Under the pieces are notes generated by a model. It saw only the letters and a program-made list of their open reading frames with translations, made no database searches and had not been told where the DNA came from. Below are positions 1 to 64,000 of a stretch of DNA of 64,000 nucleotides, piece after piece. The translations under genes and the position numbers were made by a program. Origin of the DNA: an uncultured Gammaproteobacteria bacterium (GTDB taxonomy: Bacteria > Patescibacteriota > Patescibacteriia > UBA9934); contig CAZREA010000001.1 in NCBI GenBank assembly GCA_964599455.1, positions 71,687-135,686 on the forward strand. The letters run 5' to 3'. Positions within the stretch are counted from its first letter, which is position 1. Each line of letters begins with the position of its first letter.

Positions 1-899
1 TCTTTCGTAGACATTTTTTGTTTGGTTACGGGTTGTAACTCAAGAATCTCAAGAGCATTTGTTGCGGTTCCGAAAAAGAGACGCTTGTTTTCGATTACGA
101 GTTTTCCTGGCTGAAGTTTTCGATCGGTGTACGCAAGTTGATGTATCTTTACTTCAATTTTTGCACCATCTTGGAGAATAAATGCGGTTGAAAGTCCAGG
201 CCACGGGGTGTAGGCACGCAGCTTTTGCTCAATGACTTCAGCCGGTTCTTGCCAGTTGATGCGTCCATCTTCACGAGAGAGGAGTTTGCAATAGGTTGCT
301 TGCGGGTGATTTTGTTCTTGAGGAGTAATGGCACCTTGAGCAAGCTTTTTCAGCGTTTCTAAAAGAAGCGGAGCGCCAAGATTGATCACCTTTTCGGTTA
401 ATGATGGCGTCGTTTCGTTTTTTGTGAGAGGGAAGCGTATTTGTGCCAATAGAGGTCCATGATCCATTTCGGCATCAATAAGCATAATGGTGATGCCCGT
501 TTCGTTGTCACCATGAGCGATGGCTGCTTGCATGGGTGAAGGGCCACGCCACTTCGGCAAGAGTGAGGGATGTACATTTATGTTCCCTAAACGAGGGATA
601 TCAAGAATATGCTGAGGGATAATGCGACCGTAGGCAACGATCACAAAGGCATCGGCATTGAGTGTGCGAAGTGATTCGGCGAAGGCGGGATCTTTGAGTT
701 TGGTTGGCTGGAAAACGGGACGATCGGAATGGCGGGTAAGAAAGGTTTGTTTTGTTGCCGGAGGGGTGAGGATCTTTTTTCGTCCTTGCGGTTCATCGGT
801 CTGACAAACAAGACCGACAACAACAAAAAAAGGATCATCAAGCAGTGCTTGTAAAAAAGATGCAGAAAATGCAGGCGTACCAAAATAGATGACGCGCAT
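1..899 (-). CDS. fmt: methionyl-tRNA formyltransferase (3' end runs off window)
   Basis: Manual translation of the minus strand from the ATG at 897-899 gives MRVIYFGTPAFSASFLQALLDDPFFVVVGLVCQTDEPQGRKK...HPSLLPKWRGPSPMQAAI..., a typical Fmt N-terminal domain. There is no in-frame stop before position 1, which is why it is absent from the ORF track. It lies immediately downstream of def, the classic def-fmt pair. Confidence 0.85.
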   Translation of the reverse strand, partial: MRVIYFGTPAFSASFLQALLDDPFFVVVGLVCQTDEPQGRKKILTPPATKQTFLTRHSDRPVFQPTKLKDPAFAESLRTLNADAFVIVAYGRIIPQHILDIPRLGNINVHPSLLPKWRGPSPMQAAIAHGDNETGITIMLIDAEMDHGPLLAQIRFPLTKNETTPSLTEKVINLGAPLLLETLKKLAQGAITPQEQNHPQATYCKLLSREDGRINWQEPAEVIEQKLRAYTPWPGLSTAFILQDGAKIEVKIHQLAYTDRKLQPGKLVIENKRLFFGTATNALEILELQPVTKQKMSTK

Positions 900-902
900 A
901 GA

Positions 903-1382
903 TTATTTTCTTCCCCGAATTTTTTCAGCCCGATCAATAAATAGAATGCCGTCTAAGTGATCAATTTCATGCTGAAAAATAATCGCCAACAGATCGGTGG
1001 CATTGATGGTTTCTTCCACCCCTTGTTCGTTATAGGTTTTGACGGTCACGCTGCGATGACGCTTGACGATGCCTGAACATTCAGGAACCGATAAGCAACC
1101 CTCGGTGCCATTGATCATTTTAAATGATCGTTGCGTAATGACCGGATTAAAAAAAGCACGTGGACCTTGGTCGGGCGTGTCGACAATAATAATGCGTTTG
1201 TGAATGCCTACTTGCGGTGCGGCAATACCGATACCATCTTCTATAGCCATGGTTTCTTTGAGATCCTGCACAAACTGCTCCATGTCAGGCGTAGAAATTT
1301 CCGCAACCGCAATCGGCTGCGAAACAATACGCAGTTGTTCATTCGGTTCTTGAAGTACGGGGTAAGTCGCCATAGGGTCCAT
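903..1382 (-). CDS. def: peptide deformylase
   Basis: 159-aa ORF carrying the three PDF signature motifs GIGIAAPQVG, EGCLSVP and HEIDHLDG. Confidence 0.9.
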   Translation of the reverse strand: MDPMATYPVLQEPNEQLRIVSQPIAVAEISTPDMEQFVQDLKETMAIEDGIGIAAPQVGIHKRIIIVDTPDQGPRAFFNPVITQRSFKMINGTEGCLSVPECSGIVKRHRSVTVKTYNEQGVEETINATDLLAIIFQHEIDHLDGILFIDRAEKIRGRK

Positions 1383-3213
1383 CGAGAGTTAGGGTCCAGG
1401 AGGAGGGAAGTGAGCCGTAGAGGTCGGGTATACCCGACCCCTTGTTAGAAAACGAAGGAAAACGCAGAACAAATGTTTTTTTATCATCCTTCTCTTGTTT
1501 CTGTACGAGATAGGAATCCAATTCTTTTGGTAAATCATCTCCTTTTTTTGAGCTGAGATGCAGCTCATAACCAAATGGCGGTAAGCCATAGGTTTGCCGA
1601 AGATGAAATTCTTTTTCAAGAGCCTGTTCAACGGATAAGAAGTTGGTTATTTCATCCGGAAGCCAAGTTTGTGCGAGGCACTTTGCCTTTTGCCGATGGG
1701 CAAAGAAAGTGAGACGCAGGAGGTGACGAGCGGTATGTTCTTGAGCTCGGAAATTGAGATGATGAAGTGAAAGATCAGTAGCAAGATCAGCGACCAGGTC
1801 AAATTGCTGCTCCATAAACGGAACTGCAAGACTGGTAAAGAAATATTCTGTCGCAATCAAGATGTCAGCTGCCTGCCAATGGTCGTTTTCACCTTTTTGT
1901 GCAAGGGCAATGCGCGCATCAGGGAATGCTTGCTGCAGTGTGTGAGCGACTTTTTCTCCTCCCATGCCAACGTATTTGAGTGTGCGTTTTTGGCAAGAAG
2001 GGCAATGGTCTGGCACCCACATTTCAGCAAAGCATCGGTCACAGACCAAGTCCTCGGCGCGAATAGTAGGGATATTGCCACAAGTACCGCACAGAGGAAC
2101 GTAGCCGCAGGCGCTACACTGCAAGCGTCTGGCTACTCCTTTACGGTTAAGAAAGAGTAGCACCTTTTTTTGGCTCTGTAAAGCCATTTTTATCTCATTC
2201 AAGAGAGTGTTGGTGAGTAGGGGATTCGCCGTGCGTTCTTCTTTATTACGCAGATTGATGATTTGGGGAAAGGTAGTGGCATCAAGTCGCGTCAGAAGCG
2301 GATGAATACACGTGGACGTGGGTGTAGAGACGAGTCGCTGACTCGTCTCTGTCTTATCGACCAAGGTCATATACAGGTCCTCAGGTCGTGGCAACGGATC
2401 TATGTTGATCATGCGAGCCTGGTGTTGCTGGGCAAGAAGAAAAGCAGCCTCACGTGGATCAAAACGAGGATTGCGGCGCTGATTGGCAAATTCATCGTTT
2501 CCCGAACCAAGAACGAGTACATAGCCGAGTTGCCGAGGAAACCAAAGAGCCGCTTGTTTCGTGCCAACTAAAAGAGGAATCTGTCCGTTTCTCCAATCCT
2601 CACAGCGTTGCTTTCGTTGTAGTAATGAGGTCATGCCCGTCACTACGGAAGTGAGGTTTTGTGGAAGATAACTTGCAATACTTTCTGCATCTTTGTCATG
2701 GGGAACGAGAATGAACATTTGCTCTCCTTTTTTTAGTTGTTTTGCTAATCCTAATGCTAGCGCAATACCTACTTCGTTGTCTGCGGCTATTGATAAAAAT
2801 TGTTCATTACGTTGCAGAACATCATGAATAAACGCAATATCTTCCTGTGACAATCGTGCCTGTTGTTTTGTATAGCTGATTGTCCGAGATGTACGAGTGT
2901 TCTTTCTTTCTTCGGGAAGCGCGTAAGCGAAAAGTGAGCTGGGTGATTGAGCAATTATCCGGGCAATATGTTTAATACGCTCGATGTCTTGTGGGGTGAG
3001 ATAGGGTGTTTTCACTACGCGCTCAAGCGTGAGTAAGTTTTCTCTCTCATCTTGTTGTTCGACAACACCACAGACAATGCCGTGTAGTATTCTTCCACGA
3101 AACGAACAAAGAATAAGATCACCAACTTGTACGGTAAGGTGCTTAGGGATGAGAAAATCAAAAAAGGTGCAGTGACGAGGCAAGCGAGTAATCGGATATA
3201 CTCGTGCGATCAT
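1339..3213 (-). CDS. priA: primosomal protein N' (PriA) homolog with degenerate helicase ATPase motifs
   Basis: 624-aa ORF with a PriA-like layout and a Cys-rich zinc-binding insertion (CSACGYVPLCGTCG..CDRCF..CPSC). At the expected Walker A position the sequence reads IAADNEVGIALALG, with no GxxxxGKT. At the DEEH position it reads LVLGSGNDE. The 3' end overlaps the def start by about 44 nt. Confidence 0.7.
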   Translation of the reverse strand: MIARVYPITRLPRHCTFFDFLIPKHLTVQVGDLILCSFRGRILHGIVCGVVEQQDERENLLTLERVVKTPYLTPQDIERIKHIARIIAQSPSSLFAYALPEERKNTRTSRTISYTKQQARLSQEDIAFIHDVLQRNEQFLSIAADNEVGIALALGLAKQLKKGEQMFILVPHDKDAESIASYLPQNLTSVVTGMTSLLQRKQRCEDWRNGQIPLLVGTKQAALWFPRQLGYVLVLGSGNDEFANQRRNPRFDPREAAFLLAQQHQARMINIDPLPRPEDLYMTLVDKTETSQRLVSTPTSTCIHPLLTRLDATTFPQIINLRNKEERTANPLLTNTLLNEIKMALQSQKKVLLFLNRKGVARRLQCSACGYVPLCGTCGNIPTIRAEDLVCDRCFAEMWVPDHCPSCQKRTLKYVGMGGEKVAHTLQQAFPDARIALAQKGENDHWQAADILIATEYFFTSLAVPFMEQQFDLVADLATDLSLHHLNFRAQEHTARHLLRLTFFAHRQKAKCLAQTWLPDEITNFLSVEQALEKEFHLRQTYGLPPFGYELHLSSKKGDDLPKELDSYLVQKQEKDDKKTFVLRFPSFSNKGSGIPDLYGSLPSSWTLTLDGPYGDLPRTSRTE

Positions 3214-3956
3214 AACAGAAATTCCGCAACCACATAGCCGGCATCAAACGGAGATGAAATGCTACGAATTTCTGCACGCGTAGCAAAGCCATCAAGCATG
3301 CCAAAAAGAAGAGAGAGCGAACGATAACTGGCATCATTTTCATTTTCTTTCATCTCTGGTGCGAGTTTTAATAGGCTAGCGGTGCTTTTTTCTTCTAGGG
3401 TGATACGCATCGTTTCTAGATGAGCGACTGATACGTCACCTGTTGCAAGAATAGCGATGCGTTTCGAGCTTTCGCTCAAGACATGCTTCAGAGAAATACC
3501 GATATCGAAATGTTTTTTTGCATCAAATTGTTGTGCAGGAATAATAGGAACAATTTTTATTTTTGTCAGTCGTCGCGATAAGAAAAAAAGTGCTGAAGCT
3601 ACGCCAAAAGGAAGACTCGATTCAGTTGAAAGAGTGAGCGCTACGTCACGATGACGCGCGAATCGCTGCAGAGCATCAATAACCGAAAAGTCAGGATGAT
3701 AGCGAGCGACACTACTTAAATCACCGAATGATGATAGGTCAACGGTGTAGGGGTCGGCAACATCAATGCAGGTGGCGTCAGGATAGGCAAAGCGTGATTC
3801 TGTAATCACCACAATCGTTTCAATTTTTCGAGCATACCACTCATCGGCCAGCTCTTCGAGGGCGGTGACTGCTTCCTGTACCTCTGCTCGTTTGTGTTTG
3901 TTGACACTTTCAAGAAGAAGAGGAGAAGAAGGTGCGAATGCAGCGGTGATAAGCAT
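3210..3956 (-). CDS. hypothetical conserved protein
   Basis: 248-aa ORF in operon-like continuity with priA (4-bp overlap). I recognise no diagnostic motif. Confidence 0.4.
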   Translation of the reverse strand: MLITAAFAPSSPLLLESVNKHKRAEVQEAVTALEELADEWYARKIETIVVITESRFAYPDATCIDVADPYTVDLSSFGDLSSVARYHPDFSVIDALQRFARHRDVALTLSTESSLPFGVASALFFLSRRLTKIKIVPIIPAQQFDAKKHFDIGISLKHVLSESSKRIAILATGDVSVAHLETMRITLEEKSTASLLKLAPEMKENENDASYRSLSLLFGMLDGFATRAEIRSISSPFDAGYVVAEFLL

Positions 3957-3963
3957 AGAAAAT

Positions 3964-5370
3964 CTAATTCACACTTGCCGCCTGCACCTCATCATCAATA
4001 GCGGTATCAAGGGTATCACCGAGCGGGTGGAGTTCAAGAACATTATCGGCAATGACCATGACGTTTTCCCAGGCATAGCCATATGACGTAAAGACCGATT
4101 CTGAGGCAATCGGCAAGCGTTCGCCATCGGCAATGACGTAGACCGCAGGTTCAGAGGGTGAACGTACAAGCACGCCATCAGGCAAGGTGACAGGTGATCC
4201 TTCTTTAAATTGTTCAATCTCAGTTGGCGTGGCAGCAGTTAATCGATATCCAGGGAAACGAATAGTAAGAAGCGTGGCATCAAAAAGCGGGTGACGTATA
4301 CCGTCTTGCACATAGAAAACTGCACCATTGGTAGAGAGTTGGTACAAAGCTCCTTCCGGAGCAATGGTTTTTAAGGTGATGCTGTCGCCCAGATCGTATG
4401 TAGCCCGATCTGTATTGCTAACTGAAACGATCTCATCTTCAGAGAAACCGATTTTGCGGAAGGTTTCCATGGAGTCAATTGGTCGTAGTGCATCATCGAC
4501 CAGTAAGAAAATAGTGCCATTTTCATCTTGTAAGAGTGAGTAGTTGGGGAAGGAAATGGCATCACCTTCGGGATAGCTTTCCAAAACGGTTTTGGAAACT
4601 TGGACAATCAAATCAGGATTAAAACGTGATCGCAATGCGCTTTCTGACGTGATAGGGCGTCGGTATCCATTCTGCAAAAGATACACACCCTCTTCTCCTG
4701 GCACTTGCATTAATGTTCCACTGGGATATTCGCGTCCAAACCATGTTTGCCACAAGTAGGCAAAGTTTTTGTTTCCATGTAGATGCGGTGTGTAGGCGTA
4801 TAACGCTGCAGTGGCCGCATTTTCTGGAGTCACCTTCTCGCCGTCGATGGTGACGGTGATGTCGGGGCCATATTTTCCGGCGGTGTAACCATGAGCGGCA
4901 ATATCGGTAAGGTAGCCTTCGGTAAATTGTAAGGCTGTGGAGTTGATTTGCTTGCCAAAACCTTGCCAACGCTGCACGGCTGGATCGTTCATGCTGCAAT
5001 CATCACAAACGCCATAGCCCATTGCCCAATCCAATTGCTTTTGCGTTGGATCTTCATCCTCAATCAAACTTTGTTCTTTTTGCAGCATGACAAGAAGTAC
5101 CTTCGGGTTGATGCCGTGATTTTGCGAGGCATACCAAATAATGTCCGCCGCCCAACGTTTTCGCCCCTCATGATCTTCCAGGCGCATAGAGCCCAGCGCT
5201 CCTCGAGTCGAAAGAAACGCACGAATTTGATTGAGGTCCATGCCATACGAGTCGGTCATCTCCTCATCGGAGATAATGTAGTTTGGATCAAAGGCCAGTG
5301 CTGAAGAAAAAGGGAGAAAAACCGTGGTTGCCAGAAGAAAAGCAGAAGATAATCGTTGGAGTCGGTTCAT
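3964..5370 (-). CDS. secreted hypothetical protein (signal peptide)
   Basis: The ORF has an N-terminal signal-peptide-like segment, MNRLQRLSSAFLLATTVFLPFSSALA, when translation starts at the internal Met (5370). The longest ORF starts at 5388. Confidence 0.5.
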   Translation of the reverse strand: MNRLQRLSSAFLLATTVFLPFSSALAFDPNYIISDEEMTDSYGMDLNQIRAFLSTRGALGSMRLEDHEGRKRWAADIIWYASQNHGINPKVLLVMLQKEQSLIEDEDPTQKQLDWAMGYGVCDDCSMNDPAVQRWQGFGKQINSTALQFTEGYLTDIAAHGYTAGKYGPDITVTIDGEKVTPENAATAALYAYTPHLHGNKNFAYLWQTWFGREYPSGTLMQVPGEEGVYLLQNGYRRPITSESALRSRFNPDLIVQVSKTVLESYPEGDAISFPNYSLLQDENGTIFLLVDDALRPIDSMETFRKIGFSEDEIVSVSNTDRATYDLGDSITLKTIAPEGALYQLSTNGAVFYVQDGIRHPLFDATLLTIRFPGYRLTAATPTEIEQFKEGSPVTLPDGVLVRSPSEPAVYVIADGERLPIASESVFTSYGYAWENVMVIADNVLELHPLGDTLDTAIDDEVQAASVN

Positions 5371-5524
5371 ACACGGAGAGTATAGCAAAAGCGGACCCTT
5401 GTGAGGAGATCGCGCATGTCATTGCGAGGTAATCCATGATTCTTTGAAGGTTGCCGAAGTAATCTCTGAGGACGTGCAGTTACCTCTTCACCTGATTCTT
5501 TTTTCCTGCTACGCTATTCCCACT

Positions 5525-6031
5525 ATGCATCTCTCTATTGGTTCCAAGGCACCGGATGTGTGCCAGGTGGTTATCGAGGTTCCTAAGGGTAGTCAGAATA
5601 AGTACGAATTCGATAAGGAGCAGGGAATTGTGAAGCTTGATCGCGTGCTCTTTGCACCGATGTTCTATCCGTGCGATTATGGGTTTTTCCCGGAAACGCT
5701 GGGTGGTGATGGTGATCCACTCGACGCACTCGTAATGGTGACGAACCCACTTTTTCCTGGTGTTGCCGTTGATGTTCGCCCTATCGGTGTGCTGATCATG
5801 AGTGACGATAAAGGTGAAGATGAAAAGATTTTGGCGGTTGCCAAGGATGACCCACGCTTTAAACACATTAATGATTTACGTGACGTGACTGAACATTTCA
5901 AAAACGAAATTTCCTTTTTCTTCCAATACTACAAAGTACTCGAAAACAAGAAGGTCGTTATCGAAGGCTGGAAAGATGCGGCAGAAGCAAAGCGTTTGAT
6001 CGTGGAAGGCATGGAACGAGCGAAGAAATAA
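5525..6031 (+). CDS. ppa: inorganic pyrophosphatase (family I)
   Basis: Starting at the ATG at 5525 the protein reads MHLSIGSKAPDVCQVVIEVPKGSQNKYEFDKE...DYGFFPETLGGDGDPLDALV, matching family I PPase active-site motifs. The longest ORF, from TTG 5444, adds an unlikely 27-aa extension. Confidence 0.9.
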   Translation: MHLSIGSKAPDVCQVVIEVPKGSQNKYEFDKEQGIVKLDRVLFAPMFYPCDYGFFPETLGGDGDPLDALVMVTNPLFPGVAVDVRPIGVLIMSDDKGEDEKILAVAKDDPRFKHINDLRDVTEHFKNEISFFFQYYKVLENKKVVIEGWKDAAEAKRLIVEGMERAKK

Positions 6032-6032
6032 T

Positions 6033-6062
6033 AAAATCCCCCGAAGCTTCGGGGGATTTTAG
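6033..6062. terminator. bidirectional rho-independent terminator hairpin
   Basis: The sequence aaaatcccccgaagcttcgggggatttt forms a GC-rich stem of 9 bp with flanking A/T tracts. It sits between the convergent ppa and desaturase-like genes. Confidence 0.7.
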
Positions 6063-6763
6063 ATCTCATCACTTTTCGGCATGATCGGTGAGAGCAAGCG
6101 TTTGGTCTGCGGGAAGAAATGTATTTTATTGAGCAAGGGATTGAGCCAGCCGGTGGTGATACAGAAATCGCTGGTGTAGGGAGCGGTGTGATGAAGTTGG
6201 TGATGTGTGGGTGAAAGAATGAAGTGGTGTTTTTGTAACCAGGCAATTGATGCGGGTGCTTTATCGAGGTGCGCCCATTTGTGGAATTGATTGGTCGCGA
6301 AAATGCCGAGAATAAACACCAGTGCCGTTAAAAAGAACCAGGCTCCCCAACCATTCTGCAAGGCAGATTCCGGAACCAAAAAGACAAGTGCAAGAAGAAC
6401 GGGAAGACTGGCAAAACAATTATGCCCATTTGTTTCAATAAAACCATGTCGCGTAATATCTTTTTCATCAACGTGATGTTCTCGGAAAGGCTCCACAAAG
6501 AATGGACCAAAGATTGGTGTGGAACGACTGCCAAACGTATCTCCTAGAAAGTGTACAAACCCTGACGTAAAATCTGCCAAAAGATAACCGATGATGATAG
6601 CGCTAAGGACAGCGATCCAATCAAGTGGTTGATCACTGACAAAAACATAAGGAATGACGTACAGCAAACGAATAAAAGCCCAGATCACTAAAGCGAAAAA
6701 GGCAAAAATAGCAGCTGCATCAACGATAAGAATCCATTTGGGATGTTTCATAGCCAAAGGCAC
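6059..6763 (-). CDS. membrane His-box lipid desaturase/hydroxylase family protein (CarF/TMEM189-like)
   Basis: 234-aa polytopic ORF with histidine boxes HFLGD, EHHVDEKD, HKWAH and HHQLHH, typical of membrane di-iron desaturase/hydroxylase families. Confidence 0.5.
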   Translation of the reverse strand: MPLAMKHPKWILIVDAAAIFAFFALVIWAFIRLLYVIPYVFVSDQPLDWIAVLSAIIIGYLLADFTSGFVHFLGDTFGSRSTPIFGPFFVEPFREHHVDEKDITRHGFIETNGHNCFASLPVLLALVFLVPESALQNGWGAWFFLTALVFILGIFATNQFHKWAHLDKAPASIAWLQKHHFILSPTHHQLHHTAPYTSDFCITTGWLNPLLNKIHFFPQTKRLLSPIMPKSDEI

Positions 6764-6783
6764 GGAAATTTCCGTGCCTTATC

Positions 6784-9411
6784 TTACTTGATTTTGATAT
6801 CAATGTCATCTTTTTTGGCGTCGATGGTAACAATAGCCTCTTCGGGTACATCGCTTTTAATAATATGCATGGCCAAAGGGTCGAGCAGGAGATTTTGAAT
6901 AACCCGTTTTAGCGGGCGAGCGCCGTAATGCGGATCAAACCCTTTTTGTGCCAAGAGTTTTTTAGCTTTCTCGGTAATTTTTACGGTAATACCTCGATTT
7001 TCTTTGAGACGTTTGCTGACAAGCTCCAATTGCAGTTCAACCACTTGACCAATTTGTTCTTGGGTAAGGGGATGGAAAACGATCGTATCGTCGACACGAT
7101 TTAAGAATTCCGGACGGAACTGCTCCTTCAGGAGTTCAAGAATTTTTTTCTTCATGGGGTTTTCATCCTGAGCTTCTGAGGTGAATCCGATACCGTCCAT
7201 TTTTCCGCCCGAAAGAATCATGTCGCTACCGATGTTCGATGTCATGATAATGATTGTATTTTTGAAGTTGACGGTACGACCCTTGGCGTCAGTCAGTCGA
7301 CCATCGTCAAGAATTTGTAATAGTGCATGGAAGATATCAGGATGCGCTTTTTCAATTTCATCAAACAGGAGTACGCTGTACGGTCGACGACGAACGATTT
7401 CGGTTAATTGTCCGCCTTCATCGTAGCCAATATATCCTGGCGGTGAACCAATCATGCGTGACACGCTGTGTTTTTCCATGTATTCGCTCATGTCTAAACG
7501 AATCAGCGCTTTCTCGTCATTAAACATGAATTCTGCCAGTGCTTTGGCGAGTTCGGTTTTCCCAACGCCGGTTGGACCCAGGAAAATAAACGAACCAATC
7601 GGACGTTTTTCTTCCGAGATGCCTGCGCGCGATCGGCGCAAGGCATTAGAAACGGCATTGATGGCTTCTTCTTGTCCCACCACACGTTTTTTGAGCTCAT
7701 CTTCCATGCGTGCGAGTTTTGCGAGCTCACTTTCGAGCATTTTGGAAACGGGGATATGCGTCCAACGTGACACCACCATGGCAATATCTTCCTCGGTAAT
7801 GACTTCTTTTAAGAGGCCGCGTTCAGCCTGAAAACGACGCAGTTCATCTTCGAGTGCAGTAAGCTTTTTTCGTCGTTCAGGAATTTGTGCGTAACGAATT
7901 TCAGCGACGCGTTCCAAATTCCCTCGGCGCTCTTCGTATTCGGCTTCATTGCCGAGTTTATCGATCTCGCCTTTGGTTTTACGAATATCAGCAATAAGAT
8001 TTTTTTCATTTTGCCAACGTAATTCTAAATCGCGACTTTTTTCATTGAGGTCAGCCAATTGCTTCTCGATTTCCTTTAGTCGTTCTTTGGCCTCTTTATC
8101 ATCTTCTTTTTGCAATGCTCGCTTTTCAATTTGCAACTTTGTTTCCTCACGCTTAAAGCGATCAAGTTCTTCAGGCATTGAATCAATTTGCAAGCGCAAG
8201 GCCGACGCGGCTTCGTCAATGAGGTCAACGGCCTTATCGGGGAGTTGACGATCAGAAATGTAGCGCGTTGACAATTCAACGGCGGCCACGATGGCATTGT
8301 CAGAAATGCGCACGCCATGATGAATTTCGTAGCGCTCTTTGGTGCCACGCAGCATGGCAATGGCATCGCTCATCGAGGGTTCAACGACAAAAATCGGTTG
8401 AAAGCGACGTTCAAGTGCCTGATCTTTCTCAATATATTTTTGATATTCTTTGGTAGTCGTAGCACCGACGACGCGTAATTCACCGCGCGCAAGTGCGGGT
8501 TTCAGCAAGTTACTTGCATCCATGGGCGAGTCGTCACCTTTACCCGCACCGACAAGCATGTGAAGTTCGTCGATAAACAGCACGTACTTTCCCTCGGCTT
8601 CACGCACTTCTTTAATGAGCGCTTTCAATCGTTCTTCGAACTCACCGCGGAATTTTGTTCCCGCAATCAGCGAACCCAAGTCAAGTGAAACCACTTCACG
8701 ATTTTGTAATGTTTCAGGTACATCTCCTGCAACAATGCGCTGCGCTAAGCCTTCAACAATTGAGGTTTTACCCACACCGGCTTCACCAATCAGCACCGGA
8801 TTATTTTTGGTGCGGCGGGAAAGTACTTGCATCACACGGCGAATTTCTTCATCACGTCCAATAATAGGATCAAGTTTACCGTGTCGAGCACGTTCGGTAA
8901 GATTCAGACAATATTTTTCAATGGCTTGATACTTGGCTTCAGGTTCGGGGGAATCGACTTTTTGACTGCCACGAAGTGCTTTGAGCGCATTGAGCATCGC
9001 TTCTTCATGTACATCAAATTGTTGCAGCAAATCTCCGGTTAAGCGATCAGACAATAAGCCCAGAAATAGATGCTCGGTGCTGACATACTCATCACCAAAT
9101 TGTTTCGCTTTTTGACCGGCTTGTTGCAAAACGGTTGCCATCGATGGTGCCAGCATCACTTGTCCAACTGTACCTCGATCCACATCGGCATGCCGAGGAA
9201 GTGATTGCAGAAGCCGTTCAATATCACCGCGCAAAGCCGAGAGAGGAACCTCCATTTTTTTGAGCATGGTAATAACAAAACCGTCTTCTTGACTCAGCAG
9301 TGAGGCTAAAAGGTGTAGTGGCTCAACGCCATGTTGTCCGTTATCATTGGCAACAAACTGTGCTCGTTGAATAGCTTCTTGAGATTTAGAGGTAAAATTG
9401 TTGGGAATCAT
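6784..9411 (-). CDS. clpB: chaperone ATPase ClpB
   Basis: 875-aa ORF with a Clp N-domain, two AAA modules (GEAGVGKT and GPTGVGKT Walker A) and a long middle coiled-coil, the ClpB architecture. Confidence 0.95.
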
Positions 9412-9417
9412 AGAAGA

Positions 9418-9444
9418 TTAGCACTCTCAATTATAGAGTGCTAA
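9418..9444. promoter_or_regulatory. CIRCE operator (HrcA binding site) upstream of clpB
   Basis: TTAGCACTC-tcaattata-GAGTGCTAA is a perfect match to the CIRCE consensus TTAGCACTC-N9-GAGTGCTAA, 7 nt upstream of the clpB start codon. Confidence 0.85.
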
Positions 9445-9511
9445 AAAGATTTGTAAAGTCCAAAACACACAAGTTGCTCTCATCTCTATTTTACGCTAAT
9501 ATTGGCCGAGT

Positions 9512-9946
9512 ATGCGTTTATGGATGTTTACAACTCTTTTTATCCTTTTCGTTCTCGGCTTGCATGGTTTGGCTGAGCTATATTACTGGTACTATTTTTT
9601 GTGGTGGTATGACGTCATGATGCATTTTTTGGGCGGTGTTGCCATGGGTTTTGTCGGCGGGACATTGTGGTTTTGGCTTTATGAGGAGAAGCGTCCTGCT
9701 CAGGGAAAGATGCGTTTTTTGCAATGTGTGTTTATTTTGGGATTTGTGGGATTGATTGGTATTGGTTGGGAATGGTTTGAGGCAGGCGCTGATACCATTC
9801 TTGTTCCTCTTTTTGATCTGCCTCGTTCTCAACCTGGTCTGATCGATACCATGCTCGATTTTTACTTTGATTTACTAGGTGGAATTATTGCGTTTGCGAT
9901 TGTGGTTCTTATAGAAAAGAAAGTTCTTTCTCAAAAATCGATATGA
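9512..9946 (+). CDS. hypothetical membrane protein
   Basis: 144-aa hydrophobic ORF rich in Trp and Phe. Its stop overlaps the start of the next gene (ATGA). Confidence 0.45.
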   Translation: MRLWMFTTLFILFVLGLHGLAELYYWYYFLWWYDVMMHFLGGVAMGFVGGTLWFWLYEEKRPAQGKMRFLQCVFILGFVGLIGIGWEWFEAGADTILVPLFDLPRSQPGLIDTMLDFYFDLLGGIIAFAIVVLIEKKVLSQKSI

Positions 9947-10731
9947 TGCGCGAGCGTCTTTTGGGTATCCCATTGGATATTGCGGAAAAGGATGCATACG
10001 TCAGCTGCATTCGCGACATGCTCAAACAGCATGAAGGCAATACCATTGTCACCCTCACGTCCGAGATGGTGGTTGATGCGCAATCCGATCGTACATTTCG
10101 CAATGCACTCGAGCAAGCTGCTTGCATTATTCCTGATACAGTTGGCATTGTGTATGCGATGCAAATTCTCAAAAAGAAACATATTACTCGATATCCTGGC
10201 GTTGATCTTTTTCAAGACTTGCTGCGCATGGCCAATGAACAATCGTTGAGAGTACTGCTTTTGGGTGGAGACGCGCAGACGCAATCTGCGTTTCTTGATC
10301 GCTACCACGCTCTTTTCCCCGCACTATATGTCCGCGCCATTGATCCCGGTTTGATTGATGAAAAAGATCCTCATTTGTCGTCTCCTTTGCAGGAACGTCT
10401 CAAGCGCGAAAAATATGACGTTTTGTGTGTGGCGTTGGGGCAGGGAAGAGGGAAACGGCAGGGAAAACAAGAAAAGATCATGCAACAATTGCGTGATCTA
10501 TGTCCCCATGTGCGAATAGTGATTGGTATTGGCGGAACGCTTGATTATTTGGCAGGAAATGTTGCACGTGCACCAAAATGGTTTCAAGAAAAAGGATTGG
10601 AATGGCTGTATCGTCTGGTGCGACAACCGTGGAGATTGCAGCGAGTTTTTAAAGCGGTAATTGTTTTGAGCTTTTTGACAGTAAAGGAATATTTTTTACA
10701 AAAAATCAAGAGAACGTCAGAGAAGGAATGA
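9943..10731 (+). CDS. WecB/TagA/CpsF-family glycosyltransferase (N-acetylmannosaminyltransferase-like)
   Basis: 262 aa, with LLGIPLD near the N-terminus and EWLYRL near the C-terminus, characteristic of the TagA/WecG family. Confidence 0.75.
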   Translation: MMRERLLGIPLDIAEKDAYVSCIRDMLKQHEGNTIVTLTSEMVVDAQSDRTFRNALEQAACIIPDTVGIVYAMQILKKKHITRYPGVDLFQDLLRMANEQSLRVLLLGGDAQTQSAFLDRYHALFPALYVRAIDPGLIDEKDPHLSSPLQERLKREKYDVLCVALGQGRGKRQGKQEKIMQQLRDLCPHVRIVIGIGGTLDYLAGNVARAPKWFQEKGLEWLYRLVRQPWRLQRVFKAVIVLSFLTVKEYFLQKIKRTSEKE

Positions 10732-11145
10732 TTACTTGCCGCGGGCAATTTTGGCTTTTTGTAGAAAATCAAGATTATCAATAATCGCTGCAAAGAGCAC
10801 GGGTTGTTGTGAGTCTCTTGGACCCGTTATCTCAGGATCGTGATGTTCGACGATGAGATACCAATGTCCGTGATCATGCCGACTTGATTGTTCGTATCTT
10901 TTATAGGCGATGTCCCCTTCATTGTTTTTTAAAAAAACGTATGCAAATCTTTCTCTTGGCTTCTGACGTTTTTCAATAACAATATCGGGAAATTTCTTTT
11001 TTACGTCCTTTAGTTCTTTTGTTGTTATTTCGGAAAGACCCAACTCATCAATCTCTCTTTCTCTACGAATTTGTTCATCGCTTATCCCCAATCTTTCTTC
11101 ACCCCATCTTCTTATTCGGGAAAGCATATGAGTATAGCATACCAT
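10732..11145 (-). CDS. hypothetical protein
   Basis: 137-aa ORF divergent from gltX. No recognisable motif; His-rich segment HDHGHWYLIVEHHD. Confidence 0.35.
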   Translation of the reverse strand: MVCYTHMLSRIRRWGEERLGISDEQIRREREIDELGLSEITTKELKDVKKKFPDIVIEKRQKPRERFAYVFLKNNEGDIAYKRYEQSSRHDHGHWYLIVEHHDPEITGPRDSQQPVLFAAIIDNLDFLQKAKIARGK

Positions 11146-11206
11146 TTTGTTTTTTTATGAAAAACGGTATGCTGTTTATACTTTTCTTCCCCTTTTTATG
11201 ACTCCC

Positions 11207-12658
11207 ATGAGAACTCGTATCGCTCCTTCTCCCACCGGTTTTATGCATGTAGGCACTTTGCGCACCTTGATGTGGGATTACTTTATGGCCCGCCAGTCGA
11301 GTGGCCAATTCATTGTTCGTATTGAAGATACCGATCAGGAGCGATTTGTTCCTGGGGCCCTGGAGTCACTCCTTGAGACGCTGCAAAAACTTAATATTGA
11401 TCACGATGAAGGTCCTGTTTTGCAAGCTGACGGTACGCTTGCATCAAAAGGGGATTATGGACCCTACATTCAAACACAACGACTCGACATCTACAAAAAA
11501 TATGCCGATCAATTATTAGCACAAGGCGATGCCTATCATTGTTTTTGTTCGGTTGAACGGCTTGATGAGATGAGAAAAGAGCAGATGCTCATGAAGCAAA
11601 ATCCGAAGTACGACCGTGCCTGTTTGCGTCTTTCTGCCGACGAAGTTCAACGGCGTTTAGCGAACGGTGAGACGGCCGTTATTCGCATGAAATTACCCGA
11701 AGGAGTAGTTGTATTTGACGACGCAATTCGTGGAACAATTTCTTTTGATTTAAAAGATGCCGATGATCAGATTCTCGTCAAAAGCAACGGCATTCCCACA
11801 TATCATTTAGCGGTCGTTGTCGATGACGAACTCATGTACATCACCCATGTGTTACGTGGTGAGGAATGGCTACCTTCTATGCCCAAGCAAATTGTTCTTG
11901 CTAAGATGCTTGGCTTTACGCTGCCAACGTATGCGCATGTTCCGCTTATTCTCAATCCCGATAAGACTAAACTTTCTAAACGCAAAGGTGACGTAGCTGT
12001 TGAGAGTTATGTGAAAAAAGGCTATCTCCCCGAAGCGCTTATAAATTTTATTTGTACCCTCGGCTTTAATCCCAGTGCCGAGCAAGAGCTGTATACCCGA
12101 CAAGAGCTGATTGAAAAATTCGACATTAGTCGTGTGAATAAAAGCGGGGCAGTCATGAATACCGAAAAACTGGATTGGATGAACCGACAGTACTTGAAAG
12201 AAATGAGGGAAGGGGAGTTCTTTGCCTATGCGGCACAATTTGTTACTTCGGATATGACTAACGAAAAGGTTCGTCGTGCCATGCTAGTTGAACGATTGCG
12301 TATTGACCGACTTGATCAATTACCGCTGGTCATAGAGCAGTATTTGACGACGCAACAAATTGAACCTTCTGCTCTTGTCTGGAAGAAGGGAAGTCCTGAA
12401 GATGCCAAACAACAACTCACCAATCTCATTCCTATCATTGAACAATTACCAGAAGAAACGTTATCCGCACCAAAACTTCTTGAAGACACCGTAAAGCAGT
12501 ATATTACTCATAACGGTTTGCAAACTGGTGCAGTTCTTTGGCCGCTGCGTGTTGCCTTGTCGCGTCAAGAACAATCTGCGAGTCCGTTTGAATATCTTTT
12601 TGTTCTTGGTAAAGAGGAATCGCTTCACCGCATTCAAGATGCCATTACTGTGCTTTAA
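11207..12658 (+). CDS. gltX: glutamyl-tRNA synthetase
   Basis: The N-terminus MRTRIAPSPTGFMHVGTLRT carries the class I HIGH-type motif, and KLSKR is the KMSKS-type motif. The start is moved to the in-frame ATG at 11207; the longest ORF starts at 11147. Confidence 0.92.
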   Translation: MRTRIAPSPTGFMHVGTLRTLMWDYFMARQSSGQFIVRIEDTDQERFVPGALESLLETLQKLNIDHDEGPVLQADGTLASKGDYGPYIQTQRLDIYKKYADQLLAQGDAYHCFCSVERLDEMRKEQMLMKQNPKYDRACLRLSADEVQRRLANGETAVIRMKLPEGVVVFDDAIRGTISFDLKDADDQILVKSNGIPTYHLAVVVDDELMYITHVLRGEEWLPSMPKQIVLAKMLGFTLPTYAHVPLILNPDKTKLSKRKGDVAVESYVKKGYLPEALINFICTLGFNPSAEQELYTRQELIEKFDISRVNKSGAVMNTEKLDWMNRQYLKEMREGEFFAYAAQFVTSDMTNEKVRRAMLVERLRIDRLDQLPLVIEQYLTTQQIEPSALVWKKGSPEDAKQQLTNLIPIIEQLPEETLSAPKLLEDTVKQYITHNGLQTGAVLWPLRVALSRQEQSASPFEYLFVLGKEESLHRIQDAITVL

Positions 12659-12665
12659 GTATTTT

Positions 12666-13868
12666 ATGATTTCATGGAGGAAAATACCTGCGTTCGGAGT
12701 CATGTTTACCACCGTTCTTTTTTCATTTCCGCATCTTCTGTTTGCTGCAGCTGCACAAGATATCACGCAATTGCAAGCTGAAATTCAAAATCGCAAAGCA
12801 CAGGTAGAAAGTATTAATACACAACTTGCGGAATACAAAAAACGGATTGCAGAATATGCATCAAAAGCGGCTTCGCTATCGACCGACGTTGCGCTTTTGG
12901 AAAATGAGGCAGCCATGACTGAATTGGATATTGCAGGTACAAAAACAGAGATTGGCGCACAGGAACTCGAATTGCAAATCTTACAACAAGGTATTCAACA
13001 AGCTGATACCGATCTGGCCACACAGCGTGCACGATTGCGTGATATATTGTTTGCCTTACAAAAACAAGATAAACGGGGTGGGCCTTTTGAAATGGTCATT
13101 GGTGCTACAGATTTTGGGGATGTATTCCAAGCAGCTGCGCAGCTTGCTGATGTGAATACCGATTTACAAAAAGCACTTGCTGCTACACAACAATCACGAG
13201 GTGATCTCTCCGAAAAACAGATTGCTCGCGAAGAAAAAATGAATGATCTCCAAGGTTTACAGACTGAGCTTGAAAAGAAACTCACCACACTCGAAACACG
13301 ACAATATGCCAAGCAGGTACTTATTAACGAAACACAAGACTCTGAAAATGAATACCGACAATTGTTGAGTGAACTGCGACAAGAGCAGCAGGCGGTCTCG
13401 GCACGCATATCACAATTGCAAGGAGACATTACCGATCGTTTAAGCGAGGCTGATGCAATAGGTGACAGCTCAGCTATTTCTTGGCCCGTTGACGGCATTA
13501 TTACTGCTATATTTCACGACCCAACATATCCTTTTCGCAATCTTTTTGAGCATTCCGGACTCGACATCGCCGTCCCTCAGGGAACACCCATCACCGCCGC
13601 TGCACCAGGTGTTGTAGCCTGGGCTAAACTTGGTCGCATGTATGGCAATTATGTCATGATTATTCATACGGATGGTCGTGCAACATTATATGCACACATG
13701 TCGCGTATGGATGTGGTTCAGGATCAATATGTTAGTCGTGGTCAAATCATTGGTCTTTCAGGCGGACGCGCAGGTTCACCGGGTGCAGGTTTTTCTACCG
13801 GACCTCACGTACACTTTGAAGTACGTGAAAATGGTATTCCGGTAGATCCTCGAAGATACTTGCCGTAA
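12666..13868 (+). CDS. EnvC-like coiled-coil M23 family metallopeptidase
   Basis: Starting at the ATG at 12666 there is a signal/anchor, then a long Q/E/L-rich coiled coil, then a C-terminal M23 domain (HTDGRATLYAHM...GPHVHFEVRENG). The longest ORF (12528) would overlap the gltX 3' end. Confidence 0.8.
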   Translation: MISWRKIPAFGVMFTTVLFSFPHLLFAAAAQDITQLQAEIQNRKAQVESINTQLAEYKKRIAEYASKAASLSTDVALLENEAAMTELDIAGTKTEIGAQELELQILQQGIQQADTDLATQRARLRDILFALQKQDKRGGPFEMVIGATDFGDVFQAAAQLADVNTDLQKALAATQQSRGDLSEKQIAREEKMNDLQGLQTELEKKLTTLETRQYAKQVLINETQDSENEYRQLLSELRQEQQAVSARISQLQGDITDRLSEADAIGDSSAISWPVDGIITAIFHDPTYPFRNLFEHSGLDIAVPQGTPITAAAPGVVAWAKLGRMYGNYVMIIHTDGRATLYAHMSRMDVVQDQYVSRGQIIGLSGGRAGSPGAGFSTGPHVHFEVRENGIPVDPRRYLP

Positions 13869-13991
13869 AAAGACCCTGATTCTTCAATAGTCAAAAGTAA
13901 ATCTTCGAAAGGATCTGGTACTTGCTCTCAGCTTAAAATATCAGACGCATTTAAACGCGCTGTGTTGATTTAGGGGTAGTCTGATACCTTT

Positions 13992-14363
13992 ATGAATGAA
14001 TTCTCCACTCTCAAGCCTGGTTATACCGAAGAGCGCCCATGGGGACGATTCATTGTGCTTGAAGATGCCGCGACGCATAAGGTAAAACGTTTAGTCCTAT
14101 ATCCAGGAAAACGTCTTTCATATCAGCGCCATCAACAACGAACTGAGTATTGGGTGATCCTATCGGGAAATCCTATCCTGACGCTTGACGATGTTATAAC
14201 TGAGCAAAAACCCGGAGATACAATTTGCATTCCTGTAGGTACAAAACATCGTTTAGAAAATCCACATAAAACCGATGAGGTTGTTTGGATCGAGGTTCAG
14301 AGAGGCTCATATTTTGGGGAGGATGATATTGAACGTTTTGCTGACGATTTTGGGAGAATCTAG
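13992..14363 (+). CDS. cupin-domain protein (mannose-6-phosphate isomerase type II C-terminal-like)
   Basis: 123 aa with a two-motif cupin pattern (YPGKRLSYQRHQQRTEYWVILSG ... PVGTKHRLEN). Confidence 0.6.
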   Translation: MNEFSTLKPGYTEERPWGRFIVLEDAATHKVKRLVLYPGKRLSYQRHQQRTEYWVILSGNPILTLDDVITEQKPGDTICIPVGTKHRLENPHKTDEVVWIEVQRGSYFGEDDIERFADDFGRI

Positions 14364-14491
14364 AGCATAGTTACGTAAATTGTATATTGTACGACTCTTT
14401 AATAAACAAAGCTGCAAAGAATAATCTCTTTACTTTAATCCCCTTTTTTGCTACTCTTTATAGTTACCCCCACTAACTAGGAGTTTCTGCA

Positions 14492-14689
14492 ATGGCATTC
14501 ATTCTGCTTCTCATCAGCTTCTTACCCGCAGGCCTTGGTCTCTGGGTAGCGTGGGAATGGCTCGATGCACCAATCCCGGAGACCGATGAAGAGGAGCGAG
14601 CAAACAATTGGATGCAGCAGCGCATCTACGCTCCCTTCGTGGTCGCATTTTTCCTTGTGACCGTCTCCATCGCAATTTCCCTTCTCTGA
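14492..14689 (+). CDS. small membrane protein (65 aa)
   Basis: A good Shine-Dalgarno (aggag) lies 8 nt upstream of the ATG. The protein has two hydrophobic segments flanking an acidic loop. It is GC-rich relative to its neighbours and is followed by two hairpins. Confidence 0.35.
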   Translation: MAFILLLISFLPAGLGLWVAWEWLDAPIPETDEEERANNWMQQRIYAPFVVAFFLVTVSIAISLL

Positions 14690-14810
14690 CAAGCCCTCTG
14701 CACGAGGGTCTTGTCAAAAACCGTACCGTCACCTCGGATGCCACCCTGTACGAAGGGTGGCATTATGTATTTAAAGAAATCGTTTATACTAGCATCATCA
14801 TTTATATAAT

Positions 14811-15146
14811 TTGTATCGTTTTATGAACCCCTACATTCTTTCACTCATGTCTCTTGGATTTGCTTTCGTTGCGTATGCACTTGGGAAAAAGCTTCTCTCC
14901 ATCACTTCACTTGAAGCCGATCTCACACGTTACGAAACTAATGTGCAGAGTAGAACATGGTTTCAGAAATGGTTCCTGGGTTGGATTATTCCCTGGCAGC
15001 GTTCGATGACGCGTACCTGGATTAAACAAACCAGTGATAAAACGGTTACGATGTTTCATCGGTTCTTTGGCTATTTTTGTTACGCAGTTGCAGTTTTTGC
15101 AGCGGTTTGTGCGGTGCTCTTCCCTCTTCTGTTTCAAAATATCTAG
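14811..15146 (+). CDS. hypothetical membrane protein
   Basis: 111-aa ORF with two predicted TM segments. It converges on bcp with a 4-nt overlap. Confidence 0.35.
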   Translation: MYRFMNPYILSLMSLGFAFVAYALGKKLLSITSLEADLTRYETNVQSRTWFQKWFLGWIIPWQRSMTRTWIKQTSDKTVTMFHRFFGYFCYAVAVFAAVCAVLFPLLFQNI

Positions 15147-15607
15147 GAAAGCTTTTCGAGATCATCAAGAATTTCCTGTACATGCCCCGTGGGTTTCACG
15201 TTCTCGTAGATTTTTACTATCTTCCCTTCTGGAGAGATCAAATAGGTGTTGCGCAAAATGCCAATATATTCCCGTCCCATGAATTTCTTTTTTCCAATAG
15301 CACCGTAGAGTTCACAAACTTTCTTTTCTTCATCTGCCAGAAGAGGAAAAGTAAGTGATTCATTTTGTGCAAATTTCTCATGACGTTTAACCGAGTCAGC
15401 TGATACACCCAGCACTTGCGCTCCTTTTACAACAAGACCTTGGAGATTATCTCGGAAGCTACAAGCTTCAACCGTACAGCCCGGCGTCATGTCTTTTGGA
15501 TAAAAATACAGAATAACCCATTTACCACGGTAATCTGAAAGAGCATGCATCTTTCCTATTTGATCGGGCAGAGTGAAGTCAGGAGCGGGATTATTGAGGA
15601 GCGACAT
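15143..15607 (-). CDS. bcp: thiol peroxidase Bcp (peroxiredoxin Q type)
   Basis: APDFTLPDQIGK...WVILYFYPKDMTPGCTVEACSFRD is the Bcp/PrxQ active-site context with the peroxidatic Cys. Confidence 0.85.
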   Translation of the reverse strand: MSLLNNPAPDFTLPDQIGKMHALSDYRGKWVILYFYPKDMTPGCTVEACSFRDNLQGLVVKGAQVLGVSADSVKRHEKFAQNESLTFPLLADEEKKVCELYGAIGKKKFMGREYIGILRNTYLISPEGKIVKIYENVKPTGHVQEILDDLEKLS

Positions 15608-15634
15608 ATCGTCGAGGTGATTTAATGATTTCTC

Positions 15635-16498
15635 TTATCGTACATAAATTCGCTCATGAAAGCGAATGTCAATATAGGTTGTTGGTTGTTGATCGATCGG
15701 TAGTTCGTGCATGACTTTTTGATACCGAGCGACTTGTGTGGCTGCATTAAGAAAAGGATTGATAATAATGGTATAAGGTTTATCCGTTTGTACAATCACT
15801 CGTGCGGCATCAGTGGTAAGCGCGAATTGTGAAAGCGTTAGATTCGCATACTGATGAAGGAGTATTCCGTATTGTTCAAGACTTTGGAGATAGGATGCTT
15901 TGAGAAAAGGAGTACCTACGGAAGGAGCATTTGTTCCTTCTTCAGCAACAAGAAAGAAGAGTTTCTCAGAAGGAATAATTTTCCCTGCCGTTAATTCATC
16001 CTGTGTGGTCTCGCGTATAACGACTCCATTTTTATCTAAAAGAAAAATCTGATTGCTCACTTTTAATGGAATAAACTGCACCTTTTCTTCAACTGCGCAG
16101 GTGAGCATATGTTTATCGAGTACACAGCTCGCATGTTCTAAAGGATATGTTGTGATGAGCATCTGTTCGAGTGCAGTGGTATTAATCCTCCACGAGAATA
16201 AACGAGGAATACCTAGCCACTTTTCCTCTTGCAAGAATGTATGTATTGATAATGCGAAACGCTGTGATGGAAGCATGCGCGTACCCTCAATTTTTATGTC
16301 GGTGAGGAGATGTGTTGGACGTACAGCGATCCAAAAGATAAGTGAAACAAGGGCGATGAAAACAAAAAAACCTCCTCCCACAAACCAAGGTATTCCGGTA
16401 TGTGTTTTTTCTGGAGAAGGTGCTTGAAAAAAAGGATTTTTCCAACCTTTGACTGCGTATAATTTGGCATTAAGTTTTTGGATGAGCGATGAACTCAT
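15635..16498 (-). CDS. ftsQ: cell division protein FtsQ/DivIB-like (POTRA)
   Basis: 287 aa with a single N-terminal TM segment followed by a POTRA-like region (IKIEGTRMLPSQ...) and an FtsQ-type beta domain. Confidence 0.55.
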   Translation of the reverse strand: MSSSLIQKLNAKLYAVKGWKNPFFQAPSPEKTHTGIPWFVGGGFFVFIALVSLIFWIAVRPTHLLTDIKIEGTRMLPSQRFALSIHTFLQEEKWLGIPRLFSWRINTTALEQMLITTYPLEHASCVLDKHMLTCAVEEKVQFIPLKVSNQIFLLDKNGVVIRETTQDELTAGKIIPSEKLFFLVAEEGTNAPSVGTPFLKASYLQSLEQYGILLHQYANLTLSQFALTTDAARVIVQTDKPYTIIINPFLNAATQVARYQKVMHELPIDQQPTTYIDIRFHERIYVR

Positions 16499-16516
16499 AG
16501 GAAAAGTAGTGTCCCC

Positions 16517-17662
16517 TCACCCTACAAGAATGCGTGGTATATGTTGCCCGATACGAGCAACAACCTCGTAATGAATGGTCCCCCAGCGTTGAGCCCAATC
16601 ATCAGCAGTAACTGAGGCAAGGCCATCTCGACCAATAAGGGTGACGACATCACCTGTTTTTACAGAACTGGGTGCCGAACCGATATCAACCATACACATA
16701 TTCATGCACATATTGCCGACGATCGGACATTTTGCACCTTTGATAATCACGTAACCATTGTTTGAGGCACGGCGATCAAGTCCATCGTAGTATCCTACTG
16801 GCAAGACTGCGATACGCATGGGACGATTCGTAATAAACGTTGGTCCGTGACTAATTCCTGAACCCGGCAAAACGTCTTTAACCTGTGCGACACGGGTTTT
16901 CCAGGAAAGGACTGGTTTGAGTTCTGCATGGCGTTTTCCGAGTGTTCCCTCTCGTTTAGTGTCCGGTGATGACCATAACCCATAGAGCATGATACCAAAT
17001 CGTACAAGATTGTGTTGGGTTTCTGGTTGCATGATGCTGGCGGCAGAACAGGCAATGTGTTGGTAGATAGGATTGATGTGTTTTTGTTGCCACCAAGCTA
17101 TTGCGTCGCAAAATACAGTATTTTGTTTCTTTGTTTCCCACATGCTGCGTGTTTCTTCGGCTCCGGCAAAATGTGAAGCAATACTTTGCACGTACACCCA
17201 TCCTGCAGAAGCTCGTAGCGCATCATGTAATGCTGCATACGCACGTTCCCCTGCCCCCAAGCGATGAAGTCCTGTTTCAATTTCAAGAGTTATCTGTACC
17301 GACTTCATAAGCTTCCGTGCAGCATAAGCCAGGGTAGTAATCTCATCTGCACTAGAGACCGTTTGAATAGCTTGAGCTAAAACAACCCGCACCGCATGCT
17401 CGGGCAAGGTATATCCTAAAATAAAAATCGTTGCCTCTGGTACAAGTGACCGCACTTTTTCTGCCTCATCAATGGAATCAACAGCAAAGTGCGAAACGTC
17501 TTGTTCGGCAAGAAGACGAGTGCAAAGCGTTAAATCATGACCATACGCATCTGCCTTCACGACTCCACAAAATGTTACGCTAGGAGATAGCACATCGCGC
17601 AAAGCCTGAACATTCTGTGCAAAAGCGGATGAAGAAATTTCAAGCCAAGTTTTGGTGTGCAT
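16517..17662 (-). CDS. alr: alanine racemase
   Basis: GVVKADAYGHD PLP-lysine motif near the N-terminus; length and layout are typical for Alr. Confidence 0.88.
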   Translation of the reverse strand: MHTKTWLEISSSAFAQNVQALRDVLSPSVTFCGVVKADAYGHDLTLCTRLLAEQDVSHFAVDSIDEAEKVRSLVPEATIFILGYTLPEHAVRVVLAQAIQTVSSADEITTLAYAARKLMKSVQITLEIETGLHRLGAGERAYAALHDALRASAGWVYVQSIASHFAGAEETRSMWETKKQNTVFCDAIAWWQQKHINPIYQHIACSAASIMQPETQHNLVRFGIMLYGLWSSPDTKREGTLGKRHAELKPVLSWKTRVAQVKDVLPGSGISHGPTFITNRPMRIAVLPVGYYDGLDRRASNNGYVIIKGAKCPIVGNMCMNMCMVDIGSAPSSVKTGDVVTLIGRDGLASVTADDWAQRWGTIHYEVVARIGQHIPRILVG

Positions 17663-17691
17663 AAAGGATCGGTGATGGTTAAAACGGTTAA

Positions 17692-17712
17692 GCGGTTAAA
17701 CATCTTAACCGC
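17692..17712. terminator. hairpin downstream of serS (minus strand)
   Basis: The inverted repeat gcggttaa-acatc-ttaaccgc sits immediately after the serS stop, with a T-rich run following on the minus strand. Confidence 0.4.
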
Positions 17713-17721
17713 CTTGACCGA

Positions 17722-18990
17722 CTAATCTCCTTTCACGATCCGCTCTTTTCCCACCCAAGGTCGTAATACCTCAGGAACGATAATCGATCCATCTTCTTGC
17801 TGATACTGCTCCAAAATGGCTACCAACGTACGACCAATAGCAAAAGCGGTGCCATTGAGCATGTGCAGGTATTCAATTGATCCATCCTTGCGCTTCATGC
17901 GCGTTTGCAAGCGACGTGATTGATAGTCGGTACAGGTGCTCGTAGAATGAGTTTCGCGATAGGTATTTTGTGACGGCACCCATGCTTCAATGTCATATTT
18001 TCTGGCAGCAGGTAGACCTAAATCACCGGTACATTGTTTGATAACGCGATACGCAAGCCCAAGACCTTGCATCAACTTTTCTTCAACCGACAATAAAAGT
18101 TCATGTTCAGTATCGGATGTTTCTGGAGTGGTATACGAAAACATCTCAACTTTATCGAACTGATGCATGCGAATAATACCTTTTGTATCTTTGCCATAAC
18201 TTCCCGCTTCACGACGATAGCAAGGCGAGATGCCGATGTACCGAAGAGGCAATTTTTCCTCAGGCAGTATTTCATCCATGTGCAGTGCACCAAGCGGTTG
18301 CTCGGCCGTACCAATGAGATACATATTATCTTTTTGTAGATAATAAATTTCTTCTTGGCCACCGTGCTCTAAATATCCCATTGCGCGCATAACGCGAGGA
18401 TTAACCATATGGGGAACGACGGTCGGTCGGAACCCCCGAGCCATGGCAGTTTGGATGGCGTAGTTGATGAGCGCAAGCTGCAACAAAACGCCATCACCTT
18501 TGATATATGTAAAACGTGAAGCCGCTGCTTGCGTTGCCTTTTCCATGTCGAGGATATCGAGTGCTGTTCCCAGCTCGAGATGATCTTTTGGGGTAAAGGC
18601 AAATGTTGGTCGCTCACCTACTTCACGCAGGATTTCATTTTCTTCGTCATTTTCTCCTTTCTTTACGTCAGGAAGGGCGGGATTGGGAATACGGAACAAG
18701 AGTTCATCAAGTTCATCGCTGAGTGGTCGCTCCTGCGAAATCTTTTCTTCGTAATGACGATCAAGTTCGCGCATTTCTTCAATCAGCTTTTGTCGCTCTT
18801 CGGGAGTTGCTTTGGGTATTTGAGCTGAAGCGGTATTTTTCTGCGCACGCATGGCCTCGATATCCGAACGCAAACTACGCACTTGTCGATCAAGTTCAAG
18901 AATGCGATCGGTGTCAATCGTGACACACTTGGCTTGAGCAGCATCTTTAAAGAAAACGGAATTTTCGCGGAATTTTTTAAGGTCGATCAT
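17722..18990 (-). CDS. serS: seryl-tRNA synthetase
   Basis: 422 aa with an N-terminal coiled-coil tRNA-binding arm and class II aaRS core motifs (FRREAGSYG.., GSGLAVGRTL-like). Confidence 0.92.
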   Translation of the reverse strand: MIDLKKFRENSVFFKDAAQAKCVTIDTDRILELDRQVRSLRSDIEAMRAQKNTASAQIPKATPEERQKLIEEMRELDRHYEEKISQERPLSDELDELLFRIPNPALPDVKKGENDEENEILREVGERPTFAFTPKDHLELGTALDILDMEKATQAAASRFTYIKGDGVLLQLALINYAIQTAMARGFRPTVVPHMVNPRVMRAMGYLEHGGQEEIYYLQKDNMYLIGTAEQPLGALHMDEILPEEKLPLRYIGISPCYRREAGSYGKDTKGIIRMHQFDKVEMFSYTTPETSDTEHELLLSVEEKLMQGLGLAYRVIKQCTGDLGLPAARKYDIEAWVPSQNTYRETHSTSTCTDYQSRRLQTRMKRKDGSIEYLHMLNGTAFAIGRTLVAILEQYQQEDGSIIVPEVLRPWVGKERIVKGD

Positions 18991-19397
18991 AATAATCCTC
19001 TTAACAATGAACTCTTGTGCTTGTCCGGCTCAAAAGCCGACAATACAAGAACCTTCACAGAGTACCCCGTTTTTGCCTTCCATGCCAAGAAATTTCCCCG
19101 TAGGGCGTCTTGGTCATAGCCAAAGGCAATGACATCAGGTTTTTGTGCAAGAACACAGTGATACTCCCCCTCGACAGGGTCTCCAGGCACTACTTCATCA
19201 ACAAACCCCGAATGCAAAAGCGCCTCTCGTCTTTGTGAAAAAGTATATTGCGGCTGTCTTCCCTTCAGTCGCTGGATAACATCGTCTTGCGCGAGTGAGA
19301 CCCAGAGTTCCTCTCCATACTCTTTTGCTTTTGTAAGAAGATACTCATGTCCGGGATGCAGTCCATCAAACGATCCGAAGATCATGACTCGTGTCAT
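18987..19397 (-). CDS. cytidylyltransferase-like nucleotidyltransferase (RibL FAD synthetase / TagD-like)
   Basis: 136 aa. The sequence [17 protein letters not shown] matches the (H/T)xGH nucleotidyltransferase motif (GTFDxLHxGH in RibL/TagD). The following [17 protein letters not shown] resembles the RibL KGRKP..EQRREM region. Confidence 0.6.
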
Positions 19398-20875
19398 ACA
19401 TCTTTTGATTTTGGCTTGAGCGTAGGAAAGAAAATAACTTCTTTGAGATTCGGTGAATTGGTAAGAAAAGCAACTAAACGATCAATACCGATAGCCATAC
19501 CGCTTGTTGGAGGCATACCATATTCAAGCGCAGATAAAAAGTCTTCATCCAAAAATTGCGCCTCTTCACTTCCCTGTTCACGTAGTGCTTCTTGCTCCAA
19601 AAACCGTTTGCGTTGATCCAGAGGATCATTTAATTCGTGATAATACGCATTAATAATTTCTGCTCCTTCAACAACTAATTGAACAGAAGAGCTCTTGGTT
19701 GGATCTTCAGGGCAGGCTTTTGCGAGCGGTTTCAATTCAATAGGATAATCAAAAATCCAGGTTGGTTGCTGCAGTTTTGCACGTGCAGTCTTTTTATACA
19801 ATTGATCGTAATGCTCACCAATTCCTACACAATTGCCGAAATCTATTTTCAACCCCTTTTCTTTAACCGCTTGTATCAAATTTTTCTCTTCTCGATATGC
19901 ATCAATATCAATATCGCACGCCTCGATAATAGCTTGACGGAACGTTTTACGAGGCCATGCTAATGAAGAGTCGATAATATGGTTATCATAAGGAACGGAC
20001 AATGAACCAATCGAGTGCTCGATAATGCATCTCATGATCTTTTCCAGAAAATCAACGAAGAAATCCTTACTCGGCACATAGGCCCAATAGAGTTCGATGG
20101 TGGTAAATTCAGGATTATGTGCGTAATCGATACCCTCGTTACGGAAGAGCCTGCCTATTTCGTATACTTTTTCAAAACCTCCAACGATCAATCTTTTCAA
20201 GTAAAGCTCAGGAGCAATACGTAAGTAAAGATCTGCATCAAGTGCGTTGTGATGGGTAATGAAAGGCCGAGCGTTTGCCCCTCCAGGAATAGGTTGCAAA
20301 ATAGGTGTTTCAACCTCCAAAAATCCTTGTTCATCGAGAAAGCGACGGAGTGCAGAAATCATCTTTGATCGCACAACAAAACGTTGACGGACTTCTGGAT
20401 TTGCAATCAAATCAAGCTCGCGTTGACGATAGCGCACCTCGACGTCTTGCAATCCATGCCATTTTTCGGGCAGCGGACGGAGTGATTTTGCTAAGTGACG
20501 AACGGCCTGCGTTAAAATGGATTGCTCGCCAGTTTTTGTAACATACGCGACACCTTCAATTTCCAAAAAATCACCCACATCCAAAAAGGAAAGAAGGGTT
20601 TCGTAGGCAGCATTCAGATCATCCAAACGTAGAACAATTTGTATCTCACCCGACTCATCACGCAAACGTAAAAAAGTAAGAGCACCAATACGACGTACAG
20701 CAATCACGCGACCAACAATCTTGACGACGTCTTTACCTTCCAAAAGTTGAGCAAATGTTGCAAGGACTTGAACAATGGTATGCGTGCGTTCGGGATTGAC
20801 CGGATAGGGTTCAATACCCTGTTCGCGCATGGCGGCAAGGCGGTCTTTGCGAATGTCGATTTCTCCTTTTTCCAT
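19394..20875 (-). CDS. lysS: lysyl-tRNA synthetase (class II)
   Basis: 493 aa with an N-terminal OB anticodon-binding domain and class II core motifs ([30 protein letters not shown]). Confidence 0.93.
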
Positions 20876-20881
20876 ACAGGT

Positions 20882-21343
20882 TTATTTTACCTCAAGAATA
20901 TCGTACGTCATGACGCCTGAGGGAACTGTAGCTTCAACCTTCTCTCCTTTTGCCTTACCGAGAAATGCCTGACCTAAAGGCGAAACGTTACTAATCTTCC
21001 CTTCCATAGGATTAGCCTCATGCGCACCAACGATACTAAAAGTCTTTTCTGTGCCGTTCACACGCACCACAAACGTTGAACCAAGAGAAATTTTACCGCC
21101 GCTTTGTTCATCAACAACTACTGCGGTTAATAACATCTGTTGAAGAGTGGTTACGCGGGTTTCGTTGTGGCCCTGCTGTTCACGTGCTTCGTGATAGGCA
21201 AAATTTTCGGAGAGATCGCCCATTTCACGGGCATCAGAAATTTTGGCAGCGATCTCTGGTCGCAAGGTTTTTAGACGATATTCTAGTTCCTGCTTTAATT
21301 CTTTTAAAGCAGAGGAGGAGAGGTAAGTGATTTGATTTTCCAT
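20882..21343 (-). CDS. greA: transcription elongation factor GreA
   Basis: 153 aa with an N-terminal coiled coil carrying acidic tip residues and a C-terminal FKBP-like domain (SPLGQAFLGKAKGE). Confidence 0.9.
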   Translation of the reverse strand: MENQITYLSSSALKELKQELEYRLKTLRPEIAAKISDAREMGDLSENFAYHEAREQQGHNETRVTTLQQMLLTAVVVDEQSGGKISLGSTFVVRVNGTEKTFSIVGAHEANPMEGKISNVSPLGQAFLGKAKGEKVEATVPSGVMTYDILEVK

Positions 21344-21410
21344 ATTTTTTAATCAAGAAAACGACGCTCGGCATAGACCAAGCATCGTGGGGTAAGATTT
21401 ATGCATTAAA

Positions 21411-23369
21411 TCATTCCCTTTCTTGTCCGTCAATATTTCGCTGTCCTTCACCAAAATACCATTGCAAAATATCACGTGCAACCGGAGAAGCAAGACTTGC
21501 ATCACCCCCCTGCTCAATCAACACCGTAATCACCACTTCCGGGTCATCAAATGGCGCAAAACCGGTAAACCACGAATGAGGCGCGGCCGTTTGCGACCAT
21601 TGAGCAGTACCGGTCTTTCCTGCCACGGCAACCGGCACACTTTGCATCATCTGCGCAGAACCCGCAGTCACCGTTTGTCGCATGGCGTCTTGTATAACGC
21701 TTGCAATATCTTCCTCAATAACCCGCTGTGATTGATCAATCTCTTTTTCATATCGCAAATGAGGCACAACCATGAGTCCATTATTGGCAATAGCAGCAAT
21801 TGCTCGCGTGATCTGCAAAGGAGTGACGAGCACATCGCCTTGCCCAATAGAAACGTTGTACGTATCACCGATATACCAAGGCTCGCCTTTGGCAGCGAGT
21901 TTCCATGCTTTCGATGGCAGAAAACCCTCCGCTTCTCCGGGAAGATCAATATCAGACAAAACACCCAGGCCAAACACCCGGGCCCAATCCGTTAATTTTT
22001 CAACTCCTAATCCCACAAAATCACCCGTACCACCACCAATAGCATAAAAGTAGGTGTTCACCGAATCGGCAATCGCATGATAGACATTCGTAATGCCATG
22101 TCCACCCGCTCGCCAATCAGGAAAGAAGCGATCACCAAGCCACAAACCACCCGTCGATAGGAATGTTGTTTGCGGGGTAATAATGCCCTCGGTTAATGCC
22201 GCGGAAGCATACAAAGGCTTGATGGTAGAACCGGAAGGATACTCGCCCGAAATAACTCGATTAAAAAGAGGTGCGTTCGGGTCTTGAATAAGGGCCGTGT
22301 ATGCATCCTGCGAAATTCCTCCAACAAAACTATTTGCATCAAATGCTGGATACGATACAAGTGCCAACACTTCCCCATTTTTCGGATTCATCATGACCAC
22401 TGCGGCACGTTTTACAGGTGCAGCACCTAAACGCTCATTTAACACCCGCTCAATATACGCTTGCAATCGCGCATCAAGAGACAAGGTGAGATCAACTCCA
22501 TCTTGCGGAGCGGTACTTTTGATCGTACGTAAATAACCCCCTCCAGCATCGACTTCCATTTCGGTTACACCTTGGATGCCGCGTAACAATGTTTCATACT
22601 CCTTTTCCAATCCCTGCTTCCCGATATCGTCAAAGGGTCGATAACCTTCACTGCGCATGGCTTCGTATTCGGCATCAGAAATGGAAGAAATGTAGCCAAG
22701 AACATGCGAAAGTGAGGGAATTTCAGTGGTGAGATATGAGCGATCTTCAGCAACTTCAACCCGCACATCAAAAGGGAGATTCTGCTGTGACATGAGTTTC
22801 ATTGCGCATTCATACGAAAGCGTGTCATCAAGCAAAAAAACGTCGTAATCAGCCAGAAGCGCTTGGGCATAGGCATCAGTAAAACGCTGCATATCAAGGC
22901 CACACAAGAATGCGATCTGTGCAAATTGTTCCTGACGAAGATCTGTATTTTGGGAAAATGCACTTTGTTCAGCAAGTAAATGAAATTTGGGAATATTTTC
23001 CGCAAGCACAATACCATTACGATCAAAAATACGACCGCGATGAGCCAAGGTGACAACTTGTCGCAAACGATTGTGCTCGGCAAGTGCACGCAGCTGATTG
23101 CCTTGCAAGATTTGCAACTCGACTGCGCGTCCGAGATAAAAAATACCTACCGCCAAAAAACAACATGTCCCCACCAAAAAACGCGTGCGAGAAAACCACT
23201 GCCCCGCCAAAGAAGATACGGGCTGAGGTGTTTCTTCTGCAGACAAGGGCGAAGCAAAAATATCCTCCTCTTTTTTGAGATCTCCCTTTGGTGTATTGAG
23301 AAAAAATCCGAATAAACGAGACATAGGCACATGTTCTCTTAACCAATAAGCGATGGTCGTCGACGCCAA
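21411..23369 (-). CDS. mrdA: penicillin-binding protein 2 (elongasome transpeptidase)
   Basis: 652 aa with an N-terminal TM anchor and SxxK (SGSTIKP), SxN (SVN) and KTGT (KTGTA) transpeptidase motifs. It sits directly downstream of mreBCD. Confidence 0.85.
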   Translation of the reverse strand: MASTTIAYWLREHVPMSRLFGFFLNTPKGDLKKEEDIFASPLSAEETPQPVSSLAGQWFSRTRFLVGTCCFLAVGIFYLGRAVELQILQGNQLRALAEHNRLRQVVTLAHRGRIFDRNGIVLAENIPKFHLLAEQSAFSQNTDLRQEQFAQIAFLCGLDMQRFTDAYAQALLADYDVFLLDDTLSYECAMKLMSQQNLPFDVRVEVAEDRSYLTTEIPSLSHVLGYISSISDAEYEAMRSEGYRPFDDIGKQGLEKEYETLLRGIQGVTEMEVDAGGGYLRTIKSTAPQDGVDLTLSLDARLQAYIERVLNERLGAAPVKRAAVVMMNPKNGEVLALVSYPAFDANSFVGGISQDAYTALIQDPNAPLFNRVISGEYPSGSTIKPLYASAALTEGIITPQTTFLSTGGLWLGDRFFPDWRAGGHGITNVYHAIADSVNTYFYAIGGGTGDFVGLGVEKLTDWARVFGLGVLSDIDLPGEAEGFLPSKAWKLAAKGEPWYIGDTYNVSIGQGDVLVTPLQITRAIAAIANNGLMVVPHLRYEKEIDQSQRVIEEDIASVIQDAMRQTVTAGSAQMMQSVPVAVAGKTGTAQWSQTAAPHSWFTGFAPFDDPEVVITVLIEQGGDASLASPVARDILQWYFGEGQRNIDGQERE

Positions 23370-23800
23370 AAACGATAAAAGCTATATGCAAGGAGAGCAT
23401 ATGCCGTTATTGACCACAAAAATAATGCGATATTTTGATGAATGGCGGGAAAGGCTGAGGGAAGAAAAAGCAACACAAAAAGCAAGGCTAATGTGCCGAG
23501 ATACGAAGAAAATGCGCGAGAACTTAGGAAACGACGGGCAATGCCGTACCAAAAAAGGGAAAGTGCTGCATGGGTCAAGAAAAAAAGAGCGCTATTATGC
23601 AAAAAGGCAGCGATCACATAAAGAGAGATGAAAAATACCAATGCATGCTCAGAATCGCAGACATAATTTAAAATTGCCCCATACAGCAATGTGAGTAAAC
23701 AGAAAGAAAAAAGAATGGTCGGTACTCCACTAAAGGACCAAAAAAAGCCTCCGATCATACCTCCAAAGCCAATAAGAAGAAGGGGGATGAGTTGTTTCAT
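23339..23800 (-). CDS. mreD: rod shape-determining protein MreD-like membrane protein
   Basis: Small polytopic membrane ORF in the mreB-mreC-mreD-mrdA synteny. The start is moved to the internal Met (MKQLIPLLLIGF), which gives an ATGA overlap with the mreC stop. Confidence 0.5.
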   Translation of the reverse strand: MKQLIPLLLIGFGGMIGGFFWSFSGVPTILFSFCLLTLLYGAILNYVCDSEHALVFFISLYVIAAFLHNSALFFLTHAALSLFWYGIARRFLSSRAFSSYLGTLALLFVLLFLPSAFPAIHQNIALFLWSITAYALLAYSFYRFWRRRPSLIG

Positions 23801-24555
23801 AAGGCGAGATTTGCGACTACTTGTCCACTCGACCACATATCAGGATTTACAAGAGGAGAAACACGTGCACGTAAAAAAGGTGAGGCATCTGGGAAAGCAA
23901 TTTCCGTAATGATACCCACGGGAATATCTATTGGCGTCATTCCTCCCAATCCACTCGTAACCAAAACATCTCCTACAATCACATCAGCATCTTTGGGAAG
24001 ATACAGTAAATCAAGCCAAGCTCCAGTAGTCCCCACCGCCAAACCAATCGTTCGTTCTTTGCCAAGAACCATGACCGGTATACGACTTTGTGCATGTGAG
24101 AGCAAGCGCACAACCGCAGTATCTACCTGTACGCTCGTGACAACACCCGCCAGCCCCCCTTGCGTGACAATGGCATCGCCCATTTTTACTGAAAGATTCT
24201 CAGGAATGGAAAGAACAGCACTATGACTGTCGCTCGCATATCCTCGGGCAATAATTGTCGTTTCACCCTGATCTTGCTGAGGAATAACTCTCCCAAGCTG
24301 AGAGCTGAGTTGAGCCTTTTCCCAGGTGCACTGAGCGAATTCTGCTCGTAGTACCTCTTCTCCGGTAAATACATACCGCAGAGCAATGCCCACACGCATT
24401 AAACGTTCACCAATTCCTCCTTCGATATTTCGTAATATTCCTCCTACTATTGGTACTTTGTGCAGGAAAAGAAAAAGAATAGGCACAGCCAACAAGGGCA
24501 GCGAGCGAATGAGACGTGCACGAATGTCGGCAGATAAGCGCGGAATGCGACGCAT
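23797..24555 (-). CDS. mreC: rod shape-determining protein MreC
   Basis: 252 aa with an N-terminal TM/coiled-coil segment and beta-rich C-terminal domains (GDAIVTQGGLAGVVTSV, GDVLVTSGLGG). It is adjacent to mreB. Confidence 0.8.
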   Translation of the reverse strand: MRRIPRLSADIRARLIRSLPLLAVPILFLFLHKVPIVGGILRNIEGGIGERLMRVGIALRYVFTGEEVLRAEFAQCTWEKAQLSSQLGRVIPQQDQGETTIIARGYASDSHSAVLSIPENLSVKMGDAIVTQGGLAGVVTSVQVDTAVVRLLSHAQSRIPVMVLGKERTIGLAVGTTGAWLDLLYLPKDADVIVGDVLVTSGLGGMTPIDIPVGIITEIAFPDASPFLRARVSPLVNPDMWSSGQVVANLAL

Positions 24556-24561
24556 AACATC

Positions 24562-25611
24562 TTATCGTCGATCGTCTTGTGTAGAAGGTAGCGCAATGGC
24601 TTGAGCAATATCAGGACGGCGTAATAGTTCACCCGCACCGCGAACGCCCGCTGTCATTGGATCATCAATTACCCGAACAGGAATATCGGTTTCGCGCGAA
24701 ATTGTGCGGTCAATGCCGCGCAAAAGCGAGGTGCCACCAACCAGAATAATGCCGCGTTCATAAATATCAGCCACCAACTCGGCGGGTGTTGCCTCAAGGG
24801 TAGCTTTGATGCTTGTCACAATGGTGGAAATATTTTTGTGAATCGCTTCACGAATTTCTGCCTCACGCAACACGATTTGCTTTGGCAAACCGGTAATAAG
24901 ATGTCGGCCACGCACTTCCATTTCAAACGGTGTTCCTGTTTCCATGGTACTTCCCAATCGCCACTTCACTTCTTCGGCAATCTTTTCTCCAATCAACAAA
25001 CTGTACACATCACGAACGTATTGAATAATGTTGCGCGTCATTTCGTCTCCGGCAACCGTGAGCGTTTTAGAAGTTACCACGCCTCCCAAAGAAATAACCG
25101 CAATCTGCGTTACTCCCCCGCCCATATCAACCACCATCGAACCCACACTTTCCATAATCGGTAATCCCGCACCCACACAAGCAGCCAAAGGATTTTCGAT
25201 GAGCGTTACTTCGCGTGCACCCGCGGAAAGTGCCGCGTCTTCGGCGGCTTTGCGTTCAACTTCGGTCGTTTCAAGTGGAACGGTCATCATCATGCGTGGA
25301 CGAGGCAGAGGCGTGGGGATGTCTTCGTGTACTCGATCGATAAAGTAGCGCAACATTTTTTCGGTAACTTCAAAATCAGAAATCACTCCTTTTAACAAAG
25401 GGCGAATCACGGTCATGTGTGCCGGCGTTTTGCCCAGCATATCGCGAGCCGAAGTGCCCACCGCCACAATTGCCTGTAATCGGGTATTAATAGCCACCAT
25501 TGACGGCTCGTGCATGACAATTCCCCGCTCGTGCACAAAGACACGAGTATGCGACGTTCCTAAATCCAACGCAATATCTTGAGAAAAACGACCAAAAAGC
25601 CGATTAAACAT
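24562..25611 (-). CDS. mreB: actin-like rod shape-determining protein MreB
   Basis: DIALDLGTSHTRVF phosphate-1 motif, plus an actin/Hsp70 fold signature (GGGVTQIAVISLGG, ILVGGTSLLRGID). Confidence 0.95.
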   Translation of the reverse strand: MFNRLFGRFSQDIALDLGTSHTRVFVHERGIVMHEPSMVAINTRLQAIVAVGTSARDMLGKTPAHMTVIRPLLKGVISDFEVTEKMLRYFIDRVHEDIPTPLPRPRMMMTVPLETTEVERKAAEDAALSAGAREVTLIENPLAACVGAGLPIMESVGSMVVDMGGGVTQIAVISLGGVVTSKTLTVAGDEMTRNIIQYVRDVYSLLIGEKIAEEVKWRLGSTMETGTPFEMEVRGRHLITGLPKQIVLREAEIREAIHKNISTIVTSIKATLEATPAELVADIYERGIILVGGTSLLRGIDRTISRETDIPVRVIDDPMTAGVRGAGELLRRPDIAQAIALPSTQDDRR

Positions 25612-25728
25612 ACAATCCTCGCAAAACGTTCTTTTTTACACGCTTTTTACGTTTTTTGCGCGTAGTGATTGAACCATGTAAAGGCCTTTTGGTGAAGTGA
25701 ATTATGCACGGGTAAAAAAGGTAAACAT

Positions 25729-25757
25729 TTGCAAAAGATGTTTTTTTCTGTTATATA
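25729..25757 (+). promoter_or_regulatory. putative sigma-70 promoter
   Basis: TTGCAA-17 nt-TATATA, about 15 nt upstream of the ORF starting at 25773. Confidence 0.4.
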
Positions 25758-25772
25758 AAGCAGTCGATTCTT

Positions 25773-26078
25773 TTGGGCCGAGGTGGCCTAGAAGCCGACT
25801 TTCCTTCGGAGTTACACATGCTGGGAGATATCCTCGGTTCTGCGATTCTTCTCATTCTGAAAATCGCGATCGCCGGAAGCTTCTTTTACCACACGTACAA
25901 AGCCGTGGATTTGACCTACACTCCTGATAGGGATCAGAACCTCATCGGAAAGCATCGGTATTTCTCCATTCTCCTCCTCCTCGTCATAATCGTTATTAGC
26001 CAGAACGAGCAACACAAAGAACAGGAGAACAAACGGGATTGCTCCACCGAGGAGATCACGGGGACTCTGCTGAAGTAG
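25773..26078 (+). CDS. hypothetical small membrane protein
   Basis: 101-aa ORF with two hydrophobic segments and a TTG start, immediately after the promoter-like element. Confidence 0.3.
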   Translation: MGRGGLEADFPSELHMLGDILGSAILLILKIAIAGSFFYHTYKAVDLTYTPDRDQNLIGKHRYFSILLLLVIIVISQNEQHKEQENKRDCSTEEITGTLLK

Positions 26079-26236
26079 TACAGCCTCTCTCGTCGTTCTC
26101 CCGAGCCTCGTCCTGAAGACCCACGTCTTCAGGGCTCATCTCTTCTTGCGATATATTTATCGTAGGTGGAGATGAGATAGAATCTATCTCTCATTCGCAA
26201 CACATCGGGCCTCGCCCAATTCACAAGGAGTACATC

Positions 26237-26653
26237 GTGATACACGTTAATAATGCCTCTCGAAAACTATTCGTCAGATTCCTCTTTCCCGGTACATACG
26301 TCTCCGAGGAGACCGAACGGCAAGTCGATCACGACGATCCCGCACAGGTCGAACTACCACCCGAAGCCTATGGTTTCGAATTCTTCAGCCGTATCCATGC
26401 ATCAGCGATCGAGGACGGCAAAACCGTCGAACTCACAGGAGGAGAACAAGCCCAACCGGGCCTGTACTATCCCGGTGGCAAGATCTACAGCATCGGACAG
26501 ATCGAAGCGACCTTCGGTCACGACAGGGAGTACGATGCGCTCATCGACAACATGCAAACCAACGGCTGGCCGCACGTCGTCCAGACCTGCACTGGTCTGT
26601 GGCGCCGCTTCAGGATGGGTATCGATCACATCGTCCTGAAGACGCCGAGCTGA
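26237..26653 (+). CDS. hypothetical protein (GC-rich islet)
   Basis: 138-aa ORF preceded by aaggag 7 nt upstream of a GTG start. A second long ORF in another frame (26253..26639) reflects the locally elevated GC content. No recognisable motif. Confidence 0.3.
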   Translation: MIHVNNASRKLFVRFLFPGTYVSEETERQVDHDDPAQVELPPEAYGFEFFSRIHASAIEDGKTVELTGGEQAQPGLYYPGGKIYSIGQIEATFGHDREYDALIDNMQTNGWPHVVQTCTGLWRRFRMGIDHIVLKTPS

Positions 26654-26754
26654 GCTCATCATCACCATCTCGCGCGTTCCGCGAGCAGAGAGTACCCGTC
26701 TTGTCGGGCCTCTGCCGACGAGACGCGCTCTTTGTTTTGCGAAATATATTTCTC

Positions 26755-27159
26755 CTACGAAACACGACGAACTTGTTGTTCTTCCCAAAAAAGAAACAGG
26801 AATTCTAAAATGCCCGCACCTACAATAATAAAAAAGAATGTGAGCGAAGAAAAAATACGTGCATTCACCAACAGCAATGCGCCGATGACGAGACAAGCGA
26901 GTACTATTCCCTGACGAAATGAACGAACAATCACACGCAAAAAAACCGACTCTTCATGCGACTTTACGCGAGCAAGACGAATAACGGTTCCGATAATTGC
27001 GGCTAGACCAAGCACGGAACAAAAAAGCGTAATATAAAATGCAAAAAATCCTGGCAAACCTGCGGTCGCCGGATCGAGCATGTACAACACAATGGCCCAG
27101 GCCGTTAGTGATGCCAGAGTTCCGAGCGAAAGAATAAGGACGTAGTGACGAATGTTCAT
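26755..27159 (-). CDS. hypothetical membrane protein
   Basis: Four hydrophobic helices. The start is moved to the internal Met (MNIRHYVLILSLG), which removes the overlap with the upstream gene. Confidence 0.4.
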   Translation of the reverse strand: MNIRHYVLILSLGTLASLTAWAIVLYMLDPATAGLPGFFAFYITLFCSVLGLAAIIGTVIRLARVKSHEESVFLRVIVRSFRQGIVLACLVIGALLLVNARIFSSLTFFFIIVGAGILEFLFLFWEEQQVRRVS

Positions 27160-27167
27160 ACTCTTTC

Positions 27168-27494
27168 CTAAGTATACTCCTTCCAAATCTCTGTTCGTAA
27201 TTGGCATTGCGGATGAACGGTTAGTGCAGGAAAAGCACATTCTAATGCGCGAGCAACATCATGAGCTGTTTTTTGCATAGCATACATGGCAGCAGCATGA
27301 CGACAAGCAAAAAGCAAAGTGCCATCTTTGTAACTCACGATACGCACATCGTTCACAAGTGGCGTATCGGCAGCGATCTCAACAAACAAACGATTTGCTT
27401 CCGCAATTACTCGGGAAGCAGTGAGTTGAGCACCAATGTGATGACGCTTGCTGAAGGAGGACAGCAGGGATGGCAGCGCTTTGGGAGTCTTCAT
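27168..27494 (-). CDS. DUF721 (DciA-like) family protein
   Basis: About 110 aa. The pattern ..ASRVIAEANRLF..NDVRIVSYKDGTLLFACRHAAAMYAMQ resembles the DUF721/DciA core. The start is moved to give an ATGA overlap with the helicase-nuclease stop. Confidence 0.4.
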   Translation of the reverse strand: MKTPKALPSLLSSFSKRHHIGAQLTASRVIAEANRLFVEIAADTPLVNDVRIVSYKDGTLLFACRHAAAMYAMQKTAHDVARALECAFPALTVHPQCQLRTEIWKEYT

Positions 27495-27496
27495 AG

Positions 27497-30466
27497 TTAC
27501 ATTTTTGCTGCCGGACAAATATCTTTAAAATCACAATATTTACAAATTCTCTCATTCGGTGTGGGCGTAAAATCTCCGACGCGAATGTGAGCGATTGTTT
27601 CTCGAATTTCTTCACGCAATTTGTCTTTGTCTTTATCGGTAGGAACAAAAGAAACCGTTGTATTATTTTCTAAATAATAATACGTCAAGGCTTGCACAAG
27701 CATGGGTGGTGCAAAACACTGTTCAGCCGCAAGTGCATAGAGCACTAATTGTCGCTTGTCGTCCCATTCCAATTTTGTTTTTGGACTTCCGGTTTTATAA
27801 TCAATAATTTCCACTCCACCTTCAACGGTATCAATACGATCAATACGACCTTTCACCGCAATATCATCAATTTTTAAATGAAAACTCGCTTCAAGCTTCC
27901 ACGGCTTGGGAATATTTCCTACAAGACGCTCATAAAAATCTTTTAAAGAGGCTCGACCCAAATTTCGATATTCTTCTTTTATCTCCGCCGATGGATACCA
28001 TTCATCAATGAAATGCGCGTCGTAGAGGGTAAGCAATTCTTGCAAAGAAGGTAGCGTGTTGGAAGCCCCAGTTTCACCAAACAACGTTACTTGCACCGCT
28101 TGTTGCGAATGCATAAGTTGTTCGAGATAACGTTGTAAGGTGTTGTGCATGCTTTGCCCAAAAGACAACTGATGTCGGCCAAAGGTAGGAATATGCAAAA
28201 TATGCGCGTACCGATATTGCGCCGGACAAGAAGCAAAGGAAGAGATTTGCGAAAAGCTTAATTGCTTTAACGCCTGCTCAGGCACAGAAAATGGTAATGG
28301 CGTTGTAGGAGTTTTATCAATAAATGATAAAGAGACTGGCTTTTCTTTCTTTTTAGTTGAGGGAGTTGATTCGGCAAGAAAACCCAATTCCTGTAAGAAA
28401 CGAGAAGGTTTGCGCAAGCGACTTCCGCCATAATCATCGGCAGAAAAAAGAAAGAGACCTTCTTTGGCACGCGTCATAGCCACATAAAAAAGTCGACGCT
28501 CTTCCGCAACGTGATCGTCGAGTTCGGGCGCTTCCCTTACAAGACCCGGAGGCAAGGGCAAGGCTTCCGTTCGTGATACGGAAGGAAAACGCTGTTCGAT
28601 CAAATTAACCACAAACACATACCGAAATTCTAAACCTTTTGCCGCATGCACCGTCATCACATGCACCACATCTGGTCCACCTTCGATATCAGCAGCAACT
28701 TGTCCACCCTCACCTGCCTCACGCTCGGCATCAAATTCTTCCAAAAAGGCACGGATATGCTTTTGCTCAGGATTCATTTCTACAAACCGCTTGATGCGTG
28801 CTAAAAATTGTTCGAGTTGCCGATACATTTCCTGCTGCGTTCGCTCATCAAAGAAAGCAACATCCGCCAACAAGCCGCTCTGCTTAAGTGCGGTGACCAA
28901 AAACTCGGTCGCACTTTGCTGTTTGGCAGCGCGGTTCAACGTTTCTAACAATCCTAAAATGGTAAATAAACGATTGCGCCCTTCCATACTTAAACCCATG
29001 GCATCGCTAACGCGCCGCATAGCTTCAAGAAGCGGCATGCCTTTGCGTCGAACGAAAAAGAGGAGCGCCTGTACGTCTTGTTCCGACAGTCCCAAACGTG
29101 GATGCGATAAAACGCGATACCACGCTGGTCCATGATAAGGCTCGACTGCCACGCGCAGATAGGCTAACAGATCGAGAATAAGCGGCTTACTGTAAAGTCC
29201 CGACATGGCCGAAAAACGAAACGGAATACCAAAACGTTCAAACGCCTCTAGAAACGGTTCCGCTGAATCATTTGCTCGCACGAGCAAACAAAAATCTCCC
29301 CAATTCGCCTCGCCCTTCTCGACGAAATCCAAAATCGTCCGCACCGCCGCCTGTACTTCATCGTTTTGCGTTGGCATGTGTATATGCTTCACAAAACCAG
29401 CATGTGGATGATGTGAAAGCAGTGCTTTGGAAATTCCTTCAGCAACTTCTAATCGGTGAGGATTGTTTTTGGTGATGAGCGTATAAGCGGCATCAAGCAC
29501 CTCTTTGGTACTGCGATAATTTTCAACGAGCACGACACGTTTAGCATCAGGAAAATCAGCACGAAATTGTAAAATGTTTGCGAGCGCCGCGCCACGGAAT
29601 TTATAAATCGCCTGGTCATCATCACCCACGACCGTAATATTCCGTTCTTTCCCGGCCAACAGTTTTACCAGCTGATACTGAATACTGTTGGTGTCCTGAA
29701 ATTCATCAACGATAATTTGTTTAAATTGCTCTTGATATTCTTTTAAAATATTTGGTCGCTTTTGAAATAGCTCAAGTACATTGAGAAGTAACCCTCCAAA
29801 ATCCATCGCGCTTTGTTCAGCAAGGAGTTGCTCATAGGTTGCATATGCAGCAGCCAACTCACGCCACTTCAGCATCTCTACCTTTGCTTCATCAGTAAGC
29901 GTTGTGAACGCCTCGGGTGCACCACCAGATTTTTCCGTCAGTATTTCTTCTACCCGCGTTGCATATGCAGAAGGAAAAATTCCTTCATCTTTACAACGAG
30001 AAAAATGTTTCAACAGTTGCTGTAAGAATTTGGTTGGATTGCCTCGTGGACGGAAATATTCAAGCGCAAAACGATCAAGATATCGACGAACCAAGAGCCA
30101 CGTATCAATCTCGTTGAGCAAGCGGAAATCGGGAGATAGACCAATATGTATAGCGTGCATGCGTAAAACCTTTTCACAAAAAGCATGAAAGGTGGAAATA
30201 TGGACATCAACATATCCCATTGGCAACAAACGATCGACACGCTCCTCCATTTCCGTCGCCGCTTTATCGGTAAAGGTGAGGGCAAGAATTTCGTGCGGTA
30301 ACACCTTTTTAGTTGCCAGTAACCAAGCAATACGCCGCGTAATCACCGTGGTCTTCCCCGTTCCGGCACCCGCAATAATCATGAGTGGTCCTTGGGTATG
30401 AGTAACCGCTTCACGTTGCGCGGCATGAAGATCGATCAGTAAATGCTCGGCATCATGATGCTCCAT
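27497..30466 (-). CDS. UvrD/PcrA-like helicase fused to C-terminal Cas4/AddB-like Fe-S PD-(D/E)XK nuclease
   Basis: 989 aa. The N-terminus has the UvrD Walker A (IIAGAGTGKTTVITRRIAWL) and further SF1 helicase motifs. The C-terminal about 250 aa carries a RecB-family nuclease core (IDRIDTV, EIIDYKTG) plus a four-Cys cluster: one Cys upstream (FASCPAQYRY) and CKYCDFKDIC at the C-terminus. Confidence 0.8.
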   Translation of the reverse strand: MEHHDAEHLLIDLHAAQREAVTHTQGPLMIIAGAGTGKTTVITRRIAWLLATKKVLPHEILALTFTDKAATEMEERVDRLLPMGYVDVHISTFHAFCEKVLRMHAIHIGLSPDFRLLNEIDTWLLVRRYLDRFALEYFRPRGNPTKFLQQLLKHFSRCKDEGIFPSAYATRVEEILTEKSGGAPEAFTTLTDEAKVEMLKWRELAAAYATYEQLLAEQSAMDFGGLLLNVLELFQKRPNILKEYQEQFKQIIVDEFQDTNSIQYQLVKLLAGKERNITVVGDDDQAIYKFRGAALANILQFRADFPDAKRVVLVENYRSTKEVLDAAYTLITKNNPHRLEVAEGISKALLSHHPHAGFVKHIHMPTQNDEVQAAVRTILDFVEKGEANWGDFCLLVRANDSAEPFLEAFERFGIPFRFSAMSGLYSKPLILDLLAYLRVAVEPYHGPAWYRVLSHPRLGLSEQDVQALLFFVRRKGMPLLEAMRRVSDAMGLSMEGRNRLFTILGLLETLNRAAKQQSATEFLVTALKQSGLLADVAFFDERTQQEMYRQLEQFLARIKRFVEMNPEQKHIRAFLEEFDAEREAGEGGQVAADIEGGPDVVHVMTVHAAKGLEFRYVFVVNLIEQRFPSVSRTEALPLPPGLVREAPELDDHVAEERRLFYVAMTRAKEGLFLFSADDYGGSRLRKPSRFLQELGFLAESTPSTKKKEKPVSLSFIDKTPTTPLPFSVPEQALKQLSFSQISSFASCPAQYRYAHILHIPTFGRHQLSFGQSMHNTLQRYLEQLMHSQQAVQVTLFGETGASNTLPSLQELLTLYDAHFIDEWYPSAEIKEEYRNLGRASLKDFYERLVGNIPKPWKLEASFHLKIDDIAVKGRIDRIDTVEGGVEIIDYKTGSPKTKLEWDDKRQLVLYALAAEQCFAPPMLVQALTYYYLENNTTVSFVPTDKDKDKLREEIRETIAHIRVGDFTPTPNERICKYCDFKDICPAAKM

Positions 30467-30467
30467 A

Positions 30468-31895
30468 CTATAAGCCCGCCGCTAAACTACTTGCAGCTTG
30501 TACAAATACCTGAAGTCCCTGAGGTGTTAATAGCCACAGTGCAAAGCCAATATGTACCGCTACCAACATCCAAACCAAAACTCGGTACAAAGTATATAAA
30601 TCATTCCCGTCATGCGATACGGATGATGAAAAAAGGGGAGGTGCATAAAGCGAGAATGCTTTCATGACCATACCCAGCGAAATCACGGTAAAAAATATGA
30701 CCCATCCTGGCTCTTGCTGTAACCCGTAGCCTAAAGAAAAAAACAAAAAAGGAAAAGGTGCGCACAACATGACGAGAATAGGAACTTTCTCGATCTTTTC
30801 CTGTTCATCAGTTTCTTGATTTTTTACAGAAAGGAGGAACGATCCAACACCAAAAAGCATCGTTGGTAATAACATGAGTGCGGCAATAATTCCCGCCGGA
30901 CCCGTACTTGCGGTCAGGAAAAAGAGTGCTATCAGGAACATCTGCAGGAAGTGAACGAAAGCAAAACGCGCAGACTTGTGCCATACCAACAAAAAGCTGT
31001 AGGCAAACAGCACGATGCCCACAAAAAGATAGACCCCAAGTACCCATCCGTTTTGTTGTAAGACAACATCGAGCACATATCCTAAACGCAGCATGTGCAC
31101 AAGGCTGATAATGGGAAGAAAAAGCATGATAAGCGTGCGCAATGGTTCAGCAAAGACACGATGCTTTTCAAAAAAGACCGACAAGAAAGGTACCAACCCC
31201 GCAACAAGCAACAATCCCATGCTGCTCAGCAAAAAACCAAGCTTCATCAGCAAGACATGATTTTGTGCTACCTGGGCCGCAATTGAAGTAATTTGACTCA
31301 TGTCCGCAAGCATCGTATAGGTCCAAGCCCACTCTCCATGCGCCAAAAAGATCGCCGTACTAACCGCACCATATCCGATTATCACGAACAGTAAACCTAT
31401 ACTACTCAAACGAACACATCGTTCAATGCCCTTCCAATCAGGAGATGGCAGCCCACGAACGCCATGCACAAGGCAAGTTACGAGTGCGCCCACCATACCG
31501 ATGATGACGAGAGGCAACGCATCGGCGAGCAAGGTTAGGAGGAGAAAAAAACCACACAGAAAGAAAGCCGTGATATGGCGCATGAGCATGATGCGCGAAA
31601 GAACACCCTTTTTGTACCCATCTGCCCAAGAAAATCCAGCAAACAGAGAGATCATCATGAACATGCTCGCAAAAGCAAGTAAACAGAGCGCAGTTGTAAA
31701 ATCCACCTTTAACGTCGCCAAAGGGGCATAGACTGCTACCACTCCCGACAGATGAGGAATCGCGAGTGCAAGAATGGCTATAGCATCAATCAATACCATT
31801 CCAAAAAAACCCATGCGCATGGAGCGTTCTTTGCACGGTATCAGCGGCAAGAGTGCCGAAAGAAAGAAGAGAAGAAGGATGGCGACAGGGGGCAT
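30468..31895 (-). CDS. polytopic membrane protein (possible antiporter-like paralog)
   Basis: 475 aa with at least 12 TM segments. It is adjacent to, and weakly similar in pattern to, the upstream NuoN/MrpD-like gene. Confidence 0.4.
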   Translation of the reverse strand: MPPVAILLLFFLSALLPLIPCKERSMRMGFFGMVLIDAIAILALAIPHLSGVVAVYAPLATLKVDFTTALCLLAFASMFMMISLFAGFSWADGYKKGVLSRIMLMRHITAFFLCGFFLLLTLLADALPLVIIGMVGALVTCLVHGVRGLPSPDWKGIERCVRLSSIGLLFVIIGYGAVSTAIFLAHGEWAWTYTMLADMSQITSIAAQVAQNHVLLMKLGFLLSSMGLLLVAGLVPFLSVFFEKHRVFAEPLRTLIMLFLPIISLVHMLRLGYVLDVVLQQNGWVLGVYLFVGIVLFAYSFLLVWHKSARFAFVHFLQMFLIALFFLTASTGPAGIIAALMLLPTMLFGVGSFLLSVKNQETDEQEKIEKVPILVMLCAPFPFLFFSLGYGLQQEPGWVIFFTVISLGMVMKAFSLYAPPLFSSSVSHDGNDLYTLYRVLVWMLVAVHIGFALWLLTPQGLQVFVQAASSLAAGL

Positions 31896-31899
31896 AGAT

Positions 31900-33522
31900 T
31901 TAGAGAAAGAGGCTCAAAAGAATAATCACGAGCACCACGAGAACGAAGACTGCACTCGTGGGTGCTATCGTAGCTATGTTGTCAGCCCCGTGAGTTACGA
32001 CACGATCAGCATTCAAGAACAAACGCTGTACGCGAGTAGTCACTAAAGCGATTCCTTTTTGAATAAACACATCTAGACGCTGGAGAAATGAAATGATTAT
32101 TTCCGAAAGAGTACTTATGTGTTTTTTGATCAAGGTAACAAGAACAGGTTTTTCGTGTTGCAACACCGTGGCAATCGTCACAACAAGCATGAGTATCAGT
32201 GTGGTGTAGGTAAAGAGTTTTATGGGCGCCAATGAGGCTGTACCAAAAACGATCACTCCCTCCGAAACCAAATCCGTACCCAATGTCACGAGTAAGAAAG
32301 GAAGAATGGGGATCAAGAAAAGATTGGCAATACATGCCAGAAAGAGTCCATACCACTTCATTCCTTGATAATTATTCATTGTGTTTTCGGACGATGCTTG
32401 AGAAAGCAAGATTTTCCTTATCAATGTCAGCAGCATTACGCCGATCATGAGTCCGGTCATGATCAAAACAATGGCTATAAACACTGAAAAAGAAGAAGCT
32501 TGTGGAAGCGCTGCAATTGTTCCCGTAAAGAAAAGCCACATTGCCGACCACATGACTGATCCGGGTAGTCCCACGGCAAACAAGGCAAGCATCGTCCGCG
32601 TCCATGATGTTGATGAAAGCTGAAGCAGCACCTCTGTGCTCAATACTCGAGCCAAGATCATGAAGAAACAGGCAAAGAGCAATGCCTGAACCGGTTCAAA
32701 AATACCCAACGCTCCAATAAGGAGTGTCATGGCTGCAGCAATAAGGATGAGGACAAGTTGCGCTTGTCCCATGCGCTGCCAAAAAAGTTCAGCCGAGGCA
32801 CGCAAAAGACGATAGCTTGCACCTACCCCCCCAAGGAGCAACACACCCAAAGTCACCGTAAAAAGAATTGGCTCACTGCCTGTCAATAAAAAGAGGGTGA
32901 GACGGAAGAAAATGTAGACAGCAGCGATATCCAAGCCAACAGGTAAAACAACGGCAATCATTCCCAGTCCAGTAATGATCGCAATAGTTCCAAGCAAGAG
33001 TGTTTGACTAGGAAGTTGAGGAATGATCATCGCCATGGTAGGAAAATCAACCAACAATGCCCCACCTGATAATGCCAAAAGTCCACCGCCCAACAAAAAG
33101 ATTCCGGCAATGGCTAAACCCTTGTGAGCAATGGAGGATGAGATTGCGAGTGTACACAACAGGACCATGCTCGAGAGCAGCAGTACCACCATGCTCGAAG
33201 CCGTCAGTACCCCTAACGCCGATAGAAAGGTGATGAAAAAGAGAACGGGATGTATCTTCCCTCTCCTTCCTAACCATTGCCAAACTGCCGAGATCGAGAG
33301 TAAACAAACAAAAATGGCCGCAAAGCGATCGAGCGTAAAGCCCAGTCCATACAACATGGTCCACGCGGTTGAAGGGAATTCTATCAATGTTTTCCAGCCC
33401 ATCAACACCTCAAACCCCGGAAAAAAGACCGCTCCAATAAGCACGAGTCCGAGAACTCGACCAAGAAACCCGCACACCTTTCTCCCCGAAAATGACCAGC
33501 GCATAGGCAAAAAAGACATCAT
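31900..33522 (-). CDS. proton-conducting antiporter-like membrane subunit (NuoL/M/N-MrpD superfamily)
   Basis: 540 aa with about 14 TM segments. The sequence AISSSIAHKGLAIAG matches the conserved SS[IV][AS]H[ML]G signature of complex I antiporter-like subunits. Confidence 0.45.
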   Translation of the reverse strand: MMSFLPMRWSFSGRKVCGFLGRVLGLVLIGAVFFPGFEVLMGWKTLIEFPSTAWTMLYGLGFTLDRFAAIFVCLLSISAVWQWLGRRGKIHPVLFFITFLSALGVLTASSMVVLLLSSMVLLCTLAISSSIAHKGLAIAGIFLLGGGLLALSGGALLVDFPTMAMIIPQLPSQTLLLGTIAIITGLGMIAVVLPVGLDIAAVYIFFRLTLFLLTGSEPILFTVTLGVLLLGGVGASYRLLRASAELFWQRMGQAQLVLILIAAAMTLLIGALGIFEPVQALLFACFFMILARVLSTEVLLQLSSTSWTRTMLALFAVGLPGSVMWSAMWLFFTGTIAALPQASSFSVFIAIVLIMTGLMIGVMLLTLIRKILLSQASSENTMNNYQGMKWYGLFLACIANLFLIPILPFLLVTLGTDLVSEGVIVFGTASLAPIKLFTYTTLILMLVVTIATVLQHEKPVLVTLIKKHISTLSEIIISFLQRLDVFIQKGIALVTTRVQRLFLNADRVVTHGADNIATIAPTSAVFVLVVLVIILLSLFL

Positions 33523-33596
33523 AAACTGTCAGTAGTGTAGGCAAAAAGTAAGGTATTAGGCTATGAGCTCAGTGGATAAGAAAAACGAGAGATCGT

Positions 33597-34040
33597 TTAT
33601 CTCTCGTCTCCCTGCGTAATTGTTCGTCCCTTGCCTTTTCCTTTCAAAGCAACCTTGTAGCGAACGAGCTCACGTTCAAGCGCGGCTGCGGCGGCGGCAT
33701 ACGAAACATCATCAGCAAAACGAACCTGCTTCTTCGCTTCTTCCGCTTCTTGCTTGGCTTTCTCAATCGCAACCAGCTCAAGCTCATCTGAACGCTCGGC
33801 GGTATCGGCTAAGATCGTGAGGGTGTTGTTCGTAAAGGAGAGAAAACCCGTTGAAAGCGCAAAAAGCTCTTCTTTTCCTTTGGAACGTACGCGCATCTCC
33901 CCTGGAGCCAGTAACGATGAAAGCGCGATGTGACCGGGAAAAATCGTAATTTGACCGGTGGTTGTAGGTACGATAAGAGCATCGGCTTCGCCGGTAGCAA
34001 CCGTTCTTTCGGGAGTGAGGAGGGAGTATATAAGAGGCAT
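33597..34040 (-). CDS. atpC: F1 ATP synthase epsilon subunit
   Basis: N-terminal beta-sandwich (LLTPERTVATGEADALIVPTTTGQITIFPGH) plus a C-terminal helical hairpin. It is the last gene of the atp operon. Confidence 0.88.
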   Translation of the reverse strand: MPLIYSLLTPERTVATGEADALIVPTTTGQITIFPGHIALSSLLAPGEMRVRSKGKEELFALSTGFLSFTNNTLTILADTAERSDELELVAIEKAKQEAEEAKKQVRFADDVSYAAAAAALERELVRYKVALKGKGKGRTITQGDER

Positions 34041-34051
34041 AGAGAAAGACC

Positions 34052-36299
<2,248 letters not shown>

Positions 36300-36304
36300 A
36301 AATA

Positions 36305-37819
36305 TTAGACGTTCGTTGAAAAGTTTGCGACGAAATCTTTGAGATACGTGTCAATCTCCGTTTTTACCTCAGCAGACACTTCCTTGTTTTCAGCAATCTT
36401 GCGCAACAATTCTGCGCCAAGGCCTTTCATTGATGCTAACAATTCGCTTTCGAAACGCATAACATCAGCAACAGGAATGGTGTCGAGATAGCCATTGTTG
36501 AGTGCATACATGATGATTGCTTGTTCGGAAAAATGAAGCGGGGCGTATTGCTTTTGCTTCATCACCTCCATCGCACGACGTCCGCGTTCAATCTGCTTCT
36601 TTGTCGTTTCATCAAGATCAGTAGCGAATTGCGCAAAGGCTTCCAATTCACGGTACTGTGCCAAATCAACCTTGAGTGTTTTGGCTACATTTTTCATGGC
36701 CTTGGTTTGCGCAGCCGAACCGACACGCGATACCGAGTTACCAATGTTCACCGCCGGACGCTGACCCTTGTAAAACAGGTCGGTTTCCAAGAAAATCTGT
36801 CCATCGGTAATAGAAATGACGTTGGTAGGAATATATGCCGAAATATCACCACCTTGTGTTTCGATAATCGGCAACGCGGTGATTGAACCACCACCATGCT
36901 CTTCGTTGACACGTGCACTGCGTTCCAATAAACGTGAGTGAAGATAAAAAACATCACCTGGATACGCCTCACGACCTGGCGGACGACGCAACAACAACGA
37001 GATTTCACGATAGGCCCAGGCATGTTTAGAAAGATCATCGTACACAACAAGGACATCATCACCTTTGGCCATGAAGTATTCGGCTAACGTACAGCCGGAG
37101 TATGGCGCGATGTACTGCATAGCTGCAGGATCGGATGCACCTGCCAAAACAATGGTGGTGTACTCCATTGCACCCGCTACCTGTAAACGGGCCATGAGTT
37201 GCGCAATCTTTGATTCCTTTTGACCAATGGCCACGTAAATACATTTTACATTTTCACCTTTCTGATTAAGAATCGTATCAATTGCCAATGCGGTTTTTCC
37301 GGTTTGACGATCACCGATAATAAGTTCGCGCTGTCCACGACCAATCGGAATAAGGGCATCAATCGCTTTAATACCCGTGTGCATTGGCACGCTCACTGAT
37401 TTACGCGACATGACGCCTGGTGCGATTTTTTCTACCGGAGCAAATTGCTTCGAGGCAATTGCACCTTTTCCATCGATAGGATTACCAAGGGGATCGATCA
37501 CGCGACCAATAAACGCATCACCAACCGGTACCGACAAAATGCGGCCCGTGCCCTTCACGGTATCGCCCGCCTTGATCGTCGTAACGTCCCCCAAAATCAT
37601 GGCGCCAACCGCACCTTCTTCAAGGTTCAACGCAACGCCCAACACATCACTAGAAAATTCAACAATTTCTTGACTCATGACGGTCGACAGTCCGCTAATA
37701 CGCGCCACGCCATCGGCAACAGATAAAACTGTTCCTACCTGCTGTTCTTTTACGGATGTTTCAAAACGTGCAATTTCTGCACGCAAGGCGTCAAGAATGT
37801 CGGTTTTTTTTGCTGCCAT
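36305..37819 (-). CDS. atpA: F1 ATP synthase alpha subunit
   Basis: Walker [17 protein letters not shown]. Full-length at 504 aa. Confidence 0.95.
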
Positions 37820-37827
37820 ACAACAGA

Positions 37828-38217
37828 TTAAATACTTTTTTCAAGAGAAGCTTCTAGCGTCTGCAAGGCACCCAGTGCCGAACCGTCGATCAGTCGGTCA
37901 TCTACGCGCACAATCGCGCCACCCAATAACCGAGGATCAATAACGGTGTGAAATTCTGCACTTCCTGCCTTTTCTTCGAGATGCTTTTTTAATTCAGCAG
38001 GCAAACGATAAGCGCTTGTGACCGTTACCTTTGACGCACCAAATTCTTCTGCCCATGTTGCATCGCAGGCACGAAGCAGTTCGCGCGATCGGGATAATAG
38101 TCCCTGTTCGCGCAAAAAGTGCACCACCTCGGCAACGGCTTTATCGAGCTGCTTGTCGGGTACTTCGGCCAAGGTGCGAATAATGGCGCGAGCAAGAGGT
38201 TTGATGTTTGATTTCAT
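37828..38217 (-). CDS. atpH: F1 ATP synthase delta (OSCP) subunit, short form
   Basis: 129 aa in the canonical position between atpF and atpA. The C-terminal ...[29 protein letters not shown] is a delta-like motif. Confidence 0.7.
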
Positions 38218-38219
38218 AC

Positions 38220-38813
38220 TTACGTCATCTTTCTCACCACTTCCTCAGCCATGGATGTTGATTTCTTTTCATCAATTTGGCTAGCGACAATCTTCGTTGC
38301 CGCCGCAACCGCAATTTCGACCACATCTTTACGCATAGCCATCATCATCGCCTGTCGTTCGGCATCAAGCTGTTCCTTCCCTTTTGCAATAACTCGTTCA
38401 ACTTCTTTCTTGGCCGCTTCAACCATTTCTACCTTGCGAATTTCGGTGTCGGTTAGTGCCTTGGTTGTGAACGCATCAGCTTCTTGACGAGCGGCGCGCA
38501 AAATATCTTCTTTTTCTTTTTGCGCTTGTGCCAGCTTCTGCCCGATCGCTTCAGCGTTTTTGACGCTTTGCGCAATTTTGTCTTCCCGTTCGTGCAACGC
38601 ACGCAAAATGGGTTTGTAGGCAAATTTCCACAACACCAACAACACCAACAAAAAGTTAACAAGCTGCGCGATAAACAGATCAGTGCGCAAGCCAAAAGTA
38701 CCGATCACGCCTGCGATACCGCCAGAAGATGCTTCCTCGGTGGAAGCATGGGTGGTAGCCGTAGGTGATTCGGTTTCGTGCTGAGTAGTAGGGGCAGTAG
38801 TAGCCATAATCAA
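38220..38813 (-). CDS. atpF: Fo ATP synthase subunit b
   Basis: A single N-terminal TM helix followed by a long charged helix (AQAQKEKEDILRAARQEADA...). Confidence 0.85.
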   Translation of the reverse strand: MIMATTAPTTQHETESPTATTHASTEEASSGGIAGVIGTFGLRTDLFIAQLVNFLLVLLVLWKFAYKPILRALHEREDKIAQSVKNAEAIGQKLAQAQKEKEDILRAARQEADAFTTKALTDTEIRKVEMVEAAKKEVERVIAKGKEQLDAERQAMMMAMRKDVVEIAVAAATKIVASQIDEKKSTSMAEEVVRKMT

Positions 38814-38865
38814 GCCAAAGAATCTCCGGAATGTAGTGGAAAACCACTACACAACCGCAAATACC

Positions 38866-39084
38866 TTAGAGGGTAAAAGCAATGATGAGTGCGTAAATGG
38901 CAACGGCTTCCGCAAAAGCCATACCAAGAAGCATCGGCGTGAACATTTCCTTACGGGCTTCGGGGTTGCGACCGATGCCTTCCATTGCCGAGCGTCCAAT
39001 CAAACCGATCGCAATTGCTGGTCCAAAACCACCAACCGCGATAGCCAACGCCTTTGCAAAAAGCGTCATTGTTGCTGCATCCAT
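38866..39084 (-). CDS. atpE: Fo ATP synthase subunit c
   Basis: 72 aa forming a two-helix hairpin with an RNP loop (GIGRNPEA) and the conserved carboxylate helix (MAFAEAVAIYALIIAF). Confidence 0.92.
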   Translation of the reverse strand: MDAATMTLFAKALAIAVGGFGPAIAIGLIGRSAMEGIGRNPEARKEMFTPMLLGMAFAEAVAIYALIIAFTL

Positions 39085-39144
39085 ACAAGAAGTTAAAAAT
39101 GAATGACTGAACGTCGAGCATATTCGACGTTCCGTGGTTCACTT

Positions 39145-40026
39145 TTAGCCAGCGTGGGCATCGGCCTCGTGCGTGTGTTCGTCATGGTCGCCATGTTCTT
39201 CGGTAGCGATAGTCAGAAATACCAACACCAGTGTAGCAAACACCGTTGCCTGAATAAGACCAACAAGAATTTCCATGAACATGAAAGGGATAGGAACCAG
39301 ATACGACACCAACGATAACATGACGGTCATGAGAATTTCACCAGCAAACACATTTCCAAATAAACGTAATGATAACGAAGCGACACGCGCAAATTCTCCG
39401 ATGATCTCAATAAGGCCAACAAAAAACTCAATAACCGCTGTCACAATAGCCATTGGTCCTTTAGGAATAGCGCGGAAGATGCCACGAATATTCACGAATT
39501 TAGAAACATAATTCACAAAACCCGTTACACGAATACCCACAATCTGCACCACAAGCAACGACAAGGCTGCAAGAGCCAAAGTAAGATTCAGATCAGCTGC
39601 TGCCGGACGCAACAGAGGAATGAGCTCAGTATGGCCATGCACTTCTCCCCAGATACCAATGGTTCCTGTTCCTGGCAATAGTCCCATCCAATTATTAATA
39701 AGAATAAAGAAAAAAATGGTGGCGACTAACGGGAAGAATGCGAGCGCTTTTTTTCGATTTCCCGTAATACCTTCCATCTGATCGAGAAACCAAACAATGA
39801 CGGCTTCAATGAGATTATGGACGCCCCGTGGAATAAGTGCGCCCTTTCGGCGAGAAGCGATGAATGCGACAAGAACAAAAAATCCGGCTGCAATCCAGGC
39901 ATTGAGCATGGAATTGGTGACCGGAAATGTACTGATATGAAAAAGCGGCTCAGCGGCCAAGGCAGCCGGTGCAAAACGTATCGCAGGCGATAAGGAAGAA
40001 CGCTTTTCCAGGTGCATAACAAACAA
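39145..40026 (-). CDS. atpB: Fo ATP synthase subunit a
   Basis: 293 aa and polytopic, with a conserved Arg-containing helix (LSLRLFGNVFAGEIL). It is the first gene of the operon. Confidence 0.9.
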   Translation of the reverse strand: MFVMHLEKRSSLSPAIRFAPAALAAEPLFHISTFPVTNSMLNAWIAAGFFVLVAFIASRRKGALIPRGVHNLIEAVIVWFLDQMEGITGNRKKALAFFPLVATIFFFILINNWMGLLPGTGTIGIWGEVHGHTELIPLLRPAAADLNLTLALAALSLLVVQIVGIRVTGFVNYVSKFVNIRGIFRAIPKGPMAIVTAVIEFFVGLIEIIGEFARVASLSLRLFGNVFAGEILMTVMLSLVSYLVPIPFMFMEILVGLIQATVFATLVLVFLTIATEEHGDHDEHTHEADAHAG

Positions 40027-40107
40027 AAAGCGGGGGTAGTATACGATTTTTGTAGGCCGAGCGTCAAGGAAGTGTGGAAAGAAAAGGGGTTAAGGTGGTT
40101 AAAATGG

Positions 40108-40968
40108 TTAAGGGGTTATCTGAAACATGCGTTCTGCATTTTTTACGGTTTGTTCAGCCACTTTTTCCAATGGGAGATTGAACATATCGGCAATTTTTTG
40201 AGCAGTTTCGACAACATATGCAGGCTCATTGCGTTTTCCGCGATATGGCGTCGGGGCGAGATACGGCGCATCAGTCTCGATCAATATCGATTCGAGAGGA
40301 ACATGGGGCACCACTTCGGCAACATTTTTTCCGAACGTGATAATGCCGGAAAAAGAGATCATAAAGCCGAGCTCAACATACTTCATAGCTTCATCAATCG
40401 TTCCCGTAAAACAATGAATCACTCCTCGTCGTAATAATCCGCCGTGAGCGATCTCTTCTTTGATGAGATCAGTCATGTCGACATGCGCATCTCGGCAATG
40501 GATAACCACAGGCTTTTGTAACTCGGTAGCAAGCTGCAGTTGTGCTCGTGCAACAGCCTGTTGATCCGTCATTATCCGTTGCGATCCGTCATCATCTGTT
40601 TTCAACCGATAATAATCAAGACCGAATTCTCCGATCGCAACAACCTTTGGATTCTGCGCCAACACTCGAAGTTCATCGAGATTCACTCTTCCCTCTTCAT
40701 CAATAACACCTTGGTGCGTCATCCCTTCTGGCAATTCGTTGTCATCATGATAATCCGGTGCATGCACGTGACACGGGTGAATACCTACCGCTGCCCAAAC
40801 GTCGGGATGGACATTTGCAAAACGCACAGCAGCTTCGTTGGTATATGCAGTTGTTCCCACGGTCAACATACCAACCCCCGCCACACGCGCACGAGCCATA
40901 ACTGCATCAACATCTTCTTTATAGGCTTCAAAAGAAACGTGACAATGGGAATCAAAAAAACGAAACAT
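40108..40968 (-). CDS. tatD: TatD-family metal-dependent deoxyribonuclease
   Basis: Starts MFRFFDSHCHV (the HxH motif); also CFTG and ETDAPY motifs. Confidence 0.85.
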   Translation of the reverse strand: MFRFFDSHCHVSFEAYKEDVDAVMARARVAGVGMLTVGTTAYTNEAAVRFANVHPDVWAAVGIHPCHVHAPDYHDDNELPEGMTHQGVIDEEGRVNLDELRVLAQNPKVVAIGEFGLDYYRLKTDDDGSQRIMTDQQAVARAQLQLATELQKPVVIHCRDAHVDMTDLIKEEIAHGGLLRRGVIHCFTGTIDEAMKYVELGFMISFSGIITFGKNVAEVVPHVPLESILIETDAPYLAPTPYRGKRNEPAYVVETAQKIADMFNLPLEKVAEQTVKNAERMFQITP

Positions 40969-40971
40969 ACA

Positions 40972-41454
40972 CTAAAGCCAACCTAAACCAGACAACATTC
41001 GGATGCCATAACCGACAGCCTGTGATGAAAGTAATAAAGCGCGCCAAGTTGCATCGGTAATAAATTGTACAGAAAGATAACTTACACCAAGAATGACGGC
41101 CACCGCCTCTACCAATCCTACTGCCGCTCCACCCAGATGATTTAATAAACCTACACCCGGAATAATGGAAAATAATCGTCGTACAAGATCCAGAGCGGCA
41201 ATGATAAGATTTACAATTATTCCCACCAACACCGCAATCATGAGAAAAGCAAAAATGAGTGCGATGGGATGGACAGAGAAAGGAATACCCACCACATCTT
41301 CCAGCCAGCTAATACTCCAAATACTCACAACAATACTCACAACCAAACTCACGAGCCCGCCAGCCATTCGCACAAATCCACGTCGCCAACCAAAGATAAA
41401 AAATCCGATTGCAACAAGGGCAAAAAGTATATCGATGTGAAAGGAAGTGAGCAT
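40972..41454 (-). CDS. CvpA-family membrane protein
   Basis: 160 aa with four TM helices; CvpA/colicin V production-like topology. Confidence 0.5.
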   Translation of the reverse strand: MLTSFHIDILFALVAIGFFIFGWRRGFVRMAGGLVSLVVSIVVSIWSISWLEDVVGIPFSVHPIALIFAFLMIAVLVGIIVNLIIAALDLVRRLFSIIPGVGLLNHLGGAAVGLVEAVAVILGVSYLSVQFITDATWRALLLSSQAVGYGIRMLSGLGWL

Positions 41455-41475
41455 AGAGATTGTCAGAGGGGGCCT

Positions 41476-42963
41476 TTACTCTTCTCTTTTTGGAAATAAC
41501 GGCGCACCATATTCTAATTTTTCGCCGCTATATCGACGGACAATTTCTTCACCGACCGTTGGCATAACTGGCATCAATGCATACCCGATCCAACGAATCA
41601 TGACTGCAAGTTCGGACAATGTTTTTTTGCATGCGACCGGATCGGTTTTGGCCGTACGAAACGGTGCTTCATCATCGATTTTTTTATTGGCTTCATCAAT
41701 TGCCTGCTGAACGATTTCTAAATAGCGTTTGAAATCGCGATTTTCGATTTCGGTGTGTAATTGCGTATCGTGGTCGAGGGAGACGGGTCGACGACCCGTC
41801 TGTACGTCGACATGGCCATCAAAATATTTATTGGCCATGGCGGCGACACGGCCAACTAAATTCCCTAATCCGTTTGCCAGTTCATTATACCGCTCTTCCA
41901 ATCGCGCTTTTGCAATGTCACCGTCACCCACAAGCGGCAAATCACGAAGCAACAAATAGCGTGTCGCATCAACGCCGTAGGTATCAATCAATTCTTTTGG
42001 CGCAATGACGTTTCCAATCGATTTTGACATTTTCTCGCCTTCAACGGTCAAAAATCCATGCACAAACACTTCATGCGGTAATGGCAATCCGGCCGATAGC
42101 AAAAATGCTGGCCAATAAATAGCATGAAAACGGACAATATCTTTGCCGATAACCTGTATGCGTGCGTCTGCCTGTTCCCAAAAGGTTTTATACGTCTCGG
42201 CATCATCTGCAAATCCAAGCGCGGTAATATAGTTTGACAGTGCATCAACCCACACATACATCACTTGGGACTCATCGCCCGGTACCGGCACGCCCCAATT
42301 CTCTGCACGTGCTACTGATCGAGAAATACTAAAATCTTGTAACCCCTTTTTTACAAATGAAAGCATCTCGTTACGTCGTTCGTCTGGCCACACTTTCAAA
42401 CGATGCTTCATGCCGCGGTCATTGACGTATTCTTCGCCGATCAACAATTTCTCGATAGCATCCTGATAACGAGAGAGTTTAAAAAAGTAATTTTCTTCTT
42501 TAATGGTTTCAACGGGCTTTCTGTGGGTAGGACAAAGATTTCCATCAAGTAAATCTATTGCGTCGTAAAAGGCTTCACATCCCACACAATACAATCCTTC
42601 ATATGATCGTTTCTCAATATCTTCTTTCTTCATCATGGACCACAACTTTTGCGCACCGCACATGTGGATGTCATCACGAGTACGAATAAAATTCCGGAAT
42701 GACGCATCAAGATTTAAAAGCTCATCAAGCTCCCGAAATGCCGCTGAGAGACGAGCAACAAATACTTCAGTCTCTTCCCCGGCATCACGTGCGGCACGAA
42801 CATTTTTTAAACTATTATCATCACTACCAAATTGACCACGAACGGTTTCGCCTTGTGCTTTATAATAGCGCAACAATGCATCAACCTGAATAAGCTCGAG
42901 CGCGTATCCAACGTGCGGAGTGGAATTAACGTAAGGAATGGAAGCAGTAATATAACGCGTCAT
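41476..42963 (-). CDS. metG: methionyl-tRNA synthetase (short form, no C-terminal dimerisation domain)
   Basis: IPYVNSTPHVGY is the HIGH-type motif, CPTHRKP a zinc knuckle and KMSKSIGNVI the KMSKS motif. Confidence 0.88.
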   Translation of the reverse strand: MTRYITASIPYVNSTPHVGYALELIQVDALLRYYKAQGETVRGQFGSDDNSLKNVRAARDAGEETEVFVARLSAAFRELDELLNLDASFRNFIRTRDDIHMCGAQKLWSMMKKEDIEKRSYEGLYCVGCEAFYDAIDLLDGNLCPTHRKPVETIKEENYFFKLSRYQDAIEKLLIGEEYVNDRGMKHRLKVWPDERRNEMLSFVKKGLQDFSISRSVARAENWGVPVPGDESQVMYVWVDALSNYITALGFADDAETYKTFWEQADARIQVIGKDIVRFHAIYWPAFLLSAGLPLPHEVFVHGFLTVEGEKMSKSIGNVIAPKELIDTYGVDATRYLLLRDLPLVGDGDIAKARLEERYNELANGLGNLVGRVAAMANKYFDGHVDVQTGRRPVSLDHDTQLHTEIENRDFKRYLEIVQQAIDEANKKIDDEAPFRTAKTDPVACKKTLSELAVMIRWIGYALMPVMPTVGEEIVRRYSGEKLEYGAPLFPKREE

Positions 42964-43015
42964 AATGGAACTTTTGTATCATAAAAAATACGAGATCACA
43001 AATACTAACCTCGTA

Positions 43016-43564
43016 TTAATCTTCATTGTTTGTTTTGAAACCAATTGGTCGCCTTTTTGGTTCTTCATCTTCTTCGAGCAATTTTCTAATCGCTTCAAAA
43101 ATTATTCGAAAATGCTGATCGTACTTATTTTCAAGCGCATCAATTCTTTTTCGTAAAGTGCTATTTTCTTTCAAAATTTCTCGAAGTTTTATGAACGTTC
43201 TAATAATTTGAATGTTCACCGCGATCGCACGCTTACTATTAAGAACACTTGAGAGCATTGCGATGCCCTGTTCTGTAAAGGCATAAGGAGCATAACGGAT
43301 ACCCTGGCGTTCATTTTTGGAGATCACAAATTGTGATCTCCAATTTACCACTTCATCTTTGGTAAGTTTAAACATGAAGTCATCAGGAAAACGTTCATTA
43401 TTTCTTTTAACTGCCTGATTAAGCGTTCTCGTGTCTACTCCGTACAATACTGCAAGATCTCTATCAAACATGATTTTCTTTCCACGCAAAAGATAGATGC
43501 TCTTCTCAATTCGTTCAAAAGGCACGATGTCTTTTATTTTCTTCACCTTCTTTTTCATACGCAT
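43016..43564 (-). CDS. ORF6N (KilAC-like) domain protein, phage/mobile-element associated
   Basis: The sequence LLRGKKIMFDRDLAVLYGVDTRTLNQAVKRNNERFPDDFMFKLTKDE...RSQ is the ORF6N-domain pattern. The start is moved to an internal ATG; the GTG of the longest ORF lies inside the upstream palindrome. Confidence 0.7.
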   Translation of the reverse strand: MRMKKKVKKIKDIVPFERIEKSIYLLRGKKIMFDRDLAVLYGVDTRTLNQAVKRNNERFPDDFMFKLTKDEVVNWRSQFVISKNERQGIRYAPYAFTEQGIAMLSSVLNSKRAIAVNIQIIRTFIKLREILKENSTLRKRIDALENKYDQHFRIIFEAIRKLLEEDEEPKRRPIGFKTNNED

Positions 43565-43583
43565 CAAGTATATATTGAAAAAT

Positions 43584-43610
43584 CTGGAGGTCACAATTTG
43601 TGACCTCCAG
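43584..43610. terminator. perfect palindrome / bidirectional terminator-like hairpin
   Basis: ctggaggtcaca-att-tgtgacctccag, flanked by aaaat and atttt. It lies 3' of the Nudix gene and 5' of the ORF6N gene. Confidence 0.6.
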
Positions 43611-43613
43611 ATT

Positions 43614-44063
43614 TTACCGCGGTTGATAGATGATACCTGTTTTATAATTCCTTATCACCATCTGATTTCCCTCAAGCATGTTGTTCGGAAGGTCATCAAT
43701 GGGAAACCACCTCCATTCTTCACATTTTTCTGGTTCCATAACCTGAGGATCGCCTCCCATGTATTCCGCTAATATACCAATATTGAGATAATGTTTGTTA
43801 TCGGTTTTAATGTAACGCATTTCATCTGCGACTGAAATCAATTGTAATTTTTCCACATTTAAACCGGTTTCTTCTCTTACCTCCCGCTTTGCTGTTTCAA
43901 AGATCGTCTCCCCGAATTCAAGATGGCCTCCAGGAAAACTCCATTCGCCCTCTCCGTGCGATCCTTTTCGTAATCCAAGTAAAATATGTCCATCAACATT
44001 CTTAATAAGAACACCGATGCCAACACGTGGTCGAGGTACGATACCTTGTGCATTCATTTCCAT
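43614..44063 (-). CDS. Nudix hydrolase
   Basis: Nudix box GGHLEFGETIFETAKREVREETGL. Confidence 0.85.
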   Translation of the reverse strand: MEMNAQGIVPRPRVGIGVLIKNVDGHILLGLRKGSHGEGEWSFPGGHLEFGETIFETAKREVREETGLNVEKLQLISVADEMRYIKTDNKHYLNIGILAEYMGGDPQVMEPEKCEEWRWFPIDDLPNNMLEGNQMVIRNYKTGIIYQPR

Positions 44064-44099
44064 ATAATGATTTCTGAATAAAAAGTAGAATTCAAAAAC

Positions 44100-44774
44100 T
44101 TATTTTGATGCAATGATAAGAACAAATTCTCCTTTCGTACTCGTTGCTTGTAATTGTTCTAAGATATCTTCTGCCTTTCCGCGATAGATCGTTTCATGCA
44201 TTTTCGTCAGTTCACGACAAACAACAAGTTCGCGATCGTGCACTTTTAGTGCTTCAAGCGTTTTCTCGATACGATGCGTTGATTCGTACAGTACAATGAC
44301 ATGTTCGATAGCATCAATTTCGCGAAAAAATGTTTCTCGTCCCTTTTTATGCGGTGGGAAACCTAAAAAGGTAAATCGTTGCGTAGGAAAGCCGCAAATG
44401 GAAAGTGCGGCAGTGACCGCAGATGCCCCAGGAATAGGCACAACCTGAATTCCCTCTTTCACTGCGTCGGCTACAAGCACGCCACCAGGATCAGAGATAC
44501 CTGGCGTGCCCGCATCCGTCACAAGTGCCATAGAAATACCAGAAAGAAGATCAGTGATAATCTTCTTTCTTTTAAAGGTATCGGTATGTTCATGAAACGT
44601 GTGCAGCGTGGGTTCAATACCAAGCTTGGCACACAATTTTGCAGTCACACGCGTATCTTCACACAAGACTACATTCACCTGCGACAATACGTACCGCGCA
44701 CGATCGGTGATATCACCCACATTTCCCAGAGGCGTTGCGACAATGAATAACGTTCCTCCGATATCAGCAGACAT
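44100..44774 (-). CDS. rsmI: 16S rRNA (cytidine1402-2'-O)-methyltransferase
   Basis: GTLFIVATPLGNVGDITDRARYVLSQVNVVLCEDTR is the RsmI / tetrapyrrole-methylase-fold N-terminus. Confidence 0.88.
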   Translation of the reverse strand: MSADIGGTLFIVATPLGNVGDITDRARYVLSQVNVVLCEDTRVTAKLCAKLGIEPTLHTFHEHTDTFKRKKIITDLLSGISMALVTDAGTPGISDPGGVLVADAVKEGIQVVPIPGASAVTAALSICGFPTQRFTFLGFPPHKKGRETFFREIDAIEHVIVLYESTHRIEKTLEALKVHDRELVVCRELTKMHETIYRGKAEDILEQLQATSTKGEFVLIIASK

Positions 44775-44776
44775 AC

Positions 44777-46066
44777 TTATTCGATAACGACCGGTTTGTC
44801 TTCGGAATTGGTGAGGTCCATAGCGTCACTGGTTACATCATCAGTTGTTGCGCTATCATCCTCAGTTTTTGGTTGGAGTATTTCTTCACCAGAAATGGGG
44901 ATATTGGGATAAAGTGCAAAAGCAGTAAAGGCAAACATGCGTACATGCGGCACTTGTTTTAATTGCGTGCCGCGCAACTCGCCAGAAATTGCTTCACCCT
45001 TTTCATTCCACACCGAACCGGTTTCATTATCGATAATGTCGCCATCTTTGCGCGTAAAGGTCAGTATTTGTCCGTTGACGGTGCGCTCAAACACGCGCAA
45101 CGCATATCCTTTTAGTTGTGATTTCACCGAAACCAAGGCAACGATTGGCAAATCACCGAGTTTCTGATTCGGAATCTCTTGAAAAACGAGATATTTATCC
45201 GCAAAGGCAACGCGATTATTTCCACTTTCAACCACATACACCGTTTCTTTTGCAGCAAGACGACTCTCGGTGTGATTCATGGGGAAAAAGACGCCGGGTG
45301 AGGTGTCGTAGTTGCCGTACGGATGGCGCGTATAGTCACGAACAACACCCGTGTCACGCGATAAAACCGTGCCACTGGGATACTGCTCTTTCCAATCGCT
45401 CCATTTCATGAATACAAAAGGATATGGCTTAAGGGCCATGCGAAAATCACCATACAGTTTTCCAACCACAACACGATTATCAAGACCAGACCATACAGTA
45501 TCTGTTTTTTCTTCCGTCAATAACATGTCATTATTGTAGACCTTTCCCGATGCATGAAAAACAGGAGTTTCACCCGCGATAACAGGTAAGCCATCAATAG
45601 CATCAAAACCACCAAAAAAATCTCGTTCATACACCGCTGCACCACCAGACAGTGGCGAGTAGTACACAAGCAGTTTTTTATCAGCAAAGGTATCGTTAAC
45701 GATTTCATGCCAATTCATGATTTGCACCGGATAAAAACGATGCTGTCCGTTCACCGCAACGTCGATACCGGGAAGATCATCGGCAATATATTCATCTGCC
45801 GCAGCAATCGAAACAAAAGTAGGATCGTTTAATGCGGGAATATTTTCAGCTGCAACGCCAGTATCATAGAGCTCATCGGGAGGTATTGCATAATATGCAT
45901 CTTGATACGGCACCAAGGCATTTTGCTGATAAAATCCTCCATCAAGTTGTGCAAAACGTCCTTTGTTAAAAACATGTTGGAGATACCCGTCATGGATGAC
46001 ATATCCCAGTACACCAACAATGACCGCAACACCGAAAAGAATCAAAGGGAGATATTTCTTTTGCAT
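44777..46066 (-). CDS. hypothetical membrane-anchored extracytoplasmic protein
   Basis: 429 aa with one N-terminal TM helix (LPLILFGVAVIVGVLGYVI) followed by a large soluble domain. No motif recognised. Confidence 0.45.
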   Translation of the reverse strand: MQKKYLPLILFGVAVIVGVLGYVIHDGYLQHVFNKGRFAQLDGGFYQQNALVPYQDAYYAIPPDELYDTGVAAENIPALNDPTFVSIAAADEYIADDLPGIDVAVNGQHRFYPVQIMNWHEIVNDTFADKKLLVYYSPLSGGAAVYERDFFGGFDAIDGLPVIAGETPVFHASGKVYNNDMLLTEEKTDTVWSGLDNRVVVGKLYGDFRMALKPYPFVFMKWSDWKEQYPSGTVLSRDTGVVRDYTRHPYGNYDTSPGVFFPMNHTESRLAAKETVYVVESGNNRVAFADKYLVFQEIPNQKLGDLPIVALVSVKSQLKGYALRVFERTVNGQILTFTRKDGDIIDNETGSVWNEKGEAISGELRGTQLKQVPHVRMFAFTAFALYPNIPISGEEILQPKTEDDSATTDDVTSDAMDLTNSEDKPVVIE

Positions 46067-46085
46067 ATATTATCTAAGAGAAAAC

Positions 46086-46610
46086 TTAGGCCTTCCCTAG
46101 CGTCGCCTCACCCGGCTCCCATTCAATAGGACACAGTTCACCCGACTGCAACGCCTGCACCACGCGCAACACTTCTTTCACCGATCGACCAACAGAACCC
46201 GCGGAAACAACGGCATACTGCACAATACCCTCAGGATCAATCACAAACAGTCCTCGCTGTGCTGAGCCACTCTCTTCATCTAAAATGCCATAATCACGCG
46301 AAACACGCTGCGTGGTGTCGGCGAGAATGGGATATGTTACTTCGGGAAGATCTTTTTCGAACCAGGCTTTGTGGCTCCATTCAGAATCGGTGGAAGCGGA
46401 AAGAATTTTCGTATTCAACTTTACGAACTCTGCTTCATGTTTGGCAAAGCCACGAATTTCGGTTGGACAGATGAAGGTAAAGTCACGGGGATAAAAGAAC
46501 AGTGCAAGCCATGAACCGTGATAATCGGAAAGATTGACCTTGGTAAATTCACCCGCTTTGTAAGCGGTTACATTTGAAAATTCAGGAGCGGGTTTGCCAA
46601 TAGAGATCAT
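46086..46610 (-). CDS. peroxiredoxin (AhpC/TSA family)
   Basis: The sequence LALFFYPRDFTFICPTEI carries the peroxidatic Cys in an FTFVCPTEI-like context. The start is moved to MISIGKPAPEF. Confidence 0.85.
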   Translation of the reverse strand: MISIGKPAPEFSNVTAYKAGEFTKVNLSDYHGSWLALFFYPRDFTFICPTEIRGFAKHEAEFVKLNTKILSASTDSEWSHKAWFEKDLPEVTYPILADTTQRVSRDYGILDEESGSAQRGLFVIDPEGIVQYAVVSAGSVGRSVKEVLRVVQALQSGELCPIEWEPGEATLGKA

Positions 46611-46658
46611 AAGAAAAGGTTCAAGAGTATAGAGAGAATGATAGCGCAAAAAATGCGA

Positions 46659-46749
46659 GAAGGCCAGTAGGCCAGCCCTCGGCCGTAGCCTACGGGCGAG
46701 GCCTTCAGAATTTTCTGAATATCTGGCCTACCGGCCTTCTGGCCCACTT
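46659..46749. repeat. about 90-bp hairpin-forming repeat element (copy A)
   Basis: gaaggccagtaggcc...ttcagaattttctgaa...ggcctaccggccttc is internally palindromic with both an outer and an inner stem. It is an inverted partner of copy B at 49709-49785. Confidence 0.7.
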
Positions 46750-46752
46750 TAT

Positions 46753-48276
46753 TTATCTCGCCATTCCTTCAATCCATTTCCACAATGTGCGTACGCCATA
46801 CCCCGTTGCACCTTTTTGCAAACACGCACCCATGGGCTTTTCGGCAAATGCGGGACCTGCAATATCAAGATGTGCCCAAGCGGTTCCTTCGGGAATAAAT
46901 TCCTGTAAAAAGAGACCTGCAGTTAATGATCCACCGTATTTTGAAAGTGCAATATTACGCAAATCAGCCACATCACTTACCACTAATTCTCGATACCGTT
47001 TTTCGAGTGGCAATTCCCAAATCTTCTCTCCTCCTTCTTTTGCTGCCGTTACAAGTTGTTTTGCTAAGCTTCGATCATTCGTCATTAAACCGGCAATCTC
47101 TTCACCTAATGCAACCATGCACGCACCGGTCAGCGTTGCCAAATCAACCATGGCATCAGGTTTATCTTTTAAGGCATAGGTCATGGCGTCAGCAAGGGTG
47201 AGGCGACCCTCGGCATCGGTATTGAGAATTTCGATGGTTTTACCGGACATCGAACGCACAATATCGCCCGGACGAATCGCTTTACTTGAAGGCATGTTTT
47301 CGGTAGCAGCAATGTAGCCATGCACGTTCAGGCGCGGACGCAATCGTGCCAAAATAGCGAACACACCGATAACCGCGGCAGCACCCGCCATATCACACTT
47401 CATGCTCATCATGGCCTCGGCGGGCTTGAGCGACAATCCACCCGAATCAAAGGTGACACCCTTGCCCACGACCGCAACCGTTTTTTTGCTTGCGCGAGGA
47501 GATGTGTAGGTAAGATGAATAAATTTCGGTTCACGATCAGCACCTTGGGCAACGGCCAAAAATGCACCCATACCTAATTTTTCACATTCAGCTCTTCCCA
47601 ACACTTTTACTTTCACCGTGCCACCCGATTCCTTTGCAACTTCTTGAGCGGCTTGTGCCAAACGTTCCGGCGTCATGTCATGCGCAGGAATGTTCACGAG
47701 ATCACGCGTGATGTTTACGCCAGCCATGATCATGTGCACGCGTTCAACGGCCTTGCGCATCGCTAAAACCATTTTACTGTCGGCAATTAACAAGTCGATC
47801 TCAGCAATTTTGCGATTGCCATTTTCTTTTTTGTAGGCATCGAAATGATAATTTGCAAGCAATGCCCCACTGGCAAATGCCTCGACAGCTTCGACGTGAA
47901 ATTCTCGTGCAGAAAAATCAACCGCCAACGTACGCAATGCCGATTTCTTTGCCGTTTGTACCGCGAGTCCCGCTGCTTCACGCACCACATCCAAAAATGC
48001 TTCGTGTTTTTTATCGCCCACACCAACAAGTAACAACATATCCGCACCATGTCCTGGCGAGATAGGTAAAAGCAGCGATTGTCCTGCGCGACCAATGAAT
48101 TCTTGCGCTTTGGCCAAACGCTCGGCACGCATCACCATATCATTGCCAAAACTGGCCAATGCCGAAAAGCCTTTCTCCAAAAAACACGGAACGACGAGCA
48201 ATTCTGCACCCGCTTGCGTCAATCGCCCCCGGGAAATGGTGATATTCATATAGAGATGTTTTGCAGCAGAATGCAT
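46753..48276 (-). CDS. pepA: leucyl aminopeptidase (M17)
   Basis: The M17 active-site signature NTDAEGRL is present, along with VGKGVTFDSGG. Confidence 0.9.
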   Translation of the reverse strand: MHSAAKHLYMNITISRGRLTQAGAELLVVPCFLEKGFSALASFGNDMVMRAERLAKAQEFIGRAGQSLLLPISPGHGADMLLLVGVGDKKHEAFLDVVREAAGLAVQTAKKSALRTLAVDFSAREFHVEAVEAFASGALLANYHFDAYKKENGNRKIAEIDLLIADSKMVLAMRKAVERVHMIMAGVNITRDLVNIPAHDMTPERLAQAAQEVAKESGGTVKVKVLGRAECEKLGMGAFLAVAQGADREPKFIHLTYTSPRASKKTVAVVGKGVTFDSGGLSLKPAEAMMSMKCDMAGAAAVIGVFAILARLRPRLNVHGYIAATENMPSSKAIRPGDIVRSMSGKTIEILNTDAEGRLTLADAMTYALKDKPDAMVDLATLTGACMVALGEEIAGLMTNDRSLAKQLVTAAKEGGEKIWELPLEKRYRELVVSDVADLRNIALSKYGGSLTAGLFLQEFIPEGTAWAHLDIAGPAFAEKPMGACLQKGATGYGVRTLWKWIEGMAR

Positions 48277-48344
48277 GTTTGGTCAAGAGGAATGCGGGAA
48301 AAAGCGAAGCCGCCGAGTTACGCTCGGCGGCCACGATGACACTA

Positions 48345-48659
48345 TCAGTTCCACATGATCTCCAGTGAGGCCGTTTCCGCATCTTCATCTGTCACTTCAT
48401 TCAAAAATGCAACTGCACGGTCCATCAACTCATCATACAGCGCCTCACTCTCACAGTCTGCAAAATACGGAAAAACCTCTTCATCGACGATCTGTAGAAG
48501 GATGAGCTCGTATGAACCATCCTCATCCTGACTAGTAGAAATGAACACCACGTAATACTCATCATCCTCCTGTAACAATAGACCGGGATAACGTTGATAG
48601 ATCTTCTCGTCCAAAACCACCGTATCTCGATCGATGACGGTCGCTTCCCTCTCTTCCAT
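48345..48659 (-). CDS. DUF1292-like small acidic protein (paralog 1)
   Basis: 104 aa, highly acidic. The pattern DTVVLDEKI..EYYVVFIS..DEDGSYELILLQIVDEE fits the DUF1292 consensus. Confidence 0.5.
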   Translation of the reverse strand: MEEREATVIDRDTVVLDEKIYQRYPGLLLQEDDEYYVVFISTSQDEDGSYELILLQIVDEEVFPYFADCESEALYDELMDRAVAFLNEVTDEDAETASLEIMWN

Positions 48660-48786
48660 ATTCCCTCCGAACGGTGCCGACGAAGTTCATCGTAATTCTT
48701 CTAAAAAGGCAATTGTAAAATAACGAGGCCGTCGGAGATCGCCCCGACGACCCACGACACGAGCAACGTTTCTTATTGATACTCAT

Positions 48787-49014
48787 TCACGCCACCCCTC
48801 GACGATCCTCTTGCATGAGAGCAAAAGCGATAAGCGAGAGCTGCGCATCGATCTCTCTGGGTAGTTCTTCGTCAACGAGATCTCCCTCGTCGTTGATTCG
48901 CCGTATCTGGAAATCATCCTCACGAAAGAAAACGGCGTACTCTTTGTCTTCATACTCCAGATCGACCACCCAGCTATACCACGTATCACCTACTTGCAGT
49001 TCTTTTCTCATCAC
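48787..49014 (-). CDS. DUF1292-like small acidic protein (paralog 2)
   Basis: 75 aa with the same pattern (EYAVFFREDD..DEGDLVDEELP). Confidence 0.4.
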   Translation of the reverse strand: MMRKELQVGDTWYSWVVDLEYEDKEYAVFFREDDFQIRRINDEGDLVDEELPREIDAQLSLIAFALMQEDRRGVA

Positions 49015-49044
49015 CCCTCCTTGTCTTGCGATGAGGAATCGGGA

Positions 49045-49341
49045 TCAGGAACCGAAGAACTCTTCCATGAGTTCCGACGGCTCACCTTCTCGTTCAAGAA
49101 CAAACGCTGCAAAGTCGAGGATCGAGGCGATCAGCATATCTTCAGCGTCATCACCTGTGCCAAAGTCATGGTCAAAGGTGCAAGTATTCTCATCCAGCAG
49201 CTTCAGCACCATGACGTCCACTTCTTCGTCGCCAATGGTACGCATCACCACGAGATGATGACCCTCGCGATGCAGTTCGAACCACCACTCGAACACCAGA
49301 CCCTCTTTTGGATTTGTTAGTACAAAACCTTGAAGACTCAT
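49045..49341 (-). CDS. DUF1292-like small acidic protein (paralog 3)
   Basis: 98 aa with the same pattern (HHLVVMRTIGDEEVDVMVLKLLDEN). Confidence 0.45.
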   Translation of the reverse strand: MSLQGFVLTNPKEGLVFEWWFELHREGHHLVVMRTIGDEEVDVMVLKLLDENTCTFDHDFGTGDDAEDMLIASILDFAAFVLEREGEPSELMEEFFGS

Positions 49342-49441
49342 GTCATCCTCCGTAGTGAAAGATTTTCGTCACCTTCTTTACGCTAAAGACTAACTCCCTC
49401 TTCGTCAAGACTTTCGGAAAATATTCACTTTTGGCCAATAT

Positions 49442-49470
49442 TTGACCATTTTATCTGCATCGGGCATAAT
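49442..49470 (+). promoter_or_regulatory. putative sigma-70 promoter
   Basis: TTGACC-17 nt-CATAAT. Confidence 0.45.
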
Positions 49471-49560
49471 AATTGTACCTTTTATCCGAATACAACACGC
49501 ATATTTGTATTTTTTGGATAATCCCCTCAATCCCTTTACTCCCTTCTCTCCTCTTTACCT

Positions 49561-49698
49561 ATGCCCTCACGTCATCATCTTTCTCGCAAAGGACAAAACG
49601 CTCGTTTCGCTGTGAAGCGTGAAGACGGCTTTGCCAAGCGTCGCAAGGCCAAGGCTATCCGCATGCGCAAATTGGAAGCGAAGATTGCTGCGAAGTAA
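49561..49698 (+). CDS. small basic protein (45 aa), unknown
   Basis: ATG...TAA ORF encoding MPSRHHLSRKGQNARFAVKREDGFAKRRKAKAIRMRKLEAKIAAK. It is below the ORF-track size cutoff, lies downstream of the promoter-like element and is followed by hairpin repeat copy B. Confidence 0.3.
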   Translation: MPSRHHLSRKGQNARFAVKREDGFAKRRKAKAIRMRKLEAKIAAK

Positions 49699-49708
49699 AC
49701 ATATTTAA

Positions 49709-49785
49709 GTGGGCCAGTAGGCCGGTGGGCCAGATATTCAGAAATTTCTCTGAAGGCTGGCACAACTAGCCTTACTGGCCTTCTT
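49709..49785. repeat. about 80-bp hairpin-forming repeat element (copy B, inverted relative to A)
   Basis: aagtgggccagtaggccggtgggccagatattcagaaatttctctgaagg... is about 85 percent identical to the reverse complement of copy A over roughly 50 nt, and its terminal ...ttactggccttc is conserved. Confidence 0.7.
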
Positions 49786-49851
49786 TTTATCTCCCTTCCC
49801 GCTTGCGATGAGAAAAAGATTTTGGTATCATGCTGACGGTTTGAAATATAT

Positions 49852-49926
49852 TCCGAGGTAGCTCAGCGGTAGAGCAGTTGGCTGTTAACCAATTGGTCCT
49901 GGGTTCAAATCCCAGCCTCGGAGCCA
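49852..49926 (+). tRNA. tRNA-Asn (anticodon GTT)
   Basis: A cloverleaf folds by eye. The acceptor stem is TCCGAGG/CCTCGGA, the D-arm GCTCAGCGGTAGAGC, the anticodon stem-loop GTTGG-CTGTTAA-CCAAT and the T-arm CTGGGTTCAAATCCCAG. The discriminator G and CCA are encoded. Confidence 0.9.
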
Positions 49927-50009
49927 GCAAGAGACATCAATATTTATTGGTGTTTTTTGTTTGACCTAAGTGGGACGTTAGAACCCGAGCATGATAATAT
50001 ATACTCAAT

Positions 50010-50663
50010 ATGAGAAAAGAAGATCTACAAAAGCTAGGATCACCAGATAAGGAAAGTCGGATTGGCAACGATGTCACGGATCATGATTTTCAAGTACTTC
50101 TGAAAGAAATTGAGCAGGCGTGCGTCGTGTTTCCCAAGAAAACCCCAAAACCATTCATCCTCATTCCAACAGGATTGACCGCATCAGGTAAATCGACAAT
50201 CGTAAAACAAATTGCAGAACACTATTCATTGGTCATTATTCGGACCGATAGCATACGAAGTTACTTAGAAGGTAGAGGATTTAATTTGGTGAGAACGGTT
50301 GAATTTGCATATGATCTGGTAATGAACAGTTTAAAACGAGGATACGGTGTAGCGATTGATGCAGATGTAGTTCAGGAGAAGGATAGAGATGTTATGAGGA
50401 AAGTTGCGAGAGAATTTGGAATTCCTCTTATTTCTATCAAGGTTGTTACACCAGAAAATGTTATTTTATCTAGATTAGATGAAAAGAATTTAGATAGAGA
50501 CTATCGGGGTCGGGAAGCGATAAAACGGTATTTTGAACGAAAGCCTCTTCATAGTGATCACGATTTAGATCATGACTTTAAATTCAATGGAAACTCAGAC
50601 TTAGCACCACAGTTAATAATGGCCTTTGAGCGAATCAATGAGCGTCTCACTGAAGAGAGTTAG
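50010..50663 (+). CDS. P-loop kinase (AAA_33-like ATP-binding protein)
   Basis: Walker A ILIPTGLTASGKSTIV. About 200 aa, the size of small-molecule or polynucleotide kinases. Confidence 0.55.
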   Translation: MRKEDLQKLGSPDKESRIGNDVTDHDFQVLLKEIEQACVVFPKKTPKPFILIPTGLTASGKSTIVKQIAEHYSLVIIRTDSIRSYLEGRGFNLVRTVEFAYDLVMNSLKRGYGVAIDADVVQEKDRDVMRKVAREFGIPLISIKVVTPENVILSRLDEKNLDRDYRGREAIKRYFERKPLHSDHDLDHDFKFNGNSDLAPQLIMAFERINERLTEES

Positions 50664-51543
50664 ATCTAAGGTTTGCCAGTTCACCGTTCTAAACCCGTCC
50701 ACTATTCGGAGCCACATGGAACTGACGTGTGAAAATGCGTCAGTTTTATGTTTGTCTTCGCCATTTTTCATCGGTTCTAACCTACGGTACTCGGCTTCTA
50801 ACGCTGGATACTCATTTACGATAGGAACAAGCCAAGGATGTGCCTCAATGCGGAGTTTTCCGTGCAAAATCGTCGGGTTCGAACCTAACGCCATCATGAT
50901 CTCTTTCTTGCGTTGCAGGTCGCCTTTGAGAAAGGCGCTGTGCGCATAGGTGGCAAAGTCGAACAGCTCCTCCGTAAGCTCAAGCCATCGGTCAGCACGG
51001 GTTTCTGTTTTATCAATCTCTTTGCGCAACTCTGCTTGTTCAGCTTTCAAACGGTCACGCTCTCGGATGTATTCGGCATCGTCAATCAAATCCCGTGCCC
51101 GCATGCGGGTGAGGTTATCGATCTGCGACTGGTTTTCAGCAATGGCCGCAAGTTGGGACTCGTACACTTTCGTGCGTTTGGTCACTTCGTTGTCATGGTC
51201 TTTACCGAGGTTCTCCAACGCCCATGTTCGGAACTCTGGGAGAATAGTGACTGTATGGGGATCGTTCTGTTCTATTTGGTTCAAGAAGTTCAAAATCGTA
51301 GGTGTGTTTCTGTTCAGTGTTCTTTCCGATGAGTCGGATCTTTCCTTCGGCATCGAAATCCTGCAAGATTGTGAGCTGTTCGCTTCGATCAAGGAAAATC
51401 GGCTCATAATCACCCTCGTCTTTCACCAAGTACGCAAAATACGAAGCCGTATTACTTCCAGCTTTTTGTGCGGCCTCGGTCAGATTTCCCCACACATACT
51501 TTCGTTTCTGTTCTTGTGACCATGGCCAGTCCCTCGCATCCAT
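50613..51543 (-). pseudogene. multiply frameshifted coiled-coil, recombinase-like gene (possible integrase remnant)
   Basis: Two long ORFs in different frames overlap (51202..51543 and 50613..51413). A third short frame starts at an ATG with a good SD (ggaggagg). The sequence has a long charged coiled coil (DAEYIRERDRLKAEQAELRKEIDK). It is positioned like an int gene next to the Xis-like HTH and a tRNA. Confidence 0.3.
50680..50716. repeat. direct repeat copy 1 (about 37 bp)
   Basis: ttcaccgttctaaacccgtccactattcggagccaca matches copy 2 at 55354-55390 with 6 mismatches. The 28-bp core ctRaacccRtccaStattcggagccaca has 3 mismatches. Confidence 0.75.
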
Positions 51544-51624
51544 AGTTGTGTAATAGTCATTTTCCTCCTCCTGAATATGATGTAGTATATAGTAACTAAT
51601 GGTAAGTCAGGAATCAAGACCGCT

Positions 51625-51813
51625 ATGGACATAAAAACGCTCCCCGACATTCTTACACTTGGTCAAGTGTGCGAGATCTTGAACGTGCATGCAAACACGC
51701 TCCGACAATGGGATGCAAAAGGTATTCTTCCCGCCATCAGATTCGGAGCAAGAGGCGATCGAAGGTACAAGAAACAGGACGTGCTCAAGTTACTGGATCA
51801 AAAGGGTGCTTGA
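51625..51813 (+). CDS. excisionase/MerR-like HTH DNA-binding protein
   Basis: 62 aa. LTLGQVCEILNVHANTLRQWDAKGILPAIRFGARGDRRY is the Xis/AlpA/MerR-type HTH_17 pattern. Confidence 0.6.
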   Translation: MDIKTLPDILTLGQVCEILNVHANTLRQWDAKGILPAIRFGARGDRRYKKQDVLKLLDQKGA

Positions 51814-51825
51814 GCTCATCAAAAA

Positions 51826-52659
51826 ATGATTATGAATATCAAGCATTTTTACGAAAAATCACAAGGGGAGATAGTCGAGCTATTTCGTGATTTTATCGTG
51901 ACCGACATGTTCGAGCAGTATCCAAAGCTGAAAGACAAGATCAGCTTGATTATCACGGGATCCGTTCCTTCTGATCACTACGACCAATACAGCGACATCG
52001 ATTGCGAGTTCTTTTATGTAGAGGAGTCGGATCGGGAAACGATGAACGCAATAGTAAAGGAATACAAAAAGAGTATTCATGAGCGGAAGCTACCAATCCA
52101 GTTTCATCCCGCAAAGACGTTTGAGGAGCTTCGAAAAGAGCATCTCAATGGGTGGAAAAATGATGACGCCCTGCGGGAGTACTCGATTGCACTCGTGGTA
52201 CTTGATCCAGAAGATCGCTATAAGAAAATCGCATCGACGATTCAGTGGTATCCCGAAGATGTTTTGAGTGAAAAAATCAACTGGCTTTTTGCCGAGTCCA
52301 TTTTTCATTTTGAAGATAGATTCGTTATCGCCGCCAGACGAGAAAATGCTCTCTACGCACATTCTGTGCGCTCCCACATCATCAAGCTACTCGGTAACGC
52401 ATTACTCATGACGGGCGGGCATTGGCCTGTTTTTGAAAAGCATCTTTCGACCGAGCTGAATACGTACGGTGAAAAGGACTTTTGTCTTGCAGTGAGTGAT
52501 TTGTTGGTGACAACAGATTTGGGGGAGATGCAAGCGAAGCTGAAAAAAGTCATCGCCTTGGTCGAGGATCGTTTATTGCGAGATGGACGGATTGAAAATA
52601 AAGCATCCGAGCAATGGATTTTGTTACGACCGAAATATCAGGTCGAGCATTGTCGTTGA
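51826..52659 (+). CDS. Pol-beta-superfamily nucleotidyltransferase (ANT(4')/Lnu-like)
   Basis: IITGSVPSDHYDQYSDIDCEFF matches the minimal NTase signature GS-x(9-13)-[DE]h[DE]h (compare kanamycin NTase GVYGSLGRQTDGPYSDIEMMCV). A roughly 180-aa helical C-terminal domain follows. Confidence 0.6.
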   Translation: MIMNIKHFYEKSQGEIVELFRDFIVTDMFEQYPKLKDKISLIITGSVPSDHYDQYSDIDCEFFYVEESDRETMNAIVKEYKKSIHERKLPIQFHPAKTFEELRKEHLNGWKNDDALREYSIALVVLDPEDRYKKIASTIQWYPEDVLSEKINWLFAESIFHFEDRFVIAARRENALYAHSVRSHIIKLLGNALLMTGGHWPVFEKHLSTELNTYGEKDFCLAVSDLLVTTDLGEMQAKLKKVIALVEDRLLRDGRIENKASEQWILLRPKYQVEHCR

Positions 52660-52671
52660 GAAAAACCATCT

Positions 52672-53214
52672 ATGCATCCAGCTGAACCACAGAGCGAGTT
52701 ATTGCAGTGTTTCGATGAGCAGGGTCTTCCTACCGAAGTGCACACGAGAAGCGAAGTAAAAATGATGCCACCACGCTGGTGGTACGCCACGAGTAAAGTA
52801 TGGCTCGTGAACGATCACGGTGAACTCATGTGTTCGAAACGTGCGGAGGGTCTTTCTGGAAATCCAAATAAGTGGCAAACGTATTTCGGGGGTCATGTGG
52901 CGGCGGGACTCACGATCAAAGAGTCGGCGCAGAGAGAGCTTGAGGAAGAAGCGGGCGTTGTTCGGCCTCTTGAGGACTTTCATTTTATTGATCGTGGTCG
53001 AGATGACATAAAGAAGGTGCATTACGAGTTTTACGCCGTGCGTTTCAATGGTCAGCCATCGGATCTTCACTTTTCTGATAACGAGGTCACCGAAGCGAAA
53101 TGGATGAGCATGGAGAAATACTGGTCTGATCAAGCGGCAAATTCTGACCGTTGGTGCAACGGCTGTACGCCTGAACGACAACAGTTGATCTGTGATTGGT
53201 TGAAAGCCGTCTGA
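52672..53214 (+). CDS. Nudix hydrolase
   Basis: Nudix box GGHVAAGLTIKESAQRELEEEAGV, which has the same 13-residue spacing as MutT (GGKIEMGETPEQAVVRELQEEVGI). Confidence 0.75.
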   Translation: MHPAEPQSELLQCFDEQGLPTEVHTRSEVKMMPPRWWYATSKVWLVNDHGELMCSKRAEGLSGNPNKWQTYFGGHVAAGLTIKESAQRELEEEAGVVRPLEDFHFIDRGRDDIKKVHYEFYAVRFNGQPSDLHFSDNEVTEAKWMSMEKYWSDQAANSDRWCNGCTPERQQLICDWLKAV

Positions 53215-53705
53215 TGGGCGGGGTATCTATGCCTATTGTTTTCACAATACATCCCGCTTTGGAAACCGCTTCGTTGCCCAGCGTTAGCGAAGTGAGTTCG
53301 GTTGCGCTTATTGCGTTGAACCAGCATGGCGAAATACTAGTCACTCACCATAAAGAGCGAGGTTGGGATATTCTTGGTGGTCACGTCGAAAATGGGGAAA
53401 GTATTATTGAGGCGTTACAGCGTGAGGTACTCGAGGAGGCGGGGGCGACATTCGGAAAAGCGACCTTGATTGCAACAATCGCCTCTGATGCAACCGAGGA
53501 GAAATACCGTGGGAAATCGATGCTCATTTTTGTAACGAACGATTTTCAGCTGACCGAACAGTGGCGACCGTCTGATGATGTTTCGGATCGAGCGATTATC
53601 AGCGCTGACGAGATGCTCAAGGGATATCACGGTGATAAAGGCGGCATGATCGAGTTACTGAATCTGGCCGCAAGACGTTTGGGATTATCTGCAAGACATC
53701 TATGA
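53196..53705 (+). CDS. Nudix hydrolase
   Basis: Canonical Nudix box GGHVENGESIIEALQREVLEEAGA. It overlaps the upstream Nudix gene by 19 nt. Confidence 0.8.
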   Translation: MVESRLMGGVSMPIVFTIHPALETASLPSVSEVSSVALIALNQHGEILVTHHKERGWDILGGHVENGESIIEALQREVLEEAGATFGKATLIATIASDATEEKYRGKSMLIFVTNDFQLTEQWRPSDDVSDRAIISADEMLKGYHGDKGGMIELLNLAARRLGLSARHL

Positions 53706-54484
53706 GCATATTCAACCCAGAACTGCGTGAAAACCGTGAATCAAAATGGGAGGAAAATCGATTCTCTCCCGACCTTCAGAAGAAGCTATTGAAGGCGCTT
53801 GATGATGGTAAGGATCGATTCCCTGATATTGTTCAGTGTCCCAACCAAACATGTGGAAACCCTTTGAAAATAGAGATGCAAAAGGATGCTATCTTGGTAC
53901 ATTGCACTAACTGTGGTTGGGAAAGCGTCGTGAGGAGGATTTCGGCATCGAGCTTACGGAAAGATCGTAAATATAGCATCGTGCCTTATCAGCCAAGTTG
54001 GGCGACTGACTTCGAAACTGTCAAAAAGCAGATCGCTCCAGTATTTGGTGATCGAGCCGTTGAGATAATGCATGTTGGAAGTACGGCGATCGTCGGCATG
54101 AGTGGGAAACCCACCATCGATGTACTTGTAATCGTAAACGCCATTACAGGGGTGGACGATTTGAACGGAGCGATGTCTGAACTGGGCTACATCGCACTTG
54201 GTGAATATGTCGCCCCGAATGGCCGACTATTTGCAAAGGAGGTGAATAACGAGCGCTTGGTCAACGTGCATTGTTTTGAGAAAGATCATCCGCATGCGCA
54301 AGAAATGATCGTGATGCGTGACTTCTTGCAAAGCCATCCCGACGAGGCAAAGGCATACGCCGATTTGAAGATCCGCCTGTACGAACAGTACCCTGACGAT
54401 TATCAGGCATACCGACATGTCAAAGATCCATATTTGGCAGAAATGAAAATACGAGCAATGGAATGGGGGCGTACCCATCGCTAA
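53702..54484 (+). CDS. Zn-ribbon / GrpB-family (nucleotidyltransferase-fold) fusion protein
   Basis: The N-terminus has a CPNQTCGN...CTNCGW zinc ribbon. The C-terminus has HVGSTAIVGMSGKPTIDVLV, the GrpB/UPF0157 motif. It has an ATGA overlap with the upstream gene. Confidence 0.65.
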   Translation: MSIFNPELRENRESKWEENRFSPDLQKKLLKALDDGKDRFPDIVQCPNQTCGNPLKIEMQKDAILVHCTNCGWESVVRRISASSLRKDRKYSIVPYQPSWATDFETVKKQIAPVFGDRAVEIMHVGSTAIVGMSGKPTIDVLVIVNAITGVDDLNGAMSELGYIALGEYVAPNGRLFAKEVNNERLVNVHCFEKDHPHAQEMIVMRDFLQSHPDEAKAYADLKIRLYEQYPDDYQAYRHVKDPYLAEMKIRAMEWGRTHR

Positions 54485-54640
54485 ACGCAATCTGCCACTG
54501 TGAGCTTGGGAATGTGAATGTACCCTTTGTGCTCACGAATAGCGGTTCCGATGTCGTTTGCGATGTGGAGCCAACAGGACTTGAACTAGAAATGGTTCAA
54601 GTTTTGTTTTACATTAGAAAAAAGATGGGTTCTGACCACT

Positions 54641-55318
54641 ATGGAAATCAATCATCAAAAAATATTAAAAGATTTCATCTCGCACCTAGATAAGTATATT
54701 GCGCTCCTTGAAAAAGGATCATCATCCACCATCGATATCCCCGATGACCTAGATGTAAAGCAAATTTACAGAATATTTCTTAGGAGATTTCGATCAAATC
54801 TTTACGCTTTATTATCACTCGAAGATCCTTTAATATTCGCCCTTCTGCAGCGGTATAATCATGAAATGTTATTAGATTTTTATTTTCTATGTTCTGATAA
54901 AGATGAAGAAAAGCGAGCGAAGAATTTCAAAAAGTTTTCATCATTTCCAAAAGAAATTCCAGAAGAAATAAAATCAAAAAAATGGAAAAAGTGGGGTGGT
55001 TACGATACATCTTATAAAGAGATATTCATGCCACCTTGGACTGGTAGTCAAGATTCTTTCGAAAATATTTATAAACATCTGAGCAATCTAGCTCATTCGA
55101 ATATTCTATCTATCACCCTCAACGTTCTTGATAATGACGCTAAAAGAAGCCGTAAAGTTATAACCGAAGCAATTTTTCTCTGTATTTTTGAGATAGCCAC
55201 ATGTCTCGATTACTATGGCTTTAGAATAATACTCGGCCCGAATGATTTAAATGATGATTTATATTCTGCTAATTTAGACTTTCAACACCAAGCAGGCCTC
55301 ATGCTAATCTCAGATTAG
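54641..55318 (+). CDS. hypothetical protein (AT-rich compositional outlier)
   Basis: 225-aa Lys/Asn/Ile-rich ORF in a segment visibly more AT-rich than anything else in the window. No motif recognised. Confidence 0.4.
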   Translation: MEINHQKILKDFISHLDKYIALLEKGSSSTIDIPDDLDVKQIYRIFLRRFRSNLYALLSLEDPLIFALLQRYNHEMLLDFYFLCSDKDEEKRAKNFKKFSSFPKEIPEEIKSKKWKKWGGYDTSYKEIFMPPWTGSQDSFENIYKHLSNLAHSNILSITLNVLDNDAKRSRKVITEAIFLCIFEIATCLDYYGFRIILGPNDLNDDLYSANLDFQHQAGLMLISD

Positions 55319-55353
55319 CTATCGAGGAATAATTCATAATCCATCCTTTCCAA

Positions 55354-55390
55354 TCCACCATTCTGAACCCATCCAGTATTCGGAGCCACA
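55354..55390. repeat. direct repeat copy 2 (about 37 bp)
   Basis: tccaccattctgaacccatccagtattcggagccaca; see copy 1. Confidence 0.75.
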
Positions 55391-55581
55391 GAAATCTCTC
55401 GCATTTCACGAGGGATTTTTGTATTTTCAAGTCCCTCCCCGGGCGGGTACAGAACTTGATTTCCCTTAACCCCCAGAGCGATTTTTTAGGAGGTCGTACG
55501 AGCACCCGGGTCACATGGCAAAATGAGACAAATGAGACACAAAAACGGGGTGTGTCTCAAGTTAAAATTAACCCAGATTTT

Positions 55582-56091
55582 ATGCGCACAAAACGCGAAC
55601 AGATCGAATCTTTCAAGGAACTTTGGAAGAAAGAGTACGACCAAGATTTAACCGACGATCAGGCGTTGGAGTATTCCGAGAATCTCCTGGGACTTTACCG
55701 AACTTTGCTCGACGTTCATGTAAGGATGGAACAGTGGAAGGAGCGGCTTATCAAAGAGCCCGATGGATTCGCGGTGACCAATCAGGGTACTTATTCGTGT
55801 GCCGTTTGTTCGCAGCACATGTTCAACGATGAGGGCTGGTATGACCAATTCGGCATTAAGTGCCCTGTTTGCCAGAAGGCCGTGAAGGAAGGCGTGATCC
55901 CCGGAGAAGTCGCCTGCAAGTCCGATACCTGGTTATCATCGGATGATCTCAAAAAGAAGTTCGGTTGGCACCATACGACTGTCGCCAAGAAAGTGCGGAA
56001 CGGCGAGCTCAAGGCGCGGCAGATCAAGAATGGCGAGCATCATTGGTTCTATGTGTTTTTGAAGGAAGAAAATCCGGACATTAGCCAATAG
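55582..56091 (+). CDS. hypothetical Zn-ribbon protein with C-terminal HTH-like segment
   Basis: The sequence CAVCSQH...CPVCQK forms four Cys. The C-terminal LSSDDLKKKFGWHHTTVAKKVRNGELKARQI is HTH_17-like. The start is uncertain (ATG 55582 chosen; the longest ORF starts at 55456). It converges on, and overlaps, the CD-NTase 3' end. Confidence 0.4.
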   Translation: MRTKREQIESFKELWKKEYDQDLTDDQALEYSENLLGLYRTLLDVHVRMEQWKERLIKEPDGFAVTNQGTYSCAVCSQHMFNDEGWYDQFGIKCPVCQKAVKEGVIPGEVACKSDTWLSSDDLKKKFGWHHTTVAKKVRNGELKARQIKNGEHHWFYVFLKEENPDISQ

Positions 56092-57442
56092 GTACATTGA
56101 CACTGCCTTTTCCAACAAGCATTCCCGTAGAATTCTCAACTAAGTATGCCTCTACATAATGAGCGCCCGAATAAGAAGTCGTCTCCTTTTTGCGATACGA
56201 ACCTTGGTCACGAGTAATCTCTCCACGAAGTTGCCCCTTCGCGCGAGCCTCTTCGCCCGTGTTGCGCACCTTCCAATAAAGAGTATGACGCGATTTATCG
56301 ATATTTCTCGGTGGCTTCACGAAGAATTGAAGAGTGGCATTCTTCAACAGCATGTTACCGATCATTGAGAGTCGCTTTCCAAGAAACTTCATACGCTTGA
56401 TGTCTGCATCGACCACCAAAACAAGTAGAACAGGAGCGGTTCCACTGATGTAGTTCTCGATAAAGTCTTCTTGAACCGAGGGAAAACGAACAGCAACGGC
56501 GAATGGCGAAATAGACAGCAAGGGAGACGCTGCCTTTCCAATGACACACTCGTCGCCAAAGATGTCAATCATTTCGGCTTCAAAGTCCTCATCGCTGGAA
56601 GTCAGAGCATCAAGAATTCTTGATGAGTATCCATCAAATTTCTCTCGGAAATTTTCGTATTCCTCCTGTGTCCAGTGACGGGAGGTGAATTTCTCGCTCA
56701 TCAATGCTGGATTGTATACATCCGGCATGTCCTGGTTAGCCTGAAGATATCCGTTCAATCGTGAGAGGATGGTTTTACAAGTGGTTGCGAGATCCGCATA
56801 CAGGCGCTGGTCATCGGCATGATTAACCTGCAGGCCGAGTAATGTCGTTAATACTATAGACTTTACCTTGAATGTACCCTTGTAATCGCGAAGGTATTTT
56901 ACGAGACGAACTACTTTAGAGAGATTTCCGTTAGTGATTGCATTTTGTGAGGCAAACCACTCTGCATACCCGTCTCCATCCGTAGGTTCAGATTGGTTTG
57001 TATTCTTGTTAAAGATAACCTTCTGGGATCCAACCTGCACACAAGGGACGATATCGATATGAAAATCGCTTTCGTAATCCAGTGTTACGCAACGAGTCTT
57101 ACCTCGTCGGTCTACGATGTCGCGATAACGATCCATGCCGTAGAAAAAATCGTGTAGGTGCTTAAGGTAATCCTTCGGCTCCCACCCAGCGACTTCCTTC
57201 TGTATAAACAGCAGGTCAAGGTCGAAATCGTCATCTTCGGCAACAGGCCGAATGGCCGTGTCATTGCGAAATGACCCTTGCGGAACCAAATCGACGAAAA
57301 GATCCTTATAAGGATCGTTATTCTGAAGAAGGCCGGTGACAACCTCGATTCCTTTGTGAATGCGCTCAACGCGATTTTCATTCAGGGATACGCAGTCACT
57401 CACAAAGGATTCAAGACAGTCATTGATTTCTTTCTGTGCCAT
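56081..57442 (-). CDS. SMODS-domain cGAS/DncV-like nucleotidyltransferase (CD-NTase) with C-terminal extension
   Basis: The sequence VPQGSFRNDTAIRPVAEDDDFDLDLLF matches the CD-NTase GS-x4-TA[IL]-x-[DE]h[DE]h pattern. A third acidic motif, DFHIDIVPCV (hDhVP), lies about 60 aa later. A roughly 150-aa C-terminal region of unknown fold follows. Confidence 0.6.
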   Translation of the reverse strand: MAQKEINDCLESFVSDCVSLNENRVERIHKGIEVVTGLLQNNDPYKDLFVDLVPQGSFRNDTAIRPVAEDDDFDLDLLFIQKEVAGWEPKDYLKHLHDFFYGMDRYRDIVDRRGKTRCVTLDYESDFHIDIVPCVQVGSQKVIFNKNTNQSEPTDGDGYAEWFASQNAITNGNLSKVVRLVKYLRDYKGTFKVKSIVLTTLLGLQVNHADDQRLYADLATTCKTILSRLNGYLQANQDMPDVYNPALMSEKFTSRHWTQEEYENFREKFDGYSSRILDALTSSDEDFEAEMIDIFGDECVIGKAASPLLSISPFAVAVRFPSVQEDFIENYISGTAPVLLVLVVDADIKRMKFLGKRLSMIGNMLLKNATLQFFVKPPRNIDKSRHTLYWKVRNTGEEARAKGQLRGEITRDQGSYRKKETTSYSGAHYVEAYLVENSTGMLVGKGSVNVPIG

Positions 57443-57447
57443 ATAGA

Positions 57448-58590
57448 TTAGTTAAGAGTAATCGTTGGTCGGTATTCACCATCAACAAGATCGTGAATCA
57501 CCACTTTAGGAGCGACATCGCGAAGAAGCTCTCGACCGCAGATGATGGCGATCGGTGCAGGAACCGCGAGAAAGAAGTGCACTTTCTCAACATTTCTATG
57601 ACGTGATTCAAGCAGCGACAAAAATTCCTGGAAAGTGTTCCGGAAGTTTTCCAATGTCTTTGGTGAACGTAGGAGTGTTCTGCTCGGCGGCACATCAATT
57701 GGTTCGATCTGGTAGACGATTCCGCCACCCATCGATTTCTCGACCTTATCAACCTCACCTCCGCTGATTGAAGCAAGGAATGCTATTTTGTTGCCACTCT
57801 GTTTTCCGTGCTGGGAAATTTTAAACTTCACCTCAGCACCATCTTCCGGCCAGATCCATCCCTCACCGTCATCTCTATGCTTTTGATAAAGGCTGATCGG
57901 GACTTTGTCACCAAGGTGATAACCGAAGAAACAAAGAAGTGGAATGCGGGCAAGTGAAAACACAGAAAGACGCTCGATATCCCCGCGCTCGATTTGTGGC
58001 AGGATTTGCTCTTGCAGTACGGTCTTGATCTTAGCAGTACCCGCCTTCCAGTAATCCCTGTCGCCGGTATCCGCGATTTTTCCGAGGTCAATGTCGATTA
58101 TTCGCTGGTCGGTATAGCGTTTTTCATGCTTAAACACCGCCGGGTACACCTCACTGTCTGACATCTTTGTGAGATTTCCCCTGACTTGTCCCAACAAACG
58201 GATTACGTGCGTTTTCGCTGTTGCCGGAATACTTGTCAAAAGTGTCATGCGATCTTCGTGCTTCTGTTTCCACTCCCGAAGAAGATCGACTGGAAAATCG
58301 GGGACATGTTTCTTCTTATCTATAAGCGCATGATGCTTGGTGCACATCAGCATCAAGTTTTCCGGTTCAGACCGCTTTTTCATTGGCAGTGGGTGATCTC
58401 CTCGAGGTCCCTTGCGTGAATCTCCGACAATGTGCGCAATATTTCCAAGTCGTGCTTTTTTATGAGTCAGCGATTCAACCATGACCCCCTCGGGGCAGCC
58501 GTAAAACGAGCAGCGACCAGCGGCTGCAACGTATACTTCAAGAATGGTTGCCTCGGAAATCGCTGGCGCTTTTTCTTCTCTTTTTGCCAT
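57448..58590 (-). CDS. Cap5-like CBASS effector (N-terminal HNH endonuclease + C-terminal SAVED-like domain)
   Basis: The N-terminus has HNH motif elements (CSFYGC..., NIAHIVGDS, ENLMLMCTKHHALID). The roughly 260-aa C-terminal remainder has the size of a SAVED sensor domain. It sits 5 nt upstream of the CD-NTase gene. Confidence 0.6.
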   Translation of the reverse strand: MAKREEKAPAISEATILEVYVAAAGRCSFYGCPEGVMVESLTHKKARLGNIAHIVGDSRKGPRGDHPLPMKKRSEPENLMLMCTKHHALIDKKKHVPDFPVDLLREWKQKHEDRMTLLTSIPATAKTHVIRLLGQVRGNLTKMSDSEVYPAVFKHEKRYTDQRIIDIDLGKIADTGDRDYWKAGTAKIKTVLQEQILPQIERGDIERLSVFSLARIPLLCFFGYHLGDKVPISLYQKHRDDGEGWIWPEDGAEVKFKISQHGKQSGNKIAFLASISGGEVDKVEKSMGGGIVYQIEPIDVPPSRTLLRSPKTLENFRNTFQEFLSLLESRHRNVEKVHFFLAVPAPIAIICGRELLRDVAPKVVIHDLVDGEYRPTITLN

Positions 58591-58591
58591 A

Positions 58592-59266
58592 CTAACTCCA
58601 GTTCACGGTCGGTTTTTTAAGAACGAACTTTACCTCACCTGCCACGAAGAATTTATCGGAGTCTTCCGGATGAAGAAAGATTGGCGGGTTAGGTTCTGTG
58701 GATTCCGAGAGAAGCGCGATCTCCCCCGTCTGGTCGTTCTTGGAGAATCGCTTGATGTTCGCCAGACCTTCGAGCACAGCGACGATGTAGGAACCCGACT
58801 CCGGATTGCGCTTGGTGGAGTCGATGATGACGTAGTCGCCGTCCTCGATGCTGTTCTTGCGATCTCCCGCCTTTGCAGCGTTCATGGAGTTGCCGCTTGC
58901 GCGAAGGGCGAACAGCTTCTTTCCCGGATGGACGAGCTTCGCTGAGACCTGAAGGAAGCCTTCCACCACGTCTTCCGCGTACAGACTTGCGGGACCGCAG
59001 TTTGCGGCACCAAGGATCGGGATGGAGTTCAGAGAAAGATTGTCACCGCGGTCATCAAGTGCAGTCACGACACCGCCCTCTCCCTTTTTAAGATGCCCCG
59101 ACGCGTAAAGCTGGGAAAGGTGATAGCTCACGCCGCTTGGGTTCTTGATACCAACGGCGTCCCCAATCTGCTGGAGGGACATATCGCCCAAGTTCCGGCT
59201 ACGGGCGAGGGCAAGAAGTTTGCGTTTTGTCTCATGCATACGGGTAAATACTAGCTTGCTTTGCAA
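58592..59266 (-). CDS. LexA/CI-like S24-family repressor
   Basis: The N-terminus has a winged HTH (LQQIGDAVGIKNPSGVSYHLSQL). The C-terminal S24 peptidase domain has the Ser nucleophile in ASGNSM and the Lys in LANIKRF. Its stop lies 1 nt before the Cap5-like start. Confidence 0.8.
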   Translation of the reverse strand: MQSKLVFTRMHETKRKLLALARSRNLGDMSLQQIGDAVGIKNPSGVSYHLSQLYASGHLKKGEGGVVTALDDRGDNLSLNSIPILGAANCGPASLYAEDVVEGFLQVSAKLVHPGKKLFALRASGNSMNAAKAGDRKNSIEDGDYVIIDSTKRNPESGSYIVAVLEGLANIKRFSKNDQTGEIALLSESTEPNPPIFLHPEDSDKFFVAGEVKFVLKKPTVNWS

Positions 59267-59296
59267 ATCCTTTCAAGTCCTGTAATATTGCGGTAT

Positions 59297-59830
59297 ATGC
59301 CAGCAAAAATAAGATTCCTTAATCCGGTGTGGCGAGAAATGGCCGAACTAGCTCTTCAAGAGCAGACAGAGCGTGTGAGGGAGCTAGGAGCATCCATGCG
59401 TGACCACGCGGAAATCAGTCGTACCCTTCTTTCCGCATCATCGTTCAATGGAATAAAGGGCTCTGAAGACCGAATAGCTGAGCGTGTGACGAACAGCCTG
59501 ACCGACCTCTTTGTGACTGCAGGTGGTGCCGATCGTGTCGTCTTCGTCGTCTCGGATAATACTTTGCGGCGCTGGCCATCCACCGCAACGGGAATGCTGC
59601 TCAGTGCGCAACGCAGGAAGTTGATCGAGTCCCTATCTCACGAATTTACTTCTCCAAAAACTCTGGCAGCACGTTCGGGTTTTAAGAATGCTGTCGGCGT
59701 GCAACAGGCGGTAGCAAAGATCAAGCGCAAATTTCAAGCGACGTTCGGATTGTCGACACCTTTCATTGAAGGACGGGAGGGCTACGGATACAGACTCGCC
59801 GAAGCATACAGCCTGATCGACACCGCTTAA
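59297..59830 (+). CDS. hypothetical regulator with OmpR-type winged-helix C-terminus
   Basis: It is divergent from the S24 repressor. The C-terminus PFIEGREGYGYRLAE resembles the trans_reg_C wing. The start is moved to MPAKIRF. Confidence 0.4.
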   Translation: MPAKIRFLNPVWREMAELALQEQTERVRELGASMRDHAEISRTLLSASSFNGIKGSEDRIAERVTNSLTDLFVTAGGADRVVFVVSDNTLRRWPSTATGMLLSAQRRKLIESLSHEFTSPKTLAARSGFKNAVGVQQAVAKIKRKFQATFGLSTPFIEGREGYGYRLAEAYSLIDTA

Positions 59831-59856
59831 CCCAACATCCTGCGGACAAGGTTTGG

Positions 59857-59885
59857 AAACAGCCGAAAAGACGGCTGTTTTTTGT
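59857..59885 (+). terminator. rho-independent terminator
   Basis: aaacagccg-aaaaga-cggctgttt followed by TTTTG. Confidence 0.65.
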
Positions 59886-59922
59886 ATTGGAGCGGAGGCT
59901 CGGGTTAATCGACGGTTAAGCG

Positions 59923-61242
59923 GTGAGTGCGGGAAAATTTCTGCATATGAAAACCCAATCAACAGCCAAGCTCACATGGCGAACCGAGAAGCGGCGCGTC
60001 ACGGATCTCGTGCCAAACGACAAGAACCCTCGGGTCATGAGCCCGAAGCAGGTCGAGGATCTCACGAATAGCCTCAAGAAATTCAATCTCGTTGAAATCC
60101 CCGTCATCGACGCGGACGACAAGGTGCTCGCAGGCCATCAACGCCTGGCCGTACTGAAACTCCTTGGACGTGAGGACGAGGAAATCGAAGTGCGTGTACC
60201 GAATCGCAAGCTCACACAATCTGAATACGACCAATACCTTCTCACGAGCAATCGCGTCCACGGTGATTGGGATTGGTCAAAGCTCGCGGAAGGATTCGAT
60301 ATCGATCTGCTGCTCGACGTCGGGTTCGACAGCGAAGACATCGCTAATATCTGGGATGAGACGCTTGAGACGGAAGACGATGAGTTCGATGTGGCGAAGG
60401 AAATCGCCGCAATTAAGAAGCCCGTAACTAAACCGGGAACGCTTTACGCGCTTGGCTCACATCGTCTGCTCTGCGGAGACTCAACCAAGACCGAGGAAGT
60501 GAGGCTGCTCGTTAGCAAACGTGAAGTGGGCTTTATCGCTTGCGATCCCCCGTACAACATCGGGCTCTCTTACGACAAAGGCGTCGGCACTGCTGGGAAG
60601 TACGGAGGACACAAGACCAACGACAGCCTGAGCGACAAGGACTATCGCGCATTCATCAGGAAGACGATGGAGAACGCACTCGGCGTCGCAAGGCACGACG
60701 TCCACGCCTTCTATTGGTGCGACGAGTCCTACATCTATCTCATGCAGGAACTGTTCCGCGAATTCGGACTTACGAATCGGCGCGTCTGCATTTGGCTCAA
60801 GGACAACGCAAATCCCACACCGGGCGTTGCTTTCAACAAAGTCAGTGAACCGTGCGTGTACGCAACGCGCGGGAAGCCGTATCTCGCACCCTCCGTTATG
60901 AACCTGAACGAAGTCCTCAATAAAGAAGTTGGTACAGGCAACCAGCTTATCGAGGACGTGCTTGATCTCCTCAACGTATGGCTTGTGAAACGCCTCGCCT
61001 CATCTTCTTACGAACATCCGACGAGCAAGAATCCGACGCTCCACGAAAAGTCATTGCGACGCTGCACTAAGCCAGGTGATTACGTTCTCGACCTATTCGG
61101 TGGAAGCGGTTCGACGCTCATTGCCTGCGAACAGCTCAAACGTCGCGCACTTCTCTGTGAACAGGAGCCGATTTTTTGTGACGTGATCGTAAAGCGATAC
61201 GAAAAACTTACCGGCAAAAAGGCGGAAATCATTAGCTCGTGA
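59923..61242 (+). CDS. ParB-like nuclease domain fused to DNA N6-adenine/N4-cytosine methyltransferase
   Basis: The N-terminal ParB/Srx fold reads EIPVIDADDKVLAGHQRLAVL. In the methyltransferase domain the DPPY motif (IACDPPYNI) precedes the AdoMet motif DLFGGSGST (beta-class order). Confidence 0.8.
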   Translation: MSAGKFLHMKTQSTAKLTWRTEKRRVTDLVPNDKNPRVMSPKQVEDLTNSLKKFNLVEIPVIDADDKVLAGHQRLAVLKLLGREDEEIEVRVPNRKLTQSEYDQYLLTSNRVHGDWDWSKLAEGFDIDLLLDVGFDSEDIANIWDETLETEDDEFDVAKEIAAIKKPVTKPGTLYALGSHRLLCGDSTKTEEVRLLVSKREVGFIACDPPYNIGLSYDKGVGTAGKYGGHKTNDSLSDKDYRAFIRKTMENALGVARHDVHAFYWCDESYIYLMQELFREFGLTNRRVCIWLKDNANPTPGVAFNKVSEPCVYATRGKPYLAPSVMNLNEVLNKEVGTGNQLIEDVLDLLNVWLVKRLASSSYEHPTSKNPTLHEKSLRRCTKPGDYVLDLFGGSGSTLIACEQLKRRALLCEQEPIFCDVIVKRYEKLTGKKAEIISS

Positions 61243-61245
61243 TTT

Positions 61246-61665
61246 ATGTCGGAAGAAAACCGTATCGAAGTCCGGCAAGCCGAGCAAAAAAAGCTACTGA
61301 TTGATCAGCTTAAGAAGACGCCGATCGTGCAGGTCGCCTGCGAGAAGATCGGCGTCGGTCGCGCCACGTTCTACCGGTGGCTTAAGGACGATCCCGATTT
61401 CGGAAAGCTCGCCAACGAATCCATTACCGAAGGTAACGGCCTCATCAGCGACGTGGCCGAAAGCCAACTTGCGAACCTTATCAAGAGCGGAAACCTCGGA
61501 GCTATCTCGTTTTGGCTCAAACATCGCCACCCCGCCTACCGCAACAAGGTGGAAGTACAAGCTAATGTCCGCCATGAAGACACGCCGCTTACCCCCGAAG
61601 AAATGGAGGTCGTTGCTCAGTCGCTACGGCTCGCACTCACAGGTGATGAGAATCAAGAAAATTAA
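61246..61665 (+). CDS. phage terminase small subunit (HTH type)
   Basis: 139 aa. The N-terminal HTH reads VACEKIGVGRATFYRWLKDDPDF. It is immediately upstream of the terminase large subunit. Confidence 0.55.
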   Translation: MSEENRIEVRQAEQKKLLIDQLKKTPIVQVACEKIGVGRATFYRWLKDDPDFGKLANESITEGNGLISDVAESQLANLIKSGNLGAISFWLKHRHPAYRNKVEVQANVRHEDTPLTPEEMEVVAQSLRLALTGDENQEN

Positions 61666-61674
61666 TCCTTACTT

Positions 61675-63204
61675 ATGCAAAGTCAAACAGCTCAACCTAC
61701 CAAAGAGCTCATCGACAGCCTTCTAACGAATCACAAGACCCGCGTTGCGGTCACTCGGGCAAGCCACCTCATGTTTTGTGCAACCTACTTTGCGCATTAC
61801 ACCCAATTTCCATTTGCGGACTTTCACCGGGAGATGTTCGCGCTTAGCGAGCGCGACGACATCCCGCTCTTTATCGTGGAAGCGTTCCGGGGCTCGGGAA
61901 AATCCACCATCATGACGATGTCGCTGCCCATCTGGAGCGTGCTCGGAAAGGATCAGCGGAAGTTCATCATGCTTTTGGGTCAGACGCAGCGACAGGCTAA
62001 ACAGCACTTCATGAACCTCAAGCGCGAACTTGAGACAAATGAACTGCTCCGCAATGACCTGGGACCATTTGAAACTGTTGAGGATGAGTGGGGTTCAAAT
62101 TCAATCGTGCTGACCCGCTACGGCGCGAGGATTACCTGCGCGTCCATGGAACAGCCGATTCGTGGAATGCGTCACGGACGCCATCGTCCCGATCTGGTGA
62201 TCTGTGACGACGTGGAAGACGTATCCTCGGCAAAGACGAAAGAAGGACGCGATAAAGCCTACCAGTGGTTTACGAGCGAGGTGCTCCCCATTGGGGACGA
62301 ACGGACCAAGATCGTTGTGGTGGGAAATCTGGTTCACGAAGATGGACTGCTCTCGCGTTTGGAAAATGCCATTACCAACAAAGAGCGTAAAGGCGTTTTC
62401 AAGAAGTATCCGTTTCTCGACGGCAAGGATAAGCCGCTCTGGAAGAGTCGTTTCCCAACCAAAGAAGACGTGCAGAAGAAAATTGCGTTCGTCGGCGACC
62501 TGATTACCTGGGCGCGCGAATACATGCTCTACATCATCTCGGACGTCGAGCGTGTTATTCATCGCGAATGGCTCCACTATTATGACGAGCTTCCCGGCGT
62601 GAATGGAGACAATTTCAAGTTCGGTGTTATTGGGGTGGATCTCGCCATCTCCCAACGGAGCCGCGCCGACTATACCGCCATCGTTACGGCGATGGTGTAC
62701 AAGAATGGCGACAGCCGAAAGATATATATCTTGCCAAGCCCAATAAACGCGCGTCTGACATTTCCCCGTGCAGTCGAGAAAATCAAGGATACTCACGACG
62801 CGTCGCCACGCCCGAAGAAGACCAAAATCGCTGTTGAATCCGTTGCGTATCAGGCCGCCATGTGGCAGGAACTTAAGCGCCAAGGATACGAAGCCGAGCC
62901 ATACGAGGTACGAGGAAGCGACAAGCGTTCTCGTCTTGCGCTTCTTTCAGAGCCGATTAAGAACGGCACCATTCTTTTCCCGAAGCACGGAGCAAAGGAT
63001 CTTATTAACCAACTCGTAAACTTTGGCGTAGAGCGCCACGACGACCTTGCGGATGCCTTTGCAATCACTGCTTCTTATGGCATGGAGAAGAAGATTAAGA
63101 CATTTGGCGTCTGGGTCATCGACACCAGGCCAGAGCCTCGTTACAGCCTCGGGGACGTGTTCGGTGGCGGATACTGGAATCAGCCCGGAAACTTCCGACG
63201 ATGA
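61675..63204 (+). CDS. phage terminase large subunit
   Basis: Walker A IVEAFRGSGKSTIM, Walker B LVICDDVED, and a C-terminal RNase H-like nuclease region (VIGVDLAISQRSRADYTAIV...DDLADAFAI). Confidence 0.85.
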   Translation: MQSQTAQPTKELIDSLLTNHKTRVAVTRASHLMFCATYFAHYTQFPFADFHREMFALSERDDIPLFIVEAFRGSGKSTIMTMSLPIWSVLGKDQRKFIMLLGQTQRQAKQHFMNLKRELETNELLRNDLGPFETVEDEWGSNSIVLTRYGARITCASMEQPIRGMRHGRHRPDLVICDDVEDVSSAKTKEGRDKAYQWFTSEVLPIGDERTKIVVVGNLVHEDGLLSRLENAITNKERKGVFKKYPFLDGKDKPLWKSRFPTKEDVQKKIAFVGDLITWAREYMLYIISDVERVIHREWLHYYDELPGVNGDNFKFGVIGVDLAISQRSRADYTAIVTAMVYKNGDSRKIYILPSPINARLTFPRAVEKIKDTHDASPRPKKTKIAVESVAYQAAMWQELKRQGYEAEPYEVRGSDKRSRLALLSEPIKNGTILFPKHGAKDLINQLVNFGVERHDDLADAFAITASYGMEKKIKTFGVWVIDTRPEPRYSLGDVFGGGYWNQPGNFRR

Positions 63205-63206
63205 GT

Positions 63207-63986
63207 CTACTTGTCAGCGGCTGTTACGCCCGTGTAATAGCCGCTCTTGTTTATGATCTGCACCGGTTTTACGGAGTAGGTGGTTGCGTTTTCGTCCATA
63301 TTTGCGAGCTTCGCGAGTGACTTCCAGTCGCGTGTCTCTCCAGTTCCACCGTCGCCAAGAGCATCCTCATTTGTGGCGATGAAGAAGCTCGTGACCTGGC
63401 GTGACTTCATGTCGTAGTCGAGCACCAAATCGTATCCGTTAACTTTGAACGAGTTGTCCCAAGTTGTTGTACCCATGGAGATTTGTAGAGCGGTGGGTTC
63501 AGTTTGCTTGCCGTCGGTGGGCGTACCGAGTTCCTTGCGCGCATCTTCAATTGTCAGCGAGAGGATGTGCGGGGCGTCGACGATGGGCGTTACGGTTTCG
63601 TCAGCAACGGAGGCGTCATTCTGCTCACTCATTCCTTCGATGAAACCAACGATTGCACCGACGCTGATAAGAGCAATGAAAATGATTCCGCAGACCTTGA
63701 GCAAAAGCGTCATCTGGCTCGGCTCCTTCGTCGTTCCACTTGGATCGGGATGCTGGCTATCTAGATCGAGGTAAACGGTATAGTCGTTCTTCGCCATGTA
63801 ATACAAGGCGTACGGAATTACGCCGGTAATCAAAGCAAAGAGACAGGAAAAGGACTTCTTGCGAACAAGCTGCGCACTTGATGAATCTTGTAGCGTGACC
63901 GTGTAACCGTGCTCGACCAACTCTTTGATCTGAGCCTTGAGGTTGTTTGGGTGTTTGTTAACGACCCAAGCGGGGTTGTGAGCCAT
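63207..63986 (-). CDS. hypothetical membrane-anchored protein (prophage-borne)
   Basis: 259 aa with two hydrophobic helices (LFALITGVIPYALYY, LLLKVCGIIFIALISVGAIVGFI) and a Thr/Asp-rich extracellular part. Confidence 0.4.
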   Translation of the reverse strand: MAHNPAWVVNKHPNNLKAQIKELVEHGYTVTLQDSSSAQLVRKKSFSCLFALITGVIPYALYYMAKNDYTVYLDLDSQHPDPSGTTKEPSQMTLLLKVCGIIFIALISVGAIVGFIEGMSEQNDASVADETVTPIVDAPHILSLTIEDARKELGTPTDGKQTEPTALQISMGTTTWDNSFKVNGYDLVLDYDMKSRQVTSFFIATNEDALGDGGTGETRDWKSLAKLANMDENATTYSVKPVQIINKSGYYTGVTAADK

Positions 63987-64000
63987 AGGTGAAGCTTTTG

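Follow-up and report, generated by a model that had tools for sequence, protein, structure and literature searches.

PriA proteins that lack, or probably lack, helicase activity

The closest described system is the PriA of Deinococcus radiodurans, which lacks ATPase and helicase activity and binds both forks and DnaB (PMC4504706, Lopper et al. 2015). Deinococcus PriA has arginine in place of the GKT lysine and matches motifs I and II poorly, and the survey that defined PriA pseudohelicases covered 100 genera from 18 phyla and predates the time when CPR genomes became common (PMC4504706). Our literature search turned up no other published natural PriA pseudohelicase. Engineered relatives are known from E. 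coli: the ATPase-dead variants K230R and K230A support restart via the PriA-PriB pathway and DnaB loading in vitro, and none of the variants K230R, K230A and K230D (priA300-type) has ATPase, helicase or translocase activity or works in the PriA-PriC pathway (PMC5778457; PMC10175261). These mutants show that the scaffold function of PriA is separable from its motor function. PriB and DnaT are known only from some Proteobacteria.

Here we describe a probable PriA ortholog from Patescibacteria whose Walker A and Walker B sequences are, as in Deinococcus-Thermus PriA, non-functional and incompatible with ATP hydrolysis, which is the sequence definition of a PriA pseudohelicase. Both would be expected to bind forks and hand over to DnaB without unwinding, and neither lineage is known to have PriB or DnaT. 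The Patescibacteria gene differs from the Deinococcus one in belonging to another phylum, probably as an independent case in a much larger radiation, and in being far more degenerate, with motifs I, Ia, II, III, V and VI unrecognisable and the winged-helix (WH) domain deleted. Whereas the Deinococcus protein has been studied biochemically, this one is known here from sequence and a structural model. The E. coli K230 variants, in contrast, are engineered point mutants of an otherwise intact helicase that rely on PriB and DnaT; the present protein is natural, has no P-loop and presumably uses other partners.

Literature searches on PriA in Patescibacteria, CPR, Parcubacteria, Saccharibacteria and Uhrbacteria, and on DciA in CPR, found no prior description; one paper mentions priA, but just as a gene next to a novel family in the phylum UBP6 (PMC10849945). 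Nothing specific came up for Walker motifs in mycobacterial PriA. In UniProt, the mycobacterial protein is flagged as having no detectable helicase domains. The NCBI name for the actinobacterial PRK14873 family is "primosome assembly protein", not "helicase".

A PriA homolog in the window

The window is the whole stretch of DNA that was analysed, 64,000 nucleotides in length. An open reading frame with an ATG start, encoding 624 amino acids, lies exactly where the first-pass annotation had placed a PriA homolog:

1339..3213, minus strand: priA homolog (open reading frame, PriA homology, PriA fold by AF2 and Foldseek, motif ablation, dN/dS about 0.1)

Four independent lines of evidence make the product a PriA homolog. 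It matches Pfam PriA_3primeBD (PF17764) above the gathering score (E 8e-9), and it matches the NCBIfam priA models with E-values of 1e-40 to 1e-46, yet far below their equivalog cut-offs (138.1 bits for TIGR00595, where the cut-off is 230). HMMER also aligned it to the PriA chains 6dcr, 8fak and 4nl4 of the PDB (E about 1e-22). Its AF2 model (pLDDT 88, pTM 0.90) gave full-length Foldseek alignments to PriA; the top nine matches were all PriA chains (E 5e-32 to 2e-25, TM 0.63-0.72), led by the WH-deletion PriA 6dcr (TM 0.69/0.68). Strong matches were to PriA only, the first non-PriA match being Mfd (E 3e-11). [quoted passage not shown] The protein also aligns nearly full-length (residues 2-505, E 2e-26) to the actinobacterial PriA model NF011453 (PRK14873 models), but with 92 bits against a cut-off of 812 it is not a member of that family.

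Loss of the ATP-using motifs

The first-pass annotation held that both ATPase motifs had been ablated, and the strings that it quoted are indeed present in the sequence and align to the E. coli motifs. The former Walker A, SIAADNEVGIALALG (aa 141-155), aligns to E. coli GVTGSGKTEVY, and the former DEEH box, YVLVLGSGNDEFAN (aa 231-244), aligns to E. coli VIVIDEEHDSSY; HMMER and three MAFFT alignments agree on the placement of both. Within these stretches the former motif I reads IAADNEVG (nt 2767-2790) and the former motif II VLVLGSGNDE (nt 2491-2523). The loss goes further than had been noticed, since motifs Ia, III, V and VI are gone too: the former Ia reads VPHDKDAE and the former III IDPLPR, and both the GTQxxxKG of motif V and the arginines of motif VI (RLTFFAHR) are lost.

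Intact GKT or DExH residues do not occur elsewhere in the protein. A regular-expression scan of the whole product found no GK[ST], glycine-rich loop, DExH/DEAD or GRxGR, a Pfam scan found no match to PF00270, and there is no frameshift-hidden motif at the former Walker A site, where the other reading frames carry stop codons. In the AF2 model, strand 139-143 passes nearly directly into helix 146-158 through an acidic "DN", leaving no P-loop. All the residue classes that bind or hydrolyse ATP are erased, namely the P-loop glycines with their Lys/Thr, the DExH box, the coupling residues of motif III and the arginine fingers of motif VI. The former motif sites bear new residues that are conserved in the clade (PRERDAE, GNDEH, D-LPR-E and ATEYFFSS), with mean conservation of 0.75 at the former Ia, 0.70 at V, 0.60 at VI and 0.57 at II. 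Such conservation may point to a newly gained function and not to loss alone.

Retained architecture and DNA contacts

The PriA layout and the Cys-rich, predicted zinc-binding insertion, both recognised by the first-pass annotation, are upheld by the homology, the fold and eight invariant cysteines. The absence of the WH domain was missed there. The domains, from the N-terminus, are:

2914..3213, minus strand: 3'BD, aa 1-100 (PF17764)
2800..2913, minus strand: linker, aa 101-138, one helix in place of the WH domain (alignment and AF2 model)
2359..2799, minus strand: RecA-like lobe 1, aa 139-285, predicted to be catalytically dead (alignments; dN/dS 0.05-0.11)
1579..2313, minus strand: RecA-like lobe 2, aa 301-362 and 412-545, the span enclosing the CRR (alignments; dN/dS 0.04-0.14)
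1981..2127, minus strand: CRR, aa 363-411, predicted to bind two zinc ions (Cys pattern)
1342..1578, minus strand: CTD, aa 546-624, alpha/beta in the model (AF2 secondary structure, pLDDT, Foldseek)

In the 3'BD, the pocket triad F18-D19-F20 aligns with F16-D17-Y18 of E. coli; in the clade the pocket phenylalanine and aspartate are invariant and the tyrosine is found in 47 of 48 members. Asp17 and Tyr18 of E. coli PriA have a role in recognition of the 3' end (PMC5778457). The equivalent of the pocket residue Lys61 is not kept. Between the 3'BD and motif I there are about 40 residues, against 122 in E. coli PriA, and both alignment and model indicate that the WH domain is absent. This linker, the least conserved portion of the protein, holds a single helix (H123-134) in the AF2 model. 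Two motif-intact PriAs are also short here (about 51-55 residues), so the WH region is not universal.

Lobe 1 keeps the aromatic-rich loop (ARL), RRNPRFDPREAA (nt 2443-2478), whose columns P, R, [YF], D and R are kept in 149, 130, 122, 125 and 124, respectively, of the best 150 family representatives. Lobe 2 keeps motif IV (FLNRKG) and the threonine of motif V (ATEYFF); in the same 150 representatives N426 is found in 143, G429 in 135 and T539 in 144. The CRR is the most conserved domain (mean conservation 0.72, dN/dS 0.01-0.12). Its cysteines (C366, 369, 375, 378, 391, 394, 404 and 407) are spaced as CxxC-x5-CxxC-x12-CxxC-x9-CxxC; all eight are invariant across 39 aligned homologs, and the fourfold CxxC pattern recurs in 123 of the best 150 representatives. 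The CTD is less conserved, its final 15 or so residues are disordered in the AF2 model, and it gave no match to Pfam PriA_C, though Parcubacteria-type relatives did. In E. coli PriA the CRR and CTD frame the lagging-strand ssDNA pore, and both are retained. The elements that touch DNA are kept: the 3'-end pocket and the ARL, motif IV and the threonine of motif V, and the CRR and CTD. Canonical PriA (TIGR00595; 4NL4, 6DCR, 6DGD and 8FAK; E. coli, K. pneumoniae) shares with this protein the 3'BD, both lobes, CRR, CTD, ARL and motif IV, and differs from it in having the ATP-binding and hydrolysis motifs and the WH domain and in the family score (138 bits here against a cut-off of 230).

Distribution and selection

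The substitutions recur lineage-wide under purifying selection, and in none of the sister genomes examined does this gene have intact motifs, which answers the first-pass concern that they might be a local error. The motif-less state and an identical synteny (clpB, ppa, a 474-aa gene, LigB, the priA homolog and def) are shared by 33 GTDB species genomes of Uhrbacteria/Patescibacteria, and two syntenic members that are 23-26% identical are motif-less as well. The reading frame is full-length and intact at 31 of the 33 loci, the other two being cut by a contig end, and an identical protein was found on three independent contigs. PF00270 is missing from 48 close protein clusters. At a dS of about 1 the gene has a dN/dS of 0.09-0.13, and constraint on the dead lobes equals that on the DNA-binding parts.

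An exhaustive profile search of 1.8 billion representatives was carried out, and the best 150 (50%-identity clusters, E < 1e-74) were scored. None of these 150 had GxxxxGK[ST], a histidine at the DEEH position, or R584 or R587, giving at least 150 motif-less clusters at 50% identity. As a positive control, canonical PriAs in the same match list, including one from Peregrinibacteria, fitted every motif expression. All recovered PriA matches named Patescibacteria or Parcubacteria were motif-less, and the named relatives of the gene were all Uhrbacteria, Parcubacteria or Patescibacteria. Parcubacteria-type relatives still have a lysine in the K230 column and the remnant D-E-E, and the new residues at the former motifs differ among the Uhrbacteria-type, intermediate and Parcubacteria-type groups. 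In a neighbour-joining tree (midpoint-rooted, BLOSUM distances, long branches; no Deinococcus-Thermus sequence included), the Uhrbacteria-type sequences with the intermediates and the Parcubacteria-type sequences formed separate clusters beside the canonical PriAs. Given the different phylum, the loss is likely to be independent of that in Deinococcus-Thermus.

Gene neighbourhood

The following genes adjoin the priA homolog:

2..899, minus strand: fmt, methionyl-tRNA formyltransferase, truncated at the left edge of the window (Formyl_trans_N/C, E 7e-40)
903..1382, minus strand: def, peptide deformylase, with a 44-nt overlap with the end of the priA homolog (PF01327, E 3e-46)
3210..3956, minus strand: LigB/Memo-superfamily protein, 248 aa, upstream (ATGA junction, PF02900, PDB 5hee)

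A complete fmt is present on the exact-match contig. The gene def lies downstream of the priA homolog at 29 of the 33 loci, and the four exceptions end soon after priA. The same priA-def-fmt position is held by canonical priA in Firmicutes, as in Bacillus cytotoxicus (coaBC-priA-def-fmt-rsmB), and by a distant motif-less Patescibacteria PriA. The canonical priA of Peregrinibacteria does not adjoin def, so this synteny is common rather than universal. Because it sits in the ancestral priA-def-fmt operon, a context which the first-pass annotation had overlooked, the gene is probably the PriA ortholog of its lineage.

On the upstream side, the TGA stop of the LigB/Memo gene overlaps the priA start codon (ATGA), and this neighbour is present at 33 of 33 loci. 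PF02900 LigB was matched by 12 of 14 orthologs of the 248-aa gene, and a profile match to PDB 5hee was obtained (E 3e-14). We considered the protein as a new primosome partner and rejected it since it belongs to the LigB/Memo dioxygenase-like superfamily; it is probably not a replication factor.

Proposed function and alternative explanations

We think it probable that this gene is the Patescibacteria priA ortholog turned pseudohelicase, with a product that would act as an ATP-independent scaffold for fork recognition and helicase reloading. A role confined to fork recognition and primosome assembly, as the first-pass annotation proposed, is a reasonable proposal and has published precedent, which was not cited there. 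Such a protein would recognise abandoned forks and D-loops through the 3' end of the nascent leading strand and the branch point, and would clamp the lagging-strand ssDNA. It would then offer DnaB, the replicative helicase, a landing platform that works without ATP, and would recruit it either directly, as is reported of D. radiodurans PriA, or by way of the lineage's own loader or the SSB tail, while unwinding of the lagging-strand duplex would be unneeded or handed to another helicase. Since the Lys61 equivalent is not conserved and a WH domain is lacking, the affinity or specificity of the protein for forks may differ from that of E. coli PriA. For the whole family we infer from the sequences that its members bind forks and partners and have no ATPase activity. 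A large bacterial group thus probably restarts replication with a PriA that recognises forks but cannot unwind DNA.

A decaying pseudogene, or an artefact of assembly or sequencing, might be suspected from a score under every NCBIfam equivalog cut-off, but this reading is effectively refuted by the intact frames at nearly all species loci, the low dN/dS, the eight invariant cysteines, the high-confidence AF2 model and the identical protein on independent contigs. It is distinctly improbable that a canonical, ATP-dependent PriA is encoded elsewhere in the genome and that the present gene is an accessory paralog, with a product that binds forks in a regulatory or dominant-negative role. Canonical PriA does occur in some CPR-affiliated lineages (Peregrinibacteria), and our inspection covered 64 kb of a contig of about 481 kb; within that window tblastn with E. 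coli PriA found this gene alone. Yet it is the motif-less gene that holds the ancestral priA-def-fmt locus, like priA of Bacillus, and the Patescibacteria- and Parcubacteria-named PriA matches recovered were motif-less without exception. CPR genomes are small and paralog-poor, which also counts against a second PriA.

An unlikely alternative, though one with some evidence in its favour, is a neofunctionalised PriA derivative whose ATP cleft has been rebuilt as a surface that binds partners (such as DnaB, DciA or the SSB tail) or some ligand other than a nucleotide, and whose job is no longer that of a PriA scaffold. The residues at the former motif positions are non-random and clade-specific (mean conservation 0.57-0.75), and dN/dS in both lobes (0.04-0.11) is as low as in the 3'BD. 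However, buried residues of RecA lobes would be expected to be conserved in any case to keep fold and DNA-binding face intact, the new residues vary from group to group in a pattern that looks like drift following the loss and not like a single new conserved site, and the ancestral operon context is unchanged. Use of nucleotide through a non-canonical site, as a cryptic ATPase or ATP-binding switch, is highly improbable. [quoted passage not shown] The clade, moreover, has lost the Lys/Thr, glycine-rich loop, DExH and arginine fingers, and acidic residues occupy the former P-loop.

The gene and its relatives represent a second and much larger lineage in which the ATPase apparatus of PriA has been erased while the fold, zinc region and DNA contacts stay under strong purifying selection. 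This supports the view that the conserved, essential job of PriA lies in structure-specific recognition of forks and in reloading the helicase rather than in unwinding. We advance only tentatively the wider possibility that much of the CPR, including at least the Uhrbacteria-type and Parcubacteria-type groups, shed both the PriA motor and the WH domain, with the recognition step of restart in these ultra-small bacteria made intrinsically ATP-independent and the former ATP site turned into a new docking surface for DnaB, DciA or SSB. Were this true, a PriA without helicase activity would be a major evolutionary mode rather than a Deinococcus oddity, and a natural minimal PriA, consisting of the 3'BD, inert RecA lobes, CRR and CTD, would mark the irreducible core of PriA function. 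A minimal PriA with neither WH nor motor would be open to structural and biochemical dissection, and would let one ask how DnaB is reloaded in bacteria without PriB, PriC, DnaT and DnaC. There is also a relevance to annotation, as genes of this type score under the equivalog cut-offs and many of them carry the label "hypothetical protein".

Other replication and repair candidates in the window

Two further genes had been taken by the first-pass annotation as hints of a remodelled replication-restart toolkit:

27168-27518, minus strand: 116-aa DciA-candidate open reading frame, adjoining the UvrD-nuclease fusion (weak match to Pfam DciA, PF05258)
27497-30466, minus strand: AddA/RecB-type helicase-nuclease (UvrD-like N and C domains followed by a PD-(D/E)XK nuclease)

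The candidate DciA-like loader does not bear this out. Its match to Pfam DciA (E 0.15) scores 12.8 bits, below the gathering cut-off of 24; nothing in Pfam was matched at E <= 0.01 and DciA was the sole match at E <= 10, a homolog search returned the query protein alone, and a single-sequence AF2 model was unusable (pLDDT 47). No DnaB, SSB or confirmed DciA was identified within the 64-kb window. DciA is the ancestral and common loader, so finding it would not point to remodelling. The UvrD-nuclease fusion does exist, with matches to PF00580 (E 4e-80), PF13361 (E 9e-46) and PF12705 (E 6e-39), but as a sign of a remodelled toolkit it fails, being an ordinary enzyme of the AddA/RecB type.

Loss of the ATPase and helicase motifs

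We identified priA* (1339-3213, minus strand, ATG start, 624 aa) as a PriA homolog on four counts. Its N-terminus matches the PriA 3'-end-binding domain PF17764 (E 8e-9) in a Pfam scan that returned no DEAD/ResIII helicase domain. Every NCBIfam priA model matches it (E 1e-17 to 1e-46), all far under their equivalog cut-offs (TIGR00595, 138 bits vs a cutoff of 230), and the PDB sequences matched by phmmer are PriA chains only (6dcr, 8fak, 4nl4 and 6dgd; E about 1e-22). In addition, an AlphaFold2 model built with 39 homologs as input (pLDDT 88, pTM 0.90) gave nine top Foldseek matches in the PDB that are all PriA (E 5e-32 to 2e-25, TM 0.63-0.72), the next family being Mfd (E 3e-11).

The first-pass annotation had described a PriA with Walker A and the DEEH box ablated and the zinc-binding Cys-rich insertion kept. 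Alignment to E. coli K-12 PriA, in which HMMER and three independent MAFFT alignments were concordant, bore out both ablations and revealed a loss exceeding that described.

Motif correspondences between E. coli PriA and priA*
Motif I: E. coli GVTGSGKTEVY; priA* IAADNEVGIAL
Motif Ia: E. coli VPEIGLTPQ; priA* VPHDKDAES
Motif II: E. coli VIDEEHD; priA* LVLGSGNDE
Motif III: E. coli LGSATP; priA* NIDPLP
Motif V: E. coli IGTQMLAKG; priA* IATEYFFTS
Motif VI: E. coli QVAGRAGR; priA* RLTFFAHR

No intact motif was found elsewhere: a regex scan of the whole protein gave zero GK[ST], glycine-rich loop, DExH/DEAD or GRxGR, and the alternative frames at the former Walker A site carry stop codons, so no motif is hidden by a frameshift. 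In the model, strand 139-143 runs nearly straight into helix 146-158, leaving no P-loop in the structure.

Distribution among Patescibacteria and other lineages

Metagenome bins of Patescibacteria/Uhrbacteria yielded 48 close clusters in a first homolog search (32-48% identity, E < 1e-85), all with the motif state of priA* in the alignment and none (0/48) matching PF00270. A survey with one genome per GTDB species found priA* in 33 species genomes, mostly titled Uhrbacteria or Patescibacteria, with some labelled by submitters as 'uncultured Gammaproteobacteria' or 'Kapaibacterium'. The gene order clpB - ppa - 474-aa gene - 248-aa gene - priA* - def is common to 33/33 loci, as far as the contigs reach, and motifs are missing also from L033 and L034, the syntenic members farthest removed in sequence (23-26% identity). 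Orthologs in sister genomes thus share the loss lineage-wide.

We also compared a profile of the priA* clade exhaustively with 1.84 billion 50%-identity representatives using HMMER, giving 15,047 matches at E <= 1e-3 and 6,059 at E <= 1e-30. Among the best 150 of the 15,047 (every one E < 1e-74), GxxxxGK[ST], His at the DEEH position, and R584 or R587 each occurred in 0/150; Lys occupied the K230 column in 19/150, never inside a glycine-rich loop. A second search, with a profile built from more canonical-looking members, recovered further motif-less proteins, under the names 'Parcubacteria group' and 'Patescibacteria group'. As a positive control, canonical PriAs among its matches (Bacillus, Peregrinibacteria, Desantisbacteria and others) fit 5/5 motif regexes.

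The alignment grades from canonical PriA through Parcubacteria-type and intermediate forms to the Uhrbacteria-type. Parcubacteria-type proteins keep a vestigial Lys, D-E-E and GTQ and lack the P-loop glycines and motif VI arginines; Uhrbacteria-type proteins, priA* included, have no motif remnant. A crude NJ tree is compatible with one loss or several, and ATPase motifs of PriA may have been lost several times over in uncultured lineages. Among the remote matches of the first search, P0052/P0059, P0055, P0069 and P0071 are PriA-like proteins (640-780 aa) that fall outside the main family and whose motifs are degenerate in other ways, e.g. TDAKNALK with DDPLH, GLPDDERYS with DKENS, KGPGSKQ with EGEDD, and SNHPYDRME with DHEHD. 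Separately, the motif-less Parcubacteria-type PriA P0239 (897 aa; 62% identity to P0200) has an added HD-domain match (PF01966); it is apparently a PriA pseudohelicase fused to a metal-dependent phosphohydrolase domain.

Retained DNA-contact elements

The elements kept in the family are those that touch DNA in SF2 helicases, PriA among them. The pocket triad F-D-Y of the 3'-end-binding domain (E. coli F16-D17-Y18) is invariant in the clade; Asp17 and Tyr18 contact the terminal 3' nucleotide in E. coli PriA, and the aromatic-rich loop crosslinks to the fork junction (PMC5778457). Within the same best 150 representatives, this loop (P-R-[YF]-D-x-R) is kept in 124-149, motif IV N-[RK]-K-G in 135-143, the motif Ia Pro in 145 and the motif V Thr in 144. 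The cysteine-rich region (CRR) is the most conserved domain, and its eight zinc-region cysteines are all present and invariant. Cryo-EM of E. coli PriA/PriB bound to a fork shows lagging-strand ssDNA in a pore framed by CRR, HD2 and the C-terminal domain (PMC10175261), and priA* has all three.

The winged-helix (WH) domain is absent, with about 40 residues and one helix in place of 122 residues in E. coli, and Foldseek ranks the engineered WH-deletion PriA 6dcr first. This loss is not peculiar to the clade, since the motif-intact PriAs P0050 and P0051 likewise have a short linker.

Proposed function and alternatives

We propose that priA* would bind abandoned forks and D-loops via the leading-strand 3' end and the junction, enclose lagging-strand ssDNA and nucleate DnaB reloading without ATP use. 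It would not unwind a duplex lagging strand, a step either unneeded or carried out by another helicase. Published precedents support this. Without ATPase, helicase or translocase activity, E. coli PriA K230R/K230A is still nearly wild type in vivo and loads DnaB in vitro together with PriB, DnaT and DnaC (PMC5778457, PMC10175261). D. radiodurans PriA is inactive as an ATPase and as a helicase, yet it binds fork DNA as well as ssDNA and complexes with DnaB (PMC4504706).

That priA* is a pseudogene or artefact is effectively refuted. It is under strong purifying selection (pairwise NG86 dN/dS 0.09-0.13 at dS about 0.9-1.3 in the closest species pairs), the motif-less state and synteny recur across the 33 species genomes, and an identical protein is present on three independent contigs. 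By domain, dN/dS is 0.04-0.11 in the two dead RecA-like lobes and 0.01-0.12 in the CRR, and is relaxed in linkers only. A cleft rebuilt as a new interaction surface is an unlikely alternative to ATP-independent fork binding, though the least unlikely of those considered; cryptic nucleotide use by a protein with none of the scanned motifs is very improbable.

An accessory paralog beside a canonical PriA is somewhat less plausible than a rebuilt cleft. No second PriA was found within the 64-kb window. Downstream, def overlaps the 3' end of priA* by 44 nt and is followed by fmt, truncated by the window edge. Because this order matches the canonical Bacillus one (coaBC-priA-def-fmt-rsmB) and that found on an 812-kb contig around a distant Patescibacteria PriA without the motifs (LigB-GT4-priA*-def-fmt), priA* sits at the ancestral priA locus.

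A natural PriA pseudohelicase is already known from Deinococcus-Thermus (PMC4504706), taken by the standard review as the sole exception (PMC5778457), and the concept of a motor-less PriA was anticipated by priA300 and Deinococcus. In contrast to Deinococcus-Thermus PriA, with its Lys-to-Arg change and weak Walker B, priA* has lost all SF2 signature motifs, lacks the WH domain and belongs to a different, much larger radiation. Our literature searches found no prior description of a motor-less Patescibacteria/CPR PriA. A further lineage whose PriA is not a helicase may be the actinobacterial one; its PRK14873 models bear the NCBI name 'primosome assembly protein', and UniProt carries a caution in the same sense. 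For specialists in replication restart, the family would be a solid result of comparative genomics, and it provides a natural minimal PriA usable for experiments.

Neighboring genes and other features

Three further ORFs lie around priA*:
641-937, minus strand, 98-aa ORF inside the fmt coding region in a different frame
3210-3956, minus strand, 248-aa LigB/Memo-superfamily gene (class III extradiol-dioxygenase-like)
3964-5388, minus strand, 474-aa protein with an N-terminal signal-like hydrophobic segment

The 98-aa ORF is probably not a gene because it is nested in fmt; conservation of fmt DNA probably accounts for the weak tblastn matches it gives in close relatives. The stop of the LigB/Memo-superfamily gene overlaps the priA* start (ATGA), which couples the two translationally. 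The gene lies upstream of priA* in 33/33 species loci and in the distant Patescibacteria genome, and the window copy is too diverged for a Pfam LigB match. The 474-aa gene is immediately upstream of it in every locus reaching that far (41-71% identity), with a 482-aa counterpart in the distant genome; it has no significant Pfam match (sole entry EccB, E 0.0018).

A remodelled replication-restart toolkit, previously proposed from a DciA-like loader beside a UvrD-nuclease fusion, gained no support. The fusion exists (27497-30466, minus strand; UvrD N and C domains, PD-(D/E)XK) and is an ordinary AddA/RecB-type architecture for double-strand-break resection; the 116-aa DciA candidate scores below threshold (Pfam DciA E 0.15, 12.8 bits vs a cutoff of 24), with no homologs retrievable and an unusable structure model; and no further replication or restart genes were found in the 64-kb window. 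Directly upstream of the AddA-like gene, two large ORFs of 475 and 540 aa (30468-33522, minus strand) without Pfam matches may encode an AddB-like partner that is split or highly diverged.

We also found a SMODS/DncV-like cyclase with an AGS_C sensor domain (56081-57442, minus strand) directly downstream of a SAVED-domain protein (57448-58590, minus strand). By domain content this is a putative CBASS-like anti-phage pair, perhaps of separate interest in a CPR genome. At the right end of the window (58000-64000), probably a prophage or another mobile element, GC rises to 0.52-0.53 from about 0.45 in the rest. This segment includes:
59923-61242, plus strand, N6/N4 DNA methylase
61675-63204, plus strand, T4-type terminase large subunit

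What the first reader, a model, noticed from the sequence alone, without database searches (positions are those of the whole stretch)
49852..64000. Phage-derived integrated element at tRNA-Asn carrying stacked accessory cargo (defence island)
Immediately after tRNA-Asn the gene content changes from housekeeping to the following set: a recombinase-like pseudogene, an Xis-like HTH, a CI-like repressor with a divergent regulator, a ParB-DNA methyltransferase fusion, TerS and TerL. Between the integration end and the packaging module there are about 8 kb of cargo: a kinase, the NTase/Nudix operon, an AT-rich gene and CBASS. The element continues past 64000, so its right attachment site and the structural genes cannot be seen. 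The attB/attL is expected to overlap the tRNA 3' end.
Basis: partly seen in the sequence, partly recalled or inferred. Interest (0 to 1): 0.55.

Follow-up and report, generated by a model that had tools for sequence, protein, structure and literature searches.

The report
Capsid-less terminase island beside tRNA-Asn
The DNA after tRNA-Asn in this ultra-small (Patescibacteria) bacterium is not a hidden prophage: it is a decayed island followed by an intact mobile element of about 10 kb that carries phage DNA-packaging genes, a recombinase and an anti-phage CBASS system but no virus-shell genes, and this kind of element is widespread in the phylum and, as far as I could find, undescribed.

Summary

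The region is a composite.
- Unit A (about 50.67-55.39 kb) is a decayed island. It is bracketed by two degenerate copies of the tRNA-Asn 3' end. It holds only the last ~200 codons of a ~556-aa large serine recombinase.
- Unit B (55436 to at least ~65.67 kb) is intact. Its genes are a Zn-ribbon/Xis-like protein, an S24 repressor co-transcribed with a two-gene CBASS, a divergent small gene, ParB-methylase, TerS, TerL, a membrane protein, and a 449-aa serine recombinase that starts at 64319.

In 52 related loci TerS adjoins TerL in all 52, and the methylase in 50 of 50. The same recombinase follows TerL in 39 of 46. No recombinase-linked locus has a portal. These TerLs form one clade, apart from portal-linked phage TerLs, and the core genes are under strong purifying selection.

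Close relatives of this recombinase sit beside tRNA-Asn. A more distant subgroup sits beside tRNA-Gln. Both cargo slots carry defence systems.

Best reading (inferred): a helper-dependent, satellite-like element. I found no description of it in the literature.

The parts
49852..49926 (+). tRNA-Asn (anticodon GTT). A hairpin and T-run terminator follow at about 49933-49962.
   Evidence: ARAGORN; Rfam; sequence; alignment.
50010..50663 (+). AAA_33 P-loop kinase (217 aa). It is the only gene between the tRNA and the first tRNA-like repeat.
   Evidence: Pfam PF13671, E=1.7e-14. Only a weak PADLOC VakA match.
50673..50716 (+). Repeat D2-1, a degenerate copy of the tRNA-Asn 3' half (T-loop region plus TCGGAGCCA). 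It lies antisense inside the tail of the recombinase remnant. A 17-bp hairpin follows at 50714-50751.
   Evidence: the repeat finder D2: 44 nt, 84% identical to 55347-55390. Alignment to the tRNA. Hairpin.
50613..51413 (-). 5'-truncated pseudogene of a ~556-aa large serine recombinase. Homology covers 50667-51278, which corresponds to residues ~339-547 of full-length relatives. The catalytic, recombinase and zinc-ribbon domains are absent.
   Evidence: 1610 homologs. Full-length ones have Resolvase+Recombinase+Zn_ribbon_recom. tblastn mapping. phrog_95 E=7e-7.
51625..51813 (+). HTH_17/MerR-type small DNA-binding protein (Xis-like), divergent from the recombinase remnant.
   Evidence: Pfam PF12728, E=7.5e-11. 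Homologs sit inside TerL-type elements L033, L040, L048 and L059.
51826..54484 (+). Cargo operon of the decayed island: a nucleotidyltransferase-like protein, two Nudix hydrolases, and a Zn-ribbon+GrpB protein.
   Evidence: Pfam. No known defence system matched in PADLOC except a weak PDC-S07 hit for the Nudix proteins.
54641..55318 (+). AT-rich gene (225 aa) with a weak DUF5677 match.
   Evidence: Pfam E=4e-4, below the family cut-off. GC 0.37.
55347..55390 (+). Repeat D2-2, the second degenerate copy of the tRNA-Asn 3' half. A hairpin and T-run follow at about 55396-55425. It marks the right end of the decayed island.
55436..55455 (+). Left end of the intact element. DNA homology with the sister element L099 begins here (CTCC|CCGGGCGGGTACAG), inside an imperfect palindrome.
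   Evidence: blastn: L099 406-1049 matches window 55435-56078 at 92%, with nothing further left.
55456..56091 (+). Zn-ribbon + Xis/BldC-like winged-helix protein. The real start is probably M43, at 55582. It is a candidate excision-directionality factor or regulator.
   Evidence: 23 homologs, the only informatively named one from Patescibacteria; CxxC...CxxC is invariant. AlphaFold pLDDT 78.6. The C-terminal domain resembles BldC and Pukovnik Xis only weakly (TM ~0.6, E>0.1).
56081..57442 (-). CBASS cyclase: a CD-NTase with a SMODS domain and an AGS-C sensor domain.
   Evidence: Pfam PF18144 and PF18134. PADLOC Cyclase E=5e-119. PDB CdnG/cGAS-like matches.
57448..58590 (-). CBASS effector: a Cap5-like HNH endonuclease fused to a SAVED sensor.
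   Evidence: Pfam SAVED E=2e-30. PADLOC SAVED_HNH E=4e-99. PDB SAVED-HNH entries 8YSQ, 7RWK, 7RWM and 8FM1, which I know as Cap5.
58592..59239 (-). LexA/CI-type S24 autoprotease repressor, with GNSM and IKRF motifs. It is the first gene of the operon S24 -> Cap5 -> CD-NTase; only 1 nt separates its stop from the next ATG.
   Evidence: Pfam PF00717 E=2.4e-16. phrog_4 repressor. Junction sequence TAGtATG.
59261..59830 (+). Small ORF divergent from the S24 gene, a probable regulator of unknown fold. A terminator-like hairpin follows at about 59856-59890.
   Evidence: ORF and sequence. No Pfam, PHROG or PDB match.
59923..61242 (+). ParB_N domain fused to an N6/N4 DNA methyltransferase (DPPY motif).
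   Evidence: Pfam PF01555. phrog_498 E=1e-88 and phrog_620 ParB. 96% aa identity to L099, dN/dS 0.03.
61246..61665 (+). Small terminase subunit (TerS).
   Evidence: Pfam HTH_Tnp_1_2. phrog_309, phrog_4044 and two further TerS families. Adjacent to TerL in 52 of 52 related loci.
61675..63204 (+). Large terminase subunit (TerL). Walker A GSGKST, Walker B LVICDD and the nuclease acidic residues are conserved.
   Evidence: Pfam Terminase_6N and 6C. phrog_38 E=2e-76. Invariant columns. Best cultured-phage relatives are Mu-like, at 27-28% identity.
63207..63986 (-). 259-aa membrane protein in the variable slot between TerL and the recombinase. A superinfection-exclusion role is only a guess.
   Evidence: Translation. 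No family match. Orthologs in L099 and L101 at 77-89%, and a syntenic 259-aa gene with 77% DNA identity in L104. dN/dS 0.07.
63987..64000 (+). Start of the spacer that leads to the 449-aa large serine recombinase. That gene starts at 64319, outside the window, and its inferred stop is about 65668.
   Evidence: Logan contig L001 extends the window to 64574. The N-terminal 80 aa are identical to P0244, 449 aa. The cluster representative P0122 has Resolvase+Recombinase domains.

Best explanation
SHOWN. The block after tRNA-Asn is a composite genomic island in a Patescibacteria (Uhrbacteria-like) chromosome.

Unit A (about 50.67-55.39 kb) is a dead island that once integrated into tRNA-Asn. Two degenerate copies of the tRNA 3' half, each followed by a hairpin and T-run, bracket it. 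Its recombinase is cut down to the last ~200 codons. In intact members of that ~556-aa recombinase family, the 3' end of the gene overlaps, antisense, a tRNA 3' end.

Unit B (55436 to at least ~65668) is intact. It belongs to a large family that, in the records that carry names, comes only from candidate-phyla-radiation bacteria (Patescibacteria). Its conserved core is ParB-methylase, TerS, TerL and a ~440-450-aa large serine recombinase. The family has no portal, capsid or tail genes. It has two cargo slots, one upstream of the core on the opposite strand and one between TerL and the recombinase, and both are filled with defence systems. Here the upstream slot holds a two-gene CBASS (CD-NTase + Cap5). 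That CBASS is transcribed as one operon behind an S24 repressor gene, the same layout as lambda cI-rexAB.

INFERRED mechanism.
1. The serine recombinase integrates and excises the element next to a tRNA gene. The tRNA chosen depends on the recombinase subfamily: Asn for this one.
2. While the element is integrated, the S24 repressor keeps the late genes off, and its operon supplies CBASS immunity to the cell.
3. Induction may come from RecA-stimulated or helper-triggered loss of the repressor. The methylase, TerS and TerL are then made.
4. TerS/TerL package the element's methylated DNA by headful into procapsids of a helper phage with a related terminase and portal.

On this reading it is a phage-satellite-like element, and a vehicle for exchanging defence systems.
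For: Gene identities.

Family architecture:
- Sister elements L099, L101 and L104 share the backbone at 77-92% DNA identity.
- In 52 distinct related loci TerS is adjacent in 52 of 52 and the methylase in 50 of 50.
- The recombinase lies downstream on the same strand in 39 of 46 loci that have at least 1.5 kb of sequence there. It is within 400 bp in 15 of them.

No structural genes:
- Of 140 ORFs within 4 kb after TerL, 24 are serine recombinases and only 3 are portals.
- All 3 portals are in L062, L063 and L080, which lack the recombinase.
- The upstream 6 kb shows defence genes and no structural genes.
- tblastn with the three portals finds nothing in the window.

The genes are maintained:
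- A neighbour-joining tree puts all recombinase-linked TerLs in one clade and all portal-linked TerLs in the other.
- Purifying selection is strong: dN/dS 0.02-0.07 with synonymous sites saturated.
- The TerL catalytic motifs are invariant.

Mobility:
- Two units occur on each of three single contigs.
- Flanks differ between close relatives.

tRNA targeting:
- Six distinct loci with 73-91% identical recombinases have tRNA-Asn convergent with the recombinase, 1.1-4.7 kb beyond it.
- Six loci with 58-62% identical recombinases have tRNA-Gln in the same arrangement.
- Eight further loci have other tRNAs there, always in that orientation.

Cargo behind S24:
- S24 is followed by a type III-like CBASS in L099, an AAA+OLD system in L052, and TIR+8xMP in L032.

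Unit A.
Against: - No experiment or read-level evidence shows excision or packaging.
- No replication module was found.
- No helper phage is identified. The portal-bearing contigs are only candidates.
- The right end and its flank are outside the window and could not be fetched.
- The visible tRNA-Asn faces the non-recombinase end, opposite to the family rule.
- No tRNA lies within 10 kb of the recombinase in the closest relative, L099.
- Of about 12 close relatives of this recombinase with upstream sequence, found in metagenomes, only two have the TerL module. The recombinase/tRNA module is therefore shared with islands that have no terminase, and the terminase module could itself be cargo.
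- S24 and the divergent ORF are swapped together with the CBASS between the window and L099. S24 may therefore regulate the cargo rather than the element.
- Many comparison loci come from IMG/VR 'viral' calls and metagenome bins of uncertain completeness.
Confidence: 0.55

Rival explanations
1. Cryptic prophage remnant. A complete temperate phage once sat here. Its structural genes were deleted, and the repressor, methylase, TerS, TerL and integrase remain as decaying leftovers.
For: The packaging module is clearly of phage origin. It is syntenic with MTase-TerS-TerL-portal in the phage-like contig L080. A neighbouring unit in the same island really is decayed.
Against: The same capsid-less architecture recurs in 39 of 46 loci from many species. 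The element TerLs are monophyletic. dN/dS is 0.02-0.07 across core genes, with saturated synonymous change. Catalytic motifs are invariant. Independent deletions would not give the same end state, with the recombinase directly after TerL.
Confidence: 0.1
2. Complete prophage. Portal, head, tail and lysis genes and attR lie beyond 64000.
For: The window ends 800 bp after TerL. The repressor/regulator/TerS/TerL order looks lambdoid.
Against: After TerL come an opposite-strand membrane-protein gene and a serine recombinase at 64319. In sisters L099, L101 and L104 the recombinase is followed by copper-resistance genes, a helicase plus tRNA-Asn, or an unrelated gene, and never by structural genes. 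No portal appears in any recombinase-linked locus.
Confidence: 0.03
3. The terminase module serves the host or the island rather than self-transfer. In one version TerS/TerL (with ParB-methylase) act as an anti-phage interference device that hijacks or cuts the DNA of invading phages. In the other, the module drives lateral-transduction or GTA-like export of the adjacent defence cargo, using capsids encoded elsewhere or by any infecting phage.
For: The module is embedded between defence systems on both sides. Close relatives of the recombinase often carry defence cargo without any terminase, so the terminase module behaves like an exchangeable cassette. The window's TerL is 82% identical to L010's but only 53% identical to those of L099 and L101, inside an otherwise 89-96% identical backbone. 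L104's TerL region shows the same low DNA similarity. That pattern is typical of arms-race genes. PICI TerS proteins are known to interfere with helper packaging (my knowledge).
Against: No known defence family matched TerS or TerL in PADLOC; only the methylase was scanned there, so this point was not tested directly. Tight linkage to a recombinase (39 of 46 loci) and multiple copies per contig fit a selfish mobile unit. The two readings are not exclusive.
Confidence: 0.22
4. A fixed, non-mobile defence island at a tRNA hot spot. The recombinase now serves only inversion or regulation, or is inactive.
For: The orientation relative to the visible tRNA-Asn is atypical. No direct repeats bound unit B. 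There is no evidence of an empty site in the same species.
Against: The recombinase is under strong purifying selection (93% aa identity at saturated dS between L099 and L101). Near-identical backbones sit in different flanks. Assembly breaks occur at the tRNA in one sample.
Confidence: 0.1

Closest known systems
Phage-inducible chromosomal islands (PICIs/SaPIs) and other phage satellites
   Same: Size of about 10-15 kb. Integrated next to a conserved chromosomal site. A repressor with a divergently transcribed regulator. Its own TerS. No virion genes. Carries defence cargo.
   Different: It uses a large serine recombinase rather than a tyrosine integrase. No primase or replication-origin module was found. 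It also encodes TerL and a ParB-methylase. Its hosts are Patescibacteria. Helper dependence is not shown.
Capsid-forming PICIs (cf-PICIs)
   Same: A satellite that encodes both terminase subunits.
   Different: cf-PICIs also encode capsid, portal, protease and connector proteins (my knowledge). None is present here or in related loci.
Lambda immunity region, cI-rexA-rexB
   Same: An anti-phage system is co-transcribed downstream of the S24-type repressor gene, so it is expressed in the integrated state. The whole repressor/regulator/cargo block is exchanged as a cassette between sister elements.
   Different: The cargo is CBASS (or OLD-type or TIR systems in relatives), not RexAB. The repressor's role as master switch of the element is inferred.
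Type I CBASS with a Cap5 (HNH-SAVED) effector
   Same: A two-gene system with CD-NTase and SAVED-HNH, strong PADLOC and PDB matches, and no Cap2/Cap3 or HORMA/TRIP13 genes.
   Different: The cyclase carries an AGS-C domain. The system is preceded by a LexA-like S24 gene in the same operon, instead of the known CapW or CapH/CapP regulators (my knowledge).
SCCmec-type islands (Ccr large serine recombinases) and tRNA-linked genomic islands
   Same: Serine-recombinase islands accrete in tandem at one chromosomal site. Each unit is delimited by short repeats of the target's 3' end, as in unit A with D2-1 and D2-2.
   Different: The target is a tRNA 3' end rather than rlmH. In the ~556-aa family the att copy lies antisense inside the recombinase gene's own 3' end.
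Gene transfer agents
   Same: A phage-derived terminase kept under purifying selection in a cellular chromosome.
   Different: GTAs have capsid, portal and tail genes (my knowledge). These units have none in view, are multi-copy, carry a site-specific recombinase and sit at varying sites.

Membership tests
Temperate tailed prophage (Caudoviricetes) | Large terminase | tested here: met
   Pfam Terminase_6N and 6C; phrog_38 E=2e-76.
Temperate tailed prophage (Caudoviricetes) | Portal, major capsid and tail genes contiguous with the terminase | tested here: not met
   After TerL come a membrane-protein gene and a recombinase. No portal in the window by tblastn. None in the recombinase-linked relatives. 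Only about 0.6 kb beyond the window could be read directly.
PICI-type phage satellite | Integrase at one end; repressor and divergent regulator; TerS; about 10-15 kb; no virion genes | tested here: met
   The integrase is of the serine type, which is atypical for this family.
PICI-type phage satellite | Own replication module (primase/helicase plus origin) | tested here: not met
   All ORFs of 55436-64000 were scanned. None matched a replication family.
PICI-type phage satellite | Induction, excision and packaging that depend on a helper phage | not testable with these tools
   Needs culture work or virus-particle and read-level data.
cf-PICI | Capsid, portal, protease and connector genes on the island | tested here: not met
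CBASS (type I, Cap5 effector) | CD-NTase with the GS...DxD nucleotidyltransferase core | tested here: met
   SMODS and DncV-like NTase domains. PADLOC Cyclase 5e-119. QGSF...DFDLD and HIDIV are read in the translation.
CBASS (type I, Cap5 effector) | Adjacent effector with a SAVED sensor fused to an HNH nuclease; no Cap2/3 or HORMA/TRIP13 | tested here: met
   The neighbouring genes are o55456 and S24 only.
CBASS (type I, Cap5 effector) | Cyclic nucleotide product and phage-triggered activation | not testable with these tools
   Biochemistry is required.
LexA/CI S24 autoproteolytic repressor | S24 peptidase fold with a Ser/Lys dyad | tested here: met
   PF00717 E=2.4e-16. GNSM and IKRF motifs in the translation.
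LexA/CI S24 autoproteolytic repressor | N-terminal DNA-binding domain and operator sites | tested here: inconclusive
   No Pfam HTH was detected in residues 1-82. phrog_4 'transcriptional repressor' covers residues 22-218. Operators were not sought.
Large serine recombinase (integrase), intact copy | Resolvase catalytic domain + Recombinase domain + zinc ribbon | tested here: met
   The gene starts at 64319. Its first 80 aa (YCLYARKSSEDDERQALSIESQ) are identical to P0244. The cluster representative P0122 has PF00239 and PF07508, and relatives also have PF13408. Most of the gene lies outside the window.
Large serine recombinase, remnant at 50613-51413 | Catalytic Resolvase domain | tested here: not met
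   Only residues ~339-547 of the ~556-aa family are present. It is a pseudogene.
Gene transfer agent | Capsid and portal genes that co-occur with the terminase in the host genome | not tested
   None is seen within 10 kb in any locus. Whole genomes were not available.

The most novel reading that the evidence does not exclude
The ParB-methylase/TerS/TerL + large-serine-recombinase units may be a phylum-wide, so far undescribed class of terminase-bearing but capsid-less phage satellites, or self-packaging defence islands, of Patescibacteria. On this reading they are aimed at particular tRNA genes by recombinase subfamily and serve as a main vehicle for exchange of defence systems in these reduced genomes. 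A sizeable share of the 'prophages' and IMG/VR 'viral genomes' assigned to CPR bacteria would then be these elements rather than viruses.
Probability: 0.4. Interest if true: 0.8.

Novelty: new variant of a known kind. Interest (0 to 1): 0.62.

Why it matters
Very little is known about phages, satellites and defence systems in Patescibacteria. One 2025 paper states that only one Patescibacteria phage had been described and that very few defence systems had been identified in these genomes (PMC12366544). A groundwater survey reports that 73% of the mobile elements called in CPR genomes are 'phages/prophages' (PMC12259885).

If the unit here is typical, many such calls rest on a terminase carried by a capsid-less integrative element. 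That would inflate prophage counts for these bacteria.

The family would also give three things:
- a concrete route by which CBASS, restriction-modification, OLD/Gabija-like, TIR and reverse-transcriptase systems move among CPR bacteria;
- a set of large serine integrases with apparently programmable tRNA-site preference;
- a testable satellite-helper pair in a phylum where cultivation is rare.

Tried and rejected
1. An exact or 3-mismatch search for the tRNA-Asn 3' end in the window found only the tRNA itself. The real copies are too degenerate and carry a 5-nt insertion.

2. Extending the contig failed.
- Logan contigs add only 574 bp.
- An exact 32-mer scan of the JGI metagenomes found nothing.
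- The window's recombinase, P0244, sits on a 481-kb NCBI contig that is not on record for retrieval.

3. No empty site was found. The same-species contigs either run through the tRNA or break inside it. Related species do not keep tRNA-Asn next to pepA.

4. The recombinase remnant gave no result with several methods:
- no Pfam or PDB hit;
- no similarity to the 449-aa family by tblastn;
- E=0.19 against a profile of that family.
It was solved only by the all-protein HMMER search.

5. The similarity of D2 to the tRNA in pairwise local alignment is weak on its own (p about 0.04). I accepted it only after intact family members were seen to overlap real tRNA 3' ends.

6. I looked for repeats of the tRNA 3' half at the far end of TerL-type elements and found none. 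I therefore dropped the idea that unit B duplicates part of a tRNA.

7. I first took the recombinase stop codon as the right end of unit B. The later finding that a tRNA follows after 0.1-5.5 kb of variable genes means that point may only be the start of a third cargo slot.

8. A conserved palindrome after tRNA-Asn in relatives (GTGTCTGGCGACCCAGATGC) is absent from the window. It may be a host tRNA-processing or terminator hairpin rather than an att site.

9. Other negative results:
- The fold search for the Zn-ribbon protein gave no significant whole-protein match.
- Rfam and tandem-repeat scans added nothing.
- Six literature searches found no description of such elements.

Full report
**1. 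What is in the sequence**

ARAGORN and Rfam place a single tRNA-Asn(GTT) at 49852-49926 on the + strand. The 50 kb to its left are housekeeping genes: pepA, ahpC, rsmI, metG, the ATP synthase operon and a UvrD/Cas4-type helicase. PepA relatives are 44-70% identical and come from Patescibacteria and Candidatus Uhrbacteria MAGs, so the host is a candidate-phyla-radiation bacterium.

In order they are:
- AAA_33 kinase
- a recombinase remnant on the minus strand
- an HTH_17 Xis-like gene
- a nucleotidyltransferase-like gene
- two Nudix genes
- a Zn-ribbon+GrpB gene
- an AT-rich gene
- a 211-aa ORF
- CD-NTase and HNH-SAVED (minus strand)
- an S24 repressor (minus strand) with a divergent small ORF
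- ParB_N-N6/N4 methylase
- TerS
- TerL
- a 259-aa membrane protein on the minus strand

Composition departs from the host. GC is 0.529 in 58592-64000 against 0.456 +/- 0.015 for host chunks. The tetranucleotide distance is 0.33 against 0.138 +/- 0.014. None of these genes is found beside pepA in seven related species, although pepA-ahpC-DUF3179-rsmI synteny is kept there.

**2. What lies beyond 64000**

A Logan contig with identical sequence (L001) adds 574 bp. A + strand gene starts at 64319. Its product begins MINCLMYAQ...YCLYARKSSEDDERQALSIESQ, which is a resolvase-type catalytic N-terminus. The 80 visible residues are identical to P0244, a 449-aa protein in a 90% cluster whose representative carries Resolvase and Recombinase domains. 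TerL is therefore followed by a membrane-protein gene and a large serine recombinase, not by a portal. The source contig itself could not be fetched.

**3. The terminase unit belongs to a large family without virion genes**

The window's TerL has more than 2600 homologs. Those around 50% identity sit mostly on long contigs. Every named one is from Patescibacteria lineages or is labelled only 'phage terminase-like'.

I examined gene neighbourhoods from public assemblies and 80 IMG/VR loci. They give one picture:
- In 52 distinct loci whose TerL is at least ~41% identical, TerS is adjacent in 52 of 52.
- A ParB-methylase, often with a second methylase, is adjacent in 50 of 50.
- The same recombinase family follows TerL on the same strand in 39 of 46 loci with at least 1.5 kb of downstream sequence. 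It is within 400 bp in 15, at 0.4-2.5 kb in 15, and at 2.5-9.3 kb in 9.

I scanned the 140 ORFs within 4 kb after TerL against Pfam and PHROGs:
- 24 are serine recombinases.
- 3 are portals, and all three are in L062, L063 and L080. Those loci have no recombinase and their TerL is only 42-44% identical.
- The rest are restriction-modification components, reverse transcriptases, PLD nucleases, helicases and the like.

The 6 kb upstream of the methylase holds S24 repressors, OLD/Gabija-like ATPases, MmeI and type ISP enzymes, GmrSD, DUF4297 and a HORMA-type CBASS. It again holds no structural genes.

A neighbour-joining tree places all recombinase-linked TerLs in one clade and all portal-linked TerLs in the other (no support values were computed).

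The core genes are under strong purifying selection. dN/dS is 0.02-0.07 where it can be calculated, with synonymous sites near saturation. The TerL ATPase and nuclease motifs are invariant. This is not what a decaying prophage remnant looks like.

**4. The ends of the intact unit (unit B)**

The sister element L099 shares with the window:
- the 211-aa ORF (92% DNA identity)
- methylase and TerS (87%)
- the membrane-protein gene and the recombinase start (88%)

It differs in the block between them and in TerL. Homology begins abruptly at window 55436 (CTCC|CCGGGCGGGTACAG), and the sequence to the left is unrelated.

On the right, L099 and L104 are homologous up to the recombinase stop codon and unrelated after it. 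L101 diverges about 45-60 nt earlier. Scaled to P0244, the recombinase ends near 65668. The conserved unit is therefore about 10.2 kb (55436 to ~65668).

Later evidence (section 6) suggests the mobile unit may run on through a third variable slot to a tRNA gene. I therefore treat 65668 as a minimum.

**5. Cargo and regulation**

The S24 gene stops 1 nt before the ATG of the HNH-SAVED gene (TAGtATG). The CD-NTase follows after 5 nt. The three genes form one operon. The effector matches the solved SAVED-HNH (Cap5) structures, and the cyclase matches CD-NTases. No Cap2/3 or HORMA/TRIP13 genes are present, so this is a type I CBASS.

In L099 the S24 gene at the same place is followed by SMODS cyclase, bacterial HORMA, an AAA ATPase and DUF6602, which looks like a type III CBASS. 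In L052 it is followed by an AAA_21 ATPase and an OLD-family nuclease. In L032 it is followed by a ThsB-type TIR protein and an 8xMP membrane protein.

The slot behind the repressor is thus a defence-cargo position, laid out like lambda cI-rexAB. One caveat: between the window and L099 the S24 gene (42% aa identity), the divergent ORF and the CBASS are exchanged together. S24 could therefore be the cargo's regulator rather than the element's master repressor.

A terminator-like hairpin follows the divergent ORF, ahead of the methylase-TerS-TerL operon.

The 211-aa ORF at the left end probably starts at M43. It has an invariant CxxC...CxxC ribbon and a C-terminal winged helix. That helix resembles BldC and phage Xis proteins only at domain level. 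Its role as a directionality factor is a guess.

**6. Link to tRNA genes**

Loci encoding the closest relatives of the window's recombinase (73-91% identical) were recovered from metagenomes. Six distinct loci have a tRNA-Asn(GTT) gene on the opposite strand, 1.1-4.7 kb beyond the recombinase stop, with its 3' end facing the recombinase: L101/L168, L169, L171, L173, L178 and L180. Six loci with 58-62% identical recombinases have tRNA-Gln(CTG) in the same arrangement, as close as 115 bp.

In the IMG/VR set and L011, eight more loci have other tRNAs there (Glu, Asp, Ser, Gln, Trp and others), always in that orientation. No copy of the tRNA 3' half is found at the far end. That fits a serine recombinase with a short crossover site outside the tRNA.

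In the window, however, the visible tRNA-Asn is on the same strand as the recombinase and lies 5.5 kb beyond the opposite (left) end of unit B. Either a second, possibly partial, tRNA-Asn copy lies on the minus strand beyond ~65.7 kb, or this copy has been inverted. I could not decide between these.

From the recombinase's side, only two of about twelve close relatives with upstream sequence carry the terminase module. The others carry large, apparently defence-type genes. The recombinase/tRNA module is thus shared by a broader class of islands.

**7. The left part of the block (unit A)**

The strongest direct repeat in the region is 44 nt, 84% identical, at 50673-50716 and 55347-55390.

The ORF at 50613-51413 (-) has 1610 homologs. 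Full-length ones are about 540-590 aa, with Resolvase, Recombinase and zinc-ribbon domains. Only their residues ~339-547 align to the window (50667-51278). Nothing matches residues 1-340.

In intact members the 3' end of the gene overlaps a tRNA 3' end on the other strand. In L106 that is a complete tRNA-Trp. In L105 and L108 it is a partial tRNA-Asn copy, from the anticodon stem to CCA, followed by a terminator.

The window's two repeats align to the tRNA-Asn 3' half. They share the T-loop region and the terminal TCGGAGCCA, and they carry a 5-nt insertion. Each is followed by a hairpin and T-run, like the real tRNA.

The simplest history is accretion at tRNA-Asn. In this history, the repeat at 55.35-55.39 kb is the old tRNA 3' end, displaced when unit A integrated. 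The repeat at 50.67-50.72 kb is unit A's own copy, displaced in turn by whatever brought in the kinase gene. Unit A can no longer move.

Its cargo (nucleotidyltransferase-like, two Nudix, GrpB, AT-rich gene) matched no known defence system. Its function is unknown. HTH_17 homologs occur inside TerL-type elements, so the two units draw on one gene pool.

**8. How it most likely works**

Shown: the architecture, its conservation, the absence of virion genes, the mobility signatures (near-identical backbones in different flanks, and several units per contig), the tRNA association and the defence cargo.

Inferred:
- The recombinase integrates and excises the unit.
- The S24 operon gives CBASS immunity while the unit is integrated.
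- On induction, the methylase, TerS and TerL are expressed, and the element's DNA is packaged by headful into procapsids of a helper phage. The terminase is distantly Mu-like (27-28% to SuMu and JBD24).

The portal-bearing contigs with the nearest TerLs (L062, L063, L080; L080 also has methylase-TerS upstream) are candidates for that helper lineage. I put about 0.4-0.45 on the satellite mechanism itself and about 0.85 on the structural description.

The main rival is that the terminase cassette serves interference, or lateral or GTA-like export, rather than self-transfer. It is not excluded, and it is favoured by two facts: the cassette is exchangeable, and TerL has been replaced by a divergent allele within one backbone. 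That TerL is 82% identical to L010's and 53% identical to L099's.

**9. Comparison with known systems, and novelty**

The unit works most like a PICI-type satellite. It fails that family's replication-module criterion, and it differs in three other respects: a serine recombinase, its own TerL, and a ParB-methylase. It fails the cf-PICI, prophage and GTA criteria for lack of capsid genes. The CBASS is an ordinary type I Cap5 system, except for the S24 gene in front. Unit A resembles tRNA-targeting islands and the tandem accretion seen with SCC elements.

Six full-text searches found no paper describing terminase-plus-serine-recombinase elements in Patescibacteria. Two papers underline how little is known of phages and defence in this phylum (PMC12366544; PMC12259885). 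I rate it a new variant of a known kind. My literature search is limited to open-access text.

**10. Verdict**

Interest is 0.62. The instance itself is a plausible but ordinary-looking island. The family it reveals is what deserves follow-up.

Noticed in passing
window 42500-44100: GC drops to 0.375-0.39 inside the housekeeping block. The genes there are an ORF6N/KilA-N-like protein (43016-43594, -) and a small Nudix gene, between metG and rsmI. This may be a small older insertion.
   Followed up: no
window 27497-30466 (-): A 989-aa UvrD/PcrA-type helicase with a C-terminal Cas4/PD-(D/E)XK nuclease domain, that is, an AddA-like fusion (NCBIfam).
   Followed up: no
L022, L023, L024, L027, L075 (IMG/VR loci): Two TerL paralogs sit in tandem (44-49% identical to the window's TerL) between TerS and the recombinase. 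They fall in two sister groups in the tree.
   Followed up: partly
IMG/VR contigs 3300032737_000190 (L021+L049), 3300014205_009253 (L050+L051), 3300033402_000781 (L046+L053): Each of these single 'viral' contigs carries two methylase-TerS-TerL units 14-27 kb apart in the same orientation. The recombinase is also seen after five of the six units; L046 ends before it could be. They look like chromosome pieces with several elements rather than virus genomes.
   Followed up: partly
window 61675-63204 compared with L010, L099, L101, L104: The window's TerL is 82% identical to L010's but only 53% identical to those of L099 and L101, and L104's TerL region shows the same low DNA similarity. The flanking methylase, the 211-aa ORF and the membrane-protein gene (89-96% identical), and the recombinase start (88% DNA identity), all match L099. 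TerL has been replaced by another allele inside one backbone.
   Followed up: partly
L099 398-412; homolog P0407 of the 211-aa ORF: At the left junction of the sister element the sequence reads TGGCTCC|CCGGG. TGGCTCC is the reverse complement of the last 7 nt of tRNA-Asn. P0407, read upstream of its true start, translates the same motif (..SSMWLPGP..). The window has TCCCTCC at that place. The meaning is unclear.
   Followed up: partly
L168, L169, L171, L173, L178, L180; also L172, L174, L175: A conserved 12-bp-stem palindrome (ACAGTGTCTGG CGAC CCAGACACTGT) directly follows the CCA of tRNA-Asn in the six loci that hold this recombinase lineage. It also occurs without a detectable tRNA in three others; in L174 it sits next to a GGAGCCA tip. 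It is absent from the window. It could be an att site or a tRNA-processing hairpin.
   Followed up: partly
window about 49869-49878 and 53717-53746: Public short-read contigs from the same project break inside tRNA-Asn in one sample (L002, L018) but run through it in another (L017). They also break at the Nudix2/GrpB junction (L017, L001). This suggests strain-level variation at both points.
   Followed up: partly
L101 6371-10912, L021 12863-17443, L049 11473-16362: A 1500-1630-aa gene lies directly after the recombinase on the opposite strand in three loci. L101's is an AAA_11/AAA_12 helicase with a Top1-type zinc ribbon, and L021's is 52% identical to it. L049's is unrelated and unannotated. 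In L101 the helicase lies between the recombinase and tRNA-Asn, which suggests a third cargo slot.
   Followed up: partly

Follow-up and report, generated by a model that had tools for sequence, protein, structure and literature searches.

The five genes at positions 51625-54484 of the window (the 64,000-nucleotide stretch of DNA analysed here) raise the question of whether a nucleotidyltransferase (NTase), two Nudix hydrolases and a zinc-ribbon (ZnR) GrpB protein, preceded by a small helix-turn-helix (HTH) protein, form one multi-enzyme machine or are separate genes that came to lie side by side on mobile DNA. The initial annotation took them for a coherent module.

All five reading frames are present on the + strand at the annotated coordinates and are tightly packed. 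The HTH_17/MerR-type gene (51625..51813, 62 aa) is followed after 12 nt by the gene for the two-domain NTase (51826..52659, 277 aa) and, after another 12 nt, both gaps being read directly from the sequence, by Nudix1 (52672..53214, 180 aa). Nudix2 (53214..53705) ends in an ATGA, a 4-nt overlap (-4), with the ZnR-GrpB gene (53702..54484), in which a zinc-ribbon module (53702-53956) is fused to a GrpB/UPF0157 domain. These three junctions are as first described, whereas the fourth, a -19 overlap between the Nudix genes, requires a TTG start at 53196 and a protein of 169 aa. The ATG at 53214, which shares one base with the Nudix1 TGA stop (TGATG) to give a -1 junction and a protein of 163 aa, is the more likely start. 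Gene calls for Nudix2 in two sequencing runs with the same sequence are 163 aa (L001, ATG 53214) and 158 aa (L002, start further downstream).

It is probable that the five genes are made as a single transcript, running from a promoter-like site at 51554..51581 (+ strand) to a hairpin at 54574-54612, and that their translation is coupled through the 12-nt gaps and the overlaps. The promoter-like site agrees with the consensus at 9 of 12 positions, which alone is not significant; the surrounding region, 51560-51624, is about 90% conserved in a relative, L024 (blastn). The hairpin (-17.8 kcal/mol), probably the operon terminator, directly follows a GGAGCCA core at 54567-54573, so that core and hairpin together occupy 54567..54612 on the + strand. 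The spacing of 12, 12, -1 and -4 is tighter than loose accretion gives and suggests selection for co-expression in this lineage; it counts against a reading by accretion only. Across the operon, dN/dS is 0.05-0.21, and since the catalytic motifs are intact as well, the genes are judged to be functional. Their GC content, 0.45-0.49, is close to that of the host, while that of the neighbouring prophage is 0.52-0.55.

The HTH protein matches PF12728 (42.6 bits) and passes the NCBIfam cutoff for the excisionase domain TIGR01764 (31.2 bits vs 28.8), in agreement with its description as Xis/MerR-like. It has a dN/dS of 0.21 and is 98% identical to its counterpart in L024 over residues 4-48, the part aligned by tblastn, where the linkage to the NTase is also kept. 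Its gene is divergent from a 266-aa reading frame at 50613..51413 on the - strand that aligns to positions 430-561 of the 651-position phrog_95 integrase profile (E 7e-7) and has no Pfam match. This is the 3' fragment of a gene for a large serine integrase: only the C-terminal part is left and the catalytic N-terminal two thirds are absent. The reading frame crosses a GGAGCCA core and extends into the arm of the neighbouring cassette; in L024 most of it is missing. The HTH protein is likely to act as an Xis or as a regulator of the element that carries it.

The NTase was identified by motif as a Pol-beta enzyme, and this holds: G45-S46...D57-x-D59 is invariant among 16 homologues, although the PF01909 match is marginal (20.6 bits vs a cutoff of 21). 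Its AF2 model (pLDDT 88) has the two-domain fold of ANT(4')/kanamycin nucleotidyltransferase (KNTase), with a Foldseek E of 7e-4 and TM scores of 0.58-0.63 to 6p06 and 1kny. Like ANT(4')-Ia, KNTase and the LinB type, it combines an N-terminal pol-beta domain with an all-helical C-terminal domain, here DUF4037/KNTase_C-like and of an inactive HEPN-like kind. However, identity in the structural alignment is just 12-16%, and unlike ANT(4')-Ia and LinB, the family is highly conserved (mean column identity 65%), small and restricted to Patescibacteria, in which it is mostly a chromosomal single gene; dN/dS is 0.075. Sequence membership in the ANT(4')/KNTase family was rejected, as there is no match to PF07827, to NCBIfam models, including the resistance models, or to any ANT in the PDB even with the family profile. 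The pairing of a minimal NTase domain with a helical domain related to HEPN also recalls the MNT-HEPN toxin-antitoxin systems. This candidate too was rejected: a single polypeptide contains both parts and there is no partner gene, and of the HEPN Rx4-6H motif, R172 is invariant and the His six residues on is variable (alignment A1). An enzyme of this fold would be expected to place a nucleotidyl group onto a hydroxyl of a small molecule or protein.

Two different Nudix hydrolases had been proposed, and both are borne out by the box GX5EX7REUXEEXGU together with PF00293 scores of 56.4 bits (Nudix1) and 56.2 bits (Nudix2), well above the gathering threshold of 21.1. Nudix2 has a perfect box, GHVENGESIIEALQREVLEEAGA, and is MutT/YtkD-like, with YtkD/RppH and MutT as its nearest types. 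In Nudix1, which belongs to an IDI/YfcD-like subfamily, REx2EE (REL-EEE-G) is intact and the first E of the box is L, a position that varies across its subfamily by a Nudix-box regular expression. Its NCBIfam matches are all far under the cutoffs, and an assignment as type 1 IDI was rejected at 48.6 bits vs a cutoff of 127; a Gly aligns with Cys67 of E. coli IDI, so that the catalytic Cys is lacking, and the canonical REx2EE box is itself a difference from IDI. Both proteins would hydrolyse nucleoside-diphosphate-X compounds, either to sanitise the nucleotide pool or to remove NDP-linked groups. The expectation that the NTase and Nudix motifs would keep their catalytic residues on proper alignment was thus confirmed.

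The last protein is a clear member of the GrpB/UPF0157 family, with a PF04229 score of 141.3 bits (cutoff 25.5) and the GrpB fold: it matches Enterococcus faecalis EF0920 (PDB 2nrk) in sequence (E 3e-21) and structure (rmsd 1.5 Å, TM 0.92), and it resembles the C-terminal domain of actinobacterial CoaE (6n39). The mycobacterial GrpB domain reportedly aids the folding of CoaE. What sets the present protein apart from these is its N-terminal module of 85 aa, a CxxC...CxxC zinc ribbon, which was correctly recognised at the outset; the AF2 model (pLDDT 90.6) has a disordered linker at residues 81-85. The ZnR family is mostly stand-alone, and the fusion was found only here and in one relative at 91% identity. 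In other genomes, GrpB is fused to a pyrophosphatase, a histidine phosphatase and P-loop kinases, and ZnR to a HAD-like domain, partners that hint at a shared nucleotide chemistry. GrpB would be a second, putative NTase-fold enzyme that has here been joined to a normally free-standing zinc-ribbon protein.

The setting of the operon is a tandem array at a tRNA gene. The tRNA-Asn (GTT) lies at 49852..49926 on the + strand (ARAGORN; Rfam tRNA 73.7 bits), and its last seven bases, 49920-49926, are the GGAGCCA core, followed by a terminator hairpin. The same core with a hairpin recurs at 50708, 54567 and 55382, always on the + strand, giving four sites within 5.5 kb where about 0.08 would be expected by chance. 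Between the first two lies a single-gene cassette of 788 bp (49927..50714, + strand) that ends in a right arm and the core at 50708-50714 (hairpin -20.4 kcal/mol); its gene, at 50010-50663 on the + strand, is the P-loop kinase noted earlier just upstream of what was taken for an islet (AAA_33, Pfam E 1.7e-14). Between the last two lies another, of 815 bp (54574..55388, + strand), whose gene, orf225 (54641-55318, + strand, GC 0.33), has a weak DUF5677 match, and which ends in a right arm and the core at 55382-55388. The array thus runs from the kinase cassette on the left of the operon to the orf225 cassette on its right, with a CBASS-carrying prophage-like region beyond.

The initial annotation placed the operon on a 4.7-kb islet bounded by imperfect 37-bp direct repeats. 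The repeats are real, but they measure 44 nt at 84% identity (50673-50716 and 55347-55390) and form the right arms of two cassettes, that of the kinase and that of orf225. They do not enclose one islet, because the att-type core at 54567 divides the operon from orf225; the operon's own segment is 50715-54573. A relative (L027) lacks exactly the segment corresponding to 54574-55388 and keeps one core; as read from the two sequences, this is the pattern that site-specific insertion or excision classically leaves. A homologous arm and core lie at 2966 in that relative, matching the right boundary of the operon's segment.

These features correspond to CIME-like accretion at tRNA 3' ends, in which copies of the tRNA 3' end flank tandem units without an integrase of their own and a site is occupied in one relative and empty in another. 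The array differs in that its smallest units, of 0.8 kb, hold one gene, the common core is just 7 bases long and each unit has a terminator hairpin of its own. Integration at tRNA 3' ends is classically the work of tyrosine integrases; here, the sole integrase trace is the serine-integrase fragment, and the host is a CPR bacterium. As regards integron cassettes, the repeats resemble the tRNA 3' end rather than attC, and no integron integrase was found among the reading frames scanned in 47-64 kb. Other relatives use the same place. In one (L009), GrpB comes directly after an intact tRNA-Asn, and genes of the Nudix1-like and Nudix2-like kinds lie another 5-6 kb along; another (L010) has a tRNA-Asn 3' scar followed by a 411-aa gene, SET, GrpB, His_Phos_1, NUDIX and HAD genes. 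Judged by these loci, the flank of the tRNA-Asn gene is a hot spot across the clade.

The gene neighbourhood was the check named in advance as able to refute a coherent module, and here the proposal failed. Among 27 retrieved loci that surround a homologue of the NTase, Nudix1, Nudix2, GrpB or ZnR, the four-enzyme block was found only in L001 and L002 (SRR16481182/3), two runs whose sequence is that of the window, and it did not recur in independent genomes, in a sample that is small because few long contigs of close relatives exist. The closest relatives break the block at NTase|Nudix1 and at Nudix2|ZnR-GrpB. In L024, the NTase is 92% identical in amino acids, and nucleotide identity over 51560-52736 is 90%. 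The order there is core, hairpin, HTH and NTase, then a Nudix1 stub of 22 codons and a stop, and next another core and hairpin and a Fic gene. In L026, which has the 91% ZnR-GrpB, the core, hairpin and promoter region lie directly upstream and Nudix2 is absent; L027 has GrpB alone between cores and L022 has ZnR alone after a core. More distant homologues (55-84% identity) stand alone in unrelated chromosomal neighbourhoods of Patescibacteria: those of the NTase (L003-L006, 57-75%) adjoin ComEC, NYN, XseA or tRNA synthetase genes, one of GrpB (76%) lies between enolase and LexA, and one of Nudix1 (84%) lies among PEBP, Rce1 and HAD genes.

Further observations, among them the fusion partners of GrpB and ZnR described above, count against reading the genes as an accretion of independent units. 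As the L024 stub derives from a full gene, the adjacency of NTase and Nudix1 is older than the split from L024. There are also recurrent pairings, which are weak: an NTase homologue flanked by two stand-alone ZnR genes (L006), Nudix1 next to a Nudix2-like gene (L017) or to another Nudix (L012), GrpB near Nudix genes (L009 and L010), and an AadA-type NTase 0.8 kb from an 84% Nudix1 orthologue (L011).

Beyond the array, the CBASS operon that had been noted 1.6 kb away is indeed there, at 56081-58590 and at that distance from GrpB, and consists of two genes: a CD-NTase (SMODS and AGS-C, 56081-57442) and an HNH-SAVED Cap5 effector (57448-58590), both on the - strand. A further gene on the + strand, orf211 (within 55456..58590), is Zn-finger plus HTH-like with no family match. 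The prophage-like region (58592..64000, GC 0.52-0.55) continues past the end of the window and carries an S24/LexA-like repressor, an N6/N4 DNA methylase and a terminase large subunit. The operon was described as lying inside a phage-derived element; it does lie on mobile DNA beside CBASS and prophage, but its GC content is that of the host, not the prophage. A role as a CBASS accessory was rejected, since CBASS is on the opposite strand and two att cores, orf225 and orf211 lie between. As in defence islands and prophage-borne defence hot spots, variable cargo fills the space between an integration site and a prophage; the difference is that the operon genes match no known defence model, are not conserved together and have a host-like GC content.

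The module first proposed would be a working conflict system for phage defence, counter-defence or the neutralisation of a toxin or antibiotic, in which a nucleotide conjugate is assembled or attached by the NTases, and either this conjugate or a nucleotide signal of immunity is cleaved by the Nudix enzymes, with the HTH protein as regulator of expression. A variable mobile hot spot beside CBASS and a prophage repressor would suit such a system, as would the conflict-type domains in nearby or related cassettes (AAA_33 kinase, Fic in L024, CBASS), the probable translational coupling, the purifying selection on all genes and the weak pairings of ZnR with NTase, Nudix1 with Nudix2, and GrpB with Nudix or phosphatases. 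Nevertheless, we consider it unlikely. The block is not conserved, the closest relatives retaining HTH-NTase or GrpB alone; the homologues are common on chromosomes as single genes; the GC content is host-like; and the co-location of GrpB with Nudix genes is accounted for by the shared tRNA-Asn site. The matches in PADLOC-DB 2.0 are to generic domains (HTH to mad1, Nudix to PDC-S07 at E 1e-5 to 1e-7, and the kinase to VakA), with none for GrpB and only a chance-level hit for the NTase (2TM 'Effector', E 0.0094, no matched stretch). The operon was therefore rejected as a known anti-phage system, in line with the initial view that no named defence or anti-defence system was recognisable. Viral relatives are absent as well: IMG/VR viral contigs hold none of any of the four enzymes, and among 50,697 phage records the NTase occurs in 0 and GrpB in 2.

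In Patescibacteria, no pathways for nucleotide biosynthesis are known, and islands and prophages serve as vehicles of gene exchange (PMC12455944). The enzymes could accordingly be auxiliaries of a nucleotide economy (pool sanitation, salvage, and cofactor or RNA-end repair) in an organism unable to make nucleotides, carried on mobile DNA for a general fitness benefit. The Nudix2 types would fit, as would the likeness of the kinase to polynucleotide and nucleotide kinases and the house-cleaning genes of relatives, namely NTPase_I-T in L024 and MazG-like, CYTH, UDG, HAD, His_Phos_1 and more Nudix genes in L009, L010 and L011. Yet all family matches are far under the equivalog cutoffs, which precludes naming a substrate; the combination of an ANT(4') fold and a HEPN-like substrate domain is atypical for salvage; and the proposal, to which we give the same low probability, overlaps with the explanation that we prefer, its main addition being a guess as to what the benefit is.

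That the NTase is an aminoglycoside or lincosamide resistance enzyme and the locus a small resistance island is very improbable: although its best characterised structural matches are ANT(4')-Ia, ANT(4')-IIb, LinB, ANT(6) and AadA, and DUF4037 is grouped with Aminoglycoside_NT_C (PMC3710099), the low structural identity and the lack of a PDB ANT or NCBIfam resistance match stand against it, and a conserved, mostly chromosomal single-gene family confined to Patescibacteria fits a conserved cellular substrate better than a patchy resistance gene.

The explanation that we favour, with reasonable though by no means full confidence, is that a small, decayed integrative element (50715-54573) in the tRNA-Asn tandem cassette array carries the five genes as cargo and that the enzymes are independent. 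The element, which retains the divergent excisionase-type HTH gene and, of a serine integrase gene, only the 3' third, would sit among site-specifically integrated cassettes at the tRNA-Asn 3' end of a Patescibacteria (Uhrbacteria-like) chromosome. Each enzyme gene would be mobile by itself and not a component of a common machine, and accretion at a shared integration hot spot, not a shared pathway, would have brought them together. The operon would thus be a one-off string of genes in a CPR bacterium, and not a recurring multi-gene defence system.

The five genes at 51625-54484 (+), which encode an HTH protein, a nucleotidyltransferase (NTase), two Nudix proteins (Nudix1 and Nudix2) and a zinc-ribbon module joined to a GrpB domain (ZnR-GrpB), add new members to known kinds of gene, in a context that is itself of a known kind. 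No new kind of system is defined by them, and the proposal of a new defence or signalling system at this locus does not stand. The ORFs and domains assigned in the initial annotation were all borne out by ORF calling and domain profiles, as was the statement that no named defence system is present, the PADLOC matches reflecting generic domain similarity only.

Homologues of the cluster proteins are found almost exclusively in Patescibacteria (CPR, Uhrbacteria-like), and the window is a piece of a chromosome from this group. Left of 49.8 kb lie housekeeping genes, such as those for a tRNA synthetase, AhpC and leucyl aminopeptidase, followed by a tRNA-Asn gene (49852-49926), a P-loop kinase gene (AAA_33; 50010-50663, +) and a 266-aa ORF on the opposite strand (50613-51413, −) that is a serine-integrase fragment, matching only positions 430-561 of 651 in the phrog_95 profile. 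To the right of the operon are orf225 (54641-55318, +), which has a weak DUF5677 match and its own 815-bp cassette, and orf211 (55456-56091, +), which contains two CxxC pairs and, at its C-terminus, an HTH-like stretch, and gave no match in Pfam, PHROG or the PDB. Next comes a two-gene CBASS (56081-58590, −), in which a CD-NTase that ends in an AGS-C sensor domain is paired with a Cap5-type HNH-SAVED effector. This CBASS pair of a CPR bacterium stands back-to-back with an S24/LexA-like repressor (58592-59266, −) at the edge of a higher-GC, prophage-like region; a DNA methylase (59923-61242, +) and a terminase large subunit (61675-63204, +) follow. The GC content is 0.52-0.55 in the prophage part, a host-like 0.45-0.49 in the operon and 0.33 in orf225.

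The HTH protein is of the HTH_17/MerR type and scores above the NCBIfam excisionase-domain cutoff. The NTase has only a marginal match to PF01909, and several of its 19 homologues contain DUF4037, which has been placed together with the HEPN-like domain at the C-terminus of aminoglycoside NTases (Anantharaman et al., PMC3710099). A HEPN RNase activity of the C-terminal domain was ruled out, since the motif is not conserved. Residues G45, S46, D57 and D59 are invariant in the homologue alignment. Neither the protein nor its family profile has a sequence match in the PDB; only fold comparison was informative. The AlphaFold model (pLDDT 88) is closest to a structural-genomics NTase (3c18), DrrA and ANT(4')/KNTase (TM about 0.6), with LinB, ANT(6), AadA and GlnE next in order, and the viral structures in BFVD gave weak generic NTase matches only (TM below 0.4). 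The fold and motif are common to the ANT(4')/LinB resistance enzymes, whereas the window NTase lacks sequence membership and has the phyletic pattern of a conserved cellular gene. Judging from the model, it would work like these enzymes but is not demonstrably one of them.

Both Nudix proteins pass PF00293, with a perfect Nudix box in Nudix2 and REx2EE kept in Nudix1. The nearest solved relatives of Nudix1 are type-1 IPP isomerases; an IDI function was ruled out by the absence of the catalytic Cys. Inspection of the Nudix substrate motifs by eye found no SQPWPFPxS (NADH), no NuCoA motif and no Pro at +15/16 (ADPR). The last gene encodes a clear GrpB domain (141 bits; TM 0.92 to 2nrk) preceded by an 85-aa CxxC...CxxC module, and the linker between the two halves is disordered in the model. 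Within their families, GrpB and both Nudix proteins are unremarkable. A literature search found no functional study of GrpB or DUF4037. Low dN/dS values relative to the closest relatives (NTase 0.075, GrpB 0.08, ZnR 0.05, HTH 0.21) indicate functional genes. The close spacing also stands, with junctions of +12, +12 and −4 nt, except that the proposed −19 overlap of Nudix1 and Nudix2 from a TTG start is less likely than a 1-nt TGATG overlap with an ATG at 53214.

The initial annotation proposed the block as a candidate multi-gene module. To examine its conservation, 27 loci (L001-L027) fetched around homologues of the NTase, Nudix1, Nudix2, GrpB and ZnR were searched with all window proteins. 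The exact cluster occurs in only two sequencing runs (L001 and L002), both with the same sequence; the block is not a conserved unit, and its closest relatives break it. In L024, the HTH-NTase pair is kept, with 92% protein identity for the NTase and 90% nucleotide identity over window positions 51560-52736, while Nudix1 is reduced to 22 codons and a stop, beyond which come an att-type core with a hairpin and then a Fic gene. The ZnR-GrpB of L026 is 91% identical and has a core, hairpin and promoter region directly upstream and no Nudix2. GrpB in L027 (84% identical) is a single gene between cores, without ZnR, and in L022 ZnR stands alone 3' of a core, its downstream sequence being the one found downstream of GrpB in the window. 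The more distant homologues occur singly in unrelated chromosomal contexts: those of the NTase adjoin ComEC, NYN, XseA or DNA polymerase III and ThrRS, one of GrpB lies between enolase and LexA, and one of Nudix1 is found amid PEBP, Rce1 and HAD genes. The IMG/VR viral contigs held no relative of any of the four enzymes, and among 50,697 phage records GrpB was present in two and the NTase in none. As a separate observation, the HTH-NTase unit of L024, the closest relative, is flanked by an NTPase_I-T gene (625-1158; ITPase/XTPase-type house-cleaning) and the Fic-domain gene (2690-3574), both being further nucleotide-handling cargo of an array of this type.

The direct repeats said to border the operon as an islet are real, measuring 44 nt at 84% identity rather than 37 bp and lying 4,674 bp apart, but they are not its borders. 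Comparison with L022, L024, L026 and L027 identified them as the right arms of the kinase (49927-50714) and orf225 (54574-55388) cassettes. Each copy ends in the core GGAGCCA, the last seven bases of tRNA-Asn, with a strong hairpin and T-run directly after it. Four such cores are present in the window, all on the + strand, at 49920 (the tRNA itself), 50708, 54567 and 55382. The sequence G[AG]AGCCA occurs 14 times in the window, and a comparable hairpin follows 0.6% of random positions, so about 0.08 such sites are expected by chance. No second copy of the tRNA-Asn 3' end turned up in a search that allowed as many as 3 mismatches, the last 7-9 bases alone being shared, and Rfam found the true tRNA only. 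A tblastx-based reading of the repeats as remnants of two paralogous integrase C-termini was dropped, as L022, L024, L026 and L027 show core-plus-hairpin junctions of the same kind.

L027 connects the arm on the right side of GrpB, via a single GGAGCCA, to the hairpin found after 55382 in the window, which means that the 815-bp orf225 unit is precisely absent there. Such a pattern is what site-specific insertion or excision leaves behind. The first genes of the operon's own segment (50715-54573) are the integrase fragment and, divergent from it, the excisionase-type HTH gene, as is usual at the int/xis end of an integrative element, which in this case has decayed. The tRNA-Asn hot spot also exists in more distant relatives. 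In L009, GrpB lies directly 3' of an intact tRNA-Asn, with Nudix1-like and Nudix2-like genes 5-6 kb beyond; in L010, a tRNA-Asn 3' scar is followed by a 411-aa gene, SET, GrpB, His_Phos_1, NUDIX and HAD. The co-location of GrpB and Nudix genes is most simply explained by this shared integration site.

The units of the array (window 49920-55388) are 0.8-3.9 kb long, some with a single gene, and each is bounded by GGAGCCA and has its own terminator hairpin, of varying sequence and constant shape. The pattern recurs at L022 5798, L024 1297 and 2581, L026 31, L027 1917/2082/2250/2966, L009 6903 and L010 1671. Among the relatives the order of units differs, "empty" cores stand 168 nt apart (L027) and one unit, orf225, shows precise presence or absence; a 55% homologue of orf211 in L027 adjoins att cores in reversed orientation. 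The array is similar to the accretions that integrative elements and cis-mobilisable remnants form site-specifically at tRNA genes, and is unusual in its very small single-gene units and 7-base core. It has the look of a CPR gene-capture hot spot and, as no intact integrase is in view, may work in trans.

The frame of the integrase fragment runs on through the hairpin, the core and the arm of the neighbouring cassette. Its C-terminal peptide, WLRI[VL]DGFR.V.W, is also encoded by the arm at 55347-55390 (within 55299-55514, −). In a circular form of the element, the 3' end of the integrase gene may contain attP. A conserved box, ACC[CT]A[AG]GTGGGA...TGATAATAT, is found after the terminator hairpin of the tRNA or core (window 49960-50009, L026 60-131, L010 about 1700-1730) and precedes differing first genes, the kinase in the window and ZnR-GrpB in L026. 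Such a box could serve as an outward promoter or as an arm site for an integrase.

ZnR (window 53702-53956; P0106-P0109, P0110/P0094) belongs to a small, Patescibacteria-only family with the pattern MSxFNPELRExRES...CPxxxCGNPL...CxxCGW. It has 33 representatives at 50% clustering, most of them free-standing proteins of about 80 aa, and no real Pfam family, the only match being a sub-threshold one to IBR. A ZnR profile match to P0136 (1463 aa) was spurious, this being a WD40/STAND protein. The ZnR-GrpB fusion occurs only in the window and one relative. Between the window gene (53702-54484) and L026 133-915, dS is 1.9 in the ZnR part, an estimate from only about 52 synonymous sites, and 0.44 in the GrpB part. 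This roughly four-fold gap suggests that the two halves had separate histories through recombination. Other Patescibacteria GrpB proteins (P0040, P0043, P0063, P0066-P0068, P0073, P0081) have as fusion partner an inorganic pyrophosphatase (PF00719), a histidine phosphatase (PF00300), a P-loop kinase (AAA_18 or a Walker A motif) or a domain with a DGLHR motif. These partners would fit a GrpB that carries out PPi-releasing nucleotidyl transfer on a phosphorylated substrate.

The operon genes are intact and constrained and lie on one strand with no internal terminator-like site. On one side of them stands a promoter-like site (51554-51581) that L024 also has, on the other the hairpin at 54574-54612. 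They would form a single transcript with coupled translation. The HTH protein could be the element's Xis or regulator, and the enzymes would act independently: the ANT(4')-fold NTase by O-nucleotidylylating a small molecule or protein, the Nudix proteins by hydrolysing NDP-X compounds and GrpB as a second NTase-fold enzyme. We consider this account, of one coupled transcript with an Xis or regulator and independently acting enzymes, the probable one.

Some functional link is argued for by the very tight spacing and by the adjacency of NTase and Nudix1, which is ancestral, as the Nudix1 stub in L024 derives from a full gene. Weakly recurring pairings and fusions argue in the same direction: two ZnR copies (7237-7497 and 8839-9114) flank an NTase homologue in L006, Nudix1 adjoins a Nudix2-like gene in L017, and ZnR is elsewhere fused to a HAD/LNS2-like domain and GrpB to pyrophosphatase, histidine phosphatase or P-loop kinases. 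The operon could be a lineage-specific assembly of a cooperating Patescibacteria "guild" (DUF4037-type NTase, GrpB, small zinc-ribbon protein, Nudix enzymes and HAD/histidine phosphatases) acting on a nucleotide-linked conjugate; a small molecule, protein or RNA end might, for example, be given a nucleotidyl mark that is later taken off, in the course of phage conflict. The pairings, together with the ZnR-GrpB, ZnR-HAD and GrpB-pyrophosphatase, -phosphatase and -kinase fusions, could be traces of such a pathway. We regard this as quite unlikely.

The locus does not merit priority for system-level experiments. Its value lies in three modest points. It illustrates cleanly how separately mobile genes that accrete at a single integration site can give rise to a tight "operon" with the appearance of coupling, and so calls for care in guilt-by-association screening of metagenomes. 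It also records, for CPR bacteria, a hot spot at tRNA-Asn whose 0.8-kb single-gene units are gained and lost at a 7-base core. Finally, it highlights three Patescibacteria families, the DUF4037-type NTase, GrpB and the zinc-ribbon protein of about 80 aa, whose fusions hint at a common nucleotide chemistry.
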